From positions 1 to 64,000 of the forward strand of contig QPGO01000112.1 of the NCBI GenBank assembly GCA_008632985.1: DNA of 64,000 nt, written 5' to 3'. Below are positions 1 through 64,000 of this stretch, piece by piece. The stretch's first letter is position 1, and each line of letters opens with the position of its first letter. The notes beneath the pieces were generated by a model. That model saw only the letters and a list, made by a program, of their open reading frames with translations, was not told the DNA's origin and did not search any database. A program made the position numbers and the translations under genes. Source of the DNA: Psammoneis japonica. Its lineage: Eukaryota.

Positions 1-1078
1 GCACGCCACCTCAACAATGCCTGAACCCTGAACAATTCCGCCTGATGCTGCAACGCAAATTGCGGCTCCCCATCTCGCCGAATCAACTCACACCTGCCTC
101 TTGCCCCTCTTGCTCCAGCACCATCGACCCACACGGTGACCATGCCTTTTGTTGTCGATCCCTCGGACACAAAACAACCATGTCCAACGCCATCCGCGAT
201 GGCCTCTGTGCTGCTTTCCAAACACTTGCTCCACTCTCCGGCATCTGTGCCGACTCTTCTGCCGCACACCACGAACCAACCAATCTAACACCTCATTCGC
301 CCCTCAAACGCCCTGCTGATGCAAGCATCCAGCTCACCCCAGCCGCCTCTGCTGCCTCCCCTCTTGGCCACCGACACCTCACCATTGACATCACTGTCCC
401 CAAACCTCCCCCATTGCCTGCTCCTGGCTTGCCTGCCCCCACTCTTAACCCTCACACCGAGGCACACCACACGAGCACAAAACGGAAGTTCAACGGAACC
501 CACGAGACCCAACATGAAGCAACCCTTACATCTACCCTTAACAATGCCGGCATCCACCTCATTCCCTTTGCCATCGACCACCTGGGAGCTCCAGGCTGCT
601 TCGCCCACCGCCTTCTTTTTGGCGCCAACCAAGACCTCCCCATCCCTGCTCCACCCGCCCCACCTTGGAACACTGAAACCTGTTTTCAACTCCCAGCTGC
701 CCACGCCACATGCGCCTGCACCCAACAATCCCCGTCTGCCATCCTCCCTGCTGCCGCCGCCACCTGGCAAACCATCTCTGCCAAACGCTTTGGCCTGACC
801 CCCACCACTTCTCAACACCGTCACAATGGGGTCTACAGAGCCTGAGCCTCGCGATCACCAAATCACTCACTGACCAACCAACCCGCTGCTCCACCAAACT
901 ACAATCGCAAACATCAAACCCCAACTCAAAATCCATCCCTTTTCCCACCCACATGACGACTCCGTTCCGCCATTGCCCCGCGTCTGTCCCTTCCCATCCC
1001 CCGCGCCACTGGGTGATGTTGCACGTGAACTTCTCACGCACGCACTGCCAGGTGGTTTCCCCAACCAACAAAAAAAAA
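1..1078 (+). mobile_element. 3' part of RLE-type non-LTR retrotransposon (CRE-like LINE), TA-depleted copy; runs off the window
   Basis: Zn-knuckle CPSCSSTIDPHGDHAFCC, RPAD...IDITV restriction-like endonuclease motifs, A-rich tail at ~1063-1078; closely similar to 44208-45270. Confidence 0.8.
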
Positions 1079-1079
1079 C

Positions 1080-1875
1080 CAAGGCAGTCAGCGGACGGAA
1101 GGATTGCAGACGGAGAGGACAAGGCATGGAGGAAGGCAGAGCAGGAGGCAGCGGAGTGACGGAAGTCAGATGAAGAGGACCAGGGAGGCTTGGGTTGAGA
1201 GCAGATGGAAGAAGACGCAGGACCAAAGAGCAAGCGGTGAGCAAAGCAGCTGAGACCACCAAGGTGATCGACAGTGAAGGGGAGCAGGAAGATGCCATCG
1301 TTGTCAAGCGAAGAAACAACAAGAGAACTGTCAGCAGAGGAAGCAGAGGGGCCGAGGAACTTCAGTCTCGCACTCGAGTGGTGTGCCTCAGTTAAAACAG
1401 GAGAAGAGGGAGCAGGCAGACCTGGAGGAGGGCGAGAAGAAGCTTGAGGGATGGTGACGTCCACTGCAATGTAATGATGACGGGAAGGAGCGGAAAGGGA
1501 GGCGGGAGGGGGAATTGAAATGCCGACATCGGCGGGACGGAGGAGCGGGCGGGTGGGGAGCAGGTTGGTAGGCTGGCTCGAGATGAACGTCATCAGGGGA
1601 GCGACAGAACTCTGCAAGAGGCCCCAGGGTTTGGGCTACCGTACAGCCTCCCCGTCCCAGTGGGCCACTCAAACCCTTGGCTACAACGTTGTTCTTCACC
1701 TTTCTACGCATGTCCTCCGATTCACTTCCTCCCTCCCTTCTCCCTCCTCACCTATACCTTCCTCTAAACGCCCTTCGTCCTGTGTCCTTCGGCCCTTCTA
1801 CTCTACCGTCACTACAGCTACCTCCGTGCCTCCCTCTGCTGTTCCCTTCCGCTCTACATAGGCTCTCTTAACATT
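1080..1875. mobile_element. 5'-truncated, 5'-inverted copy of a related RLE-type LINE (inverted part ~1080-1635 on -, 3' part ~1636-1875 on +)
   Basis: Minus strand reads QTLGPLAEFC...RPADVGISI...YIAVDVTI...LLPFTVDHLGG...ILPSAD; plus strand continues YRTASPSQWA; 3' end homologous to 31250-31430. Confidence 0.75.
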
Positions 1876-3675
1876 CTATTTTAAACAAGAGAGGTGTTCC
1901 GGGAACGAAGCGATGGTCGATGGCAAGCTAGGCACTGAGGGAGTGGGGACATGGCGGAGACTGAGATGCGCAATGGCAGAGCCCTGCTCTATAAGAGAAG
2001 ACCTTGGCGAGCGGTGGTGGGAACAGCCACAGCGATGGTCGTACTCCAACGGGATGAAAGGCTTTCGTCCAACACACGCTATCATTGCCACACTCGCTTT
2101 GACTGTGAGCAAGCTTGCTTCTCGACAAACAGGTCTGAACGCAGATCAACAGTGCCCATGGCGGCATCAATAATCGCCATGGTAAAAAGAACAGCAACAG
2201 AGGCTTTTCGACGTCGGATAGTTGTGAATCGAGGCGAATGGAAAAATTGTGACAGAAACACGGAGAAATCTGCGAGCGGGCACTCACTTGCCACGACCGC
2301 GTGTGGCTCTTGGGGCCTGGTAGGTTTAGCGACCATTCATCTTATGTTTTTTTTGATGTGTTTTCAAAAAGCCACGTCATGGTGAATCTTTACTAATCTT
2401 AAAGGTTCAGCATGACCGGCAAAGCGACACAACGGAAATGGCCGAGACCGTTGCTGTTAGTCAAATTTGCAGGCGCTGGGATATAGCCCAGTTAAATTTT
2501 GGGATTTGTTGTTGTCTGTATCCATCACGCATGTGTAAATCGGATGAACGCAGTCTTGCCATGTTGAAGAAGCGCAGCGCCATGACAGGTGAAAGTCAGA
2601 TTGGATAGCGGCAACTACATAATATGGAATTGGCTCGAGAAATTTGGCACCATAATCGGCTTGCGCTATTGCTGACGTTGTTCTTGCAGTAGCCGGAAGG
2701 ACCGACGTGTTTGATTGAGAGCAACGGACTGTGCGCCATTTACACCTTCGTCCCGTTCACGGGAAATAGCTGTGCATTGTTCAACAATGAGGCGTTGATC
2801 TAAAAGTGAAGGTCATAATATCCTTACTCACTCTCTCGTCTTCTCCTTTTTTAGTTGTACTGTAAAACTAAATCTAATAGAAATATGCCACTTTGTGGCT
2901 TGTGAAATATCTAACCATACATCATCTGTCTTAGCGTACAAGCAACCCCCCAAAAGCATTGTGAATGAACCCGAACGAATGTAATTCTCGGAGCTCGGAG
3001 TGACACATATGTATATAAGACGGCATCTGGTCGAGCATACCGTCTCGTCGGTCGCACCGAATCATGATGACGCATGCTCCTAGAACACACCACGGTCTTT
3101 TTTCTACATGGACGCTTCGTCCGAGCCATAGTCAGGGATACCGTAGCGCTCAAGACTCACAATCAGACCAGGCGACAACACGGTGGGCGGTGGGCGGTGC
3201 CAGGCTGTGGTCCTTCGTTTTTTCTTGTTCAGTGTTGTTTCCCTATGGACTCCTCCCTGATATTTGGTGAGACTTATAGTGCAGTATCCATAACTACCTC
3301 CTATGGAAAACCTTTGAAGAGCTAACTTGAAGATCTGGAGAGAAGTAGGGTATGTACCGTTGTTGACTGGTAAACCTAAGTTACTTATAGGTATGGAGTA
3401 GCAGAAGGTAAAGTAGTTGACTGTTGACGTTGCCGCTATTTTTGAAAGAAGACTATGGTGATGGCAGGAAAGAGTAGATGCACGGCAAACCGGTATCCCT
3501 CTTCCCTTTTCGTTTCCATTAGTGACGCGAACGATTTTCGTGCTTCGCTCTTTTTGGGCAAACAGCACTGTAGGATTAGTTGCAGCAGCGCTGAAAACTA
3601 TGGAATATGCAGCTGGAAATTTCTCCTTTTGATATCAGCAAGCCGTATGCGTAGAGCACTGACACGTTCTCTCGA

Positions 3676-4983
3676 TCACGCAGACTGATACTGGGATCGA
3701 GGTTTCAAATCCTCACGACATAGTGGGCAGCACGTTCGTCTCGCACGAGTTCGCGCCGGTTCCCTTCTATTCTCCTGTTGACTCTGCTGCCATCTCCCGC
3801 CTATCCATCCGGCAAGACATTTATAATGAAACATGTGGCCACACCTCGTCCTCACAATCAGCTTATCTGTAGGCACTGTGTGATGCTGGCTGGCGTGTGT
3901 CGCTTCAGTTTCGTTGTTTTGTGGAATGAGAGGCAAGGTATCAGATGAACCGTTTTCTTCGTCGTTTTCGTCCTCAAAATCAAATTCAGTCATGCATATA
4001 CAACATTCTTTCACATTAGCAAGACCCCGTCTCGGAGAATCATCGTTTCCATCGCAAGCTTGCTGTCCTTTGAGTACATCTACGACGGTTCGTGTCACAC
4101 CGTCACTGTGTTTTCTTGAAACGAGTTTCACCCGATCTAAAGAGTCCATTAATTCTTGTGCTGTCACTCCTTCACCGTTAAGCAATGCCTCCTCCTCCTC
4201 TAAGCGGTCGTGAAGTTGTGCAAATGCATCCATTTCCTCAGTCGCTCGGCGTAGAATCCAGAGATAGATGCAGGGAAGAAAGAGAAGAGGCAGTATCAAG
4301 GCAACCGTGAACATTTCCAATGTCGCCACATAGACCGAGAGTGCTTGGTGAAGATTTGGGCAAGTGGCCGCGCAAGTACTTGGCTCGTATCCTGGCGAAA
4401 CAGGAGATTCATTGTTTTTTACCTCGTCGTCCCGACACGCTTGGAGGAGTGTAACGCCTCCGTAAACGTAAAGAAGACAAATTGTGTGGAATAGTTGGTC
4501 ATACATTCTAACACTTCTCGGACGAATGGGTTCGCTTTCCCTGGAATATTGAAAAAGAAGCGAACGAACATGTGCGTGGTTTGGCGCGTAGGAAACGAGG
4601 GCTAGGGACGCAGCTGCGTACCAATGAAGTGGATGAGAGCACGAGCGCCTCAAGTCCAGCACAAACGCTGCGTAAAGCATCCAAGCCAGGGCCAGGGCAA
4701 CAATGCTTCCAAGGGGAACGATAGGCCACGTGACTGTAGAAAAGAGGCAACGGAGGCGTCGCGCGAGCGCCAGCGGTGCGGATTCGTTGTCGGCTTCGTT
4801 ATCGAGTACGGAAGCATCACCATTTGAAGGTAGAATTTGTATAGTCTCGGATGGCGTACGAATAACTTCCACAGATTCATCCGCTGAAACACGCCCGGTA
4901 GCTGCTGGGGACACAAGCGCTTGCTCCTCGTCAGTTTGCTCTTCGGGCGCGCGTCCGCTGCCTGCTTCCGAAGAAAATAACAT
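3676..4983 (-). CDS. Transmembrane RING-H2 E3 ubiquitin ligase
   Basis: Several hydrophobic helices, CCICM...RCGHMFHYKCLAGW...CPLCR RING-H2 with insertion; first ATG at 4983 (open frame extends to 5001). Confidence 0.8.
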   Translation of the reverse strand: MLFSSEAGSGRAPEEQTDEEQALVSPAATGRVSADESVEVIRTPSETIQILPSNGDASVLDNEADNESAPLALARRLRCLFSTVTWPIVPLGSIVALALAWMLYAAFVLDLRRSCSHPLHWYAAASLALVSYAPNHAHVRSLLFQYSRESEPIRPRSVRMYDQLFHTICLLYVYGGVTLLQACRDDEVKNNESPVSPGYEPSTCAATCPNLHQALSVYVATLEMFTVALILPLLFLPCIYLWILRRATEEMDAFAQLHDRLEEEEALLNGEGVTAQELMDSLDRVKLVSRKHSDGVTRTVVDVLKGQQACDGNDDSPRRGLANVKECCICMTEFDFEDENDEENGSSDTLPLIPQNNETEATHASQHHTVPTDKLIVRTRCGHMFHYKCLAGWIGGRWQQSQQENRREPARTRARRTCCPLCREDLKPRSQYQSA

Positions 4984-5336
4984 TACTTGACTGCCTCTCA
5001 AGCAATTGAGATGGACGACAAGCCATCAGCAGGATGGATGACCTGGAGGCTAGAGGGTGTTCAGCTACAGCAACAGCAACGGTGCATGTGTTTTGCGAAC
5101 GCTCCGTTTTCGTGTGCGTGTTGTTTTTGCGTTGGGCGTTGGGCAGTGCGGTGTCTGGGAGTACAGTAAACGGAAGACGGCTAGACTCTTAGTACATTTT
5201 CCACGTAGAACAATATCCGGGTTCTTGTCCACCGTCGTGTGGAATTCTGAGTCACGAACAGTGATTCGTGGGCAAAAATGGTCTGAAATCTGTCCTTTTG
5301 ACGACGAAACAACACGGTGAAGCACCGGGGCACCAT

Positions 5337-5460
5337 CCATCATCTCAAAATCTAATGGGAGCATGACCCGGTCTAAAGTGTATTTTGACTTGTCAGGCAA
5401 ACTTGTGCTCACACAGCCATGAGACCGGGTCATCCCCCCCATCAGATTTTGAGATGATGG
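5337..5460. repeat. Imperfect inverted repeat (~38 bp arms), MITE-like, at the edge of the TE block
   Basis: ccatcatctcaaaatctaatgggagcatgacccggtct (5337-5374) vs agaccgggtcat...atcagattttgagatgatgg (5422-5460). Confidence 0.65.
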
Positions 5461-5994
5461 TGTCCGACAGATGAAAGCCATGTCGCTCGTGTTTTTTTGA
5501 TGTTTTCGTGTTGCGGTTGTTCCTCATAGAAATCCAGCACACTCGCACGCAGAAGTTCAAAAATCTCTTGGATGCACATCATCCTCAGAAATTGCTTGTG
5601 CTGTTCATCAACATTGCTGTTCATTGTCATCTCAACAACCTTGCTCGTTGTCGGTCGACGTGACGTCTGTCAGAAAAAAATGCCAAAAAGGAGCAACCCT
5701 GCCAAAGCTGAGGCCCACACTGCCATGCATTGCCTCCATGGCACAATTCACCAGCCACGGAAATTGAACACCATTGTTTTGACAATTGGCAGAAATGTGG
5801 TGGACAGGACGAGCCAAACCAAACGCAGCGCCAACGAGCCTTGGTTGCATCTGCTGTTCAAAGTTTTGCACTGTGACCGAATTGCACTGCTGTGTGGCAC
5901 AAGTTCCATGCCCACCCAAATTTGCCAGCAGTGCAAGCATTGTGAGTTGCAACAAGCAGGAAAATCACAAGAATTGCTGCACTGTCATGGTTGT

Positions 5995-8900
5995 TGACAG
6001 GATTTGAACAAGATTTAGCTTGTCACACACAATTGTGTGTGCTCTTAGTTCCGCGCGTGTCGCGCGATGCAGTTTTTGACAACAACAGTGGCGCCAATGT
6101 CACAACACCAGTCTTTTGGCTCCTGCATTGTTTTCTTCCACCCAGTCATCTTCATTTTCTGTCAGATTGACAGTCTTGCTCTTCATCATCCACCGAGCGT
6201 TCATCATCGTCATCGAGAAATTTTTCGACGACGGGCACGGTTGGCGGTGGAAGCATGTGTCTGCCTTCTTCACTGCTGGATGCTGGATTAAATCTACACA
6301 TTTGGATTTGTCCAATGCCTCCCATCATTGGATGTGTTCATTCAATGGACATTTGTTTGGCCAGGAATTCCCGAATTCTTGGACATCTGAGATTCCGGAT
6401 TCCTCACAGCAGATCCCACCAATCCAATCCGCTCGCGTCCACATGCACACGACACAAACCCCTGACTCTGGCTCTGCTCGTGCATGCCAAGTCTGCGCCT
6501 TGTGTCTGCACTGGGTTGCTGGTCTTCTACAGTCCCACAAGGTCCACGAGGACAACTGTGAGAGGAAGCAGTTCGTGATTGCAGCCTGCGTTGGGGGAGG
6601 GTGCATTTCCCATTTGTTCATCCCTCTGCAGCACCAAATTCGGCCGACCTGATTGGGTTGTCCAACCGACATAAAACAAGAATGGTTCGGAGGTCTTGTT
6701 CACCTCTGGTCAGCTTGTCAGCAGGGGTTTTTAACCCGTTGCTCCACTCTCAAGCAACCCAAAGCGTCGCCAGCTGTGGGTTCGGACGTGCCGGCACAAC
6801 TCTGCGGACCGGACAGGAAAGTTAGCACTTGACTGCGAACGGGATGTCATGGCCCGGCGGTTTCTGACTCTCAAGATAGTTCAAGACATCAAGTCAAGAT
6901 TCAAGTCAAGATTCAAGTCAAGTTTCAAGTCATTTCAAGCCCACACTCCGACTCCAGCCAGTTCCGACATCCACCTGGTTGCAACATGGTTCTCACCAGG
7001 CAACAACAAATCGATGGCCTCAAGCACATTCTAGGCACTGTTCTGAATCAAGCCGCAGACAGTCCATTGCGCTCCACCCTCAACATTGATGGAACCGATT
7101 CGCATCAGGACCTTTTCACTTTTACTCCGATGCAATTGGATGCCCTTGTGCACAACAACTGCACCAATCAAATGCCCTTGCCACGTGGTTACAAAGCACA
7201 GACAGCTGCGCTGATTAGCCTGTACACAGCAAAAGCATGTGGCAGCGCGGATGTCAGCAATGACCCTCAATTGTTCACACAAGAGGAGTTCACCAACTGT
7301 CGTCTTAGTCCTGAGCATGTGGCGTCCCTCTCCATGGGTGCAGCACCATCTGCTCCCACTCCTGGCTCGTTGCCACCCAAACCACGTGATCCAGTGCGTG
7401 ACTTTAAACGAGGCATCAAACGTGACCCACTTGCCTTCGCGCTTCTCAAGTCTGACAAACAGTGGCACACATGGCACACCTCCATCATCGCACAGGCCCG
7501 CTCCCAAGACGTCGCACGCATTCTCGATCCGACATGCAAGCCTTCTACAGCTGAGGACAAGGGCCTGTTTGACAAACAACAGAAGCACATGTTTGCAGTG
7601 TTCGAATGGATCTTGCAGAATGACAAAGGCAGGGCACTTGTTCATCAACATGTTGGCTCCTCTGATGCTCAAGCGGTGCATCATGACCTCTCCAAGCACG
7701 CCCTCACTTCCACTTGCGCATCCCTGGAGTCCTCGACCCTTCTCACGTACCTCACCACTGCTCACCTCGGTGATGGCACCTGGAAGGGATCCACTCATGC
7801 CTCCACACTTCACTGGCAGGACCAGCTTTGCAAGCATGAAGCTCTTGTCCCGGGTGCGGACCATTTTTCTGCTGGCCAGAAATGTGTCATGCTTGAGAAC
7901 GCCACTCATCCTGTCGAAGAACTCCGTTCGGTGAAGAATCAGGCCAATCAGTTCCGCACGCAGAATGAAAAAGGGGCTCTCTTACGAAGAGCACTGTGGA
8001 CTCCTGCTTTCTGCTGCAGCACAGTGCGACAGCACCTTCGCCCCCAAGACGGCTCCTCGCGCTCCGCACCGTGCCATCTACAAACATGACCTGGTCCCTG
8101 ACGACCCTGATGACGATGCATTCTTCAACATTGACAGTGATGTTGACATCATCCAAGCTTGTGCTGTGCAAACTCGTGGCGATTCCCTCACCAAGGAACA
8201 ATGGCGTCACATTCCGCCGGACCATCAGCGCATTTGGGACACCTTGCCCCAGTCCACCAAGGCCATTGTTCTTGGCTCACGCACTGCCCACACCGGCAAC
8301 TGCCATGACTTGATGGCGGTCAACCTGCACGACCTCCGCATTGGCAGCGATGGTGATGTCAACTTGTCTGCCAACACTCACGATCTTGCATCAGCCTTTG
8401 CACAATCCAACGCTGCAGCCAATGCAGCCGACACTGACCCCATTCTGGCTCATCTCACCAGGTGCAAGCCCCTGCCACCCGGCAACTTGCAACGTCTCCT
8501 GGCACCTGAACGGCCTCCTTCTGCCCGTTCTGGCGAGAAACCGCCCAGATCTGCACCTTCCGTCTGCTCCAACGCAAAGCCCAATGACATTGATGTCCAA
8601 GGTGTCGATGATCATCAACTGGCAGACATTCCCATTGTCACTGCCGGCGGTGTCATCCACACGCAATGCAGCCCTGCCATTGCCATCCTTCACCAGTGCG
8701 CCCACACTGGAAAGGGGAAGATGACACACTCTTGCAGCCAGCTCGAGTGGTGCAAACACGATGTCAACGATCGGTCCATCAAGGTCCCCGACGGTCTGCA
8801 GCACATCACCACTGTTGATGGATGCGTCATTCCCATCGACATTGAAGCCGGCCTCCTGCACATCGCCGAGCACGTTGGTCACCAAATGACATTCAAGATT

Positions 8901-11170
8901 CTTTCTGATGACACTCAGAAGATTCTCCACCATTCCAACGTGCGCTCCGCTCGTGATCCGTCTGCTCCAAACCTGCGTCTTGATCCTCCTGACAAGAAAT
9001 CTGCTGAACCTGTCATTAAATCCCACCACGACTCCGAGGATTCGCCAGATTCACCAGATGGGGAGGCAATCAGGATGCCCAAAATGCCAGTCTTTGACCC
9101 CGAGGACATCACAGGATGCACCTTCCTCATGAAGCCACAAGAGGATGGACGGTGCCACAGAGCCCGCATTGTCAAAGTCGTTGAGGACCACGACTGGAAA
9201 ATTGGAGAGAATCCTGAACTGGTCAAGTTCATTTGCTCCATCAACAATGATGAATGCAAGGAAGTCCCAGCCTGCAATGACATCATGCACCACATTGAGC
9301 AAGAAGACGAGGACACCACCCTCTGGAAGTTCCGATGCATCGCATCACACGAAGGACCATTGCGACCCCATGATCCCTCTTGGAAAGGCTCAAGCTACAA
9401 CGTCATGCTCGAATGGGAGAATGGGGAGATCACGTCTGAACCCCTTGCCATCATTGCCAAGGACGACCCCATCACCTGTGCTGTCTGCACGCGTGAGCAC
9501 CACTGTTGATGGACGCGTCATTCCCATCGACATTGAAGCCAGCCTCCTGCACATCGCCAAGCATGTTGGTCACCAAATGATGTTCAAGATTCTTTCTGAC
9601 GACACTCAGAAGATTCTTTGCTGTTCCAACGTGTGCTCCGCCCGTGATCCGTCTGCTCCAATCCTGTGTCTTGATCCTCCTGACAAGAAATCTGCTGAAC
9701 CTGTCATTAAATCCCGCCATGACTCCAAGGATTTGCCAGATTCACCAGATGGGGAGGCGATCAGGATGCCCAAAATGCCGGTCTTTGACCCCGAGGATGT
9801 CACAGGATGCACCTTCCTCATGAAGCCACAAGAGGATGGACAGTGCCACAGAGCCCGCATCGTCAAAGTCGTTGAGGACCACGACTGGAAAATCGGAGAC
9901 AATCCTGAACTGGTCAAGTTCATTTGCTCCGTCAACAATGACGAATGCAAGGAAGTCCCAGCCTGCAATGACATCATGCACCACATTGAGCAAGAAGACG
10001 AGGACACCACCCTCTGGAAGTTCCGATGCATTGCATCGCACGAAGAACCATTGCGACCCCATGGTCCCTCTTGGAAAGGCTCAAGCTGCAACATCATGCT
10101 TGAATGGGAGAATGGGGAGATCACGTCTGAACCCCTTGCCATCATTGCCAAGGACAACCCTGTCACCTGTGCTGTCTGCGCACGTGAGCACGGCCTTCTA
10201 GAAACCGAAGGATGGAGATGATTTCGCAAGATGGCCCTTCGTCAGAAGAAGCTGTTCCGCATGGCCAACCAAGCCAAGTTGTGCTCCTTTCACACTGCAC
10301 CACGATGCAAGTGCGGGCATGAAGTGCCATGGGACTGCAGGCATGCCATGGCCCTTGATGAGCACAATGACAACCGCAAGTGGGGAGACGCAACAGACCT
10401 CGAGATGACTCAGCTTGATGAGTGCGAGGTCTTCTTCCATGACTGCAGACACCACAATGATTCCAGTGCTCCATCAGGACACAAGAAGATCCGGGTGCAT
10501 CTCGTCTGTGACGTCAAACATGACGGATGGCACAAAGCAAGGCTTGTTGCCGATGGACACCTCACAGACGTGCCCGTTGACAGTGTCCATTCCGGAGCAG
10601 TGTCTCTCCATGGCCTGCAAATGACGATCTTCCTGGAAAACAACAAGTCAGTTGTGGACAGTGCCACCATCCCACACTCCAAGTTACACAAGTGACACAC
10701 CACCCTCTCATTCCATCATGTGCGTGAGGTGATTGCCTCTGGTTTCCTCGAGTTTCATTTTGTCGAAGGCTCCCGCAACCCAGCTGACATCCTCAGCAAG
10801 CATTGGGGTTGCTCCCAAATCTGGAACCTCCTTCATCCTCTGATGTTTTGGAACTTCGATCCCAAGGCTTTCAACCAATCTGACTTCGAATCTGTCACTG
10901 TTGACCCCTCAAGCAAACTGGGGATTGACAGGATTTGAACAAGATTTTGGTTTGTCACACACAATCATGTGTGCTCTTGGGGTTCCGCGCACGTCGCACA
11001 ATGCAGTTTGCTTTGAGCCACTTGGCTCACAAGAATGACAACAGCAGCACCGATGTCATGACACCAGTCTTTCGGCTCCTGTGATGGTCTCTGCACGGAG
11101 ACTCATCTGCTGTTTCGACAGCAGTGAGGAGTTGTTGTTTCTTCCACCCAGTCATCTTCATTTTCTGTCA
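5995..11170 (+). mobile_element. Ty1/Copia LTR retrotransposon (CoDi-like), internally deleted, non-autonomous
   Basis: LTRs 5995-6164 and 10926-11170 (TGACAG...CTGTCA), 5-bp TSD GTTGT at 5990-5994 and 11171-11175, purine-rich stretch before 3' LTR; gag (FKRGIKRD), RT start (KARLVADGH), RNase H end (NPADILSKHWG); integrase core and most of RT missing. Confidence 0.9.
8807..10190 (+). repeat. 691-bp direct tandem duplication inside the Copia pol remnant
   Basis: caccactgttgatgga at 8807 and 9498; peptide EHVGHQM...LEWENGEITSEPL encoded twice. Confidence 0.92.
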
Positions 11171-13199
11171 GTTGTTTGGTGCAAGTTGTGTGCTGCGACC
11201 AAATTGTGCCAGTGTTGTTCATGCCATTGACGAATCTACGGCGGTGACCCATTTCCGAGCAGATGTGCCATTGGCTTTTTGCTGTCACAGCCGTCATGTT
11301 CAATGTGTGTGAGAGTGACGACGTCATTGCTTTTATCGTGCAGAACAACACGAGACTTGAGACTGTGTGTGTGAGGCTTTGTGAGATTTTGATTGTGTGT
11401 GCGGTCACCGCGCAGATGTTGCAAACACAGACGTGCACAGAAGTTAGTCCACACGACAAGGCCTGCCCTGCAGCATGACAGCGGTCGTCCCATCATCTTT
11501 CTGCATCCCACACAACTTGGTCAGACTTCTTTGCTTGCACCCTCTAGAGAGCAAACTGCACGGTTGTGTCATCCCTCAATGAAAGTTCTTGCGTCACAGC
11601 TGGTGGCACCTGCAGCACATGTGTTCTTCTCTTCAGAGTTCTGCTGCTCTGCAGCAGAGGTGCTTGGCGAGCTGCTGATGACTGAGGACCTTTGGCCCTT
11701 GTTGTGGGTGGTTTTTCCAAGCAAATTTTCCTGCATGATTCTCAATTCATTGACCTTGGACCCTTGTTGGGTGGTTTTTTCAAGCAAGTCTTCCTTGCTG
11801 GGTTCCTCACCAGCACTTGATTTGCCAACGCTCTTGCACCCTGCCCCCTTCTTGTGTTGAGCAGTTTCTTGCTTTTCTCTGTCTGGAAATTGTTGTTGCT
11901 CTTGTTCAGAATTGACGTGTGCTTGATTGGAAGCCTGTGTTCTTGACAAGCACTCATGAAATGTGGTTGAATGGTTTTCAACAATTTGCCAAATCATTGG
12001 CACAAAGCAGAAAACCAAACTTGAGGAAATTTGGTCTCTCATGCACCAGGGGGGCTCTTGACAAGATGACTTTTGTGCACTTGTTCACAAGGATGCAGCC
12101 ATTGTGAATTTCTGCATCTTGACAATCAACCAAGTTGGCAAAGGAGGAAACAACAATGAACAATGACATGGGCCAATTTCTGTGCACACACACCACACGC
12201 CCAAGTTGGTCTGAATGATTGTCGCCATTCATTGGCTGAAACATGCAAAAAGTTTGATTTGCTCATTTGTCAGTTGGTGCACTGCACACTTTGCAATTTT
12301 GAATTTTCAGCCATGTTTGCTTTTCACCCTGGCTCTGTTTGACATTTGGTGCATGCTCTCATTCCATGCTGTTGTTCTGTTGCCTTTTGTTCTCTCTCTC
12401 TGTTCTTCAAGCTGTTGTCCCACCATTGTGCCTTGTTGCATTCTGCCTTGCATCTTGGTGTTCTTGGCTGTGCTGGCATTACATCATGCTCCAATCTTTT
12501 GGGTTGCAACAAGAGTCAGTTGTGACAGCATTTTATTGTGAGATGTGACAGCAAGCCCTTGCAGAAGACAGCAGAGAAAAATTGTCAGTTTGGCATGTGT
12601 TTTGTTTGGCAAGCGCACAATGCTGCTGTTTTTGCCCACCTGTGTGCATCAACATTGCAGCACTTTGTTTCTTGTCCTTGGCTGTTTTTGTCAACACTTG
12701 TCTAAGTTTCAACAATAAAAAAATGGCAAAAGCGCCAGTTTGTTGTTTGCTGCAAGCTGTCTGCTCTCCTGTCATGCTTTGTCTGATCTCTCATCATCTT
12801 TCCCACGAAATTCATTGCATCATTGCTTGTGTGTTGGCTTGGGCATGTCCTGCATTTTGTGTTGTTTTGTGTGGTGGTGATGTGCCCTTTTTTGCCATGG
12901 AGCCAAGCCACCTGGCCTGGTGATCATCACATGTCATTTTGTGAGTGGTCATTTTTTTAATCCTTTTGTCACACTCATTTTGTTGGAGCATCTGGATGAG
13001 CAGGAAATGTGAGTGACCCGGAAGTGTGTCCATTGAAGCAATGGTGCTTTGGATTCTGATGTGGTGGATTGGGTGACACACCTTGGAAATGAGTGTGCAT
13101 TCATCGCCAATCTCACCAACCTCTTTTTGGCTCACTCTTTGGAGTGAATCATCTGGTTTGTGTGAACTTGTGTTGTGGCACCACCAGTGCATGCCCTTT

Positions 13200-16100
13200 G
13201 TTGCCTTCACATTGCAAGAACAAAGTCATTGAGAGCTTCCAGGCAAACCATGGCCATTGCAGCAACCAGGACAATTGCAACAAGCAGCACAGGAAACCTC
13301 AGGCAGAGGACTCCCTTTTGGTGACATTGACTTGTTGCCTTGTTGACATTTGCTCCAAAGAGTCAAGCACACTGCATTTGGTGCATGCGGCACTGACCTC
13401 CATTTGACCATTCAAAACAGGCAGGAAGCCTGCATCATGAGTGGCAGGGGAGGCAGATTCAGCACCAAAGGTTGAGGTGGTTGCCAAGGCAGGGGTGGCA
13501 GAGGCCAGAAGTCTTGCTGCAATGAGAGCAAGAAGACAAACCCCAAGAAGAGCTTCAAGCTAGAAACGAAGCTTCACCATTGTCGATGAACAGCAACTTG
13601 CACAATGAGACTTTTGAAGACATCAAGGAAAAGGTCATTGACCATGTGTGCAGAAAGAGTGCAAACAAGGTGCCTGTCTGGCAAGGTCCCCAGAGAACAT
13701 GGACTGCATGGACTTTGATGCAGAAAGTCTCACACTGCAGATGGCAGCAACAGTTTTGCCAGCACCAGGTGATGCCAACTGGCAGCAAATGGTCGACAAA
13801 AGAGCCTGAGAAGAAAGGCAACTCAAGCATGAGCACAAGATAAAACCACACAATCACAACAAAAAATTGAAGAAGCTTGAAGAAAACAAAACTGCAAAGT
13901 TTGCAGCAATCCCAGACAATTTTTGCACCAAGCAAATGAAGCAAAGAGTGCAGGAAGAGCCAACCCACAAAAAAATCAGGGATGACCCAATGATTGAGCT
14001 CTTGAAGCTGATCCACTGATTGCTTGTGTTTGACTCTGTGAGGGGTCCACACCTGTTCCACACACTTGCCAAGTGCCTGTTGCACACAGAGGAAGTGAAA
14101 CAGCATGAGGATGAGCCACTGAATGACTGCCTGTCAAGATTTAAGAATCAAAGAGATGCTGCAAGTGAAGGTCTTGGCAAGAAGATGTTGGGCAGATTCA
14201 TCATGAATGCCAAGGAGCACAAGGACTGCACCAACCCAGCAGGTGAGACAGCACTGACAGCCGCTGAATTCAAGACATGGACTGCACATTCATTCATGGA
14301 GAACAGTGACAACTGCTGCTGCAAGAGTCTCAAGAAGAGCCTGGTGAGAGACTGCAGCCCAGGGAGGGACCAGTGTCCCAAGACCCTCAAGAAGGCAATG
14401 GATGTTCTGCTGGACCATCTGAAAGACAACCCTTCACATGAGAGGTGGAGCAAGAAGATCAGCAAACGTCCAAACAACAAGAAAGAGGACAAATGGAATG
14501 ACAAACCTGAGAACCTGCAAGACCAGAGTCATGCACAGAGCACCGAGATGGCTTGCCATTGTTGTGGTGAGCCAAACCACAAATCTCCAGAATGCAGACT
14601 CAAGGACAAGATCCCACAGATTGGCTGGTTCAAGAAGACCAGCAAGGAGTCAGATGCCATGGGACACAGTCAATCACAGAGAGACAAAGACAACTTGTCA
14701 GTGAGAAGCAACAATGTTGGCATCAACACCCACAGACCAAATCAATTGGCAAGTTCTGGCAAAAGAAGCGTTGCACAGCATGGGTCACAAAAAGATGAAC
14801 AGGCCAAAGAAAGGTCAGAGACAAGTTTGAGCCAAGCCAATGTTGGCATCAAGTCAGATGAGATCATCCTTGACAATGGTTCTGCCCTTGGCATGGCAGC
14901 AAGCTGGAGTCCCCAGTGCACAATGTGAGACCAGCAAGGGTCAAGATTGACCTGTCCACAAATGCAGGAATGGACACTTTGGTTGAAGACTGGGCTGTGC
15001 CAGGATGAGGGGATGTGAAGCTTGGATTGTGAAAAGCGATGGCAAATGTCCCAAGTTTGAAGGATGTGAAGAGCAAGTGCTGCATTGCATGTGACAACAG
15101 GGCCACAGCGGATGAGCTCTGTCTGCTGGACAAGAAGTCTGGCAAGGAAGTTGCAGTGTTCAAAGATGATGACATTGGGCTGTGTGCATTTGCTCCAAGT
15201 CAGCAATTCCCTGACCACACAAAAGAACTGCAAGAAGAGATGAGCCACATGTGAGCATGCTGTTGAAGGAAAAAAAGGTTGCAAAGAAGGCTGACAAGAA
15301 GCACAGGAGGAGTGCATTGGGAGCTGTTGTTCTGGCTGTCAAACAGAGTGTGAAAGGCTGCACCAAACAGGAGGCAACGAGCACTGAGGATGCACTCAGA
15401 CCACATTGCAAGGCCAGAATGCACAGCACAAGGGACTTTAAACTTTTTTGGTCCAAACAGGTGAAAAACCCACCCATCATTTCTGAAGATGTGGACAGAA
15501 TGATGGCCATGTGGGGTCCACCGACTGATGCACTTAAAAGCAAGACCAAGCATGTGCATCATTCCTGTGTGAGGCACAATGTTGTTGCAACACCATCTGA
15601 GATTGTGAGAAGGAGAGAGAAGGCACAACCTTCCTCTGCATTGACACCATGGAAGTGTGCAGCATCAAGACACTGCACATGATTGACAAGATGATCAAGT
15701 GCAGATTGAGTGTGTGGCTGAGGTCCAAGAATTACAAAGATGTTTGTGAAGCCTTGGACATGATTTTCTGACAGCACAGCATGGCATCATTCAAGATTGA
15801 CTTTGTCAAGAGTGATCCTGAGTTCAAGGACATGCCAGTGGAATTGGCGGATGGTGTGAATCTGGAGCTGACATCTGCAAATGCCAAGGATCATGTTCCC
15901 AAAGTTGAGCAAAGCATCCAAACCATCAAGGGGTGAGCCCGCACTGCCACACACCACATGCCATGCAAAATGACACCTGAGTTGATGTGCAAGCAGCATG
16001 CCGTGATCAAAAACATTGTGGTGTTGAACATGCACCTGCAAAAGGAAGGGATTTCCAACACTTGCAGTCCACACTGTCATGCAATGAAGAAACCTCAACT

Positions 16101-18850
16101 GCAACAAACATCTGCCGCAGCTCAAATTTGGGGAACTTGTCATTTCCCATGTTGAAAATGACAAGACAAGTGCTGTGGAAGTGCCTGGTTTCGACAGTGT
16201 CCACCTGTGACCCCGGCCACTTTGACTTGCCCAAGGGTGGTCACTGCACTGTGAACCTGCACACGGGAAAGATGTTGAGCCCCTCTGTGTGATGCTGACT
16301 CAACTGCAGGGGTGGACAACAACAAAACCAAAAGCAACAGCAACAGTGATGATGACAGTGCAGCAAGTAAAAATGACAACACACACTGTGCAACTGAGTC
16401 AGAGAACAAAGACTGTGAAAACAAACCCAACTCAGATGATGAGTGCAAGAAGGCCAATGAGATGCTGGCCGATGAGTCCCAATCAACAGCACAAAGCTCA
16501 AGAGGAGCAAGAGGTCCAAGAAGACACAGAAAACAACAACCACTGTGAGAGCAAATGGATGAAGAACCAAACAAGATTCAAGATGGGAAAGTGAACAAAT
16601 GAAGGAAGAAGCAAAAGCTGTGTGCCAGGAAGAGTTGCAAGAGCCAAAACATCCTTCAACATGACATCACAGAGACACAAAGAAAAGAAAGTTTGGTTTG
16701 CAGGGGTGGCAGATGCCAAAAGGATGGTGAAGGAGCAATGCAAGCTTGAGTGCTGCCGCAATTTACAAGCTGACATGAGCCCCAATCCAAAGGATGATTT
16801 GGGGTGTGAGGTGGAAACAGCAGTGGAAATTGCACATTTCATGTGTGAGACAAATGTTGACTGACTCCACAGCAGAGAGAGCATGAGTTTTGTCCAGCAA
16901 CATCTGCTCCATGAAGGCCTCAAAGCACATCAACAGGAGTCACTCAAAAATGTTGCAAGAGTCACAATTGACATTTTGCATGAGGAAAAACACCCAGCAT
17001 TGTGGAAACGCACAAAATGTCATGCAAGAGGGTGATCAGAGCTGCTGACTTTGTGGGAGCTCAGCTGAAATGTCATCTGATCAAAGGCACTTTGGTTTGC
17101 ATGGTGAAGAGCAGTGCCTTTGATCAGATGACATTTCAATTGATTTCCTGAGAAGTTGACATTCATGTGTGGTTGGGCAGCAGACAGACTGACAATGATC
17201 ATTTCTGGTGCTCCTCTGCAGAATTTCCACGCAATGACTCTGAGGGCCACAATGACTCCTGTTGTGGCCAGAAGGGGCATGATGCCTCACAGAAAGAGAT
17301 TGAACAGTTGCGTTGCCAAGTGTGCTTTGCACACCAATGTCAGTCAAGGACATGACCCAGACTGAGAGGGCCAAGGCCATGGCAGCCTTGGTGTCCCTGA
17401 CTGAGAAACAAGATGGTCACACAAATGGGCGAATGGTCTACAATGCTGGTGAACCAACCCAAGAACAGCTGGACAAAGGTGAGTCAGCCAGCCCTGCTGC
17501 CCCCAGAAGGGATGCTCATGATGGCGATTGTTGACACCCATGAAGGACATGACAAAATGAGCTCCAACATTCTCGACACATTTCCAGACTGTGACACGCT
17601 GGAGCCTGGAGAAAGCAAAGACCAGATTGTGATGAAGATTGCAGGATTGCTTGTGGACATGCTTGTGAGCATTGATCCCAACCTGTGTGGACCTCATGTG
17701 GTTCTAGAGAAAGGCAATTGTGGAGTGCTTGTGGTGGTGTCTCTGCTGTGGTGCAACAAATTTCAAAAGACTTGCAAATGATGGGGTTCAAGTTCAACAC
17801 ATGTGATCCCTGCATTGCCAATTGCACAGTCAATGTCACACAGCACACAATCCAATTTCATGTGAATGACCTGTTGTTGAGCCACAAGAGCCCAAAAGCA
17901 AACAATGAGTTCCTGAGCTGGCTGAGCAAAATGTGTGGCAGCCATGGTGAAGTTGTTGCTGCACGAGGGAAGAGACATGACCATCTTGGTGTGACCCTGG
18001 ACTTCAGTCAAAATAGAAAACAAAAAGTTGACATGGCAAACTGTGTTTGCAAGATGATTGACCAGTTTCTGGAAAAGATGAAGAGCATGGACTTTGCTGT
18101 GACACCAGCCGGAGAGAAGACATTTGACACCAGTGGAACAAGATCACCAGATGAGAACGCCCAGACCTTCTGTGTGTGGGTGGCCAAGGGACTGCTCCTG
18201 TCCAGGAGAGGCTGAACAGACACACATCCCACTGTTGCTGCTTCATGCATGTGAGCAAGAGCTCCTGCCCACAAGGGTTGGTTGAAGCTGGTCAGTTGTC
18301 TCAAGCACCTGAACCAGACAAGAAACGAAGTTGCCAAATTGAGCATGAAAGACCTCCAAGAAGTTGTCAAGGTGTGGACGCATCATTTGCAGTGCACCCC
18401 AATTTCACAAGTCACACCAGAGAAGTTGTGACAACAGGCAATGGAGCAGTGCAGGCCATTTTGAAGCACCAGAAGCTCAACATCCAAAGCAGCACAAAAG
18501 CTGAACTTGTTGGAGTGGACGACACCATGACTGCGATGCTGTGGACAAAGCTCTTTGTGGAGCACCAAGGGCATCCAATCAACAAGAATGTCCTGCATCA
18601 GGACTACAAGAGTGCCATCCTGCTGGAGACCAATGGGCACAACAGTGCTGGCAAGTGATCTTGGGTGCTCAACATTTGGCATTTCTTTGTTGCCGATCAG
18701 ACCACAAAGGGAAACTTGCAAGTTCAGCACTGTCCTGCCAACAACGTGCTGGGGGACTTCATGACCAAGCCACTGCAAGGCAAGAAGTTCTGAAAGTTTA
18801 AACAAGCCATCATGGGCTGTCAACTTCAAGCACAGCAGGTGTGAGACCTG
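13200..18850 (+). mobile_element. Heavily degenerate Ty1/Copia retrotransposon (gag-pol remnants); boundaries approximate
   Basis: gag zinc knuckle CHCCGEPNHKSPEC, protease-like ILDNGS, RT (FNTCDPCIAN, FHVNDLL), RNase H (VDASFAVH, STKAELVGVDD, DFMTKPLQG); many stops and frameshifts; LTRs not identified. Confidence 0.8.
16931..17264. mobile_element. MITE-like element with 12-bp TIRs and internal 26-bp hairpin, inserted in the Copia
   Basis: TIR caacaggagtca / tgactcctgttg; perfect inverted arms 17066-17091 and 17113-17138; related copy in opposite orientation at 43902-44204. Confidence 0.8.
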
Positions 18851-19879
18851 TTCTTTGTGACATCAGATGAGAACTCTTGATGTGTGTGGGTGAACCATCC
18901 CTGACAAGTTCAATGTCCAGTGTGAACATGAGGCAACAAGAGCCTTGAGAGCTGTGTGCGCACATTGTTTGTGTCAAGAGATTGATGATCAACAAAAAGA
19001 GTCAACAACTGTGATGTCAGAGTGGGCACACAAGGTGATGGACAACTGCAAGTTTGTGTTGGGAGATGGCAATGACTGCCACACACAACAACAAACGTGG
19101 GGGCCATTGGAGTGGGTTTCATGATCTTGCAAAATTGAAACAGCATGAGAGATTGGCACGGTGCAATGCGAACATGTTCAAGAGTTGCATGAGAGCAACA
19201 TGTGGCGGGCAACATTCTGCCCCAGTCCTTGCATCCATTGCACCATTGACACATGTGAAGTCAAAAGTCCACATTGGAGAATGAGGATTGACAATCCAAA
19301 CCTGTGCACCCAGCATGGGGCATGGGGGGACAAGGGCTCATGGAGAAGCCTGTGTTAAAGAGGTGCCACAAAATGAAGAAATTGTCAGAGACCATGACAA
19401 ACATGGGTGTGAGTCAAGAAGTGATCGAACATCTTAACGCTGCTGCACCAATGTTCTCTGTTTTGGGCAACAAAGAGACATCATCTCTGACTGTTGAACA
19501 TGCCATCAATGCTCACAAGACCAATTTTGGCAAGTCCTTGGGGCCAATTCTGAGAGACAAAACAAGCGTGCTTGCATGAAAGGTCAATTGCCAGTCAACG
19601 TGCAGCATCTGGTGCCCAAATGGTGGGCGGAGGTGGGAGCAAGAGGAAAGGATTGCCCTCATCTCAACAACTGTGACACTGACATGCCAAGCTGCAAGTC
19701 AAACATCAGTTTTCCTGCATTTGGCATGAGCAAGAATGGGGTCTGTGGACCCCTCATGCACTCAAGGATCTCAATCCCATGAACAATCAAGAACAATTTG
19801 GGCTTGTTGTGGACGCCAAAGGAGCTGCACATGATGCCAGGCCTCCTCCCTGACAAGTGGTTCCCCACATGCTGGTGCC

Positions 19880-20830
19880 ATGCATGATGTGCTCTTGTGG
19901 CCCCATGTCTCATCTTTTCCCTGCTGCCAGCAACAGCAGCAGGGCTTCAACCCCCCAACTCCACATTGCAAATGCCCCATGATGGTGCCTGGCTGCCAAC
20001 TCAACAACTGCAAGCTGAGGGCACTGGTGGTGTCTGGAGCACCCCATCAAGCAACACTTTGAAAGCTGTGGCTGAGTGTTGTGCAAAGTTGATCATGTGA
20101 TCTTGCAGCCCTGTGTCACTTGTCTGCAATGGCAGGCCCTGCATCACTTGTCTACAATGGCAGCAGACTTGAATTTCTAAGCTCCAAAGTGAAAGGATCC
20201 CATGATGATGATGCCAACCAACTGACAACAACAAGCTGAGGGCATTGGCAGTCATCTCTGGTGGACCCCAGGTGGCACTTTGGGAGCCATGGTTGAGTGC
20301 TGCAAGGTTGATCTTGTGGAGTTGTGGCCCCACATCACCTCATCCCGACAGAAGAAGCAGACTTGAGCTGCCCAACTCAACAGCAAAAGGGCCCCATGGT
20401 GGCACCAGCCAACCCAACAACTGCAGCAAGCTGAGGGCACTGGCTGGTGGCACATCCAGTGTGCTGGACCCCAAGCAACACTTTAAGAGCTGTGGTTGAG
20501 CGCTGTGATGTTGTGGCACTGTGGCCCCATTTTACCTTGTTCCCAACAGCAGCTTGAGTTTCCAAACTCAAAAGTGGAGGGACCTGTGACAATGCCAACC
20601 AACCTGCTGATGGCAAGCTGAGGGCACTGGCAGTGTCTGGCAACCCCAGGTGACACTTTAAAAACCATGGTTGAGCAGATCAAGGTTGATCTTGTGGTGT
20701 TCTCATGCAGCCTTGTTCCCAACAGCAGCGCACTTAATTTTCCAAACTCCAGAGTGAAAGAACACCATGGCAGCACTGGCCAAGAACCTGACAACAGCAA
20801 CCTGACAACAGCAAGCTGAGGGCAGGCCCC
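19880..20830. repeat. Degenerate tandem array, ~200-bp period, about five units
   Basis: caagctgagggca recurs near 20011, 20233, 20427, 20614 and 20812 with similar flanks. Confidence 0.75.
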
Positions 20831-22705
20831 AAGCCCCAAGTGACAATTTCATGTTGCCGACTGTTCTTTTTGGCTGGTGACATTGCTGTTAGTTGGCACT
20901 CTTGTGCACAGCAGGTGCTTTTTGGGCCATTGCAACTCATCCAAACTGTTGTTGACAAACTGTGCATCATGTTGAGTGATGGCAAATGCCCAAAATGTGC
21001 GTCCAACAAAAGGGTTTGGGTCAACTGTTGCTGTTTTGCCTTTCACACCTGCAGCTGGCACAGTCACAGCTCAATCTTGAAGGTGTGAGGGACTTCTTGA
21101 GACAAGGCTCCTTTGAGGGGCAAAAAAGGCACGCAGCTGTCCTTTGATTTGGCTGCAAGTGCCAAAGGTGCCACCCAATTTATTGAAGAACACCTCCTCC
21201 TCAAGCATTTCTCCACCTCATTCTGGGTCGATTGCATGGTCACAACAGAGCCAAGCAGATGGGCACAACTTTGGATGAGCTCTTGTTTTCAACATGTGGA
21301 ACCACCTCCCACAAAAGCCATGACATTTTTCCTGCCACAATTTTTGCTTGCAACTTTTGTGCATTTTTTGCACTGGGAACTCAATTGTTGGAGGCAAACC
21401 TGAATTTTTGTTTAGAACATGCTGGATTTGTGACTTTGGGTGAGCCAGCATTGCAAAGTTGTTTGTGAGACAAACAGCACACAGAAGCCCAGCCAAATGA
21501 GTTTGCAAAAACAGGACATTTGTGGAAAAGAAGCTGCAACCACAAATGCAAGAATTGCAGTGGCCACTCAGTGTTTTCTCCTTGCAAAGTGTGGAAACAT
21601 GTTGGCTCTTCTTTTTTCTTTGTTGGCCACTTTTGGACTGATTTGTTGACCTTGGAGCTGCTGCCCTTGGATTTCCACCTTGGATTCCTTGAGATTGCAC
21701 AAGAGGGTCTGAGCATCATGCAGCAAGTCATGGATGCTGTCTGCCCCTTTCTCTCCAGACCAGGTTGTTTGCACAGCTGCAAATCATCATTGCGTGGTTG
21801 GAAGGCTGCAACCTTCCACCATTGCTCTTTGCTGTTGCTCAGCAGCAGCATTTTTCTGCCTCTTTTGTGACACTTGAGCTGTGCCAGCAAAGATTTCAAT
21901 GCCTCAAATGTGGCTTGATGTCTGGCTTGGGACCTCTGAAAAGCAACTTGACATGCAATGCACTCCCCAAGTTGAGAACAACTGTGCAATTTGAGCTTGT
22001 CACAAGCCTTGGATGAGCCAGAATGTTCCATGGTGCTCTTTTAGATGCAATGACCTGAAACAAGTTGTGGGTGCCATCCTCCACCTTTTCCCTGGCTTTT
22101 TTGAATGGCAGAAGTCAGAAACAAGGAGAGGCAGCAAGGAGAGTTCCTCTCTCCTTGTCTCTCACTTCCTGTCCAAAACAATTCATTGAGTGAAAAGTCT
22201 TTTGCTGCCTTGTGAGCAGGGCGCCATTGTGAGAAATTGGAGGTGCAAACTTTGGTGCTTGTGTTGCCACCTGACAATGACCAAGCAGCTTTCAGCACTG
22301 CTTTTGTGCTCTTCTCACCATGCTCATCCCAACCCCAGTGCTCAAAAACAGCTTCAAACTTTTTTAAAAAACGAGATTAGAGGCAGCCATTTCTGACAGC
22401 AAAGCAACATGCCCCATTTTTTGCACTCAAAGCATGTTGTTGATTGTGCGACACTTGCCAGAAAAGGACACACATGCTGCCATTTGCCAAGCACAATCAT
22501 CTGGTTCTTTCTCAATGCAAGTGCAGTCAACTGCAGTGCAAACACTGGAGAAACAATGACAAAGCACAAAACAGCAGCTGTGCAGTTGCAAGCACCCAAT
22601 GTGCTGACTGGAAAATGGTGCAGTGTGCAGATCATCAACAGATCATGTGTGCAGTGTGTTTGTGCTGAAAGAATTGTGAAGGGTGACAAAAAAGGCTGCA
22701 CAACA

Positions 22706-23220
22706 TGATGGAAGAGCTCATTTCTCATGTGCTTGGAAAGCACTCCAGCTGTCAAACTGTTGCAATGGATCAAATGAAACATGGGTCAGGACATTTTTTA
22801 TCCTTTGCTGCACTTGCACATCTCATGCAACATGGGCCACTTGCCTGTGGCAACAAGACCTTCTTTTGTGTCATGTTCTTCAGAGTCCACCACATGTCAG
22901 CAAATGGAAAAGCAAACCAAGGTTGACCACAATGTTTGCTGGGCAGCTTTGCAAAACACAGCACTGACAATGGAGCTGATTTTTTATGTGCTTTGAAAGC
23001 ACTCCAGCCATTGAGCTGTTTTGTGACAGATCAAACAAAACATGAGCCGTGCCATTTTTTGTCCTTTCTTGCTCTTGCACAATGTGCAACACTGCTTGAC
23101 AAGGGCAACAAGACCTTCTTTTGTGTCATGTTCAGAGTCTGCCACATCAGCCAGTGGACAAGCAAACCAGGGTCAACCACAATGTTCATTGGCACTGCGA
23201 CAAAACCCAGCACTGACAAT
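22706..23220. repeat. Degenerate ~255-bp tandem duplication
   Basis: aaagcactccagc at ~22737 and ~22996; gcaacaagaccttcttttgtgtcatgttc at ~22850 and ~23105. Confidence 0.75.
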
Positions 23221-25709
23221 GTTGTTGCAGTTGCTGCACAAGTGGCTGAAAGCTGCTGATCTCTTTTTCTGATGCACTTGTGCTGGTGGCACACACCATC
23301 CAGGGACAAGTGTGCACATTGTGCCAGCCTTTTTCTGTTGGTGTGTTGGCATGTTTTTTGTTGTCACAAGAGCCAAGAAAATGTGAGCCCCGCCATCTGC
23401 CACAAATTCAGCCAGTGCCAAAAAATGTGCAAGAGTGCGCATGCAAACGTCCAAAAGCATTTTGCCTGGAGCTGGAGCGTGCACCCCCACCCACCTGCTG
23501 GCTCTCATTTTCTTCAACAGGAAGGACCAGCTGAAACTCAAGCAGCTTCTGGCACCCAAGCTGAAGCCATTGCTGCATGTTTTTCTTTTTTGTCAAGAGC
23601 AAAAAGCCCTCCCCCCCCTCCCAAAACAATCTCTTTTTGGCATGGGCCCTGCCAGCTTGAAAGAGTCCCCTGGTGCTGTTGCCAACTTCCTTGACAGAAC
23701 GGCTCCTGCCAGCGCTCTTTGTCACTGCCTGCCTTGTCTCTTTGGACTTGGCTTGAGCAGCAGCATGCCCACCCACCCATTGGCAGCAGCTTCTAGACCT
23801 GAGTTGTCTCTTTGATCATTTTGTTCACTGGTGCCTTGGTTCTTTGGGACAATCACTGGCCTGCCAGCAGCACCTCAGTCATTTCTGAGGGGCTCTGTCT
23901 CCTGCCCCAAACATGTTTCTTGAGCAAAATTTCTTTGCCAGATTCTTTGCTCAATGAGCTGAAGAACTTGGACCCTTGTCAGATGCTTTCTTCAAGCAAG
24001 AAATGTCCCTCCTTGCAGGGTTCTTGTTTCAACCCTCAGACCTTCAAACTTCATTTCTGTTCAACCATTCTTTTGTTTTTCCTTCCATTGCTGGGCACTC
24101 TTGACAATGTTTGTTGACCTCGTGCCATTGTCAAACAGTTTCTTTGACAACTTTGTCAACCTTGGGCTCATCAACCTTGGGTTCATTGACCCTGCTGGCT
24201 TCTTCCACCACAGCTGTTCTGACCCCCAGATCATGCAAGAAAACATGAAAATGTGTGAAGAGTCATGGACACTGACTCGCTGTGGAGGGCAACCCGGACC
24301 TTTGTTTCAAATGTGCTGCGCTCAAGCTCCCACTTCACAGTGCTCCCATGTTTTTGTTGGTTTTGAATGTTTGATCTTGGAAGTTTGCTTGTCTTTTGCA
24401 GAGCTGTGAAAAGGAGTGTGTTGCACAGGTCAACCATGGCTTCATTTGTCTGTTCTGGCTGCTGCCCTGTTGCTTCCTGCAAACCACCAACCCAGCTCAT
24501 CAACACATTCTGCAGTTCAAGTTACACAAACACAACATCAGTTTCCAGACATCTGAATGATTCTTAAAGCAACACTGTTTCACCTGGCATTGAACATTTG
24601 AAATGACAGCTCAGCCATCAAGCTTGGCCCATGCCAGAAAAGGGCCAATGTGGAGAACACAGTGTCAGCAATTTCATGTTGGTGCATTGTGGATGCCTTT
24701 GAGGCACCCTGCACACAAAACCAAAAGAGTTGGAGTCAGAAGTGTCTTTCCACAAATGAGTGCAAGCCATGGCACCCAACAATTGTGAACTTCAGTGGCT
24801 TTGTGACTGCAACTTTGCGGCATCTCTGGTTGTTCATGCGACTGGCGCTGGTCCGACATCGTGGATGCTGTGCAGATCGTGGTTCAAGCAGCTTTAAATC
24901 ATTTTGTGCGCTCGAATGAAATCGAGAAATCCAACTTTTTCTCGCCCAAGAGGACTGGCCAGTTTACGATAGCACCTTGTTGCACAGCCTCAAACTAGGA
25001 GAAGGCTTTGCTATGGCAATCGTTTCAGTTCACTTGTCTCCCAAACGGCACTTATTCTTCTGGGCCGTCGTCGCAAGGTCTCTTTCCACGCACCAGCGGT
25101 CCCCATGTGATGCCGAGTGGCAGACACGTGTCCACCAAACGTGAACGTTTTGAACCAACAACAAACTTTGTACCACCCGATTTATGATGCAGAAACTGTG
25201 GCATTGTACAATGTAAGCAAAGCAGTGAACGATTCATGGTTCTGCATGAACGCCGGCAGAGAAAGTGTTCGAAACGTGCAGCTCGAAGCATTGACGAGAT
25301 GACGGGGTCAGATCATTTTGAGGGATAGAGCCACAAACGTGTCTCGTCTGACACAGCTCTTTCTCTTTTCCTTGTTGCTCCCACTGTGATGTTGTACAGG
25401 TATATCGCTGGATTGTAGATCTGTGGCAAGAATGCCATCAGCACGCTACCCGAACAGCAACAGTAAGACCGCATTGGCCGGCCCTCCAAATCCATGCGCA
25501 TTGAAAGCTTTGTGCGCTTTAACAGGCGACATTTCTCTGAGTCGATATCATTGGCCCGTGCCGGAATGTGATGCCTCCAAGACAATGTAGTCCTCAAGTA
25601 TCACCCAATACGATCCTCCGAGGTATTGGTTCTTGATCTGAATCGAACACGGGCAAGAATTGTGAAAAGGTAGGCTAGTGATTAAGGCTGCGTTACTGTC
25701 ATTGCTCAG

Positions 25710-25910
25710 TAGCATTCTAAGTTTATGGTTCGGTTACAATGGGATGCATCGATCGATCTTGCTTTGTTGCGTTGCGTGCACTTGGATTTCGTTTCTTCAT
25801 CGAGGCGTTAGCATTCTAAGTTAATGGTTGGGTTACAATGGGATGCATCGATCGATCTTGCTTTGTTGCGTTATTGCTCGCACTTGGATTTCGTTTCTTC
25901 ATCGAGGCGT
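25710..25910. repeat. ~100-bp direct tandem duplication
   Basis: tagcattctaagtt...cttcatcgaggcgt present twice, nearly identical, TA retained. Confidence 0.9.
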
Positions 25911-26954
25911 CATGTCGCGATGTAGCGGATAGTTACGTGCACTGGTTTTGTGCTATAGTTTCAAGTTGATATTTTAACTGCAAGCAAAAAATAACAATTC
26001 CCAGCAATGGCGTTCACTTCTTGTTCATCGTTTTGGCTAACATACGGAAGCTTCCCCGAGGGTAGCTCTTGAAATGTTAGATACTTTGATGATTTGTGTC
26101 TGGCAGTGTCAAGGAGCGGTTCTCGAGGGGTAGACTCGCTTGGAGCATCATCACAACAACGGCTTGACCATATCATACACCACAACCCCTTGTAGAGTGT
26201 CTTTAAATGTGCCTGGTCCGGCAGAGGTAAGCAGTGCTTGTGCATGTCGATATCGTCCAACGTTAGAGAAGAAACGGGGGTTGCACCTACATCAGAAGGC
26301 AACATTCTTTCATTTCGTCGATGCATCACATGCCGAGTCCTTTCCTCCCCGTTGGCGCATCCCCCCAAACAAAACTCGAAGCCAAACCCCTCCCCAACAC
26401 TTCCGATGTCTTGACTGAATCCTCCCCATCCATCACGGCAGCCTCCTTGTACCCAAAGAGACTTCGCAGCACAAGTTTGCAAAGTTTTTTGAATGCCGTT
26501 ATGTCACCAGAGCGTAATAGAGACATCCAGTTTGTCGAGTTTCAAACCGCAGTCCTGAAATCTTCAGTCCAAGATTGCTTATCAATCCACGTTCCAACGA
26601 TCTATGCTGACTGGACGATATCACTGTTGACAACAATGCTACAATGTTCCAAGACCGCGACATGAAACACGATACGGTATGTGGTAGATCAACATCGAAA
26701 TACGATCTTGCGTCCTATCCTCATCTTGCTTGGTCGCACTTCTTTTCTGGGACTGTAGACTGTACTGTACGGTTGTTTACTCCGGCACACAGTGCCCCCA
26801 CCATTTCTTTGAGAGCGATAGCTAGACTCTACTCTGTCTAAAGAAGTACATACTGTATCCACGCACTACTTATGAACTTACGGGGCTTCGAGGTCGGATA
26901 GCGTTTAAATCGCGGTCTTACTGTAACTCACTGCCAGTGTTGCATTGCGCCTGT

Positions 26955-28920
26955 TCATTTCCACATCTTAATCACGCCATCCCAGCCACATGTGAACACA
27001 GTTGAAGGCTCCAATGGATGCCAAACACAACCGATAGCTGGTCCATTGTCATGAGCACGATACTTCTGCAGCAGCCTGTGTGTAAAGGAAGAAAATACGA
27101 ATAAATATGTACGGTAAGAGAAGCACAGTCATGAAGCAATCACCATTTTGTCGACACGACGAAACATAAACTTACTTGCTTCGCTTCCATTCCCAAAAGT
27201 AGACTTTCCCATTTCCATCTCCGCTGACAAGAAATTGTCCATCCGGAGAAAAGCAAATATCACAAGCATAACCAGAAACTTGGTGGCCGGAGAACTTCTT
27301 CTTTCGTTGAAGACCAAAGCGATCGCGTCCTTGATACACCATGATTGTATTATCCAAGGATTGACCGACAAAGTATTGTCCCGTTGGATGTAACGCCATG
27401 CAAGGCATTGAATGCATGGAGGGATCCGAAATGTATTTTGTGGGGACCCCGATTTCCCATTCCCACACTAGCACCTTTTTGTCGTCGCTGCTGGTAATCA
27501 TCTTGGTCCCATGATCTTCGACAAACACAATGGCGTTCACAGGCGCCAGGTGGTGATTGTATTCTTGGGTAATTTCGCCCGATGTGGCATCATAGGTCAC
27601 AATTTTGTTGTCACTGCAGCCCACAACAAAGAAGTTGTCATCATGGGGATAGAATTGCACCACGTAAGGAACACGGCGGTTGGTGAAAGTGCCCAGAACC
27701 TTTCCTGATTCCGTATCCCACAAGCGCAAGAATCGATCAAAGGATGCCGACACAAACTTGGTACCATCCAGGTTGAATTGAACATCTCTCACAGCTGCAG
27801 TGTGTCCAATGTAGGTACGCATCACTTGTTTCTCTTCCACCGACCAAACTTTGCACTTTCCGTCAAGGCCCGCGCTGAGCATCAAATGCCCAGTACGGGG
27901 AAATAGACGAATCCGTTGGACGCCCTTATTATGTCCTGTGAAACGATGAACACATTTTTTAGGCACAAAGCAACGATGATGGTCCACATCCAGTGGGTCT
28001 GGTGAACTCAAGATTGACCCTAAGCCAGCAGGCGGAGCAATCCAAGAGCGACCACGGTAGTCAAAGTCCTCCTTCCCGTGAAACTGCGTCGTCGCCTCAC
28101 AAGCCTTGGGTTCTTCTGATCCCAACTGAGGCGGTAATAAGTGAGACATTTTTCTTTCAACCAACCGATCGAATTGCTGTTTTTCTGTCTCCTCCTCTTC
28201 TTGTCCCATGCGACGATTGCGCTCTTTGATGTGTTCACGCTCAGCCAACTGCTCTGGTGCCAATGATTCCACCCCACCCTTGGCTATATCAGATAACTGA
28301 TTCTCCTTAACCATGCGTTCATCCAAGGACGGAGGTGCCCAAATACCGTATTCCAATTCGTCGTCAGAGCCGTGGACAAGACTATCCGGTTCCTCTCTCC
28401 GACGTTTACGCAGTGTTCTCTCAGCTTCTGCACGACGTTCATCTTGTTGCTTGAACTTTTCTAGGCGTTGCTGATCATAACCTAACGTGCTTCGTGTAAT
28501 CACTGACCCATGTCCGTCGGGCGCAGACGCTTGGCCGGTACGCTGGAATGTCGTACGCTGGTCTTGAAAGGTGGTCTCGTCAAAGCTAACGTCGGCTTCT
28601 GTAGCTCCCGTCTGTCTCAGAGACGAAGAGGCTTGCTGCGGGTCTCCCTGAGCTGGACCCTGAATAGGTTGATACATGGTAAGCTTTGAAGGATTGTTCA
28701 TTAATACGAGCGATGTCTGTGAATTCGTCTGTTGCTGTGGTAAGCTCTGGGGTGCGCGAGAGCCACCACCTGTTGTTGTTCTTCCTACCAACAACGATTG
28801 CGACGGTGCAGCATTGAGATACTGACGGTCCGCGTTCTTGGCTGTCGCTGGCAATGCAACATTTTTTGAATCCTCCTCCTCCTCTGAAGATGCACTGCCG
28901 TATTCGTTCAACAAGTCCAT
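26955..28920 (-). CDS. CDC40: Pre-mRNA splicing factor CDC40/PRP17 (WD40); exons 28920-27176 and 27075-26955
   Basis: DYRGRSW, PKKCVHRFTGHNKGV, WD40 repeats; 100-bp GT-AG intron restores C-terminus LLQKYRAHD...WHPLEPSTVFTCGWDGVIKMWK*. Confidence 0.93.
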
Positions 28921-29601
28921 TGTCTTTTGAATAGCGTTGTCACAACAAGAGCGAGAGCGTAGTCAACATCGACCTAACCTTCGCTCTTTGTCAAAGTGCC
29001 CTCGACCCTCGACGCACGCCTCGACCGCAGAAAAACGAAAGTCGCGACAAAATGCGCGCGAGCCCTGCGCACGGACAGCAGCAGCGACGGGAGTGCAACA
29101 TTTTATGAGCTGTTTCGTACTGGAAACTCGTATGTACGACAATACGAAGCTGCACGTAGAATGCGCGGTGCGTGGACGAGCCCAGCGAAGAAGCGAGGCA
29201 ACAAAAGGCGCTTTCCACAGCATTCGACAAGGCACAAAGACACGTTTAAAGCAACGCATCGTCATCCATTGTGTATTCTGGTCACTCACATCACTTCTTT
29301 GCTTTTCTCTTGATTCGCCGGTTTGTGTTTCAACTCTTTCAGAATACAAACATCGTCCCGTTTTCACGTCCACTCGGACAAAGCGTCCGCCGTAGCCGTC
29401 CGTACAAAACCTACACGAGTGGCGCAGTTTCGTATCTAGTTATCGCAGACAGGCTGTCTTGCTGCACTTGCGACGGGAAGAGTTAGTAAGCTGAAAGAAA
29501 GATCGCGACTGCTTTCCATCCAGTTTTGATCTTTTGTGGTTCGTCATCCATTTTGGTGGCTAGTCCTCCAACCAGAGTATCTTAGTATCCAGTACGTAAT
29601 C

Positions 29602-30732
29602 ATGGTGGATCGCAGTGATGAAGAACAAGCGAGCCAGAATAGCACGCCGACCAAAGAAAATGACGAGGGACAGCATGGTCCCGTGATTGTGGTCGATACA
29701 TGTTCGGCTCCCATGCAGAATGGCAGCAAGACTAGTAATGAGTTCGGTCGGTTGAAAACGCCACCAGTGTGTATCGATCCAGAGTTTAAAAAGGAGGCCA
29801 CTCCATTTGAAGAACTGGCTGCCTTATGTTTCCCTCCAGATATTGTCAAAAAGAAGATACCTGTTGTGGAAGCAGAGGAGTCGAATGGCTGTGTACCATC
29901 TTCGCCATCATCTGGCGATGCAGTTGTGGAACATTTAGAGACGGCGACAAACGGAAATGGAGACTCTAAATTTTTGCTTCAGAGTCAAACTTCTGCAGTT
30001 TTGAATGCAAAAGTGTTTTCTCGAAAGACTTCACGGCAGGGTCGTAGCACTCAGCGCTGGGCGACGGATCCAAAGGCAAATCATCCCATTCGACTTGTAA
30101 CGGGTTGTGTTCCAATCATGAAAGATGGACGCATACTTTTTGTGACTGCGAGTCGGAAAAATGAATGGATTCTCCCAAAAGGAGGCTGGGAGACCGATGA
30201 AGCCATGGAGGAAAGCGCAATTAGAGAAACGTTTGAGGAAGCCGGAGTACTAGGCACACTTGGGCCTCGTCTGTCACCTGTTGAATATGAAACTAGAAAA
30301 GCGCGCAAGCGAAGATTAGAACTCGAGGAAATGCTTACGAAGAGCAAGAAGGGACGATCGGAGGCTGACTTTCCTTCGAGCGCCTCTGACCAGGTTCACA
30401 AGTACGATGACGACAACGCATCGTGTGAAAAAGGAGTGGCGCTTCCTGAAGCTGTTGCACCAACGCATGCTGCACTGAAAACAGAGCCGTTTGACAAACA
30501 GATTGTATCAGATGAGACATCGTCTCTCGCTTCAGATTCGTCTTCGACTTATTCATTTGTGCGCATGACACTGCTCCCCTTGTACGTATCCGAAGTCAAG
30601 GAAGCTTGGCCCGAAAGTGGTCGTTTTCGAAAAGTTGTCGACATTGACGAGGCGATCGAAATGCTTGGGTCAAGACCAGAGTTTCGTGCTGCTCTACAAG
30701 AAGTCAAAGATAAGGGCCTTCATCTGGTTTGA
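29602..30732 (+). CDS. Nudix hydrolase (diphosphoinositol-polyphosphate / Ap6A hydrolase-like)
   Basis: Nudix box GGWETDEAMEESAIRETFEEAGV, upstream SRQGRSTQRW and WILPKGG, downstream WPE..R. Confidence 0.85.
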   Translation: MVDRSDEEQASQNSTPTKENDEGQHGPVIVVDTCSAPMQNGSKTSNEFGRLKTPPVCIDPEFKKEATPFEELAALCFPPDIVKKKIPVVEAEESNGCVPSSPSSGDAVVEHLETATNGNGDSKFLLQSQTSAVLNAKVFSRKTSRQGRSTQRWATDPKANHPIRLVTGCVPIMKDGRILFVTASRKNEWILPKGGWETDEAMEESAIRETFEEAGVLGTLGPRLSPVEYETRKARKRRLELEEMLTKSKKGRSEADFPSSASDQVHKYDDDNASCEKGVALPEAVAPTHAALKTEPFDKQIVSDETSSLASDSSSTYSFVRMTLLPLYVSEVKEAWPESGRFRKVVDIDEAIEMLGSRPEFRAALQEVKDKGLHLV

Positions 30733-31065
30733 CCTCACGACATGAGAATGCTGTTCTTAGACTATGAATCTTTGAGTACACCAGGCCCTGAGCATCAAGA
30801 TCAAGATTGAGAACCGCGACTAGTCTAGAGGCCTCCTTTGAGAGAGCGGTTCGGTAGGACCTAATCAGACTTTTTTGACAGATCTTCAAGGCCCCGAGAC
30901 CCTCTAGGCAGTTGCGATTGCCACGGAGCGCTTGTTCTTCGTCGATCGAAAGTTGTGGTCAACTCGCTCAACGTTTTAGTATACCGTCTGCGTACAATAT
31001 ACAGTACCATTAAAAGAATAGAGTAAATTCCCGATTGTGGTAGCTTTCGTTCTGGAGATTGTTTG

Positions 31066-31245
31066 CTCTAGCTAGCTAGAGAGCTCTAGAGTAGTCGTAG
31101 CTACTTCTACTCTCTTTGCTACTCTCTACTACTGTACGTTATTAGAGAGCAGGGTAGAGAGAAAGAGAGAGCTCTCTCTACTTTAGAGCTACTACTCTCT
31201 CTAAGAGTACTGTAGCTCTACTCTCTAGCTAGAGTAAGAGAGTTA
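31066..31245. repeat. Low-complexity CTAG/AGAG/TAC-rich intergenic patch
   Basis: Scrambled tagagagctctagagtag/ctactct motifs; similar patches at ~37914-37975, ~40670-40790, ~45290-45350. Confidence 0.7.
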
Positions 31246-31249
31246 CCGT

Positions 31250-31430
31250 ATGAAGAGCCTATAAAGAACGGAAGGGAACAGCAGGAGGCACGGCGGCGGT
31301 AGCTGTAGTGACGGCAGAATAGAACGGAGTAAATACAGTGGACGTAGGGCGTTTAGTCGAAGGGACAGGGAACGTAGGAGCAGGGAGAGTTGAGGTAAAG
31401 CGGAGGGCATGCATAGAGAGATGAAGGACT
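31250..31430 (-). mobile_element. Short 3'-end fragment of the same LINE family as 1636-1875
   Basis: Reverse complement contains ctaaacgccct, ccgtcactacagctacc, ctgctgttcccttccg, ataggctct, all matching ~1690-1870. Confidence 0.8.
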
Positions 31431-31696
31431 ACTAGAGACTACATTGTACCGGTAGCTGAGAGCCTCTACTCAAGACTCAAGTGTACTGTAGAGCGAGTGT
31501 GTCGAACAGTCAGTACGAATTCAACAATGTATCACACGGCTCAATACCAGGGAGTTACGTACGGTACGGATGCTCTTGGTAGAAACATACGTGCATACGT
31601 ACGCGGCCCGCCGTCGTGCGTCCGCGTCCGTCGCTGACTGCATGGCGGCGGCGATTTGCGTTGCCCGTAAGACATCACTCTTTTGCTCCTTTCACC

Positions 31697-32261
31697 ATGA
31701 GAGCCCTCCTTTCCTGTCTTCTTTTCGCGCTTGCGCTGGTCTCTGCGTCGGCCTTTGGAGTTTATACTCCGGTCAATGTTTCGCCTTCAAAGGTAAGGAT
31801 GCGTCGGTTGGAGAGTTTCGTTGTCGTCGTCGTGTGTTCTTTGATGTGTGTCAGCCGCGCGTTGTGTCTGTTGTCGTCCGATGCCATCAATAACCATGGA
31901 CTTTGCAACAGGCGTGAGTGCAAGTAGGAAATGACTAAACCTTTTCTGCCCTGTATTCTTCCCTTGTACTATTCTTCAGAGCGGACGCACCTTCAATGGA
32001 GCGTCTAGCATGGAGATGAGAGCACGTGTCTGTGATCTACTCGGAAAGAAACCAAACCGTCAAGCTCGTGTTGTGACTTTTAGTCACCGACGCATCAAGA
32101 AGGTCCAGCAAGTGAACCTCCAGTGGAAGCGCTTCTACTCGGAAGATCTTAACAGAAAGGTCAGACTTCGTCTGTCGACAAAAGGAATCAAGACTGTAAA
32201 CAAGTACGGAGGAATTGACGCTGCTGCGAAGAAGTTCAATGTAGACCTTACCAAGTTTTAA
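31697..32261 (+). CDS. rpl28: Plastid-targeted ribosomal protein L28 (bL28); exons 31697-31792 and 31980-32261
   Basis: Signal peptide ending ASA-F (diatom plastid motif), phase-0 GT-AG intron, ARVCDLLGKKPN...SHRRIKKVQQVNLQWKR...LRLSTKGIKT. Confidence 0.9.
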
Positions 32262-32404
32262 ATTATAAAGAAGGCGAGGATTTGTTTAGAATGCAAGTGG
32301 AACACGTTGTGCTATTTGTGCCCGCTTTTCCCTTCCATAGTACTTTTTTAAGCGACTGCGGTTCGTTTGCAGCGATTTCAGTACTATGGCGAGCCTTTGC
32401 CCTA

Positions 32405-35400
32405 TCATGCTTGGCAGTTGATGCAAACTTCGAAGTCGTCAGCGACCTGAAGCTGGTTGTCCACGGTGTATTGGATAGCATTCACTGCTGGTTTCGTGCG
32501 GAGATAGTACATTCCGGTCTGGTTAAAAGATGTATGAGAATGCAGGAAAGAGTGAGTCTCCGTCCCGGTATCTGGTACAAGAACAGCAAGACTTCATCGT
32601 CCGAACTACGCACCTTCAAGCCCTTCTTCCATGCGTAAAAGTGCATGGCTGTCAATTTATCAACGCTGGGGTCAGCAACAAAAAGGTTTAGACTTTGGCT
32701 TTGATCCACGAATCTTCCTCTGTCTGCAGCCATGTCAATGATATCTTTCATTTTTATCTCCCAAACAGTTTTGTACAACTCTTTCAGGCGATCCGGAATG
32801 CAATCAATCTTGCCAACGGAGCCCCCGTCTCGCATGAGTTGATTTCGTACGGCAGGAGTCCACAAACCGCGGTCTGTTAAATCTTGCAGCAAATGGCGGT
32901 TTGCCATTATGAATTCCCCTGCCTTTACTCGTCTCAAATAGAGATTTGAAACGAATGGCTCAAAGCATTCGTTAACCCCAAGAATCTGCGAAGTGGATGC
33001 TGTGGGCATCGGCGCCAGCAGCAAAGAATTCCGCAAGCCAGTCTTGATTATTCTCTGGCGAAGAGCATCCCAGTCATATCCGTAACAGTCATCCTTTTCA
33101 CGGTATTTATGAATCCCTCTTTCTTTCTTGCCGTCGCATGCGCTGTTGATACGATGGCTTGGTGTATCTTCATCCTTGACCCCCCAGAGATTGTACTGAA
33201 GAAGACCCTCGCTAGCAGGGCTACCAGCAAAAGATTCGTAGCTTCCATCAGCTTCTGCCAGCTCGGCACTCGCCTCCAGCGCGGCGTGATAAATGGTTTC
33301 AAAAATGGCCTCGTTCAACTCTTTCGCTTCTTTGGATGCAAATGGCAGACCCAAACGCAAGAAGGCATCCGCAAGGCCCGATACCCCGATACCAATCGGG
33401 CGGTGCCGGCGATTTGATTTTTCTGCTTCTGGGATTGGGTAGCTGTTAATGTCAATGATCCTGTTCAAATTGCGAGTGACAATCTTGGTCGCCTGGTGGA
33501 GTTTCTCGTGGTCGAAGTATGCTTCGCTCGAACCTTTGGTAACTGAACCGTAAGGGCCACGGCTGGACACGACGAACTTTGAAAGGCATCTGCGAGTATA
33601 AGAAAGAGGAAACACAAAGCGTTTCAGCTTCTGGAGAGGTGGATTTGCGCAGGAAAAAGTCGACATTCGGATGAAGTGTCATAGAACTCACATGCTTGCA
33701 AGATTGCATACTGCAACTTCGTCCGTCGCCGTATACTGGACGATTTCTGTGCAAAGATTACTACACTGGATCGTGCCGAGATTCTTCTGATTGCTTTTTG
33801 AGTTTGCTGCATCCTTGTACAAGAGATACGGTGTTCCGGTTTCAATCTGCGCATCAAGGATCGCAAACCACAAGTCCCGTGCACGAACTTGCTTTGTGAA
33901 TCGCTTTTCTTGTTCGTACTGTTTGTAGAGCTTCTCAAACTCTTGTCCGTGACATTCAGAAAGCCCAGGGCATTGATTCGGACACATAAGAGACCAAACA
34001 CCGTCCTCTTCGACACGCCTCATGAATAGATCGGGTATCCAGAGTCCGTAGAATAAATCACGGGCCCGTTGTTCTTCCTTTCCGTGGTTCTTCTTGAGAT
34101 TGAGAACGTCAAAAATGTCTGCATGCCATGGTTCTAGGTATATAGCAAAGGCACCCGGGCGCTTCCCGCCTCCCTGGTCAACGTAGCGGGAAGTGACATC
34201 ATAAACTCGAAGCATTGGCACCAGTCCGTTGGAAACACCACGAGTCCCCTTTATATGTGTTCCCCGAGCTCGAATGTTGTGAACCGACAAACCGATCCCT
34301 CCAGCAGCCTGAATGTCATGAGAATGAGGTCGCAGGATAGCGAAACGTAAAACAATTTAGATACCAAGCAATTCTTCCCCGTCAAATCAAGTTATCTAGA
34401 CAACTCACCTTGGAGATGACCGCACACCGTTTCAATGTATCATAAATCCCATTGATAGAATCGTCCGACATTTTGACCAAGAAACAGCTACTCAATTGAG
34501 GATGTGTTGTTCCTGTATGAAATAAAGTCGGACTTGCGTGTGTAAAGAACCCCATGCTCATCATGTCGTATGTCTCAAAGGCAGCCTCGAGTTGTTCTTG
34601 CTCCGCCTTGGTTGAGCCGGTGCAGTGAATTCCAAGTGCTACGCGCATTAGCAAGTACTGCGGTCGTTCCACAACCTCCGCCTTTTCTGTTTTGAGCAGG
34701 TATGCTCGTTCCAGAGTCTTGAACCCAAAGTATGTCAGGTTGTGATCACGCTCATGAATTATACGTTGGTTTATCGTCTCCTTGTGACGTTCCACAAAAG
34801 CCGCTAGAGTCTTGTCTACAAACCCATCAACGCCGTAGGACAACTTTTGCATTGCTTCCGAAAAGGTGCTGGGCGTCATTTTGTGATTTTGAGCTATACA
34901 AAATCGTGCAGCCAAGCGATCATAGTCTGCATGTTGCGTCGCCATTGAAGCTGCTGTTTCGGCAGCCAGTGTGTCGATTTCGGTGGTTGTAACGTTTGGA
35001 TAAACTCCCTGAAGAACTGATTCAGCCAGGTGCTTGGGTGATACATACCTAAGATCTAGCCCTTTAGATAACTCCTCTATTCGTAACAATATCTACACGT
35101 TCATAGAAACACGATGCTGAAATAAGATCACCAAGTAGAAATAATGTTGACGCGGATCTCAGTCTGAGTTTCACGTACCTTTTTTCCATCCAGAGGCTCG
35201 AGGCGCCCGTCTCGTTTGGTTACATAAATTGATTCTTCTGTGCTTTCGATAGGATTTTTTAATGTATCAGGAGCGCGAAAAGTGCCAGTTGAACCGCCAG
35301 GGCCAATACGCTGAGGACGTGTCAAGCCGGGTGGTGAGGGACTTGCTTTGTCACCGGCATGTACGGTGCAAGACTTGAAAGCAGCTCCAATCAAGAGGAT

Positions 35401-35418
35401 TAATCGAAAAACAGACAT
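32405..35418 (-). CDS. RRM1: Ribonucleoside-diphosphate reductase large subunit (class Ia); exons 35418-35179, 35092-34409, 34308-33692, 33589-32614, 32518-32405
   Basis: ATP-cone start [59 protein letters not shown]-terminal CINC; four GT-AG introns keep frame. Confidence 0.95.
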
Positions 35419-35824
35419 CGTTCTCTACTCAGTTCTTACACATAAACTCTCGTAAGAATAACAACAAGTAAAGGATAAGTTTGGTGCGGTGGTAGGTGGT
35501 TAGCTACTGGGTTCAGGAGGAGATGTTGATGTAATCGAGCCTGTGATGTGATGGAGTGATCGTGATCGAAAATCTTGGATCGGCGGCTCGAAGTCCGCGG
35601 CGGTCGGCGGTCGGTCGGCGCGATACTTTAAATCTGTCTTCACGGATGAAGAATGTATTTGTACAGGAAACTTCGTATTACTTCTACGTACGAAATCAAG
35701 ACGTATCCGCCATCAACGCGCGTCGCGCATGAAGCATCACAACGCCACAAAATCAATCCAAAAAATCATCACCTGAAAGCTGTGCAAGCCAATGAATGAA
35801 GGTGCGATAGGACTCACTAGCATC

Positions 35825-36135
35825 TACTACAAATTGCAAGACAATTGCGCGATTCACGTGCCCGAAGGTGGAATATCGTTGCCCGAAGCAACATTCTCCC
35901 TTCGCGCAGATGTCATTTCTACGTATGATGTGGTATCAAAATTTTCATTTTGGTCGTCTAAATCGTCCCAGTCATTTCATCAAATGACCTTGTGGTACTC
36001 TCCTACGTGATCTACGCAAATCGGAGCTTCGGGCTGGCTGGTACATTTTCTACAGGCTCTACGTGCGCGAAGCTCGAATTTCAACAATCACCCTTCGGGC
36101 ACGTGAATCGCGCAATTGTCTTGCAATTCGTAGTA
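35825..36135. mobile_element. TA-flanked MITE with ~42-bp TIRs (Tc1/mariner-type) between RRM1 and PRPS
   Basis: TA-ctacaaattgcaagacaattgcgcgattcacgtgcccgaagg ... ccttcgggcacgtgaatcgcgcaattgtcttgcaattcgtag-TA, one mismatch. Confidence 0.85.
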
Positions 36136-36178
36136 ATCTCTTGCACATCTAACAGTTTTTCACAAGTTTTGAAAGACC

Positions 36179-37583
36179 ATGATGCACCGCATGCTTTCGC
36201 ATCAGGCTCTCAAACGACGCGTCGGTCGCTATTGTATGGGCGCTGTGCGGACCACATCGATGGCGACTGCATCGAATGCCGACTCAACAGGCCATACAAA
36301 TATGATGACGGGTCTGGCCGCATTGATCGCGCTAGCAGGGGGTACAGCAGTCGGGGCAGTGTCGCTGGCGTCGTGTGAGGTGAAGCAACCGCCAGTCAAG
36401 AATCCTTCGACTCCATCGTTCCTTCAAGCAACAAGTGCTGATGCACCATCGTTGGAAGGCGATACTCCGCCAATTACGGAAGAAGAAGCAAGGTTTGCAG
36501 AAGCCACTCGCAAAGCGAAAAAACACTCGGGTGGCTTGAAGCTGTTTAGTGGCAATGGAAACATGGCACTTGCTCTGGAGATTGCTAGGTACCTGCGTAT
36601 TAATTTGGGGAAGGCGACTGTTTCAAAGTTCGCTGATGGTGAAGTGAACGTAATGATTCACGAAAATGTGCGCGGCAAGGATGTTTACGTTATTCAGCCT
36701 ACATGTCCGCCTGTCAATGATAACATTATGGAGTTGTTACTCATGGTTTCAACCCTCAACCGTGCCAGTGCCCGACGAATCACCGTTGTTATCCCATACT
36801 ATGGATACGCCCGTCAGGACCGCAAGATGCAGGTTAGTTCAACAGCCAGCCTGTGTATTACGTTTTGTATCTTTCTGTCTCTATACTGATACAGTCATTG
36901 TATCATGTGATTTCTTTCTACAGGCACGTGTCCCCATCTCGGCAGCTGATGTTGCTCGTCTTTTGGAGTCCATGGGAATCGACCGCGTGATTGCCGTTGA
37001 CCTTCACTGTGGCCAGATTCAAGGTTTCTTTGGTCCCCGAGTTCCCGTCGATAACCTTGATGGGGGTATTGTTGGATTGGATTACTTTGGATCCAAAGAT
37101 CTGCATAACCCTGTTGTAGTCAGTCCGGACGCTGGCGGTGTCTACAGAGCCAAGAAGTTCAAAGAAGGCCTTGCACACAAATACGAGATGGGCGACATTG
37201 GTCTTGCCATGATTATCAAACAAAGGGCCAGAGCTGGGACTGTTGACCAAATGGACTTGGTTGGTGATGTTACAGACTGTGACTGTATCATTGTCGATGA
37301 CATGATTGACACCGCTGGCACCTTGTGCAAAGCCGCGGACGTGCTGGTAGCCAAGGGTGCTCGACGCGTCTTTGCGTTCGCCAGCCACGGCCTTTTGAGT
37401 GGACCTGGAAACGACAGGATTGCACAGTCAAAGCTAGAAGAATGTGTCATCCTCAACACGATTCCATCTTCACCGCAGAGGAAGGCAAACGAAAAGCTAA
37501 CTGAGCTCAGTGTAGCCCCTCTACTGGCGCAGACAATTTTCAACATTCACGCCAAAAAGAGTATCTCAGCTCTCTTCAAGTAA
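36179..37583 (+). CDS. PRPS: Ribose-phosphate pyrophosphokinase (PRPP synthetase) with N-terminal extension; exons 36179-36832 and 36924-37583
   Basis: [62 protein letters not shown]; Arg-rich mitochondrial-like leader. Confidence 0.95.
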
Positions 37584-38262
37584 AAGTCGGAACCACATAG
37601 AAGATAGACAAGTCGCGATTCCGTGGCATTCTTATGCTGAAATGGTAGTTATCAATCTTGAGCAATCTGGTCATGGTTTCTTCCTTCAAAGTACAAGTAG
37701 TTGTTTGCCAGCGTACTCTTTTTTTGTGCTGGGTAAGTGTTGGTAAAGCTTGTGATGCAGACTAGAGTTTAGCATTGCAAGCGCATTCTCAGTCAGCTTC
37801 TTCGTAATTTTGGATGCACGAAGAACGGTGCCGACAGGCAAGTGGGGTGAGATTGATACTTTGCACTGAGCTTCCTCGGGGGTTGCATGCCCCTGTGGGT
37901 CAGCTTCCGTCCATCTACTCGTAGCTACTAGTAGCTAGCTACTACTAGAGTAGAGATAGAGTAGAGAGTCGCTCTCAGTTCTCGCTCATGTTACATCCTT
38001 GGCAGCTTCTCTCGACAGGCTAGTCGAATGAATCAATCTGGGGTTTCGCGACACCCGCGCGCAAAAAGGATTCAAATTTTGAATTTGCGCGCAAAAACAT
38101 CCTTCGCACTTCCCTTCTCTCGATGCGAACGCGAACATCAACCACAATTTTCTCCGAGTTGAAAAGAATCGCAACAGAATTCATCCTACACTGGAACCAT
38201 CAAGATATTTCAAGAAGCTTGTGACTTTTTAGTCTAGAATCTGTCGATAGAATCAGAAGAAA

Positions 38263-38976
38263 ATGCTTACCTCGGCCATCACCAAACTTAAGCCTGGCGT
38301 TACCGTGGCACGATCGATCATCTCGCGCTCCATGGCGACCAGCAACATCTGTCGTCTCAAGGCCCTCTGCAAAGCCAATTCAGCTGTTCTCACGCAAAAT
38401 ATCTCCCTCATTGATGCCCTCGTGAATCGAAAGCACGCTGACGGTGCCAATGAGATCTTTCAAACTACTTGCCCTGTCGTCAACACCACGGTAGGACAAC
38501 AGTTTCGCCACACTCTCGATCATCTCGAGAAGGTTGCACTCGACGGCCTTAGTACTGTCCGTGACAACGAGAAGCCTCGTGACCTTCACTATGATGTTCG
38601 TGAACGCGGCACTATTTTCGAACGCGACGTGTTTGAGGCACGCGAACGTGCGTGCTTCATTCGAGACATCTTTGACGGCGTTCATGCCGGGTGCGAGCAA
38701 GAGGGAGATGAATCTAGCACTTTAGACGGCCAAACAAAGTTGACTGTCTACTATACGCTTCCTGGGGGTGACCGTGACGACATTGAGATCCCTCTTGCTA
38801 CGACGCTCGAGCGTGAAATGGGATTCTGTTGCCACCACGCCATTCATCACAACAAGTTGGTGCGAGCCATCGCTTCTGCTGGTCAAACAGGCCTCATCCT
38901 GGACGATCTTCCCTCAGACTATGGTCGTTGGCCTACAGCGCTAGTGAATGACCTTGCAAAGGAAGAGGCTGCTTAG
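38263..38976 (+). CDS. DinB/YfiT-like putative metalloenzyme with mitochondrial-like presequence
   Basis: TVGQQFRHTLDH, YDVRERG, TLEREMGFCCHHAIHH motifs; basic Ser/Thr-rich leader. Confidence 0.7.
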   Translation: MLTSAITKLKPGVTVARSIISRSMATSNICRLKALCKANSAVLTQNISLIDALVNRKHADGANEIFQTTCPVVNTTVGQQFRHTLDHLEKVALDGLSTVRDNEKPRDLHYDVRERGTIFERDVFEARERACFIRDIFDGVHAGCEQEGDESSTLDGQTKLTVYYTLPGGDRDDIEIPLATTLEREMGFCCHHAIHHNKLVRAIASAGQTGLILDDLPSDYGRWPTALVNDLAKEEAA

Positions 38977-39269
38977 AGATGACGAACGGTATACAGCACT
39001 GCCTTTTTGTTTATCAGACTGCATGAAATATTCAAACACGGTGTTTCCTGCGACTTGACACTGGGCTGAAACGAGCCCAAATGCGATTCGACAGAAAACT
39101 CACGTCTTAGACTGTGTCATGTATACCTTAGTATTGGATTACTATGGTTGTGTATGTTTTGCATCATTACAGTAGTTAAACGTCAAAGTTCGGGGAAATG
39201 GAGTCAAAGTTTCCACCGCTGCGACATTCGCATGTCTCTTTGAAGGTACGAAGCAGTCTCTAAAGAGGG

Positions 39270-39644
39270 GACGAGTCTCTAATCCTGACTCTTACCAGCA
39301 TCCTGCAATAGAGGATTGAGCGTTGTTGCTCTGAACTGTGTCTACTCCCTGCGTTCCTAACGTGGCTACCGGTACGATAGAAAACCAACGCAAACACCAA
39401 TGCTTGGAGCGTTGGGAGTTCGATCATTCGCATTTCGCGATCAAGTATGTCCCTGTGACGAGTCTCTAATCCTGACTCTTTACCAGCAACCTGCAATAGA
39501 GTATCGAGCGTTGTCATTCTGAACTGTGTGTACTCTCTGCGTTCCTAGAATGGCTACCTGTACGATAGAAGAGCAATGCAAACGCCAATGTTTGGCGCGT
39601 TGGGAGTTCGATCATTTGCAACACGCGACCAAGTATGTCCCTGC
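39270..39644. repeat. ~187-bp direct tandem duplication
   Basis: gacgagtctctaatcctgactc at 39270 and 39457; both units end in caagtatgtccctg. Confidence 0.88.
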
Positions 39645-39756
39645 GTGTTTCTCCTTTGACAAACAAAACCTCACAACTTCTCTAAGCTCGCAGAACAGAA
39701 AGTATGACAAATGATTCTCTAGCTAGAGGTAGGTAACGTAATGCATAGGCCCTACT

Positions 39757-40188
39757 CTACAAGATTGAACCGGCGTTGGAAGCAATACGGGGCCAGAGCT
39801 CGGCGCATTCCTTTGCCACGGGTCCCGATACAGCACTACCCTTCATTTCTCCCTTGTTGTTAACAATCACACCAGCACTATCTTCAAAGTGAATAAAGAC
39901 TCCCTCCTTCCTGCGAAAGGCTTTGCGCTGACGGACGATAATACCCGGCATAACCTTCTTCCGGAGCTCGGGCTTTCCCTTTTTGACGGAGCACATCACC
40001 ATGTCGCCAGAACCGGCCTTTGGAAGTCTGTTTAGCCTTCCACCAATGTTACACACAGCAATGATTCGGAGGTTCTTAGCTCCAGAGTTGTCAGCACAGT
40101 TGACAACAGCAGCGGTTGGGAGACCAGCCGAGACCTTGTGCTTGATGCCAGAGGCGGCAGCACGTCCACGCTTTACTTTCTCACTCAT
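39757..40188 (-). CDS. RPL23: 60S ribosomal protein L23 (uL14)
   Basis: [50 protein letters not shown]. Confidence 0.97.
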
Positions 40189-41224
40189 TATTCAAAACAA
40201 GAACCACTAAAAAAAACAAACAGCACAACGACGTCAGTATATTGTTGACAAAACCATATCAAAGAAACACAGGGCCGCTGTCTACAAATAATGCGCGGGC
40301 GAGAACCACGGAACAGCATCATGGGAAACTTCGGCAGCCGGCAGCATGATCACTTCTTTTGCGCTCGCACATCATTGACTCTACAACCAGTTCCTCTCCG
40401 AATCAAAAATCTGTGATAAAAGAACTATTCCATGCGTTGACAAGGCAGACACTTCAAAACACCGCAGAAGAAGCATCATCGTCGCATCCTCACCTTGCTA
40501 GTTTGTGAAGCTCAAATCTCTTTCAGCTCTACGTGAAAGCCAGTAGGCTTCCTACGTATTCAATCTGATCAAAGTAACCGGTACGCGGTACTGTAGACGG
40601 ATGAAGGACAGAGGACGTGTGGCATTTGTTTGACGTGCCAGGACAGACGCTTATAGATTAGTACGGGCGGTAGATCTAGAGATAGATCGCCATTGACGCT
40701 TCTACTCTTCTCCTCTACTCTAGAGAGTAGCTACTAATAGCCATAGAGCTACAGTACTCTAAGCTAGAGAGCAATCGATCTCTAACTAGACCCTACGACT
40801 TACGACCTTCTAACGAACTCTCTAGCAAATACCATAGAAGAGAGTATCCCCTCAAAGATACATTATTGGGTGAGCTCTGGTGTGCTTTCGCTCTGATCCC
40901 ACGTCTCTCACGTGCACAAAGTTCAACAGAAAAATGCTAAGCCAATGACTTCTGAATCTTAAAAATTGACAATGATTTCAAGAAGCAACGAACTCCTGCA
41001 GAGCAGAAGTTCACGAGCCTTCCTCCCTTGCCCGCGTTCTCATTCACTTGTTCATTAGCAGCCACCGTACAGTAAGTGACTCTAATTGACGAGAGAGTGC
41101 CCAGAAATCTAGCACCAGTCAAGCGGCACAATACTTCTACAATGAAACCAAATCAAATCCGAGAAGTGTCTTCGAACTATTTCTGTATTATCTCTTACCA
41201 AAGCATCGTAGGAAGGCTCACAAA

Positions 41225-42211
41225 TCAAGACAAAGATTTCTCGCTAACTCTCATATCCTCTTCTTGGGGAATAATGCAAGACTCTCCGTCGTCGTCGAGC
41301 TCACACATGGCACCATCTTTTCGTAGCCACCAGGCGCCTCCAAACGATTCCATGTCGAGCCAGTAGAAAAGAAGGCCATACAGCCCCCCAATTATGGAAA
41401 ATACGTTTCCTCTCACAGCATGTGCAAGTCCCTTTCGTAGAAAACAAGCCCAAAGACCGCCCAACATGAATCCCAACATGACGGGAGAGCTTTGCACAAT
41501 AGCATTCCAGTCGAGTCTTTGACGACCTCTAGTTCGCGAAAATCTGTCGACAAAACAGCGAGTCAATTTCGTCATGTGTCCTGTTACTACAAAAGTCATT
41601 GTTCCGGCCACTTCATTGCCAATGCTGTTGATGATTCCGAAGCCTGTTGAAAGTAATAGTACTGGAATCCATCGTGAACCGCCAGACAAGTTGAATATGA
41701 TGTCGCTGCCAAAAAACAGTAACGCCACAGCGATGCTGCAGACGTGCAAGGTCTCTTTGCGCAAGTCTAGATCACATCTTCGAAACGAGGCGACTCCGAA
41801 CAAGTAGGCAACAATCACGGACGCGTAGTACAGGAGGCGGGTATAGTTTCTCTCTACAAGAGCTTTCGTCATCCACAAGTAGTTGCCAGTCATCATGGTG
41901 GCAAAGGTTTCATATTTCAAAAACACTTCAATATCTGACCAGGCAGTGAGAAAGGCCATACCAGCCGCAAGACGTTTCTTGCGCTTTTGCTTCTGAGAAG
42001 AAACAGCAGACGAGGGAGCTGGAGAAGCGCTTGAGAGGAACAAACTCGAGCATGCGTGATTCTCAATTGGTGTTTTTCGCACAGGCCCTCGGATTGTAAG
42101 CAAAGCCTTCTGACGAAGCCTTCCATTTTGAACAGTAAAGCTAGATACGAGCTGCAGAAGGCAGAGCCACAGGAGCAGCGGCGCAGGTTTCTTTGCTTTC
42201 ATAGTCCTCAT
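41225..42211 (-). CDS. DUF1275/YoaK-like multi-pass membrane protein, probable plastid presequence
   Basis: Signal peptide ending VSS-F, FATMMTGN and TFVVTGHMT repeated motifs, several TM helices. Confidence 0.7.
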   Translation of the reverse strand: MRTMKAKKPAPLLLWLCLLQLVSSFTVQNGRLRQKALLTIRGPVRKTPIENHACSSLFLSSASPAPSSAVSSQKQKRKKRLAAGMAFLTAWSDIEVFLKYETFATMMTGNYLWMTKALVERNYTRLLYYASVIVAYLFGVASFRRCDLDLRKETLHVCSIAVALLFFGSDIIFNLSGGSRWIPVLLLSTGFGIINSIGNEVAGTMTFVVTGHMTKLTRCFVDRFSRTRGRQRLDWNAIVQSSPVMLGFMLGGLWACFLRKGLAHAVRGNVFSIIGGLYGLLFYWLDMESFGGAWWLRKDGAMCELDDDGESCIIPQEEDMRVSEKSLS

Positions 42212-42359
42212 GCCACCGCGTCAACTCCATGGCTCATTGTGTGTGAAGTTGAGCGGAACGAATTTTGATTTTTGATTTTATTTCGACGTCACGCTGACGT
42301 GGTTTGTAAGTCTGTCATGCGTGCGCGATAGATCGATCGTGAGCAGAGAAGCTTTCGCA

Positions 42360-45270
42360 AGACCCTACCAACCTCGACAAACTCCGACCCATCGGATGCG
42401 GCACCGCCATCCGACGCGTGGCTGGCGCCCTCACTATGACCATCAATGCGCCCGCACTCACGGAGTACCTCCTCCCCGATGGCCAATTCGGCACAGGCAT
42501 CAAAGGCGGCCTCGACTGCCTCATCCACGCCACTCACGCCAATGTCGAACGCCACCTCAACACCACCACACCAACCCACGCCTTCCTCACTCTCGACCTC
42601 TTCAACTTTTTCAATGAATGCTCACACGACACCTGTCCAGAGCTCCTCAACAACATGCCCGCCTTCAAACACCTTGTCCCCATCTTCGACCTGCACTGCA
42701 ACATGCCAAACACGTGCTGGTGCCGCGATCCAGCCGGCCTCTGGTGATCATTTCCCCAACCCAAAGGATTCTCGCAAGGGTGCCCACTCACCCCTCCATT
42801 CTCTGCCCCAGTCCTCAGCGTCATCCTCAAACAACTCAGTGCTGAACTCCGCCAACGCCTCCCATCCTCCAACATCACGTCAACTGCCTCCCTCATCGAC
42901 GACACCAGCATCTGGCTCCCGCACGCTGAACTGCCGTGGTTCCTACAACACCTCAAGGAATTGGGCCCTCAACATGGTGTCTGCCTCAATTGCTCCAAGA
43001 TGCACACACTCACCTCGACAACCAGCACCAGCCCCCTGCCAAACTTGCCCCCAGCAAGTGCCGACGCCCTCCGCCAAGCCCTGCATTTCCTTGACCCTGC
43101 TGACGATCCTGCCCTGCATCCCGAAATCACTGCTGCCCTCTGCTTCCTTGGCCAACCCATTGGCAGCCCCACCTTTGCCCACACCTGCCTTGAACAAAAA
43201 GCCGACACCTTCTGCACCAACCTCGACAGACTCTCATCACGCCTCCATGACACCCAAACCAAAAGCTCCCTCTGCCGCACCTGTGCCATCCCATCACTCC
43301 TGCACCTGCCAGTGTCCGACGTCCACTTCAACTTCAACCCAGACAACCCACAACCTCTCACTTCCTGGACTTCACCTTTCCAACAAGAGGTCCAACACTG
43401 CTGCAACACCCACCTGCAACATCTCACAGCGCAGCCACTGCCACTGCCACCGCACGCCACGCTCCTCGCCCACCTCCCAGCATCCTCCGGCAGTGGCGGC
43501 TGCCGATCCACATCCGCCTCCGCCATCCCCTTTCTCGTCTCTCAACTCACTCACTCCTTTCGACATGCAACACATGGACCGGCTGCAGGCCAGGACAACC
43601 CCCTCAAGCTCCCACCTTTCTACGCTCGCTCCCTCCGCACCTGGGCCACCTCCCGCCGCCCCTTGCACCTGTGTCAGGTCTTTCAACACTGTGGCAAAGC
43701 TGCCACACACACTCTCAACCCTCCCCCACCTTCCCTGAAAGCCTTCGTCAAAACGCACCCGCTGCGCAACCTTTCCCACACCCTCTGTCATGCACACTTC
43801 GAACATGCATGCTCACAGACCTCCGCCTGCATGGACCATCGCACGTCACCCACGCGCTCCCGTCCCTTCTCTCTCCACTCACAAGTCTCACCCTCCACTC
43901 CCAATGGGAATCATTTGGGTCCTGAGAGTCATCACATGGAAATTGTGCAGGAGAGTGCTAAAAACAATTGCTGTCAGTCTGTCCATCCATCCGTGTGCGA
44001 ATGTCAACTTCTCGGGAAATCAGTTGAAATGCTGTCTGATTGACGGCATTTTGATTCACACAGTGAAGGCCAATGCCGTCAATCAGACAGCATTTCAATT
44101 CAGTTCCCGAAAAGTCATTGGCTCTGATCACTCTCTCACATGACATTGTGCACATTTCCACACGATTTTGTGACCCATGCGACATTTTCGAATGATTCCC
44201 ATTGTTGCTCGCATGCCACCTCAACAACGCCTAAACCCTGAACAGTTCCGCCTGATGCTGCAACGCAAATTGCGGCTCCCCATCTCACCGAATCAACTCG
44301 CACCACCTGCCTCTTGCCCCTCTTGCTCCGGCACCATCGACCCATGCGGTGACCATGCCTTTTGTTGTCGATCCCTCGGACACAAAACAACCATGTCGAA
44401 CGCCATCCGCGATGGCCTCTGCGCTGCTTTCCAAACACTTGCTCCACTCTCCGGCATCTGTGCCGACTCTTCTGCCACACACCACGAACCAACCAATCTA
44501 ACACCTCATTCACCCCTCAAATGCCCTGCTGACGCAGGCATCCAGCCCACCCCAGCCGCCTCTGCTGCCTCCCCTCTTGGCCACTGACACCTTGCCATTG
44601 ACGTCACTGTCCCTGAACCTCCCCCATTGCTTGCTCCTGGCTTGCCTGCCCCCACTCTTGACCCTCATGCCGAGGCACACCACACGAGCACAAAACGGAA
44701 GTTCAACGGAACCCACGAGACCCAACACGAAGCAACCCTTACATCCGCCCTTAACAATGCCGGCATCCACCTCATTCCCTTTGCCATCGACCACCTGGGA
44801 GCTCCAGGCTACTTCACCCACTGCCTTCTTTTTGGCGCCAACCAAGACCTCCCCATCCCTGCTCCACCCGCCCCACCTTGGAACACTGAAACCTGTTTTC
44901 AACACCCAGCTGCCCACGCCGCATGTGCCTGCGCCCAACAATCCCCATCTGCCATCCTCCCTGCTGCCACCGCCACCTGGCAAACCATCTCCGCCGAACG
45001 CTTTGGCCTGACCCACCACTCCTCAACACCGTCACAATGGGTCTGCAGAGCCCAAGCCTCGTGATCACCAAATCGCTCGCTGACCAACCAACCCACTGCT
45101 CCACCAAACTACAATCGCAAACATCAAACCCCAACTCGAAATCCATCCCTTTTCCTGCCTGCATGACTCCGTTCCGCCATTGCCCCGCGTCTGTCCCTTC
45201 CCCCGCGCCACTGGGTGACGTTGCACGTGAACTTCGCGCGCGCACTGCTGGGCAGTTTCCCTGGTCTAAC
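42360..45270 (+). mobile_element. 5'-truncated RLE-type non-LTR retrotransposon (RT + zinc knuckle + RLE), TA-depleted, interrupted by a MITE
   Basis: KLRPIGCG, GQFG, LTLDLFNFFN, QGCP, SLIDD, CPSC...GDHAFCC; 3' kb closely similar to 1-1060. Confidence 0.85.
43902..44204. mobile_element. MITE-like element with 14-bp TIRs and internal 27-bp hairpin
   Basis: TIR caatgggaatcatt / aatgattcccattg; perfect arms 44024-44050 and 44072-44098; related to 16931-17264. Confidence 0.82.
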
Positions 45271-45961
45271 CAATGGAATCGATCCTTGCTCGCTCCACTC
45301 TCCACTCTAGCTAGAGCTCTGCTGGTGCTCTCTCTAGAGCTAGAGAGGGACAGCATCAATGCTGGCATCGCACCTGACAGAGAGCAGGCAACCGCTCTCA
45401 CACAGGTCTTTCGATTGTGGCAAAAAATCAATGTTGGTTCCTCCTCTTTTAGGTGGAACTCTCTAGATCGAAGTCTGAAACCGAAAGATTTTGGATTGCC
45501 GCCCTCACTGCTGTCAGAAAACAGAGCCATGACGATTGCCTGCACCAATCATTTTGATGCATTTTGCGCCGGGCATTCGAATTGATTGCAACACATGACG
45601 GTTGTTTCAGTGCGCACTTTTGCGCGACCCACGCGACATTGACTGACATGCATCAGTGCGTGGTGCTGGTTGTTTTGCTTCTGACCGTTCTGTCTTCTGT
45701 GAGGTTTCATGAGGCTGTCTGTGCACATTGATGTTGTCCAGTTGTGCATGTTGATGTTGTCTGAGGCAAGCTGCGTTGCATCAAGTGAATGTGGAAATGT
45801 GCAAAATTTACGCATTGTTGCAGTTTCTTTGCCAAATGGTTGGCCCTCATTCATTGCCATGCTCAATCCGCGGCGGCTTGAGTGAAAGTCCATGTGCATG
45901 TGTTTTGCGCATTGATGCGGTTGTCTTTGCTGAATGGCCATTTGCAATTTGCTCAATTCCA

Positions 45962-46480
45962 TCATTTCTGGCCACACTTCTTCTGAAGGGACTTTGCTTG
46001 CTCCTTCTCCTGCTCCGCCATCTCCTCCTTGGTGAAAAATCTCCCCGACCGCTGTGGAATCACCGCTGCATGTGCTGCCTTTAGCTCCTCCATGGTTGAA
46101 TCATCCTTGGGCGCAACCGTTGTTTCCACATGATGACTGTCCGCTGTCGTGTTGTCTTGCACAAGCACAGAAGTGACATCAAAATTTCCCGAGGCAAGGT
46201 CAAACGCCGCTCTTGCTTCTTCCAAGGTAATCTCCTCTTCGTCTTCCTTGTTCATCAATGACTGAAGAAGTTCCGCACGTGTCTGCACCTTTTTCTTGTC
46301 CTCACCAGTTTTCTTTGGCTCGTCTGCCTTCTTTGTTTGTTGCTGCAAATCCATGTTTTCTCTGTTGCTACGTTTTCTGTGACGGTTGCGTTCGCGTTTC
46401 TTGGTTTGTTGGTTAAAATCCATTCGACGTTGTGTGATGCATGTGCAGATTTCTGCGCAATGTGCTGACCCAATCGACAC
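45962..46480 (-). CDS. Hypothetical charged protein downstream of the Rep-helicase (TA-depleted)
   Basis: 172-aa ORF, Lys/Glu-rich, co-oriented with helicase; no family recognised. Confidence 0.35.
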   Translation of the reverse strand: MSIGSAHCAEICTCITQRRMDFNQQTKKRERNRHRKRSNRENMDLQQQTKKADEPKKTGEDKKKVQTRAELLQSLMNKEDEEEITLEEARAAFDLASGNFDVTSVLVQDNTTADSHHVETTVAPKDDSTMEELKAAHAAVIPQRSGRFFTKEEMAEQEKEQAKSLQKKCGQK

Positions 46481-46569
46481 ATTTTATTTTACGAAATTTC
46501 CGCATTTTTACGGTTGGGGTCGCCAAACAGTTGCACAGTGGTTGAGCATCCTAATCTGATGTTTGGGTG

Positions 46570-49500
46570 CTACATTGGTGTTTCTGCGCACTGTTGCTGA
46601 GAAAAATGCGTGGCGCTTCTCTCCTTCATGAGTCTCATCAAGGCTTTGTAGCCTTCTGGGACCTTGTGTTTTCGCAGGTCCTTGCTCAGTGGCTTTCGCA
46701 TGAACAGCCCTTCTCTGGTCTTTACTCTGGAGAGCACAACGTGCACCCAATTCTGAGTGTAGCTCCAAGAGTGTGCAAACAACTGCGGGACTCCACTCCC
46801 TTGCAGTTTGTGCCCTGCAGTGGCATTGTTGATGACAAACGGCAGCTGGGTTGCCTTCAGTTGGAAAGTGTGCCTTTGTTTGTCGCCTTCTTCTAAAACT
46901 AGGCTGGGCTTGGCGATGCAAGCCCTGAAAGTGTTTGTTTTTGGCTCAACTAAAAACTTCGCGGGGTCGATGCTTTTGTTGCAGTGTTCCAACACAACGT
47001 GGTCTACCTGACTGGCAAGTGCAGCAGGAATGCCAATGTTGTTGTCTAAAGTTGCTGGTCTTGGTTCCTGTCCTGGTTTGAGAACGACCTTGTCAACAGT
47101 GGCTTGCGCTCCGTTTGCTTGACCGTTTGCTGCATTTTTGTTGAAAGGTGTCATGACTCTGCATCTTCTGTAAATTCACAAGACTGGATCCATTCTTCCT
47201 GATTGCATGACAACGTCTCCTTCACCACAGTTGTTCCAGAAGCTGTTGCAAACCGGAAATGGTTGGCAGAGTCTCGTGCCATTCTGTGCCTGCAAGTCGT
47301 CACTGAAAATCAACATTGAGTCAAGGACGTGTCCATCTCTTCTGTGCAGTGTTTCTGCTCTTTTTTCGAACAGGCCAGTGTCAATTGCATCTCTGTCCTT
47401 ATTTGCACACGCAGCACAGCGGAGGTCACTGGGCAGATCATCTTCGTTCTGAACTGCTCGTTCGTTGATGCACTCTATGTCGTCAACTGTGATCTTGCCA
47501 GTGCGGAATCTCTCAAGCAGTTTTCCCCATGATGGATCGTCTTCAAACCTGTGTGCACCACGAAGTTCTGTGTGGCAGTTGATCCACTCGTGAAACTCGG
47601 GACATGCATCTTTGTGTGGTGGTTTCACTCCTTTTCTGACTGGTTCTAGTTGCCTGAGGTCACCTGCGAAAACAATGTTGACACCACCGTGCGGCTTGCT
47701 CAATTCGCTCTTCAATGCTGTCAAATTCTCATGGAGTTTTTCTAGTTCTCTCTTGCTTGCAAAAAAAATCTCGTCTGCCACCAAAAGTCTCGTGTCTGAC
47801 CATGCTTCAATTTGCTCTTCGGTCATTTGCTTTCTTCTCATGAGGCATGCAACTCGGTGGATTGTGTCCCCTTTGAGATCAGTCGCAGCCACTCCGGTCA
47901 GTGCAGTTGTTCTGATTGTGCTTGTTGTGAACGGCTGCTCAACAAGCGAGCAATGCTCTCTTCCGCATTCCACGACGAGGTCCATTGTGGTTGATTTGCC
48001 ACTTCCACCTGCACCATGTAAAAAACACACAAGTTGCAACGTTCTACGTCTTTGCACTTCCACGAGTTTCTTCAATCGGCGAAGGTTTGTTGCGAACTCG
48101 TGTCTGCCATTTCTCCTGTTGAGTCCATTGCGTGACGTCTCGTCTTGAAGAGCGTCTTGGCAGTGAGTGAGCACAAAGGTTCCTGCTAGAATTTCAAAGG
48201 CACGCTGCTGTTGCCCATCCAGTCTTGCTTTCCTGGCCCAGTCTACAACACTTGCTGCAGATCCGTTTGCTTGACGCACATCGACGTGTTCTTCCAAACC
48301 TGTCACATCCTCAAACGACCTTCTTGTTCTTTGCTTTCTAGTCAGCATCACTCGAACAATGTCATCTCTTGACAGTGGTCTGCTGTGGATGTGTTGTTGC
48401 ACTCCTTCATTCTGGTCTTCCTCGTCGGTGTCATCGCCGCCCTCTAGATTCTCAAAAAGTTGTCGTTCATTAACCTGGCTTTCCTCGTTTGGTGGGTCAG
48501 TGTGCATGTCTGCCAAGCATTTGCAACCACCCATGTGTGGGCCTTTCTGTCTTGCACGTTCACCGCTCAAATGCGCAGGAACAACTGCTTGGTCGCTCAA
48601 CCCAATGTCATCGTCTTCTGGCTGCTCTGCCATTTCTTCCAAGAGTGCATCCAGCAGTTGACCCTGAACGGCACCTGAGAGACCTTCTTCCTCGTCACTT
48701 TTGCGACAGTCAAACGCAACGTCAGCAGGTCTAAATTGCTCCGTCTTTCTTTGCAGATCGTCAGATGCACTTTTGAGACGAAGGCAGTTGGACCCAGCAT
48801 CCTGTGGGTTCTGCAAGAAGTTCAAGTTTTCCTTTGCAACAACACCGGCTGCTGCGGAGAGTTGGAATTCACGCAGGCATGCATGGGTTGTTGGTTTGAG
48901 TTCCGTCATTGTTCTGCAAGGCGCAAACAAGGCCAATGCCAACTTGCAGCACAATTCTTTGTCTGGTGTTGTTGGTTGCTGCGGATCTACAAGGCAACTG
49001 CCAAACTTGGCTGCATCAGGAAAATCACACTGAAGTGCTTTTGACAATCGCGGTTGCTGTCGCTGTCTGACACCTTGAAGAAACTTGTTCTTCGTTGAAT
49101 TGTGAGACGGGTGCCTGTGCGCTCTGTTGTCGAACATCATCATGCCGTGTTCGTTTTTCCTTGTGTTGCGAAGAACTTCGCACTCACTAAAAAACGCAAA
49201 CAGACTGAGATTCTCCAGTGCTGTTGGACGACATGGGCAGTGCAAGGCCTGGCATTGGAAGAACGGTGTGTCGCCAAAACAGGCTGCAGTTGCAGACACT
49301 TCGTCTCTTTCTAGTGTGCTGACAATGTCTTTCAAGGGGCACCATGCGGTCAAATGAGATTCGATGAAACGGCTTCCGTTCCTTGTCATGTAAGACGCAA
49401 GTGGTGGTCCAATGACGTTCGTCTTGTCATGCGAGCAAGCACCCCACATGAGACATCTGATTGCTTCCAATGCATCAGATGCATGTTTCCGTAATTCCGT

Positions 49501-52221
49501 CGCTGTCCTGTTCGTAGTTCGAAGCACTTCATCGTACGATGCAGCATCATCTTTCTGGGCATCTTTTAGGATGCACTTGATCGTGCATTGAGCAGATGGT
49601 CCAGGCATCAATGAAGCAATGTTTGTGTTGCATGTCAGTTTTGATCTGCTCATTGCAGGGCACGACACGTTTTGAAAAGCATCGCACTTTCTCCTCTTCG
49701 GAACAACTTCCTTCATGCACCGATGCGCAAAAGTTCCATCCCAGCTGAACCACTTTATCTGAGTGTCATCTGCATTCCTTGCTGAATCATTTGGACATGA
49801 AGCAGCTGGTTGCCTGTGACGGCAGTCACCTGGTTTGAGCTCCTCTCGTTTCCTTTTCCTTGACTGCGTGTCCAGTTCCTCGTGTGGGTTTTTTTTACGC
49901 ATTTTACGCAACTCTGCGCATTTGGGAAAACACGACTTCATAACGTGCATGTGATGGTTGTAAGCTGCGTCCGGCATGTGTGCCTCTGTTGTCCCTTGCG
50001 GACCACTTCGCTGGCATTGTACACACATTGCTTTTAGTCGCTTTGCGTGGTCATCTGGATGGCGAGTCAGGCCAGGTGCACGGTGCCGTGACTGTAAAAA
50101 GCTTTCTACAAACTCGACGTTTGTCCAGCACTTGGTGCAGTGACGACAACAAGCAAACATTCCGCTCTTCGACTGCTGGCCGTCTTCATGCCTCAGGTTT
50201 CTTAGCTGTTGGTTGTCTGCTGCTTTTGGAGAGGTGTGACACATTTTTGGTGCTGCACAGTCATGATCGAATGCTTCACGCAACGTGTTGGTGCTGAAGT
50301 CCTCGCTGCAGATTAATTCCATGCTGCAGATCTTCTGAACTGTGTTGGCAAGGCACTCAGCACCTTCGCGACGGATCTGTCTTGTTGGGGAATGCAGTTT
50401 CTCTCTTGCATTGTTGATCGATGCAAACCAGATCTGCATGTGTCCGTGTGCTGTCAGACGTCCCTGCTCCTCAACTGCGGCTAAAAATGCGGCTGGCCTG
50501 CCAATGTAGAAGTTAAAGTTTTCTCTTGGTTGGTTGGCACTCAGATCCCAACCCACTGCCTCTTCTGTTGCAATGTCAAACAAGCACTCAAATGCAAAGG
50601 CTGTTAGACCAGGAAACTTTAGATGCAGTTCATTGCGTTGCTTGGCCCTGCCAGCAAGAATTTCGTCCGTCAGTTGTGTCACGTCTTTGTTTGGGTCTAG
50701 GATGAAACCCGAGCACAGTTGCACAAGAAACGAATTTGCATCGTCCGCACTGACGGTTAAGAAAATGCCACCCTGACCAAAATGATGCTGACAAGTTTTG
50801 GCGTTTCTCCTCATTTTCTTTGCTGCTTCGTTGCTGTGTGGCAGAGACGCAGATGCAACGTCGAGTGCACACAAAAAGTGGTGCCCGAGTCCACAATCTC
50901 TTCTCTTGCCCAAGTTGCTGTCACAAACAGCTCCATCCACATCGTCCACTGTTGGTTCGTTTGCAAACTGTGCAGCCTGATTCTTGTCCCTGACTTTCCA
51001 CCCTGCACTCTGTGGCATCCTTTGCTTCATTGTCAAGTTGTGGCACATTAACACGAAGAGCTGCTCGTGGAAGTGAGGCTGGGAAATCCGTGCCAAGTGG
51101 TCGGCACAGTGTGCAAGGTTGGTGCTGTCTGTGAGACTTCTGTCTTTCTTCATTCTCGTCTCATTGATTCCTCCTCTGCCAAAAGGAAACTGCAGCAGAC
51201 ACGCGCCAACGAAGTTGTTGAATTTGAAATCACTCACAGATTCTTTGGACAACTGTGCTTGCACCTCTAAATCAAATCCGTTGGCAGCAGCTTCGTGTGC
51301 AAGATCTTTGAAGCAGCCCAGGTTGCACTGACCACCAGTTGCAGGAGACATGGTTCCATCAGGAAAGCAAACATGAAATGACTCTGAGGTCTCAACATTC
51401 GCATTTTCTCCTTCTTCTTCGCTGGTGCTGTCGACAAGTGCGGGATTCCGCAGATTGCGCCCAACTTCGTCTAGATTTGTCTGTTGGTGCACCCACTCTT
51501 GGTCATGGTGCAACAGCCATTCCATCGCCCTTGGCATGTGGTGCGCCCCAATTCTGTTCTTTGAATGTGCAAGTTGTCTTTGCTCCGGAGTCATCTTTCC
51601 AGTCATCAGTGCAATCACATTCTGATGTAAATTCAGTGCGTCGAAGTGCACAACAGTTCTTACGATGCTTTGCATCTTGACTTTGTAGCACGTCAGACTT
51701 CCCTGGAGCTTCTTCTGTTTGCCGCCAAGGCAACTGAAGCAGCACCCGCATGTTTTCACTGGTGTGAGCATTGCCAATTCTGCTTCGGTTGGAGACAACA
51801 GTTCGTGCGGCGGGGTGCCGAAACAGCAGTTGTTCGCTGTCGCGTGCATTGGCACAATGGCTCTTCCCAGGCTTCTTCGGCATTCGCTGCAGCAAGTGAA
51901 TCCGTCGACGCGTCGTCTGTCTTCCTGCACCACGCATTGGGCGCGGGGAGAAAGTGGCAGGTCTTTGATCCAATCAGCATCTTCATGCTCTACAGTGCAG
52001 CAGGACTTGAGACGATCAGATGCGCTGCTCCAGTCTGAAGGGGTGAGTGAGTTTCTTGCTGATTCCAGTGTTTTGAGCGGCAAGTGGCAAACTTCTCTAG
52101 GTTTCAGCAGAACGTCACAGACTGAACATGCGTGTGGTCTAAATTCTTCATCTCTGTGTGGACAAAGCATCTCAAACTTTCCATTGATTGCACTGCAAAC
52201 ACGGGAGTTGGCCTTGTCCAT
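46570..52221 (-). mobile_element. Helitron-type Rep (HUH endonuclease)-PIF1 helicase gene, mutated
   Basis: 1681-aa ORF: IFLTVS (motif 1), EEQGRLTAHGHMQIW (HUH), QCTIKCILK (Y..KY motif with Y->C), GAGGSGKS, VADE, FAGDLRQLEPV; ORF 46570-47154 adds HKLQG and WVHVVLSRV. Confidence 0.85.
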
Positions 52222-52349
52222 TTCAATTTAAGCTGACACTTCAACTCAACAAATTTCAAGAAGTTGCTCAGTGAAAACAGTTGTTTTTTCAGTGCGATCA
52301 CCGTGAAGCTGCGATCGGCGCCATCCAATCACCACAGTGATGTGTGTTT

Positions 52350-52990
52350 TCTCACCACCTGCAGCACTGCGACTGGTGTCGTCCAGTCACCGCAGTGGTT
52401 CTGTCTGGTTGATCAACGAACCGCATCGGTGCCATCCGTTCACCGCAGCGCCGTGTCGTCTTCTCACAACCTGTGCAATCAGGTCGCTGTGAGTGCTGCG
52501 ACTGGTGCTGTCCAGTCACCGCAGCCGAGTCAATCAGTTGCTTGACGAACTGCGTCGGTGCCACCCGATCACCGCAGCGTTGTGTCGTGTTCTCACAACC
52601 TGTGCAATCAGGTCTCTGTGAGAGCTGCGACTGGTGTCGTCCAGCCACCGCAGCTGAGCTTGTGCGTCATCTCACAACCTGCATCATGAGGTGCAGTGCT
52701 GTGTTGTTTGCTCACAACCTGTGCAATCAGGTCACTGTGAGAGCTGCGACTGGTGTCGTCCAGTCACCGCAGCCAAGTGAACCAGTTGCTTGACGAACTG
52801 CATCGGTGCCATCCGATCACCGCAGCGTTGTGTCGTGTTCTCACAACCTGTGCGATCAGGTCTCTGTGAGAGCTGCGACTGGTGTCGTCCAGTCACCGCA
52901 GCTGAGCTTGTGCGTCATCTCACAACCTGCGTTGCCAGGTCACTGTGAGAGCTGAGAACTGCGATCGGTGTGGCCCAATCACCGCAGTTG
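52350..52990. repeat. Complex tandem repeat upstream of the Rep-helicase
   Basis: ctcacaacctgtgcaatcaggtc...gctgcgactggtgtcgtccagtcaccgcag units at ~52463, 52592, 52712, 52840 plus partial units; separate 54-bp duplication at ~53143-53247. Confidence 0.85.
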
Positions 52991-53789
52991 GATGCTTTTC
53001 GTTTCCCTTTGCGCAAAGGTTCTGTCACAAAAAAGTGAGACGAAAGTGTGCCTCTTTCACCTCGACGGAAGAGTGGCGTGTGTGTTCCTCCCACGTCCTT
53101 CTTTGTGCCAGACGTGTGACACCCTGCTCAGTTTCGTTGACGTTGAACATCCCATGGGACAAGATTTGGATCTTGTTCAAGTTGTTTCGACCATCTGCTC
53201 TGAACATTCCATGGGGCAAGATTCGGATCTTGTTCAAGTTGTTTCGGCAATCTTGGTGGTGGGCGCAGCTTTGCGCAAATTCCGCAGAATCACGCTTTGG
53301 CGAGTGGTGGGGCAGTTGAGTTAGTCGTGTGGCAGTGACAACACGATTGACATCATTCGTGTTTCCAAAGTGCGCGCGAATCCTCCAAATGGGTGATGGG
53401 CCCACCTTAGCTAACTGCCGGTGCAGCAGTGACAGTGATGGCGTTGACCGTTTGGTGACTAGATTTCGTGTGCGATGGCCGCGCGGCAGTGACGGCTGAA
53501 ATGCACATGAAGCACGGACGGAATTGCACGTGATTTTACGCATTTTCAGTGAACTTGGTGCGACTTTGCGTGCTCCGATCCTTGCATCTGTTTTGTTCAA
53601 ATTGAATCCACACACCACTTGCAAGTGCTGACACCTGGAAGGTCACCTTGTTGCAGTTCGACGTGTTTGGATCTAGTTGCTGACGTTGCCAGTTCTCCTT
53701 GGCATGATGTGCGCAGCTCTGCTGGGTCTTTCTTGGCACTTCTGAACGATCGCACTTTTTGTTCCCACAATTTCTCTCCGACTGATTTG

Positions 53790-54662
53790 ATGGCACGCAA
53801 AAGAAACACAATGACCTCCCCGGCTGCGAAAGCCAAAGTCGCCGAAACCAAACAGAAGAAGGCAAAGACGAAGTTTTCTGATGCTCTGTTGAAGAAACTG
53901 GGTCCACCCCGCAAGACCAACAGCTTGACCGACGACGACCTTAAACCGGAAGACTGCCTTGCCAAGCACGGGTTCAAGCTTTCCAAATCCGCCGGCTCTG
54001 ATGATGGCAGCCATTCCGACAAGGACGCCCTCCTGCGCTGCGCCACCATCACTGTCGGCCGCAAGAAAGGCGTCGTTTTTCGTCTCCAAGCCAAGAATCC
54101 CCTTTTGACCAATGTTTGGTCGGAGAAGGTTCTGTTTGATGACCATCGCAGCAGGACTCCGTGGGCGGTTCAAGTTGGATTCCACCCTTGTGCTGGCAGG
54201 TGGGTTCACGAAGGCGAGTTGCAGACGAACGCCAAGAACTGCGCCGTGCGTCTCTTCTTCATCTTCCTCGAAGAAGTCCCAACCGATGCCAAAGTGCGCG
54301 GCCTTGGGAAGCACATTGCAAAGCAGCTCAATGATGACCCTGAGAACAACACCAAGGTCTTCGTTGAAGACGACTTCTTCTGGATGAAGGATGCTGTTTG
54401 GTCCAAAGTGATCGGCAACGAGGCGGCGCTTGCCGAGCTTCAGAAGGAAGGTGGTCAGTTTCACATCGGTTGGTGCGCCCAAAACAAGAACTTGCTTCAC
54501 AGTTGCTTCTACGAGGGGTCGTTGCCTGTGGAACTCTGTCGTCTCATTGGAGCTCCGGTGAAAGAAGCTGGAGAAGAGGCCGACAATGATGTCGAGCTCA
54601 ACTGCGAAGTTGACCTGAACGTCAATGACGACTTGGTGCTTCAGGACAGCGACGAAGACTGA
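53790..54662 (+). CDS. Hypothetical protein (intronless, TA-depleted, probable TE cargo)
   Basis: ~290-aa ORF from ATG, basic N-terminus, acidic C-terminus; no family recognised. Confidence 0.5.
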   Translation: MARKRNTMTSPAAKAKVAETKQKKAKTKFSDALLKKLGPPRKTNSLTDDDLKPEDCLAKHGFKLSKSAGSDDGSHSDKDALLRCATITVGRKKGVVFRLQAKNPLLTNVWSEKVLFDDHRSRTPWAVQVGFHPCAGRWVHEGELQTNAKNCAVRLFFIFLEEVPTDAKVRGLGKHIAKQLNDDPENNTKVFVEDDFFWMKDAVWSKVIGNEAALAELQKEGGQFHIGWCAQNKNLLHSCFYEGSLPVELCRLIGAPVKEAGEEADNDVELNCEVDLNVNDDLVLQDSDED

Positions 54663-54881
54663 GTTGTTTTTTTTTTGCCGGCGCAGTGTAAATTTGCAAA
54701 TGTTCAGCAAACTGAGTGTCGATTGCAACTCAGCTTTCCTCTGTCTCTTCAAGTGTGTGCCATCTCCGACGACAACTTGTCGTTGCCGCGAAGCAATGGT
54801 GAATTGAGTGGAGCAACTAGCGTGTGACGTCTGGCACAGTGATGGCAAAAAAACAGCTCAGTTGAGTTCTTAAGTAAAATT

Positions 54882-57800
54882 TGCAGCATGCCTCGCCACT
54901 GGACAACACGGCGAGACCGTGCACAAGCCTCTTGTGCGTGGCAACGCAGCATTGTTAACACGCACCTGGGAAGCACGACCACAGGAGGGCGTGGCTCTGG
55001 GTCTCAGGCAATTCCAGAAGGATGCCAAGAGAGCATCCGTGTGAAGCACACTGGCCCGTCGTCTGGCCCATGATGGCAGCGTGATTCCACACGATGACAT
55101 CACTCGTGCATGGCGCGTGATGGCTTGATTCGCACGATCCACAATGCGAACGCACGATCGATTTAATGCGATCCAAATGCAAACGAATGGGGATTTGGCA
55201 AGATTCCCCATTCGCACGATCCCATTTTCTCTACTCCAAACCAGCTCACAATTTTCACAACGACAAAGTCGCAGCACATCTTCTTTTTCAGCGCCCAGTG
55301 CATGCATGGGGCACAGCAACATCACTCCCGCACATTGTGCCAGGTGACGAAATCTGCAGAAACGAAACTACGAAATGTTGGTGGGACCGACAAATCTCAA
55401 AACGACCATGAAGAAGCGGATTGAGCCGCCGATTCCGTTCGCACGGCCGGAGAAGAAAGAGCTGCAGCAGGGCAAGTGCCAGACGTTCAAGCTGCGTAAC
55501 AACCCCGCTGATCCGGACAGTCCAATGCACGAGATGGGCATCCCGTGCCTTTCTGCGGCCACATGCGAGACACTCCCAATCTTTCTGCGCAACGTGGATC
55601 GCGTGCACGAAGGACAAAACATCGCGACCGGGCCAGCGAAATTTGCCCTTGTGCGTGACTTGCTGCAGGGCGATGCTCTGACGTCATTTGACAATGCCGC
55701 TGACAAGCAGGCATCCCAAACCAACGCCACGTGCGCAGCATGCGTCGCGAAGCTAAAGGAAAGCATCTTCCCAAATGGGGCGGTGCTGCTGCAGAAGCGT
55801 TGTCTGCGGCGCTTCATGCGCAAGCCCGCAGAGGTTTCTACTCGTGACTACGTCGCGAGGGCTGTTGAAATTAACGGCTATATCTCTCAGTTTCCACCCG
55901 TGACGGAGGATGGAGAAACACCGGCACCATTACCTAATGACGAACTATGCGATGTGTTCGAGTACGGTGTGCCGAACGCGTGGCAGAAGTTCATGACGCT
56001 ACAGAATTTTGACCCGTTGGCGCATACTATCGCCGAATTTGTACAGTTCTGCGAGCGCATCGAGCAGGTCGAGCTTACCGAAGGTAACCAGGACCAACAT
56101 ACTAAGGTTCTACGTAAGTAGGGACGTAGAATGGACAATCTTGAGTCGTTGATCACGACCCAGCGGAACACCCAGAAGTCGTGTATGCTACACGGGACTA
56201 ACTGTGGACATGATACGGAAGATTGCCGTCAGCTCAAGCACCACGTGAAACGTGTCAAGACTGGACATTCCAATAACGGAGGCGGCAAGCCTAATACAAA
56301 ACCTCGGAATGAGGAAGATATTAATACTCTCATCGGATCGAAGGTCGAGGAGTACTTTGCCAACGCTCAGAAAAAGCGTAAGGCCCGCGAGGAGGAGCTT
56401 AATCACTTCCGCGACCTCAACTTAAGTGATTCCGAAGATTCGGACGCCTGAGAAGGGGGCCGACACGATACAGGTAGTTTTAATACATTAGATGAATGTA
56501 TAAATGAACAACTGAATTACCATCGTACACGTGTTGTAGGCCAATCCCGTAAACGAGTTAAAAAGACTCATCTTACTCCAATCTTGTTTGTAGCTATGAA
56601 TACTAAACATGGCAAGGGCAAGACTCAAACTATTAAGGCACTACTAGATAGTGGCGCTAGCAGTACTCTACTCGATAGTCGATACTGTAAACGTCTGCGA
56701 AGCCATTCAACGGCTGAGACAAACTGGACTATGTACATACGGTAGCAGGCTCGTTTAGTACGTCTAACGACTGTACCGTTAAATTTCGGTTACCAGAATT
56801 ATCCGAAACTGCAGAACTTAAGCATACCGTCCACGTACACAACGGAAAGTTGGGCAAGTACGATATGATTATTGGACGTGACATTCTGGAGACACAAGGC
56901 ATTGATATTGTCTTCTCTAAACAGATGATAGAGTGGCCATTAGTCAATGGAGAAGTACCAATGAGGCACGTAGATGCTACGGTGGAAACCTCCTTCTATC
57001 TTCAAGATCCAGAAGCCTTATCTTCGGAAACCGACCGGATTTCGCGTATTTTAGACGCTAAGTACGCGCCGGCCTGCCTCGAGGACATAACGCGAGGGAC
57101 AATAGGACTTTCTATAGTTCAACAAAACGACCTTTTGGCACTATTGAAACGCCATGAGTCCTTATTTGATGGGACATTAGGAGAATGGAAGGGAGAACCC
57201 TACCATATCCAACTCAAGGAGGGTGTAGAACCATACCACGCTCGTCCGTATAAAGTACCTCGTGCGTACGAAGCTACGCTACGTAAGGAAGTAGAGCGCC
57301 TAGTACGTATCGGTGTTCTCAAACGCGTTAACCGATCCCAATGGGCAGCTCCATCATTTATCATACCGAAGAAAGATTTAACGGTACGCTTTATTAATGA
57401 TTTGAGAGAGCTGAATAAACGGATTAAGCGATTGCCTTATCCGATTCCTCATATCCAAGATATGCTACTTAAGCTCGAAGGCTTTATGTGGGCTACATCG
57501 CTGGATTTAAACATGGGCTATTATCATATCCGATTGGATACTGATAGCAAGAAGCTCTGCACGCTCAACTTCCCGTGGGGCAAGTATGAGATGCAGGTAT
57601 TGCCCATGGGATTATGTAATTCGCCAGACATTTTCCAAGAACGCATGTCAGGCTTATTTGAAGATCTATCGTTCGTTCGAACGTACTTAGATGACCTTCT
57701 CGTCGTGACGAAAGGCACCTATGAAGATCACCTCAACAAACTTGAAGAAGTTTTATTGAGGGTCCAGAAAGCAGGACTAAAAGTCAACGCAACTAAATCT

Positions 57801-60190
57801 CACTTCTGTCAAACCCAATGTTAGAACACTTGGGTTATCTGGTTGACAGAGACGGAATACGACCAATGCCTGATAAAGTCGACGCCATTAAGCGAATCGC
57901 GACGCCAACCAACAAACGCGACCTACGTTCATTCATTGGCATGGTGAACTGCTGCCGCGACACGTGGATTAGACGTTCTGAAGTCTTGGCTCCGCTGACA
58001 CGACTCGCAAGCGCGACTGTCAAGTGGGAGTGGACGTCCGTTGAAGACGAGGCGTTCGAAACCGTTAAACAGGTGACATCGGATGATGTTTTGTTGTCAC
58101 ATCCTGATTTTAACAAACCCTTTGAGACACATGCCGATGCCTCTAAATGTCAATTGGGAGCAGTTGCATCCCAAGATGACAAACCTGTCGCCTTTTGCAG
58201 CAGGAAGCTTGACAGTGCACAACCAAATCATGCAACAACGGAGAGAGAATTGCTCGCCATTGTGGAGACGTTGAAAAAATTTCGAACGATTCTCCTTGGT
58301 CATCGTGTGATCATGTGTGCTGATCACAAAAATCTTACATGCAAAGCATTCAACACCGAGCGCGTCATGCGCTGGCGGTCAACATGCGAAGAATGCGGTC
58401 CCGAATTACGCCATGTCAAGGGTGCCCATGGCCCAGTCGCTGACGCTCTTGGTCGCCTTCGACCAGCACCCAGCTTGCCTTCCGAGGCCAATCCGGATGT
58501 AAAAGACACTCCATCGAGTCGTCCTTTGCATGAAGCCTTTAACACAGACGCTCAAGATGAGCCATCTCTGCCCATCAGCTTCAAGCGCATTCAAAAAGCA
58601 CAACAAAAGGACAAGTGCCTGCTCTCAAGAGCTGAGGACTCATCTGACTGCTCCATTCGCGCGCATCGTGGGGGAGGGTCATCACGACAGCCAATCTGTC
58701 ATAAGGACAAAATCGCAGCACCACAGTCATTGCAGGTTCCGCCAACTGAATGGTGCCACGAGACACTGTGTCATCCAGGTGAGACACGCACGGAAATGTC
58801 CATTGCCCAGCACTTCTGTTGGCCCAGCATGAGGTCTACGGTGCATTCTACGTGCGTCAAGTGCGATCAATGCCAGAAGACAAAACGCCGAATGCAGCGT
58901 TGTGGGAAGCCACCAGAAAAGGTCGCAGAGACAATTCCATGGGAAACTCCATGCATGGACATGATGGGGCCACATAAAGTTCAAAGACGCGGAAAGGACA
59001 CCTTGCAATTGTGGGCAGTCACAATGATTGACCCAGCAACCGGGTGGTTCGAGATTGAAGAAGTGTCTACGAAACGCGCAGACGTCGCAGCAAACGTCGT
59101 GGAACAAACGTGGCCATGCAGATGTCCGTGGCCAACCCAGGTGGTTTATGACCGTGGGACAGAATTTGTGGCAGAATTTAGCCAGATGATTAAAAATGAC
59201 TGTGGGATTTTGAAGAAACCCACAAGCAAACGGAATCCACAGGCAAATGCCATGGTGGAACGTGTGCACCAGACACTTGGTAACATGGCACGTTCCTTTT
59301 CAGCACAGGATGTGGAACTGGACGAAGATGACCCATGGAGTGGCATCCTCTCCGCAGCAGCCTTCGCTGTTAGAGCTGCGGCACACACGACCACGCGTGC
59401 AAGTCCCATGCAATTGGTCTTCGGACGCGATGCGGTTTTGTCTGTTGCCCATCGTGCTAAGTGGAAGTGCATAGAAACCAGAAAGCAGAAGCTTGTCCAC
59501 TTAAACAACAAGTGTGAAAATCAGAAATGCAAGGAGCATCAACACACCGCAGGGCAGTTGGCACTTGTCAAACAGGAACAATCCTCTAAATGCAGTTCTG
59601 ACAGCTGTGCAGGACCCGCCAGAGTTGTCCGTGCATGTGACAACGGCACGTTGCGTGTCCAGAACGGAGCGCTGACAGATGCGTGTGATCTACGGCAGAT
59701 TGTGCCCCATCACCAGCAAGACATTCTGTCACTTAACGGCCCTGATCATGGGGGAGTGTGCAGCATGCCTCGCTGCTGGACAACACGGTGAGACCGTGCA
59801 CAAGCCTCTTGCACGTGGCAACGTGGCATTGTCAACACGCACCTGGGAAGCACGACCACAGGAGGGTGTGGCTCTGGGTCTTGGGCAATTCCAGAAGGAT
59901 GCCAAGAGAGCATCCGTGTGAAGCACACCAGCCCGTTGTCTGGCCCACGATGGTGGCGTGATTCCACACGATGACATCACTCGTGCATGGCGCGTGATGG
60001 CTTGATTCGCACGATCCACAATGCGAACGCACGATCGATTTAGTGCGATCCAAATGCGAACGAACAGGGATTTGGCAAGATTCCCCATTCGCACGATCCC
60101 ATTTTCTCTACTCTAAACTAGCTCACAATTTTCACAACGACAAAGTCGCAACACATCTTCTTTTTCAGCGCCTGGTGCATGCATGGGGCA
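54882..60190 (+). mobile_element. Full-length Ty3/Gypsy LTR retrotransposon
   Basis: 432-bp TG...CA LTRs at 54882-55313 and 59759-60190, 4-bp TSD AATT, PPT ggggag; gag 55408-56451, protease LLDSGAS, RT YLDDLL, RNase H DAS, integrase HPG/DRGTEF/NPQANAMVER in Gypsy order. Confidence 0.95.
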
Positions 60191-60194
60191 AATT

Positions 60195-61048
60195 GGCTGT
60201 TTCACGACGGGCAAATGCTTCCGTTCCAAGTGTGTCGGAGTGGGACGTCGCATGTGCTGGCTGGTTGACTGAGAAGTCTCCTCTTTCTTGGTGCACTTGT
60301 GGAAGATGAGATGTTTCACGTCTCCGCTGTGCCACAAAAAGTCGCCATCATGGCAATCCGCTGTGAAGGACTCGCACATCCACTCTCCCGCATGCGACGC
60401 GAACAGCGGATCTAGCGCCACCACCACGGTCCCAGCACGACACAACTTCGAAAGCATCGCCTCTGCCTTCTGCTGTGTGTTCTTGTCGTCGACCATGCGG
60501 GAGTTGCAGTTGTTGAAGAACACCTTGAGTCCTTTCTTTTTCCACAAAGGAGCCAGCCTCTCGTCCAAGAATGACTTGTTGATCAACTCTAACCCGCCGT
60601 TCGAGCAAAGGCCAGCACGATGAGCCCAACGTACAGCCTCTTGGTGATGATCGTGGTCGGCCTCGATGCTCACCACGGTGCAACGGCGACGAAGTAACTT
60701 GAGCCCGATGCTGGGTCCGGCAACCCCCCCGCCCATGTCGACAGATGTGTTGCAGGTGTGATTCACACCAAGAAGGCGTTCGTTCAAAAACACTTCGCTG
60801 CTCAAAGCGAAGCCAACTTCGCCGCCGTGCAAAGATCTGCTTCCGTCTCCGGAGACACGCCTGCTCTGGAACGCGGAGTCCGGAGCCGTTTGAAGACAAA
60901 ACTCCCTGACACTTCTGCAATTGTGGATCATCGTATCCAACCTTGTGGCAACATCAACCTTGCTTGCAGCGGGTTCGACCAGACGTCGCGTTTCCAAACC
61001 AAACTGTGACGTGTGCAGAATGTGTAAAATTGCCGTCGCGCCCTCCAT
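60195..61048 (-). pseudogene. DOT1-like class I SAM-dependent methyltransferase (mutated; 3' end abuts the Gypsy insertion)
   Basis: LHGGE (cf. YGE), VDMGGGVAG (motif I), VSIE, LINKSFL, KVFFNNC (cf. DOT1 VIFVNN). Confidence 0.6.
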
Positions 61049-61342
61049 GCATGCGAAATTTTCAAACGCGGCATGCTGCCTCTACCTGTGTGTGGAGTGA
61101 CATACAAAGTCATTTTAAACAGATGTGTGGACGCATTGAAATGACAAGACGCCTTCAGGCGATAAAATTTGTTTTGAATCTCGGCCTGCTTCTCATCGTC
61201 ACCGCACTTGTACATCCGTGTAATTCAAATGCACGAGCTGGCATGGCACGCGACGCACTTCTACGCGAGAACTCGCACTGAGATTGCCGTGGGATGATCC
61301 TCCCTCCGCGGAGACAAAAACAACGCGACAACACTTCCGTCA

Positions 61343-62812
61343 TTGTGTTTTGAAACACATTTCAAATTGAGACACACCATGTTGCAACTGCCTCGTGCCT
61401 CGCTGCGTTGTCCTGCCAACGACAAGCACTTGTCGCGATCGAGTTACAGCCGGTCTCGACAGTGTGGGGGTTTGGGACGTGCAGCTCGCAGCCCAACAAC
61501 AAGCAAGTGCTTCTCGCGATTGGGTTTCGACCCCACTCCCCTGGAGTCTGCCGGTCCCTGTCAACAGAGTTTTGCTTTGGGTGCTCTTGAGGCAACGGAA
61601 AGCAGACACATCTCTCGATCAGGTTTTGACCCCACTCCCCTGGAGTCCGCTGGTCCCTGTCGACAGAGTTCTGCTTTGGGCACTGTTGAGACGACAGCGA
61701 CAGTGTCAAGCAGTGGAACATTTGCCGGCAAGTTCGCACACACGTTCTCTGCGAACACCGCATCGTCAATGCGCACCAGGACATGCGAGAACGTGTTGAG
61801 GGCTCAACCGCCACTTCGCAAGGCCCACCGCAGCTGCAGGCGAATCCGCAGCCACGCCAGTGGGAAAACATCCAAGATTGCTCGCCTCGTTCCACTCGCA
61901 CCGTGCGCCACTAAGAGTCTCTCCATGCACTGCGTAGCTGACCGCACTCTAGTTTGTGACGGCGACTACACTCAGCCTGCACCACCTTGTCTTGCTGACA
62001 TTGACTTTGCCGAATTGGCTCCTCTGGTCGTCTGTGACCCTGTGCTCGATCTGAAGCCTTTCTTTGGCTTGGACGGTTGCCGCTGCGACAACACCTGCAC
62101 CCTGCTGCCGCGTTCTGCTGTGGTGTTCAGCTCCCCCAACCCAGCAGAACTAGTTGCTCAGTGCTGAGCGCTCGAAGCACTAGATTGCTGCACCGCCCAG
62201 TCCACCGTGCACGGCAAACAACGCGTTACCTTCATGGAGACGGACAGGAGCAAGCATTCCACGATTGGCCTGGCTGCCATGAGAGACGCTCGAATTTCTT
62301 GCAAGCAGCCTGGCATGGCCGACCAACACACTCACCACCTCACCAGACTTCTTTCACGCATGGAGCACCTTGTCAATGAGTGCGTGGACCATGCCATCCT
62401 CAAGGGTGTCGCTCGTGTCAAAAAGTTTCACAACTGGAAATCCCTGGCACGGTCAGATGGCATTTTCTCCTCTCTGGCGGCTGGGCGCAATGTCTTCCTC
62501 AATGCCCATCGGGACCAGGACTTCTTCCTGTCAGTGGTCACCATGGTGGGAGTCCCTCCGTCCGGCAGCCACACCATGAATGATGGGATTGTGGCGTGCT
62601 TCTGCTTCCCTGCCGAAGGCATCTCCGTTGCACTCCGGCTTGGTGATGTCATCATTTTTAACCCCACCAAGTGCCACCGCATCTCCAGCAGGACAAACTC
62701 AAACGACGAGTTCTTCTGCGTGTCTCTCTACCTGAAGAGTGCTGCAGTGGGCAAGAGTGACAATTCAATCCCCCTTTCTCTAGAGGAAGAGACCATTCTC
62801 AGGCGACTGTGA
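61343..62812 (+). pseudogene. 2OG-Fe(II) dioxygenase, TET/JBP-like C-terminal domain; one in-frame TGA at 62165-62167
   Basis: LNAHRDQDF (HxD), FCFPAEGISVALRLGDVIIFNP..H, CVSLYLK; ORFs 61343-62167 and 62207-62812 share a frame; ~99-bp internal duplication at ~61510-61695. Confidence 0.55.
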
Positions 62813-63034
62813 CAGTGCAAAATAACTTGCTAAATTTGCGTAAATTTGCTGACTTTCTGTGCTCAGGCGACTGTGCAGGCACCTGCCAATTTGCTGGATT
62901 TGCGCAAATTTGCCGACTTTCTGTTCTTCCTCGTTCCCATTTTTCGAACCACAACTGGGGCTACGCCTTTCCAACCAATGCTGCAGTTTCGCTGAAAAAC
63001 ACCAACACACTGTGCTGCTAATTTACAGAGCACA

Positions 63035-64000
63035 CTACACGGCAAACGTTTTGCCAGATGCAGAGCTTCTCCCCCCCGACTTGGGGAGTAGACGCGATTT
63101 CTTCTTCCGATTCATGGCACCCGACATCGCCTTCCTCTTCTTCTTCTTCTTCTCCGATTCGTCCAAGTTGCATCTGCAGAGAAATTCCTCCCCGGGCATG
63201 ATTCGCTTCGTGACTGCCAAGCACCCGTCATTGTAGAACTCGCAGTTGTTGTCTGCGTGTTGGCTTGCCTTGATCTTCTTCTTGTCCTTGAACGACTCGG
63301 TGGCATCGTTCACGCAGTGCATTCCGAGGCAGAGTGGATGGGAATTCTTGTTCCCTGGACTGCTAAAATCAAGCAGTTTTGGCTCCACTGTGACGTGGCA
63401 GCCCTCACTGTCATGGATGGTGGAGCAGCACACGCTGTGGTCTTCTCCAAACTTGCTGTCGTGGTCGCACCACGAGCAGCTCCTTGTCGCACCGGGCACC
63501 CTGGGGCCCACGTAGATTCCAACCATGCTGCCTTTCTGGAACTGGCGCAAAGCAAAAAAACCAATGCCTGCACCCCTCCGTTGCGACACGCGCAGCTCAC
63601 CCACCTCCACCTCCTTGGGGCCTGCGGAGCGAATGGACTTTTCGAGGCAAAACAACGCAGGTTGAAGTGACACGGCGCCTCATCCAAATGTGCACACTTC
63701 TGCACTTGCTCTCTTCATGAGGTGGACCAGTGTGAGCAACCACCCCGCTTCGAAAGCCTCAACGGCGGTCTTGAACACTTTGTTGCTCTTCGGCGTCGAG
63801 TCTGGGATGCCCCTCTTGCCGACTTCCGTGCGGCACCTCCACACCCACTTGCAGTGTTCGCCGTGAGCATTCGCGACGGCTTCAGGGTCGCTCCTGATGC
63901 ACCCCAGTTCTCCCAGCACGGGGAACCAGAGGTCGGGATCACTCGGCGCATCCTTCATCAGGCACATGGACTCCTGGAAATTATCGGATTTTTCGTGCCG
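63035..64000 (-). pseudogene. SET-domain lysine methyltransferase (mutated; may start outside the window)
   Basis: GAGIGFFALRQFQKG...IYVG, GMHCVND, NNCEF, VTKRIMPGEEFLCRC (terminal Tyr->Cys); upstream ORF 63680-63967 in the same frame. Confidence 0.75.

Follow-up and report, generated by a model that had tools for sequence, protein, structure and literature searches.

Loss of TpA from the repeat blocks of a 64-kb algal contig window points to post-insertion TpA to TpG/CpA hypermutation

Why is TpA almost missing from the repeats of a contig whose genes contain it at ordinary frequency? The question is raised by the window, that is, the whole stretch of 64,000 nucleotides analysed here, in which the first-pass annotation had described TpA as very rare in repeats and normal in host genes. 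Sliding analysis of the TpA and CpG observed/expected ratios (O/E) across the window agreed with this description, TpA depletion tracking the repeat blocks. Per 1 kb, TpA O/E was 0.02-0.27 in 1-1000, 5001-25000, 42001-56000 and 58001-64000. In 1001-5000 and 25001-42000 the range was 0.45-1.14, and the two kilobases of 56001-58000 gave 1.08 and 0.93. When 650 bp of boundary zones were excluded from both pools, the depleted repeat blocks (40,150 bp) contained 241 TA, whereas base composition predicts 2,401 (O/E 0.10), and the normal blocks, consisting of the genes and one Gypsy core (23,200 bp), contained 1,043 as compared to 1,562 expected (O/E 0.67; Fisher p ~1e-240 for the two pools). Judged by TA positions, the edges of the depletion lie at ~1,570-1,640, 5,400, 24,600-24,900, 42,470, 55,750-55,840 and 57,900. 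Depletion halts about 100-300 bp from the repeat/unique junctions and the genes at 25.0-42.4 kb are normal. At one junction, dense TA ends at 42466 and the next TA is found at 42944; at another, the recovery of TA and that of CG fall within 24,600-24,900. The features of the window are as follows, with the strand where one was assigned.

1..1570: TpA-depleted repeat; TA O/E 0.16 in 1-1000, 9 TA in 1-1500
1640..5380: stretch of normal TpA with a RING-like ORF at 3676-5025 (minus strand; weak match to Pfam zf-RING_11); TA O/E 0.49-0.80
5400..11500: TpA-depleted unclassified repeat, CpG partly kept; TA 0.0048 and CG 0.0425 of dinucleotides
11501..24850: block poor in TpA and CpG; TA 0.0029, CG 0.0062, TG 0.1162 and CA 0.1143 of dinucleotides
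25000..42466: host gene block (Pfam), normal TpA; TA O/E 0.45-1.14
42467..54881: TpA-depleted repeat block, beginning ~250 bp from the end of the DUF1275 ORF
47179..52227, minus strand: Helitron Rep/helicase ORF, open over 1,683 aa; Pfam Helitron_like_N, PIF1, DUF6570
54882..55313, plus strand: Gypsy 5′ LTR; TG...CA ends, AATT target duplication outside, 3 TA left
55750..57890, plus strand: unmutated Gypsy core (end of gag, protease, RT); TA O/E 0.88-1.27 per 200 bp
57900..59758, plus strand: mutated Gypsy RNaseH-integrase; Pfam RT_RNaseH_2, Integrase_H2C2, rve
59759..60190, plus strand: Gypsy 3′ LTR, 94% identity to the 5′ LTR
60191..64000: TpA-depleted repeat, target of the Gypsy insertion; TA O/E 0.17-0.25

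Only two elements were identified by Pfam, the Helitron (47179-52227, minus strand) and the Gypsy element (~56450-59790, plus strand). The first-pass annotation had listed LINE, Copia, Gypsy, MITE and Helitron sequences as all affected; Gypsy and Helitron stand, whereas LINE, Copia and MITE were not confirmed. Pfam gave zero matches on 5400..11500, 11501..24850 and 60191..64000, and no LINE, Copia or transposase domain in 168 ORFs of at least 90 aa from the other repeat blocks. Pfam also detected no deaminase among the ORFs of the window. The gene block encodes a Prp17-like WD40 protein, a NUDIX protein, the large subunit of ribonucleotide reductase, a PRPP synthetase and a DUF1275 protein (Pfam). 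Among the 120 matches listed for the ribonucleotide reductase, three are named diatom proteins with 73-77% identity, and it is on these three that the host is taken to be a probable diatom.

YR steps made up a constant 0.224-0.253 of dinucleotides in all blocks, depleted or normal. The share of TA fell from 0.042-0.072 in normal blocks to 0.003-0.011 in depleted ones, and that of TG plus CA rose from 0.114-0.144 to 0.17-0.23; within 11501..24850, 96% of YR steps were TG or CA. The dinucleotide affected is TpA, and the TA lost from the repeat blocks reappears as TG and CA. GC reached 0.52-0.57 in depleted DNA as compared to 0.47 in the clean Gypsy core. CpG decay was rejected as the cause, since it cannot remove TA and since CpG O/E was 0.62-1.24 in the 42-64 kb region, where TA O/E was 0.05-0.27; the earlier statement that CpG is largely kept in this region was correct. 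CpG decay nevertheless operates here as a second process: CpG O/E was 0.06-0.16 in 12-24 kb, and paralogue copies showed 76 CG-versus-TG/CA differences.

The direction of the change was read from conserved residues, using 60 of 79 full-length relatives for Gypsy and 45 of 87 relatives for the Helitron. In the depleted RNaseH-integrase part of Gypsy, conserved Tyr was kept at 0 of 13 positions (8 Cys, 5 His), as compared to 8 of 8 in the undepleted RT part. The differences that fit TA to TG/CA numbered 33 of 52 in the depleted part (287 conserved columns) and 0 of 13 in the undepleted part (171 conserved columns). The 17 conserved Tyr columns of the Helitron read 12 Cys, 2 His, 2 Tyr and 1 Phe, and Tyr makes up 0.3% of its ORF. 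At conserved columns of the Helitron, 25 of 63 differences fit TA to TG/CA (shuffle mean 6.2, maximum 14). The first-pass annotation had argued that conserved motifs carry the changes predicted by TA to TG/CA. In the translation of 57797-59791 compared with the 60 relatives, this held for AFCSRKL (AFYSRKL in the relatives), MVNCCR (MVNYYR) and EECGPELRHVKG (EEYGPELLYIKG); it did not hold for the H of PFETHADAS, which is the consensus residue of the relatives and hence unchanged. The direction is TA to TG/CA, with conserved Tyr turned into Cys or His only within depleted segments.

We then compared copies within the window. Between the two Gypsy LTRs we counted 26 transitions and no transversion. 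Sixteen of these differences sit in 8 adjacent TG-versus-CA pairs, where ~0.1 such doubles would be expected from CpG decay; with 3 further TA/CA sites, former TA sites account for 19 of the 26, and non-YR changes for 2. As 8 former TA sites distinguish the two LTRs, mutation postdates their synthesis: the LTRs of this single element were mutated independently, post-integration. Four of the 20 self-matches of the window were analysed in the paralogue comparison. Region 1-1061, a 93% copy of 44211-45261 (self-blastn), differs from it by 59 transitions and 2 transversions, and the copies of a 691-bp tandem duplication at 8807-10191 by 40 transitions and 2 transversions. Summed over three paralogue pairs, transitions numbered 125 and transversions 4; the corresponding counts for the fourth pair, an older tandem one, were 33 and 20.

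These comparisons bear on RNA-level A-to-I editing of an ADAR-like kind, or editing of reverse-transcription intermediates, fixed on reinsertion. ADAR usually prefers U before the edited A (Discussion of Mettrop et al., bioRxiv 10.64898/2026.01.13.699255), which fits TpA, and a retrotransposon provides the clearest case in the window. Against this, the Helitron is equally affected without an RNA intermediate, the unclassified flanks are depleted as well, and the LTRs both carry TG and CA outcomes while differing from each other. Moreover, both strands were affected, as the mixture of Tyr to Cys and Tyr to His indicates. RNA editing fixed by retrotransposition is contradicted by the Helitron and LTR results, and we regard this explanation as extremely improbable. 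The change occurs at the DNA level, a DNA transposon being hit like a retrotransposon. The LTR pair, the Helitron and the two Tyr outcomes thus uphold the earlier claim of a DNA-level A:T to G:C mutator acting on both strands of repeats.

The few surviving TA were not a random sample. YTAR (TTAA, CTAG, CTAA/TTAG) accounted for 119 of the 241 TA remaining in depleted DNA as compared to 205 of 1,043 in normal DNA, in agreement with the earlier remark that YTAR dominates the survivors. Conversely, RTAY accounted for 8 of 241 as compared to 309 of 1,043. From normal to depleted DNA, the share of TA among YR steps fell from 0.219 to 0.005 in the R_Y context, from 0.179 to 0.028 in mixed contexts and from 0.159 to 0.066 in the Y_R context, the ancestral TA context being approximated from non-repeat DNA. 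RTAY-selective loss of TA was also found in 6 of the 79 Gypsy relatives, all metagenomic and from two record sets, and Tyr to Cys/His changes were present in the metagenome relatives L044 and L069/L070. In L044, which is partly mutated, ~11% of RTAY, ~71% of mixed and ~93% of YTAR sites were left as compared to unmutated control loci. A context bias is thus observed, and the preferred target is the palindromic RTAY, YTAR persisting best.

Such a palindrome raises the question of which base is attacked. Since TpA is self-complementary, A to G after T is the same event as T to C before A, so that sequence alone is compatible with attack on either base. The chemistry could target thymine or a methylated base rather than plain adenine, through a T-modifying hydroxylase of the JBP/TET type producing 5hmU, or through misreading or deamination of a symmetric mark such as 6mA on RTAY; both would yield an identical pattern, equivalent for adenine/thymine to CpG decay. 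In dinoflagellates, 5hmU is reported to be enriched at TpA. Four-base palindromes such as RTAY are typical of enzymes reading double-stranded symmetric sites, the spread between contexts in L044 is steeper than two independent strand effects added, and the TA and CpG losses share one end point near 24.8 kb. On the other hand, the A targeted by tRNA A34 deaminases is preceded by U33, and this habit fits the TA rule without an extra mark. We consider attack on thymine or on a methylated base, rather than on plain adenine, unlikely.

The context rule also bears on a by-product of heterochromatin, without dedicated defence, arising from error-prone or unrepaired late replication (polymerase-eta-like WA errors, or mismatch repair that is locally lost). 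The depleted blocks have undergone CpG decay as well and are hence probably methylated and silent, and the edges track repeat blocks rather than individual elements, as such a by-product would have it. However, the change is restricted to TA: the O/E of AA/TT and AT was 0.58-1.9, and the palindromic RTAY preference suggests sequence recognition. The polymerase eta WA signature is A to G at TA and AA alike. It was rejected, as AA O/E was at least 0.9 in depleted blocks and A/G differences after a purine made up only 9 of the 178 entries of a tally over the four paralogue pairs, in which each TG/CA double was entered twice. In addition, the comparable process in Bigelowiella natans was active in just 11 of 15 lines (10.64898/2026.01.13.699255). 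A by-product origin therefore appears distinctly unlikely.

Two repeats escaped depletion. The 2.1-kb Gypsy core (~55750-57890) is entirely unmutated between mutated flanks, in a high-copy element, and TpA is likewise kept by a pair of 179-nt repeats located in gene-rich DNA. Together, they show that the target is not predicted by copy number alone. The Gypsy pol also carries frameshifts near 56730 and 57815. One lies exactly at a mutated/unmutated edge, where 2 bases are absent from 36% of the run depth.

A further explanation is an artefact of assembly or base calling, in which modified TpA is misread or polishing mixes copies and the true DNA is TA. Contigs of a public run (X1), which may be the assembly's own data, were compared with the window. 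A contig of depth 55 spans 41001-42569 with 1 difference, and summed depth climbs from 55 to 200-5,400 in 42467..54881; across the depleted blocks it reaches 4 to ~450 times the unique depth. Run contigs also connect 54876 to 60190 without Gypsy. The differences between run and window comprised 376 transitions and 15 transversions. An artefact would be consistent with the pol frameshifts, one of them exactly at the edge, and a consensus of independently mutated copies would restore TA and so could explain the clean core. Only a share of 0.73 of sampled window words was present in the run, so that the repeat bases are partly backed, and at some listed positions the letter of the window was absent from all run contigs. 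Nevertheless, the differences were balanced between directions (A>G 83, G>A 101, C>T 94, T>C 98), with no one-way return to TA, and TA-poor repeat variants occur in the run contigs, whose copies carry the same transition-only variation. Among 40 listed variant rows (33 events) between copies in these contigs, 5 were TG<>CA doubles. Finally, the two other metagenome record sets share both the RTAY-selective loss and the Tyr to Cys/His changes. An artefact is therefore very improbable.

Overall, the repeat blocks have in all likelihood undergone real, post-insertion chromosomal TpA to TpG/CpA hypermutation, fastest at RTAY, by a process of the B. natans type. T:A to C:G transitions have occurred at TpA on either strand after insertion of an element, at a rate highest at RTAY and lowest at YTAR, and are near saturation in the repeat blocks. 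A base-modifying enzyme would be recruited to silenced repeat chromatin, here CpG-decayed too; the most likely agent may be a TadA/ADAT2-like adenine deaminase, whose inosine product would be taken for G in the following round of replication. The terms genome defence and TadA-type deaminase should be taken as interpretations. The clean Gypsy core counts against this explanation, in that a purely repeat-wide or domain-wide process does not predict it. As TAA and TAG are destroyed, no stop codons are created and inactivation proceeds by missense, with Tyr to Cys/His and ATA-Ile to Met/Thr as outcomes. TA-containing signals would be erased as well. It is conceivable, though we hold it only tentatively, that diatoms, chlorarachniophytes and other hosts of such elements share an enzyme-driven defence turning RTAY of silenced repeats into RTGY/RCAY, as an adenine/thymine counterpart of RIP and CpG decay. 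Such a defence may use a symmetric TpA mark later deaminated or misread, and one enzyme active on A and C might drive all YR to TG/CA, as in 11.5-24.8 kb.

To our knowledge, TpA-specific hypermutation has been described in only one study, a 2026 chlorarachniophyte preprint. New here is hypermutation of this type in a new lineage, on transposons, near saturation: a second, ecologically dominant algal lineage bears the signature, much stronger and on ordinary transposons. If true genome-wide, the process would be old or recurrent among SAR algae rather than a one-strain oddity, and would constitute a natural system of repeat-aimed chromosomal A:T to G:C editing. It would be relevant to how transposons are disabled in eukaryotes without RIP and to efforts to find adenine editors of DNA in nature; for the enzyme itself, the RTAY rule offers a concrete handle. 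Since two of three stop codons vanish, long false ORFs arise in such DNA; annotation would call Tyr-less "proteins", and transposon families would appear more diverged than they are.

Several known systems resemble this process in part. The tRNA adenosine deaminases TadA and ADAT2-3, and the adenine base editors derived from TadA, convert an A preceded by U or T to I, which is read as G; we know of no demonstration that this family naturally edits chromosomal repeats. APOBEC3 and ADAR restriction is likewise hypermutation against mobile elements, driven by a deaminase as may be the case here. These enzymes modify a single strand, in cDNA or RNA intermediates, and APOBEC gives C to T, whereas here chromosomal DNA is changed on both strands and a DNA transposon is included. 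CpG decay likewise converts a YR step that is its own complement into TG/CA within silenced repeats. Fungal RIP is similar in being transition-only, dinucleotide-specific and confined to repeats, in ruining transposons in place and in leaving a diagnostic dinucleotide skew. Its direction is opposite, however: RIP converts CpA to TpA, with a gain in AT and new stop codons, whereas the change here runs from TpA to CpA/TpG, with a gain in GC and the removal of TAA/TAG. RIP itself (C:G to T:A at CpA) was rejected as the cause, TpA being depleted and TG/CA enriched.

The closest system is that of B. natans, in which TpA-only T/A to C/G hypermutation of integrated viral DNA was described (Mettrop et al., bioRxiv 10.64898/2026.01.13.699255). 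The first-pass annotation had named no described equivalent; this preprint provides one. In two viral regions, 230 of 231 mutations were A>G or T>C, every one of the 230 on TpA; they arose de novo in mutation-accumulation lines (11 of 15), at ~1000 times the background rate, and TpA-depleted CDS were enriched for RT and DDE domains (10.64898/2026.01.13.699255). ADAT2 of amphioxus and of trypanosomes is cited in the preprint as editing DNA. Its two rho cut-offs, which are values for the B. natans genome applied here to the 64-kb window, were both passed by 28 of 64 1-kb windows, and the TpA one by 41 of 64, with runs that include 10001-24001 and 47001-52001. As in B. natans, the changes are T/A to C/G transitions only, at TpA only, giving TpG or CpA, and they are restricted to foreign or silent DNA amid an ordinary genome, with a long-term signature of low rho(TpA) and high rho(CpA+TpG). 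Unlike in this chlorarachniophyte, the host is a probable diatom, from another supergroup lineage, and the targets are Gypsy, Helitron and unclassified repeats rather than giant-virus and virophage inserts. The depletion is also far deeper, TA O/E of 0.02-0.25 contrasting with a TpA rho of 0.45 in the B. natans NCLDV region (10.64898/2026.01.13.699255). A term search of the main text of the preprint found no analysis of flanking context (10.64898/2026.01.13.699255). B. natans is known from de novo events; the window, read from sequence alone, shows an RTAY>YTAR context rule.

A dinucleotide scan was performed over the window in 1-kb steps. The observed/expected ratio (O/E) of TpA was 0.02-0.27 at positions 1-1000, 5001-25000, 42001-56000 and 58001-64000. 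It was 0.45-1.14 at 1001-5000 and 25001-42000, and about 1.0 at 56001-58000. Both TG and CA climbed to 1.3-2.3 times expectation wherever TpA was depleted. Once 650 bp of boundary zones were set apart, the pooled depleted blocks (40,150 bp) contained 241 TA as compared to 2,401 predicted from base composition, and the pooled normal blocks (23,200 bp) contained 1,043 as compared to 1,562. These counts bear out the first-pass annotation, which had described TpA as rare in repeat blocks and normal in host genes. Judged from the TA positions themselves, block edges lie at ~1,570-1,640, 5,400, 24,600-24,900, 42,470, 55,750-55,840 and 57,900.

In every block, the four pyrimidine-purine (YR) steps summed to 0.224-0.253 of dinucleotides. 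Their split was altered in depleted blocks, where TA fell to 0.003-0.011 and TG+CA rose to 0.17-0.23 of dinucleotides. A constant total with an altered split is the pattern expected of transitions at YR steps, which leave the purine/pyrimidine pattern intact. GC-biased gene conversion was rejected because the loss is specific to TA and CpG shows no gain. CA outnumbered TG by about 2:1 at 1-1000 (117:63) and 43001-45000 (128:64), with C making up to 43% of bases; this asymmetry may reflect a strand bias of mutation in a repeat family, or the original composition.

The genes and elements recognised in the window are as follows.

25-42.3 kb: host genes, namely Prp17-like WD40, NUDIX, ribonucleotide reductase large subunit, PRPP synthetase and DUF1275 (Pfam)
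32482-35092, minus strand: ribonucleotide reductase large subunit, three ORF pieces with short gaps between them
47179-52227, minus strand: Helitron Rep/helicase ORF (Pfam)
54882-60190: Gypsy with 432-bp LTRs, TG...CA ends and an AATT target duplication
about 56450-59790, plus strand: Gypsy pol (Pfam)

The gaps that split the reductase ORF are presumably small introns. Among the 120 matches listed for this protein, three carry an organism name, all of them diatoms (Cylindrotheca and two Thalassiosira, 73-77% identity), so that the window is likely of diatom origin. In the repeat blocks, Pfam returned no transposon domain in the 104 ORFs of at least 90 aa at 1-1635 and 5068-24916. In the 64 ORFs of at least 90 aa at 42.3-47.2, 52.2-56.7 and 59.7-64 kb, its sole transposon match was a weak protease hit that lies within the Gypsy. 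The Helitron and Gypsy named in the first-pass annotation are recovered by Pfam. Its LINE, Copia and MITE labels are unconfirmed, because the other repeat-block ORFs gave no transposon domain. ORF length is no gene indicator in depleted DNA, since TAA and TAG are gone and TGA is the sole remaining stop. Long ORFs that overlap on opposite strands and match no family are found in TA-depleted DNA at 6833-8089 (plus) with 7031-7981 (minus), and at 53553-54662 (plus) with 53673-54857 (minus). In X1, a public sequencing sample whose contigs match the window, contigs join position 54876 directly to 60190, the Gypsy being absent and 5 letters being common to both sides of the junction. The Gypsy is thus missing from other copies of the host repeat and represents a nested insertion into an older repeat.

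The direction of change was examined at protein columns where at least 80% of the relatives agree. Gypsy pol was aligned with 60/79 full-length relatives. In its TA-normal part (up to 57800), 13 of 171 conserved columns differ, none of them derivable by TA>TG or TA>CA, and all 8 conserved Tyr are kept. In its depleted part (beyond 57900), 52 of 287 conserved columns differ and 33 of these 52 are derivable by TA>TG/CA; none of the 13 conserved Tyr is left (8 Cys, 5 His). The Helitron alignment comprised 45 of 87 relatives. The element departs from them at 63 of the 399 conserved columns, and 25 of these differences are TA-derivable; shuffling gave 6.2 on average and at most 14. Of the 17 Tyr conserved in the relatives, 12 read Cys and 2 His, 2 are still Tyr and 1 is Phe. 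Accordingly low overall Tyr contents were observed, 0.3% in each mutated ORF against 3.8% in the clean RT, with medians of 3.9% in Gypsy relatives and 3.5% in Helitron relatives. That intact relatives might naturally have Cys or His was considered, and is not so at these sites. The motifs quoted in the first-pass annotation are all present and fit a TA>TG/CA reading, except that the His of PFETHADAS is the consensus residue of the relatives. The conserved-column comparison of both elements with their relatives indicates that TA is the ancestral state and TG or CA the later one.

An LTR element starts out, at integration, with two identical LTRs. The 5′ and 3′ LTRs of the Gypsy differ at 26 positions, all of them transitions. 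Sixteen of these form 8 adjacent pairs with TG in one LTR and CA in the other. The remainder consists of 3 TA versus CA, 5 CG versus TG or CA, and 2 elsewhere. From CpG, about 0.1 TG/CA pairs would be expected, given that 5 of the 32 CpG sites show a single change. As compared to this value, the 8 pairs observed mark former TA sites struck independently in each LTR. Both outcomes, TG and CA, are present in each LTR, and the TA left there are all in YTAR or CTAC contexts (R, purine; Y, pyrimidine). At least 19 hits fall on about 21 former TA sites of the two LTRs, as compared to 2 on several hundred other positions. We infer from this LTR pair a rate excess at TA sites of at least a hundred-fold, and probably of several hundred-fold when saturation is taken into account.

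Paralogue comparisons covered 4 of 20 self-matches, including two tandem repeats inside depleted blocks.

8807-10191: tandem duplication, 691 bp
52309-52930: short tandem array

Transitions exceeded transversions by 59:2 between positions 1-1061 and 44211-45261, with 9 TG/CA pairs, and by 40:2 between the copies of the 691-bp duplication, with 5 such pairs. Between copies of the short array the ratio was 33:20, which, set against 40:2, makes the array the older of the two. The Helitron passes through no RNA stage and is equally affected, so that neither transcript editing nor editing of reverse-transcription intermediates can be the main cause.

The influence of the flanking bases was evaluated in purine/pyrimidine space, where counts are undisturbed by transitions; these counts replaced a per-strand 4-mer gain analysis, dropped because composition and neighbouring sites confounded it. 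YTAR accounts for 119 of the 241 TA surviving in depleted DNA as compared to 205 of 1,043 in normal DNA, in agreement with the preference reported in the first-pass annotation, and RTAY for 8 of 241 as compared to 309 of 1,043. From normal to depleted DNA, the TA share of YR steps fell from 0.219 to 0.005 in R_Y, from 0.179 to 0.028 in mixed and from 0.159 to 0.066 in Y_R flanks. Taking non-repeat DNA as the baseline, approximate TA survival is about 2%, 16% and 42%, respectively. In the Gypsy and Helitron together, 20 Tyr codons became Cys and 7 became His. Because the A of a Tyr codon precedes a pyrimidine, this imbalance agrees with a preference for pyrimidine after A.

Some parts of the window depart from the simple pattern. 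The Gypsy core at about 55750-57890 (2.1 kb; gag end, protease and RT) is wholly unmutated, with a TA O/E near 1 and saturated flanks on both sides. Intrinsic composition or selection was rejected as a cause of TA rarity, since conserved Tyr are destroyed and a TA-rich core lies within the same element. At the right edge of the core lie a pol frameshift, near 57815, and 2 bases, at 57819, that are absent in 36% of X1 depth. The core may reflect recent replacement from an active copy, local protection, or an assembly mosaic; in the last case, a consensus across independently mutated copies would bring TA back. A second exception is a pair of inverted repeats.

1688-1866 and 31254-31432: 179-nt inverted repeat pair, 75-76% alike, in gene-rich DNA with TpA normal or high

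This pair may be a small mobile element spared by mutation. As it is TA-rich, repetition alone is probably an insufficient trigger. Finally, at 11501-24850 CpG is lost too (O/E 0.06-0.16), TG or CA make up 96% of YR steps, and the two depletions share an end near 24.8 kb; Pfam found no recognisable protein domain there in ORFs of at least 90 aa. This CpG loss, together with 76 CG-versus-TG/CA differences between paralogue copies, indicates that ordinary 5mC decay operates alongside the TpA process.

X1 is the one public sample that contains the stretch; its library type is unrecorded and it is possibly the assembly's own data. Over the unique gene end at 41001-42569, X1 contigs had a depth of 55 and one difference, and over repeats the summed depth ranged from 200 to about 25,000. 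For the Gypsy, X1 depth implies roughly 200-450 copies. Overall, X1 contigs differed from the window by 376 transitions and 15 transversions. The transitions were symmetric (A>G 83, G>A 101, C>T 94, T>C 98), with no one-way return to TA. The 40 variant rows listed, beyond which lie 353 others, include at least 5 TG<>CA double events, at least 11 window CA or TG facing CG in other copies, at least 2 TG>TA and at least 2 TA>TG.

Relatives of the clean Gypsy RT are encoded by 79 metagenome loci; their protein identity is at most 70%, so that they were compared by composition and Tyr columns only. The RTAY:YTAR ratio of TA, with a median of 1.24, was below 0.5 in 6 of the 79 (L044, L026, L069, L012, L046 and L057) and 0.51 in L070. 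The loci with RTAY-selective TpA loss are drawn from two record sets. Conserved Tyr were examined in 12 of the 79 loci. L069/L070 have 6 Cys, 2 His, 3 Tyr and 6 other residues at 17 such positions, L044 has 6 Cys, 6 His, 3 Tyr and 9 others at 24, and L001, L002 and L004 keep all 23-24. L044 is mutated only in part and may represent an early stage of the process. Given the X1 contig variants and the metagenome loci from two record sets, it is unlikely that the pattern arose as an artefact of a single assembly or chemistry.

Overall, the data show that TA is changed to TG or CA in repeat blocks only and depending on context, that the change affects both strands of chromosomal DNA, and that it follows insertion. 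The Tyr columns, the LTR pair and the Helitron thus support the initial proposal of a TpA mutator acting at the DNA level on both strands of repeats. An enzyme would be recruited to silenced repeat chromatin; the simplest candidate would be a TadA/ADAT2-like protein deaminating adenine to inosine. Because TpA is self-complementary, attack on A and attack on T leave the same sequence. The process may also proceed through a symmetric mark, 6mA or 5hmU at TpA, with which the palindromic preference is compatible.

Fungal RIP resembles this process in outcome but has the opposite chemistry, and was rejected as a cause since its direction is opposite. Here, GC rises, and TAA and TAG are removed rather than created, so that mutated ORFs stay open, as does the Helitron ORF (1,683 aa). 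A full-text literature search found no report of TpA hypermutation in diatoms and one relevant paper (bioRxiv 10.64898/2026.01.13.699255); the passages of PMC2806351, PMC4504042 and PMC11884799 that were consulted contained nothing relevant. This 2026 preprint on Bigelowiella natans supersedes the first-pass annotation's statement that no equivalent had been described. According to this preprint, 231 of 302 nuclear single-nucleotide mutations in B. natans mutation-accumulation lines fell in two integrated viral regions, and A>G and T>C changes made up 230 of these 231, every one of them at TpA. The hypermutation reached about 1000 times background and occurred in only 11 of 15 lines, RT and DDE domains were enriched in TpA-depleted CDS, and the authors put forward an ADAT2 homologue as the responsible enzyme (bioRxiv 10.64898/2026.01.13.699255). 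Neither diatoms nor flanking context came up in a term search of its text. In the window, 28 of the 64 1-kb windows satisfy both rho cut-offs given in the preprint. The two cases therefore represent the same kind of TpA hypermutation. As compared to B. natans as described there, the present case concerns another lineage and transposon targets, with a far deeper depletion and an RTAY rule.

Follow-up and report, generated by a model that had tools for sequence, protein, structure and literature searches.

The first report of hypermutation directed at TpA, by which TpA in integrated foreign DNA is converted into CpA or TpG, dates from 2026 and concerns a single chlorarachniophyte, Bigelowiella natans (Mettrop et al., bioRxiv 10.64898/2026.01.13.699255). 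In the sections of that preprint used here, the mutator hits DNA that was demonstrated to be single-copy, its activity comes in episodes (11 of 15 lines being active), ADAT2-like deaminases are named as candidates, the cut-offs for TpA and CpA+TpG are ≤0.43 and ≥1.52, respectively, and 211 mutations are counted for 6169 TA dinucleotides and 3132 generations (10.64898/2026.01.13.699255). From these counts we computed a rate of approximately 1e-5 per TA per generation.

It is already known that fungal RIP spares unique sequence, and that APOBEC3 and ADAR act before integration, on cDNA or RNA and on one strand. Template switching is common in retroelements, the LTRs of which are identical at integration, and ectopic or cDNA-mediated conversion between retrotransposon copies is known, e.g., for yeast Ty1. 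A preference of ADAR for a 5' U is cited in the part of 10.64898/2026.01.13.699255 used here.

The stretch of 64,000 nucleotides analysed here (the window) bears the scar of a DNA-level mutator that converts TpA into CpA or TpG: the changes are almost all T to C or A to G at TpA, and the differences from other copies, counted by place in the public run X1, comprise 423 transitions and 15 transversions. In the depleted blocks (5–25 kb, and 43–64 kb without the island described below) TA observed/expected is 0.02–0.25 and CA+TG 1.3–2.0, and in the gene-bearing 25–42 kb the values are 0.45–1.14 and 0.8–1.4. The targets in the window are Gypsy, Helitron and unidentified repeats, and all those checked by depth are repeated DNA. 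As far as the sections of the preprint used here describe it, B. natans shares with the window the dinucleotide signature with its two mutually reverse-complementary outcomes, the clustered blocks depleted in TpA and enriched in CpA+TpG, the enrichment of reverse-transcriptase and transposase domains among depleted genes, and the degraded, unannotatable state of the affected DNA. The window differs in that its scar is near saturation and lies in the repeats just named, not in giant-virus or virophage inserts, in that a pair of LTRs gives direct proof of action after integration, and in its unmutated island, the like of which is not described in those sections (10.64898/2026.01.13.699255).

The island lies in a Ty3/Gypsy element (54882–60190) that has 432-nt LTRs with TG...CA ends, an AATT target duplication, a polypurine tract and, by Pfam, the domain order gag, protease, reverse transcriptase (RT), RNaseH, integrase (Table 1); its RT ORF is 63.7% identical to homologue P0001. 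No primer-binding site was recognised in 54882–60190, blastn and tblastn found no further Gypsy copy in the 64-kb window, and an Rfam search of the window gave 0 matches. The insertion was simple, since the AATT duplication is accompanied by an empty-site joint in 2 contigs (54876 to 60190, skipping 5313 nt with 5 ambiguous letters, depth 187). The two LTRs show 26 differences, 16 of them in 8 CA/TG doublets, the others being 3 of TA versus CA, 5 of CG versus TG/CA and 2 of other kinds. As such doublets, CA in one LTR and TG at the same site of the other, come from independent hits at an ancestral TA, the mutation acted on integrated DNA, and after integration it hit an estimated 80% or so of the LTR TA sites, assuming that concordant sites equal discordant ones. 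Deaminase-type, context-specific transitions in retroelement sequence recall APOBEC3 and ADAR; however, both outcomes occur next to each other here, each LTR was hit on its own, and DNA transposons (the Helitron) and flanking repeats are affected too, so that we rejected editing of the RNA (ADAR-type) or of the cDNA.

Table 1. Features of the Gypsy element and its target site, in window coordinates.
Feature	Position	Strand	Basis or remark
Target-site duplication AATT	left 54878–54881, right 60191–60194	n/a	sequence read
5' LTR, TG...CA ends, TA-depleted	54882–55313	+	432 nt; 3 TA, 54 CA, 33 TG
Hypermutated leader and gag N-terminal part	55314–55838	+	TA 0–1 per 100 nt
Island (gag C-terminal part, zinc-knuckle region, protease, reverse transcriptase)	55839–57924	+	HMM, change-point
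In-frame TAG stop in gag, almost private to window copy	56119–56121	+	homologue and depth data
Reverse-transcriptase ORF within island	56718–57821	+	Pfam RVT_1, PF00078, E 5.7e-25
8 extra bases, protease/RT frameshift	56730–56737	+	tblastn frame change between 56730 and 56739
2 extra bases, RT/RNaseH frameshift	57819–57820	+	tblastn frame change at 57812/57815
Hypermutated RNaseH-integrase part	57930–59758	+	Pfam RT_RNaseH_2, RT_RNaseH, Integrase_H2C2, rve
Polypurine tract	59750–59756	+	sequence read
3' LTR, TA-depleted independently of 5' LTR	59759–60190	+	94% identity to 5' LTR

An unmutated island of ~2 kb inside a hypermutated Gypsy element had been proposed in the initial annotation, and both the island and the mutated state of its flanks are borne out. 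Per 100 nt there are 0–1 TA at 54901–55800, 4–13 at 55801–57900, 2 at 57901–58000 and 0–3 thereafter, and a three-state HMM run on TA versus CA/TG sites returned 55839–57924 as the sole "unmutated TE" segment among the TA-depleted segments (2–1632, 5226–24960, 42480–55829 and 57930–63996; ~41 kb in total). TA makes up 155 of the 388 TA/CA/TG sites in the island (0.40) and a share of 0.016–0.055 in the depleted segments, with 4–5% outside the island; at a rate of 4.5%, the binomial probability of 155 or more among 388 is 4e-102, and in the element outside the island ~95% of TA dinucleotides have been lost to CA/TG. The change-point support intervals are 55801–55849 and 57886–57987, and the left border falls between 55801 (a Tyr to Cys codon) and 55839, the right one between 57924 and 57950. 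Both borders are steps less than ~40 nt wide; they are sharp and in register at both ends, as a recombination or conversion tract requires, the gag frame runs unbroken across the left one, and the TA counts per 100 nt show no gradient of residual TA toward the island. The HMM found no second unmutated island in the ~41 kb of TA-depleted DNA of the window, where shuffling shows no clustering of residual TAs (p 0.12–0.38), and thus the mutator does not usually leave holes. Two models of targeting were set aside: residual-TA clustering gave no signal of spreading from the flanks, and targeting by transcription strand found no support in the CA/TG skew, which is the same on either side (+0.16 left, +0.09 right, +0.08 in the island). 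An exact 26-mer of the island had 0 matches in metagenome contigs.

The tyrosine counts of the initial annotation agree with ours, i.e. 14 Tyr in the 368 aa of the stop-to-stop RT ORF (12 if the ORF is counted from its first Met, 319 aa) and 2 in the 664 aa of the RNaseH-integrase ORF, which has 31 Cys and 25 His. For pol we took the columns with Tyr in at least 50% of 40 full-length homologues; Tyr is retained in 9 of 11 of them in the RT ORF (the other two, W and M, are in weakly conserved columns) and in 0 of 21 from 57950 onward (14 TGY Cys, 6 CAY His, 1 Ala). The Tyr-majority columns of gag at 55477, 55528, 55546 and 55801 carry C, H, C and C, and Tyr is retained at 55849 and 55879, inside the island; the codon at 55801 is TGT, and 34 of the 60 gag homologues aligned there have Tyr, which supports the Tyr to Cys change read there initially. 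One position inside the right end of the island does not fit, as 57827 is CAC and the homologues have Tyr in 40 of 40. What had been described as a fading of TA over 57825–57950 is better seen as a step between the last dense TA at 57924 and two Tyr to Cys codons at 57950/57953. With 3.8% Tyr, against 3–4% in homologues, the island does present the ancestral TA-rich state. We rejected selection for a domesticated RT as a cause, because a private TAG stop and two frameshifts interrupt the island and TA is retained at synonymous sites as well; gag homologues extend ~130 aa past that stop, and X1 has C at 56119 in 1599 of 1644 depth and G at 56120 in 1556 of 1644.

The initial annotation had suggested that a homology-dependent, RIP-like mutator passed over the island because it is missing from other copies. 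Likeness to RIP there is, with defence-like hypermutation of transposons at one dinucleotide, in integrated DNA and in skewed blocks, unique DNA being intact; however, RIP changes C to T at CpA and creates TpA, and the process in the window runs in the opposite direction, destroying TpA and creating no stop codons. As a rough proxy for copy number we summed Logan contig depth in X1 (runs X2–X4 cover 4, 13 and 4 of 30 bins), and by this proxy depth is ~13,200 over nine island bins and ~17,900 over nine flanking interior bins, a ratio of 0.74, and ~3,000 outside the element, about four times lower than in the island. The somewhat lower island depth could point to such a mutator, but the expected drop to one copy did not appear in this rough measure, which leans instead toward the equal copy number that the initial annotation had named as speaking against homology dependence, thousands of contigs falling on the island (6406 X1 contigs on the 7-kb stretch) and the element having ~200–400 times the depth of window-private alleles (~45–55). 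Nor do the deletion breakpoints expected at the borders appear, since among the 15 of 43 joints listed for X1 none skips 55839–57930. Moreover, two contigs of another copy have CA at 5 of 5 TA sites of 56738–56767, which means that the island region has no intrinsic immunity. At flank site 59254, TA is present in 99% of depth; this one site hints that many copies are unmutated there although repeated. Dependence on repetition is thus unsupported in the window as far as the rough depth proxy goes, the target in B. natans is single-copy in the sections of the preprint used here (10.64898/2026.01.13.699255), and we consider this explanation highly improbable.

The same family size invites mis-joins, and the contig might leave this copy, follow another, unmutated one (or a haplotype) over 2.1 kb, and then return. 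Consistent with such an artefact, X1 contains 0.45 of the 31-mers sampled from the stretch, the window's letters at 56111 and 56379 occur in no X1 contig, and no border-spanning contig is among the 20 of 6492 contig pieces listed. However, two in-register switches within a 5.3-kb element would be needed, with the frame kept across the left border, and the island is not a bulk consensus: at 7 sites (among the 40 of 443 differences listed) the window copy differs from 94–100% of X1 depth, and its own minority alleles have a depth of 0–152, roughly single-copy, like the flank-private alleles, with 5 of them present in X1 at depth 45–152. The two frameshifting indels are real variants common to much of the family (the 8 bases at 56730 are left out in 998 of 8690 depth and the 2 bases at 57819, ~105 nt inside the right border, in 2203 of 6245, both in X1), and no window-private indel is among the differences listed for X1. 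An assembly artefact therefore seems unlikely to us.

Private ordinary changes are similarly dense inside and outside the island, 7 in its 2.09 kb and ~15 in the 3.2 kb outside (among the 40 of 443 differences listed), which, together with the single-copy-like depth of both, suggests equal age. To hypothesize, the copy could be of one age throughout, and the mutator could have aimed at its two outer parts and never at the central 2.1 kb, owing to a guide RNA or DNA source without the segment or to a locally different chromatin state. The 7 private changes of the island are all C/G to T/A, with no A to G or T to C, and the flanks have at least 5 A to G changes at non-TA sites, which is what such an escape in place would leave; the B. 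natans mutator separates target from non-target regions more than 1000-fold, according to the sections of the preprint used here (10.64898/2026.01.13.699255). However, borders narrower than ~40 nt with saturation up to the edge fit poorly with a chromatin boundary or spreading from the flanks, the ~41 kb have no other holes and no clustering of residual TAs, the segment is hypermutated in another copy, and the equal skew to left and right does not favour a model of transcription direction. We regard escape in place as possible, though doubtful. Its guided form is improbable: in a red-plastid alga remote from Bigelowiella, a TpA-editing defence would be steered to integrated elements by homologous nucleic acids, the ends of which set base-pair-sharp limits, the guides for this copy would not have included the central 2.1 kb, and the island would be a footprint of that aiming. 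If true, a second eukaryotic supergroup would have a guide-dependent analogue of RIP that edits adenine.

Sharp, in-register borders would also result if reverse transcriptase had switched between co-packaged mutated and unmutated RNAs before integration. Against this mosaic stand the LTRs, with their 8 CA/TG doublets and 3 sites of TA versus CA, and a mutator that active after integration should also have struck the island's 155 TA sites, so we find such an origin very hard to credit.

We favour, with a probability of roughly 40%, replacement of the island with sequence from an unmutated copy, through recombination or gene conversion, which was the alternative of a fresh copy in the initial annotation; the event and its timing are what we infer. 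A Gypsy copy would have inserted into an older repeat and been mutated in place until ~95% of its TA sites were lost, and one of its numerous unmutated sister copies would later have supplied a new central 2.1 kb (55839–57924) through ectopic gene conversion, a double crossover or cDNA recombination, the mutator being by then inactive at the locus, so that the patch kept all its TA sites. The LTR doublets, which place the action after integration, an all-or-none state with sharp edges, a mutator that does not usually leave holes (no other island in ~41 kb) and the mutated island region of another copy all agree with replacement. Candidate donors exist in this abundant family: many other copies of the island region are observed, as is near-identical unmutated sequence, in a 494-nt X2 contig that matches 56079–56508 with 4 differences in 430 nt, its TA state retained, and has 9 differences over 62 nt of the mutated leader. 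By analogy with the episodic mutator of B. natans, a patch could have arrived after a burst. It counts against replacement that, at the rate computed above (~1e-5), the island's 155 TA sites should soon have been hit, and the mutator would have to have stayed inactive here from then on. The kilobase-scale, in-register tract with sharp ends, in a resident copy with many homologous donors, resembles conversion of the Ty1 type; however, donor and recipient would then have been ~7% or more apart, a divergence that usually impedes conversion. Further points against replacement are that the X2 contig does not carry 4 of the island's own alleles and no donor with all of them is seen among the contigs listed, that a very recent conversion from bulk copies does not predict the similar density of private changes inside and outside, and that the presence of island and flanks on one molecule rests on the assembly (20 of 6492 contig pieces listed).

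The island is a built-in control, with ancestral sequence beside mutated flanks, it shows the process to be all-or-none at the scale of tens of bases, and together with the whole genome and long reads it would offer a test of the mode of targeting (regional, guided or episodic). The LTR pair shows that integrated DNA is acted upon. The same scar as in B. natans is found here at saturation, in transposons of an apparently different algal lineage. The window encodes a plastid bL28 whose signal peptide terminates in an ASAF-type motif, which is typical of red-plastid algae, and the host is probably a red-plastid lineage other than Bigelowiella. Seven host genes in the window have ~0–2 introns each, unlike those of B. 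natans with a mean of 8 (PMC13746701, Table 1, the part of that source used here).

Because the process makes no stop codons, dead elements retain long ORFs, such as a Helitron frame of 1683 aa, and it should be borne in mind that gene finders call such very long frames left by stop-free decay. Nine long frames from the remaining TA-depleted blocks gave nothing above cut-off in Pfam. The frame at 3679–5025, which lies outside the depleted blocks, has weak RING-type Pfam matches only.

TA occurs 0-1 times per 100 nt up to 55800, 4-13 times over 55801-57900 and 0-3 times past 57900, and an HMM recognised 55839-57924 as the only unmutated block in about 41 kb of depleted DNA, with TA at 155 of 388 TA/CA/TG sites (the targets and products of the mutator, a process turning TpA into CpA or TpG); the tail probability of this TA count is 4e-102. 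Besides this island, the HMM's TA-rich class included only 30977-31600 and 40530-40864, short intergenic stretches of the gene-bearing region with a TA share of 0.57-0.60 of such sites. In the pol alignment (40 full-length homologues, drawn from 120 listed of 1830 matches, best listed 59% identity), Tyr is kept in the RT ORF at 9 of 11 Tyr columns and from 57950 on at 0 of 21 (14 Cys TGY, 6 His CAY, 1 Ala), the single misfit being CAC at 57827, where all 40 homologues have Tyr. In gag (60 homologues, drawn from 150 listed of 1704 matches), columns with a Tyr majority are C, H, C, F, C as far as 55801, and those at 55849 and 55879 are both Y. Together with TA density, these column states put the left border between 55801 and 55839 and the right one between 57924 and 57950. 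The TA-rich island in a mutated Gypsy element, as described by the initial annotation, is thus real in the sequence, and the Tyr counts given there were essentially right on recount.

The surrounding element is a complete Ty3/Gypsy copy inside TA-depleted DNA, with a 4-bp target duplication (AATT), a polypurine tract and the domain order gag, protease, RT (RVT_1), RNaseH, integrase. In two public-run contigs 54876 is linked directly to 60190 with 5313 nt left out; this is the empty site, and the element is therefore a simple insertion into another repeat. The host DNA of the insertion (54000-54881 and 60191-61000) is that repeat, with a summed contig depth of about 1,800-3,900 versus about 50 for single-copy alleles, and it also exists without the Gypsy element.

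Coordinates of the features discussed in the text
Feature	Position	Strand or context	Remarks
LTRs, 432 nt each	54882-55313 and 59759-60190		94% identical, TG...CA ends
TAG stop	56119-56121	gag	nearly all other depth (run X1) reads C then G at 56119-56120
8 extra bases	56730	frame shifted	998 of 8690 depth without them; common to about 89% of depth
2 extra bases	57819	frame shifted	common to about 65% of depth
Helitron-type frame (Helitron_like_N, PIF1 helicase)	47176-52227	minus	open over 1683 aa, TA nearly gone
bL28-type ribosomal protein gene, two exons	31583-32261	plus	Pfam Ribosomal_L28
Seven host genes			bL28, Prp17-like WD40 protein, uL14, ribonucleotide reductase, PRPP synthetase, NUDIX, DUF1275

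Judged from the sequences of the LTR pair, the mutator is shown to act after integration. Between them the pair has 26 differing bases, 16 of which form 8 doublets with CA in one LTR versus TG in the other, as expected if each LTR was hit independently, by T->C or A->G, at a shared ancestral TA; the remainder are 3 TA versus CA, 5 CG versus TG or CA, and 2 other changes. Editing of RNA or cDNA before integration leaves the doublets unexplained and was rejected. A mosaic formed before integration by template switching is very improbable as the origin of the island, as it does not account for saturating post-integration hits in the LTRs.

Logan contigs of four coded runs of one sample were aligned to 54000-61000 at 80% likeness or more; letter states are from 40 of 443 differences and 20 of 6492 contig pieces listed. 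Run X1 gave 6406 contigs, 1303 at 99% likeness or more, 1793 at 95-99%, 2448 at 90-95% and 862 under 90%. Private alleles, near-unique to the window's copy, have a depth of about 45-55, whether they belong to the island (57425, 56119) or to the flanks (55474, 58071, 58431), while summed X1 depth, a rough measure of copy number, is about 13,200 in nine island bins, about 17,900 in nine further bins of the interior and about 3,000 beyond the element's ends; the family therefore comprises hundreds of copies that include the island region. No joint skipping the island occurs among 15 joints listed (28 more exist). The proposal that the island was spared since other copies lack it fails its own test, with no drop to one copy, and is the least credible of the readings. 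Two contigs leaving the alignment at 56729 are without the 8 extra bases and carry CA at all five TA sites of 56738-56767, so the island region was hypermutated in another copy; a homology-dependent mutator is not supported, as this region is both repeated and mutable. These five changes, in one direction within 30 nt, hint at strand-coordinated, processive hits, unlike the window's own copy, where CA and TG outcomes are interspersed. An X2 contig of unmutated TA state shows 4 differences from the island over 430 nt, and a single flank site, 59254 (TA in 99% of depth, TG in the window's copy), hints that many family copies are unmutated.

The island is neither intact nor consensus sequence. 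Among the differences listed (40 of 443), it departs from 94-100% of X1 depth at 7 sites, all T or A here and C or G in other copies, and the flanks have 5 private CpG->TpG/CpA changes together with 5 A->G changes outside TA. At the private TAG, a CpG has become TpA through changes on both strands, opposite in direction to the TA-destroying process. The stop, the frameshifting insertions and the minority alleles speak against selection on a working RT and also against a consensus-polishing artefact.

We tentatively favour (probability about 0.4) an episodic burst of the mutator on this copy, after which the island would have been replaced by recombination from a donor copy, because the borders are sharp on both sides, the state is all-or-none, no other hole exists and possible donors are many. 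Private ordinary substitutions, about as numerous in the island as in the flanks, count against replacement, and no donor was seen among the run contigs examined (20 of 6492 pieces listed). Both observations fit an island as old as its flanks that was never mutated in this copy; such escape in situ is possible though doubtful, as chromatin boundaries are usually less sharp than these borders and the segment was mutable elsewhere. An assembly chimera with two switches is unlikely.

The sole report of a TpA->TpG/CpA signature that we found in full-text literature is a 2026 Bigelowiella natans preprint, which gives a de novo rate of about 6e-7 changes per site and generation for a virophage region and an integrated giant-virus region, the latter shown to be single-copy, a mutator active in only 11 of 15 lines, 124 TpA-depleted clusters in the genome and an ADAT2-like deaminase as candidate enzyme (10.64898/2026.01.13.699255). 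The window's mutator is of this recently described kind, here probably in a new lineage. The first exon of the bL28 gene encodes a signal peptide with an ASAF-like motif at its end, typical of algae with red-derived plastids, which suggests that the host's plastid is complex and of red origin. The window's seven host genes have about 0-2 interruptions each, whereas B. natans is described as averaging 8 introns per gene (PMC13746701, Table 1); B. natans is probably not the source of the window.

Over the window, TA observed/expected is 0.02-0.25 in 5-25 kb and the last 22 kb, where CA+TG is enriched (1.3-2.0), and 0.45-1.14 in the gene-bearing 25-42 kb. Depletion like that of the Gypsy element is also seen in unidentified repeats and in the Helitron, whose PIF1 and Helitron_like_N domains lie at 47179-52227. 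By the codon table, TA->CA/TG destroys TAA and TAG and makes no stop, which is why the Helitron frame is open throughout and why depleted blocks are rich in long spurious ORFs in several frames. In 12001-24960 both dinucleotides are scarce (TA 0.02-0.12, CpG 0.06-0.28 observed/expected, CA+TG near 1.7-2.0), CpG being 0.4-1.1 in the other depleted blocks, and it seems that this block alone also underwent CpG decay of the type caused by cytosine methylation, as a second process; Pfam gave no domain for its two longest frames. Within the depleted DNA, tandem or direct repeats occupy 52316-52930 and 61494-61691, with unit lengths near 129 nt and 99 nt.
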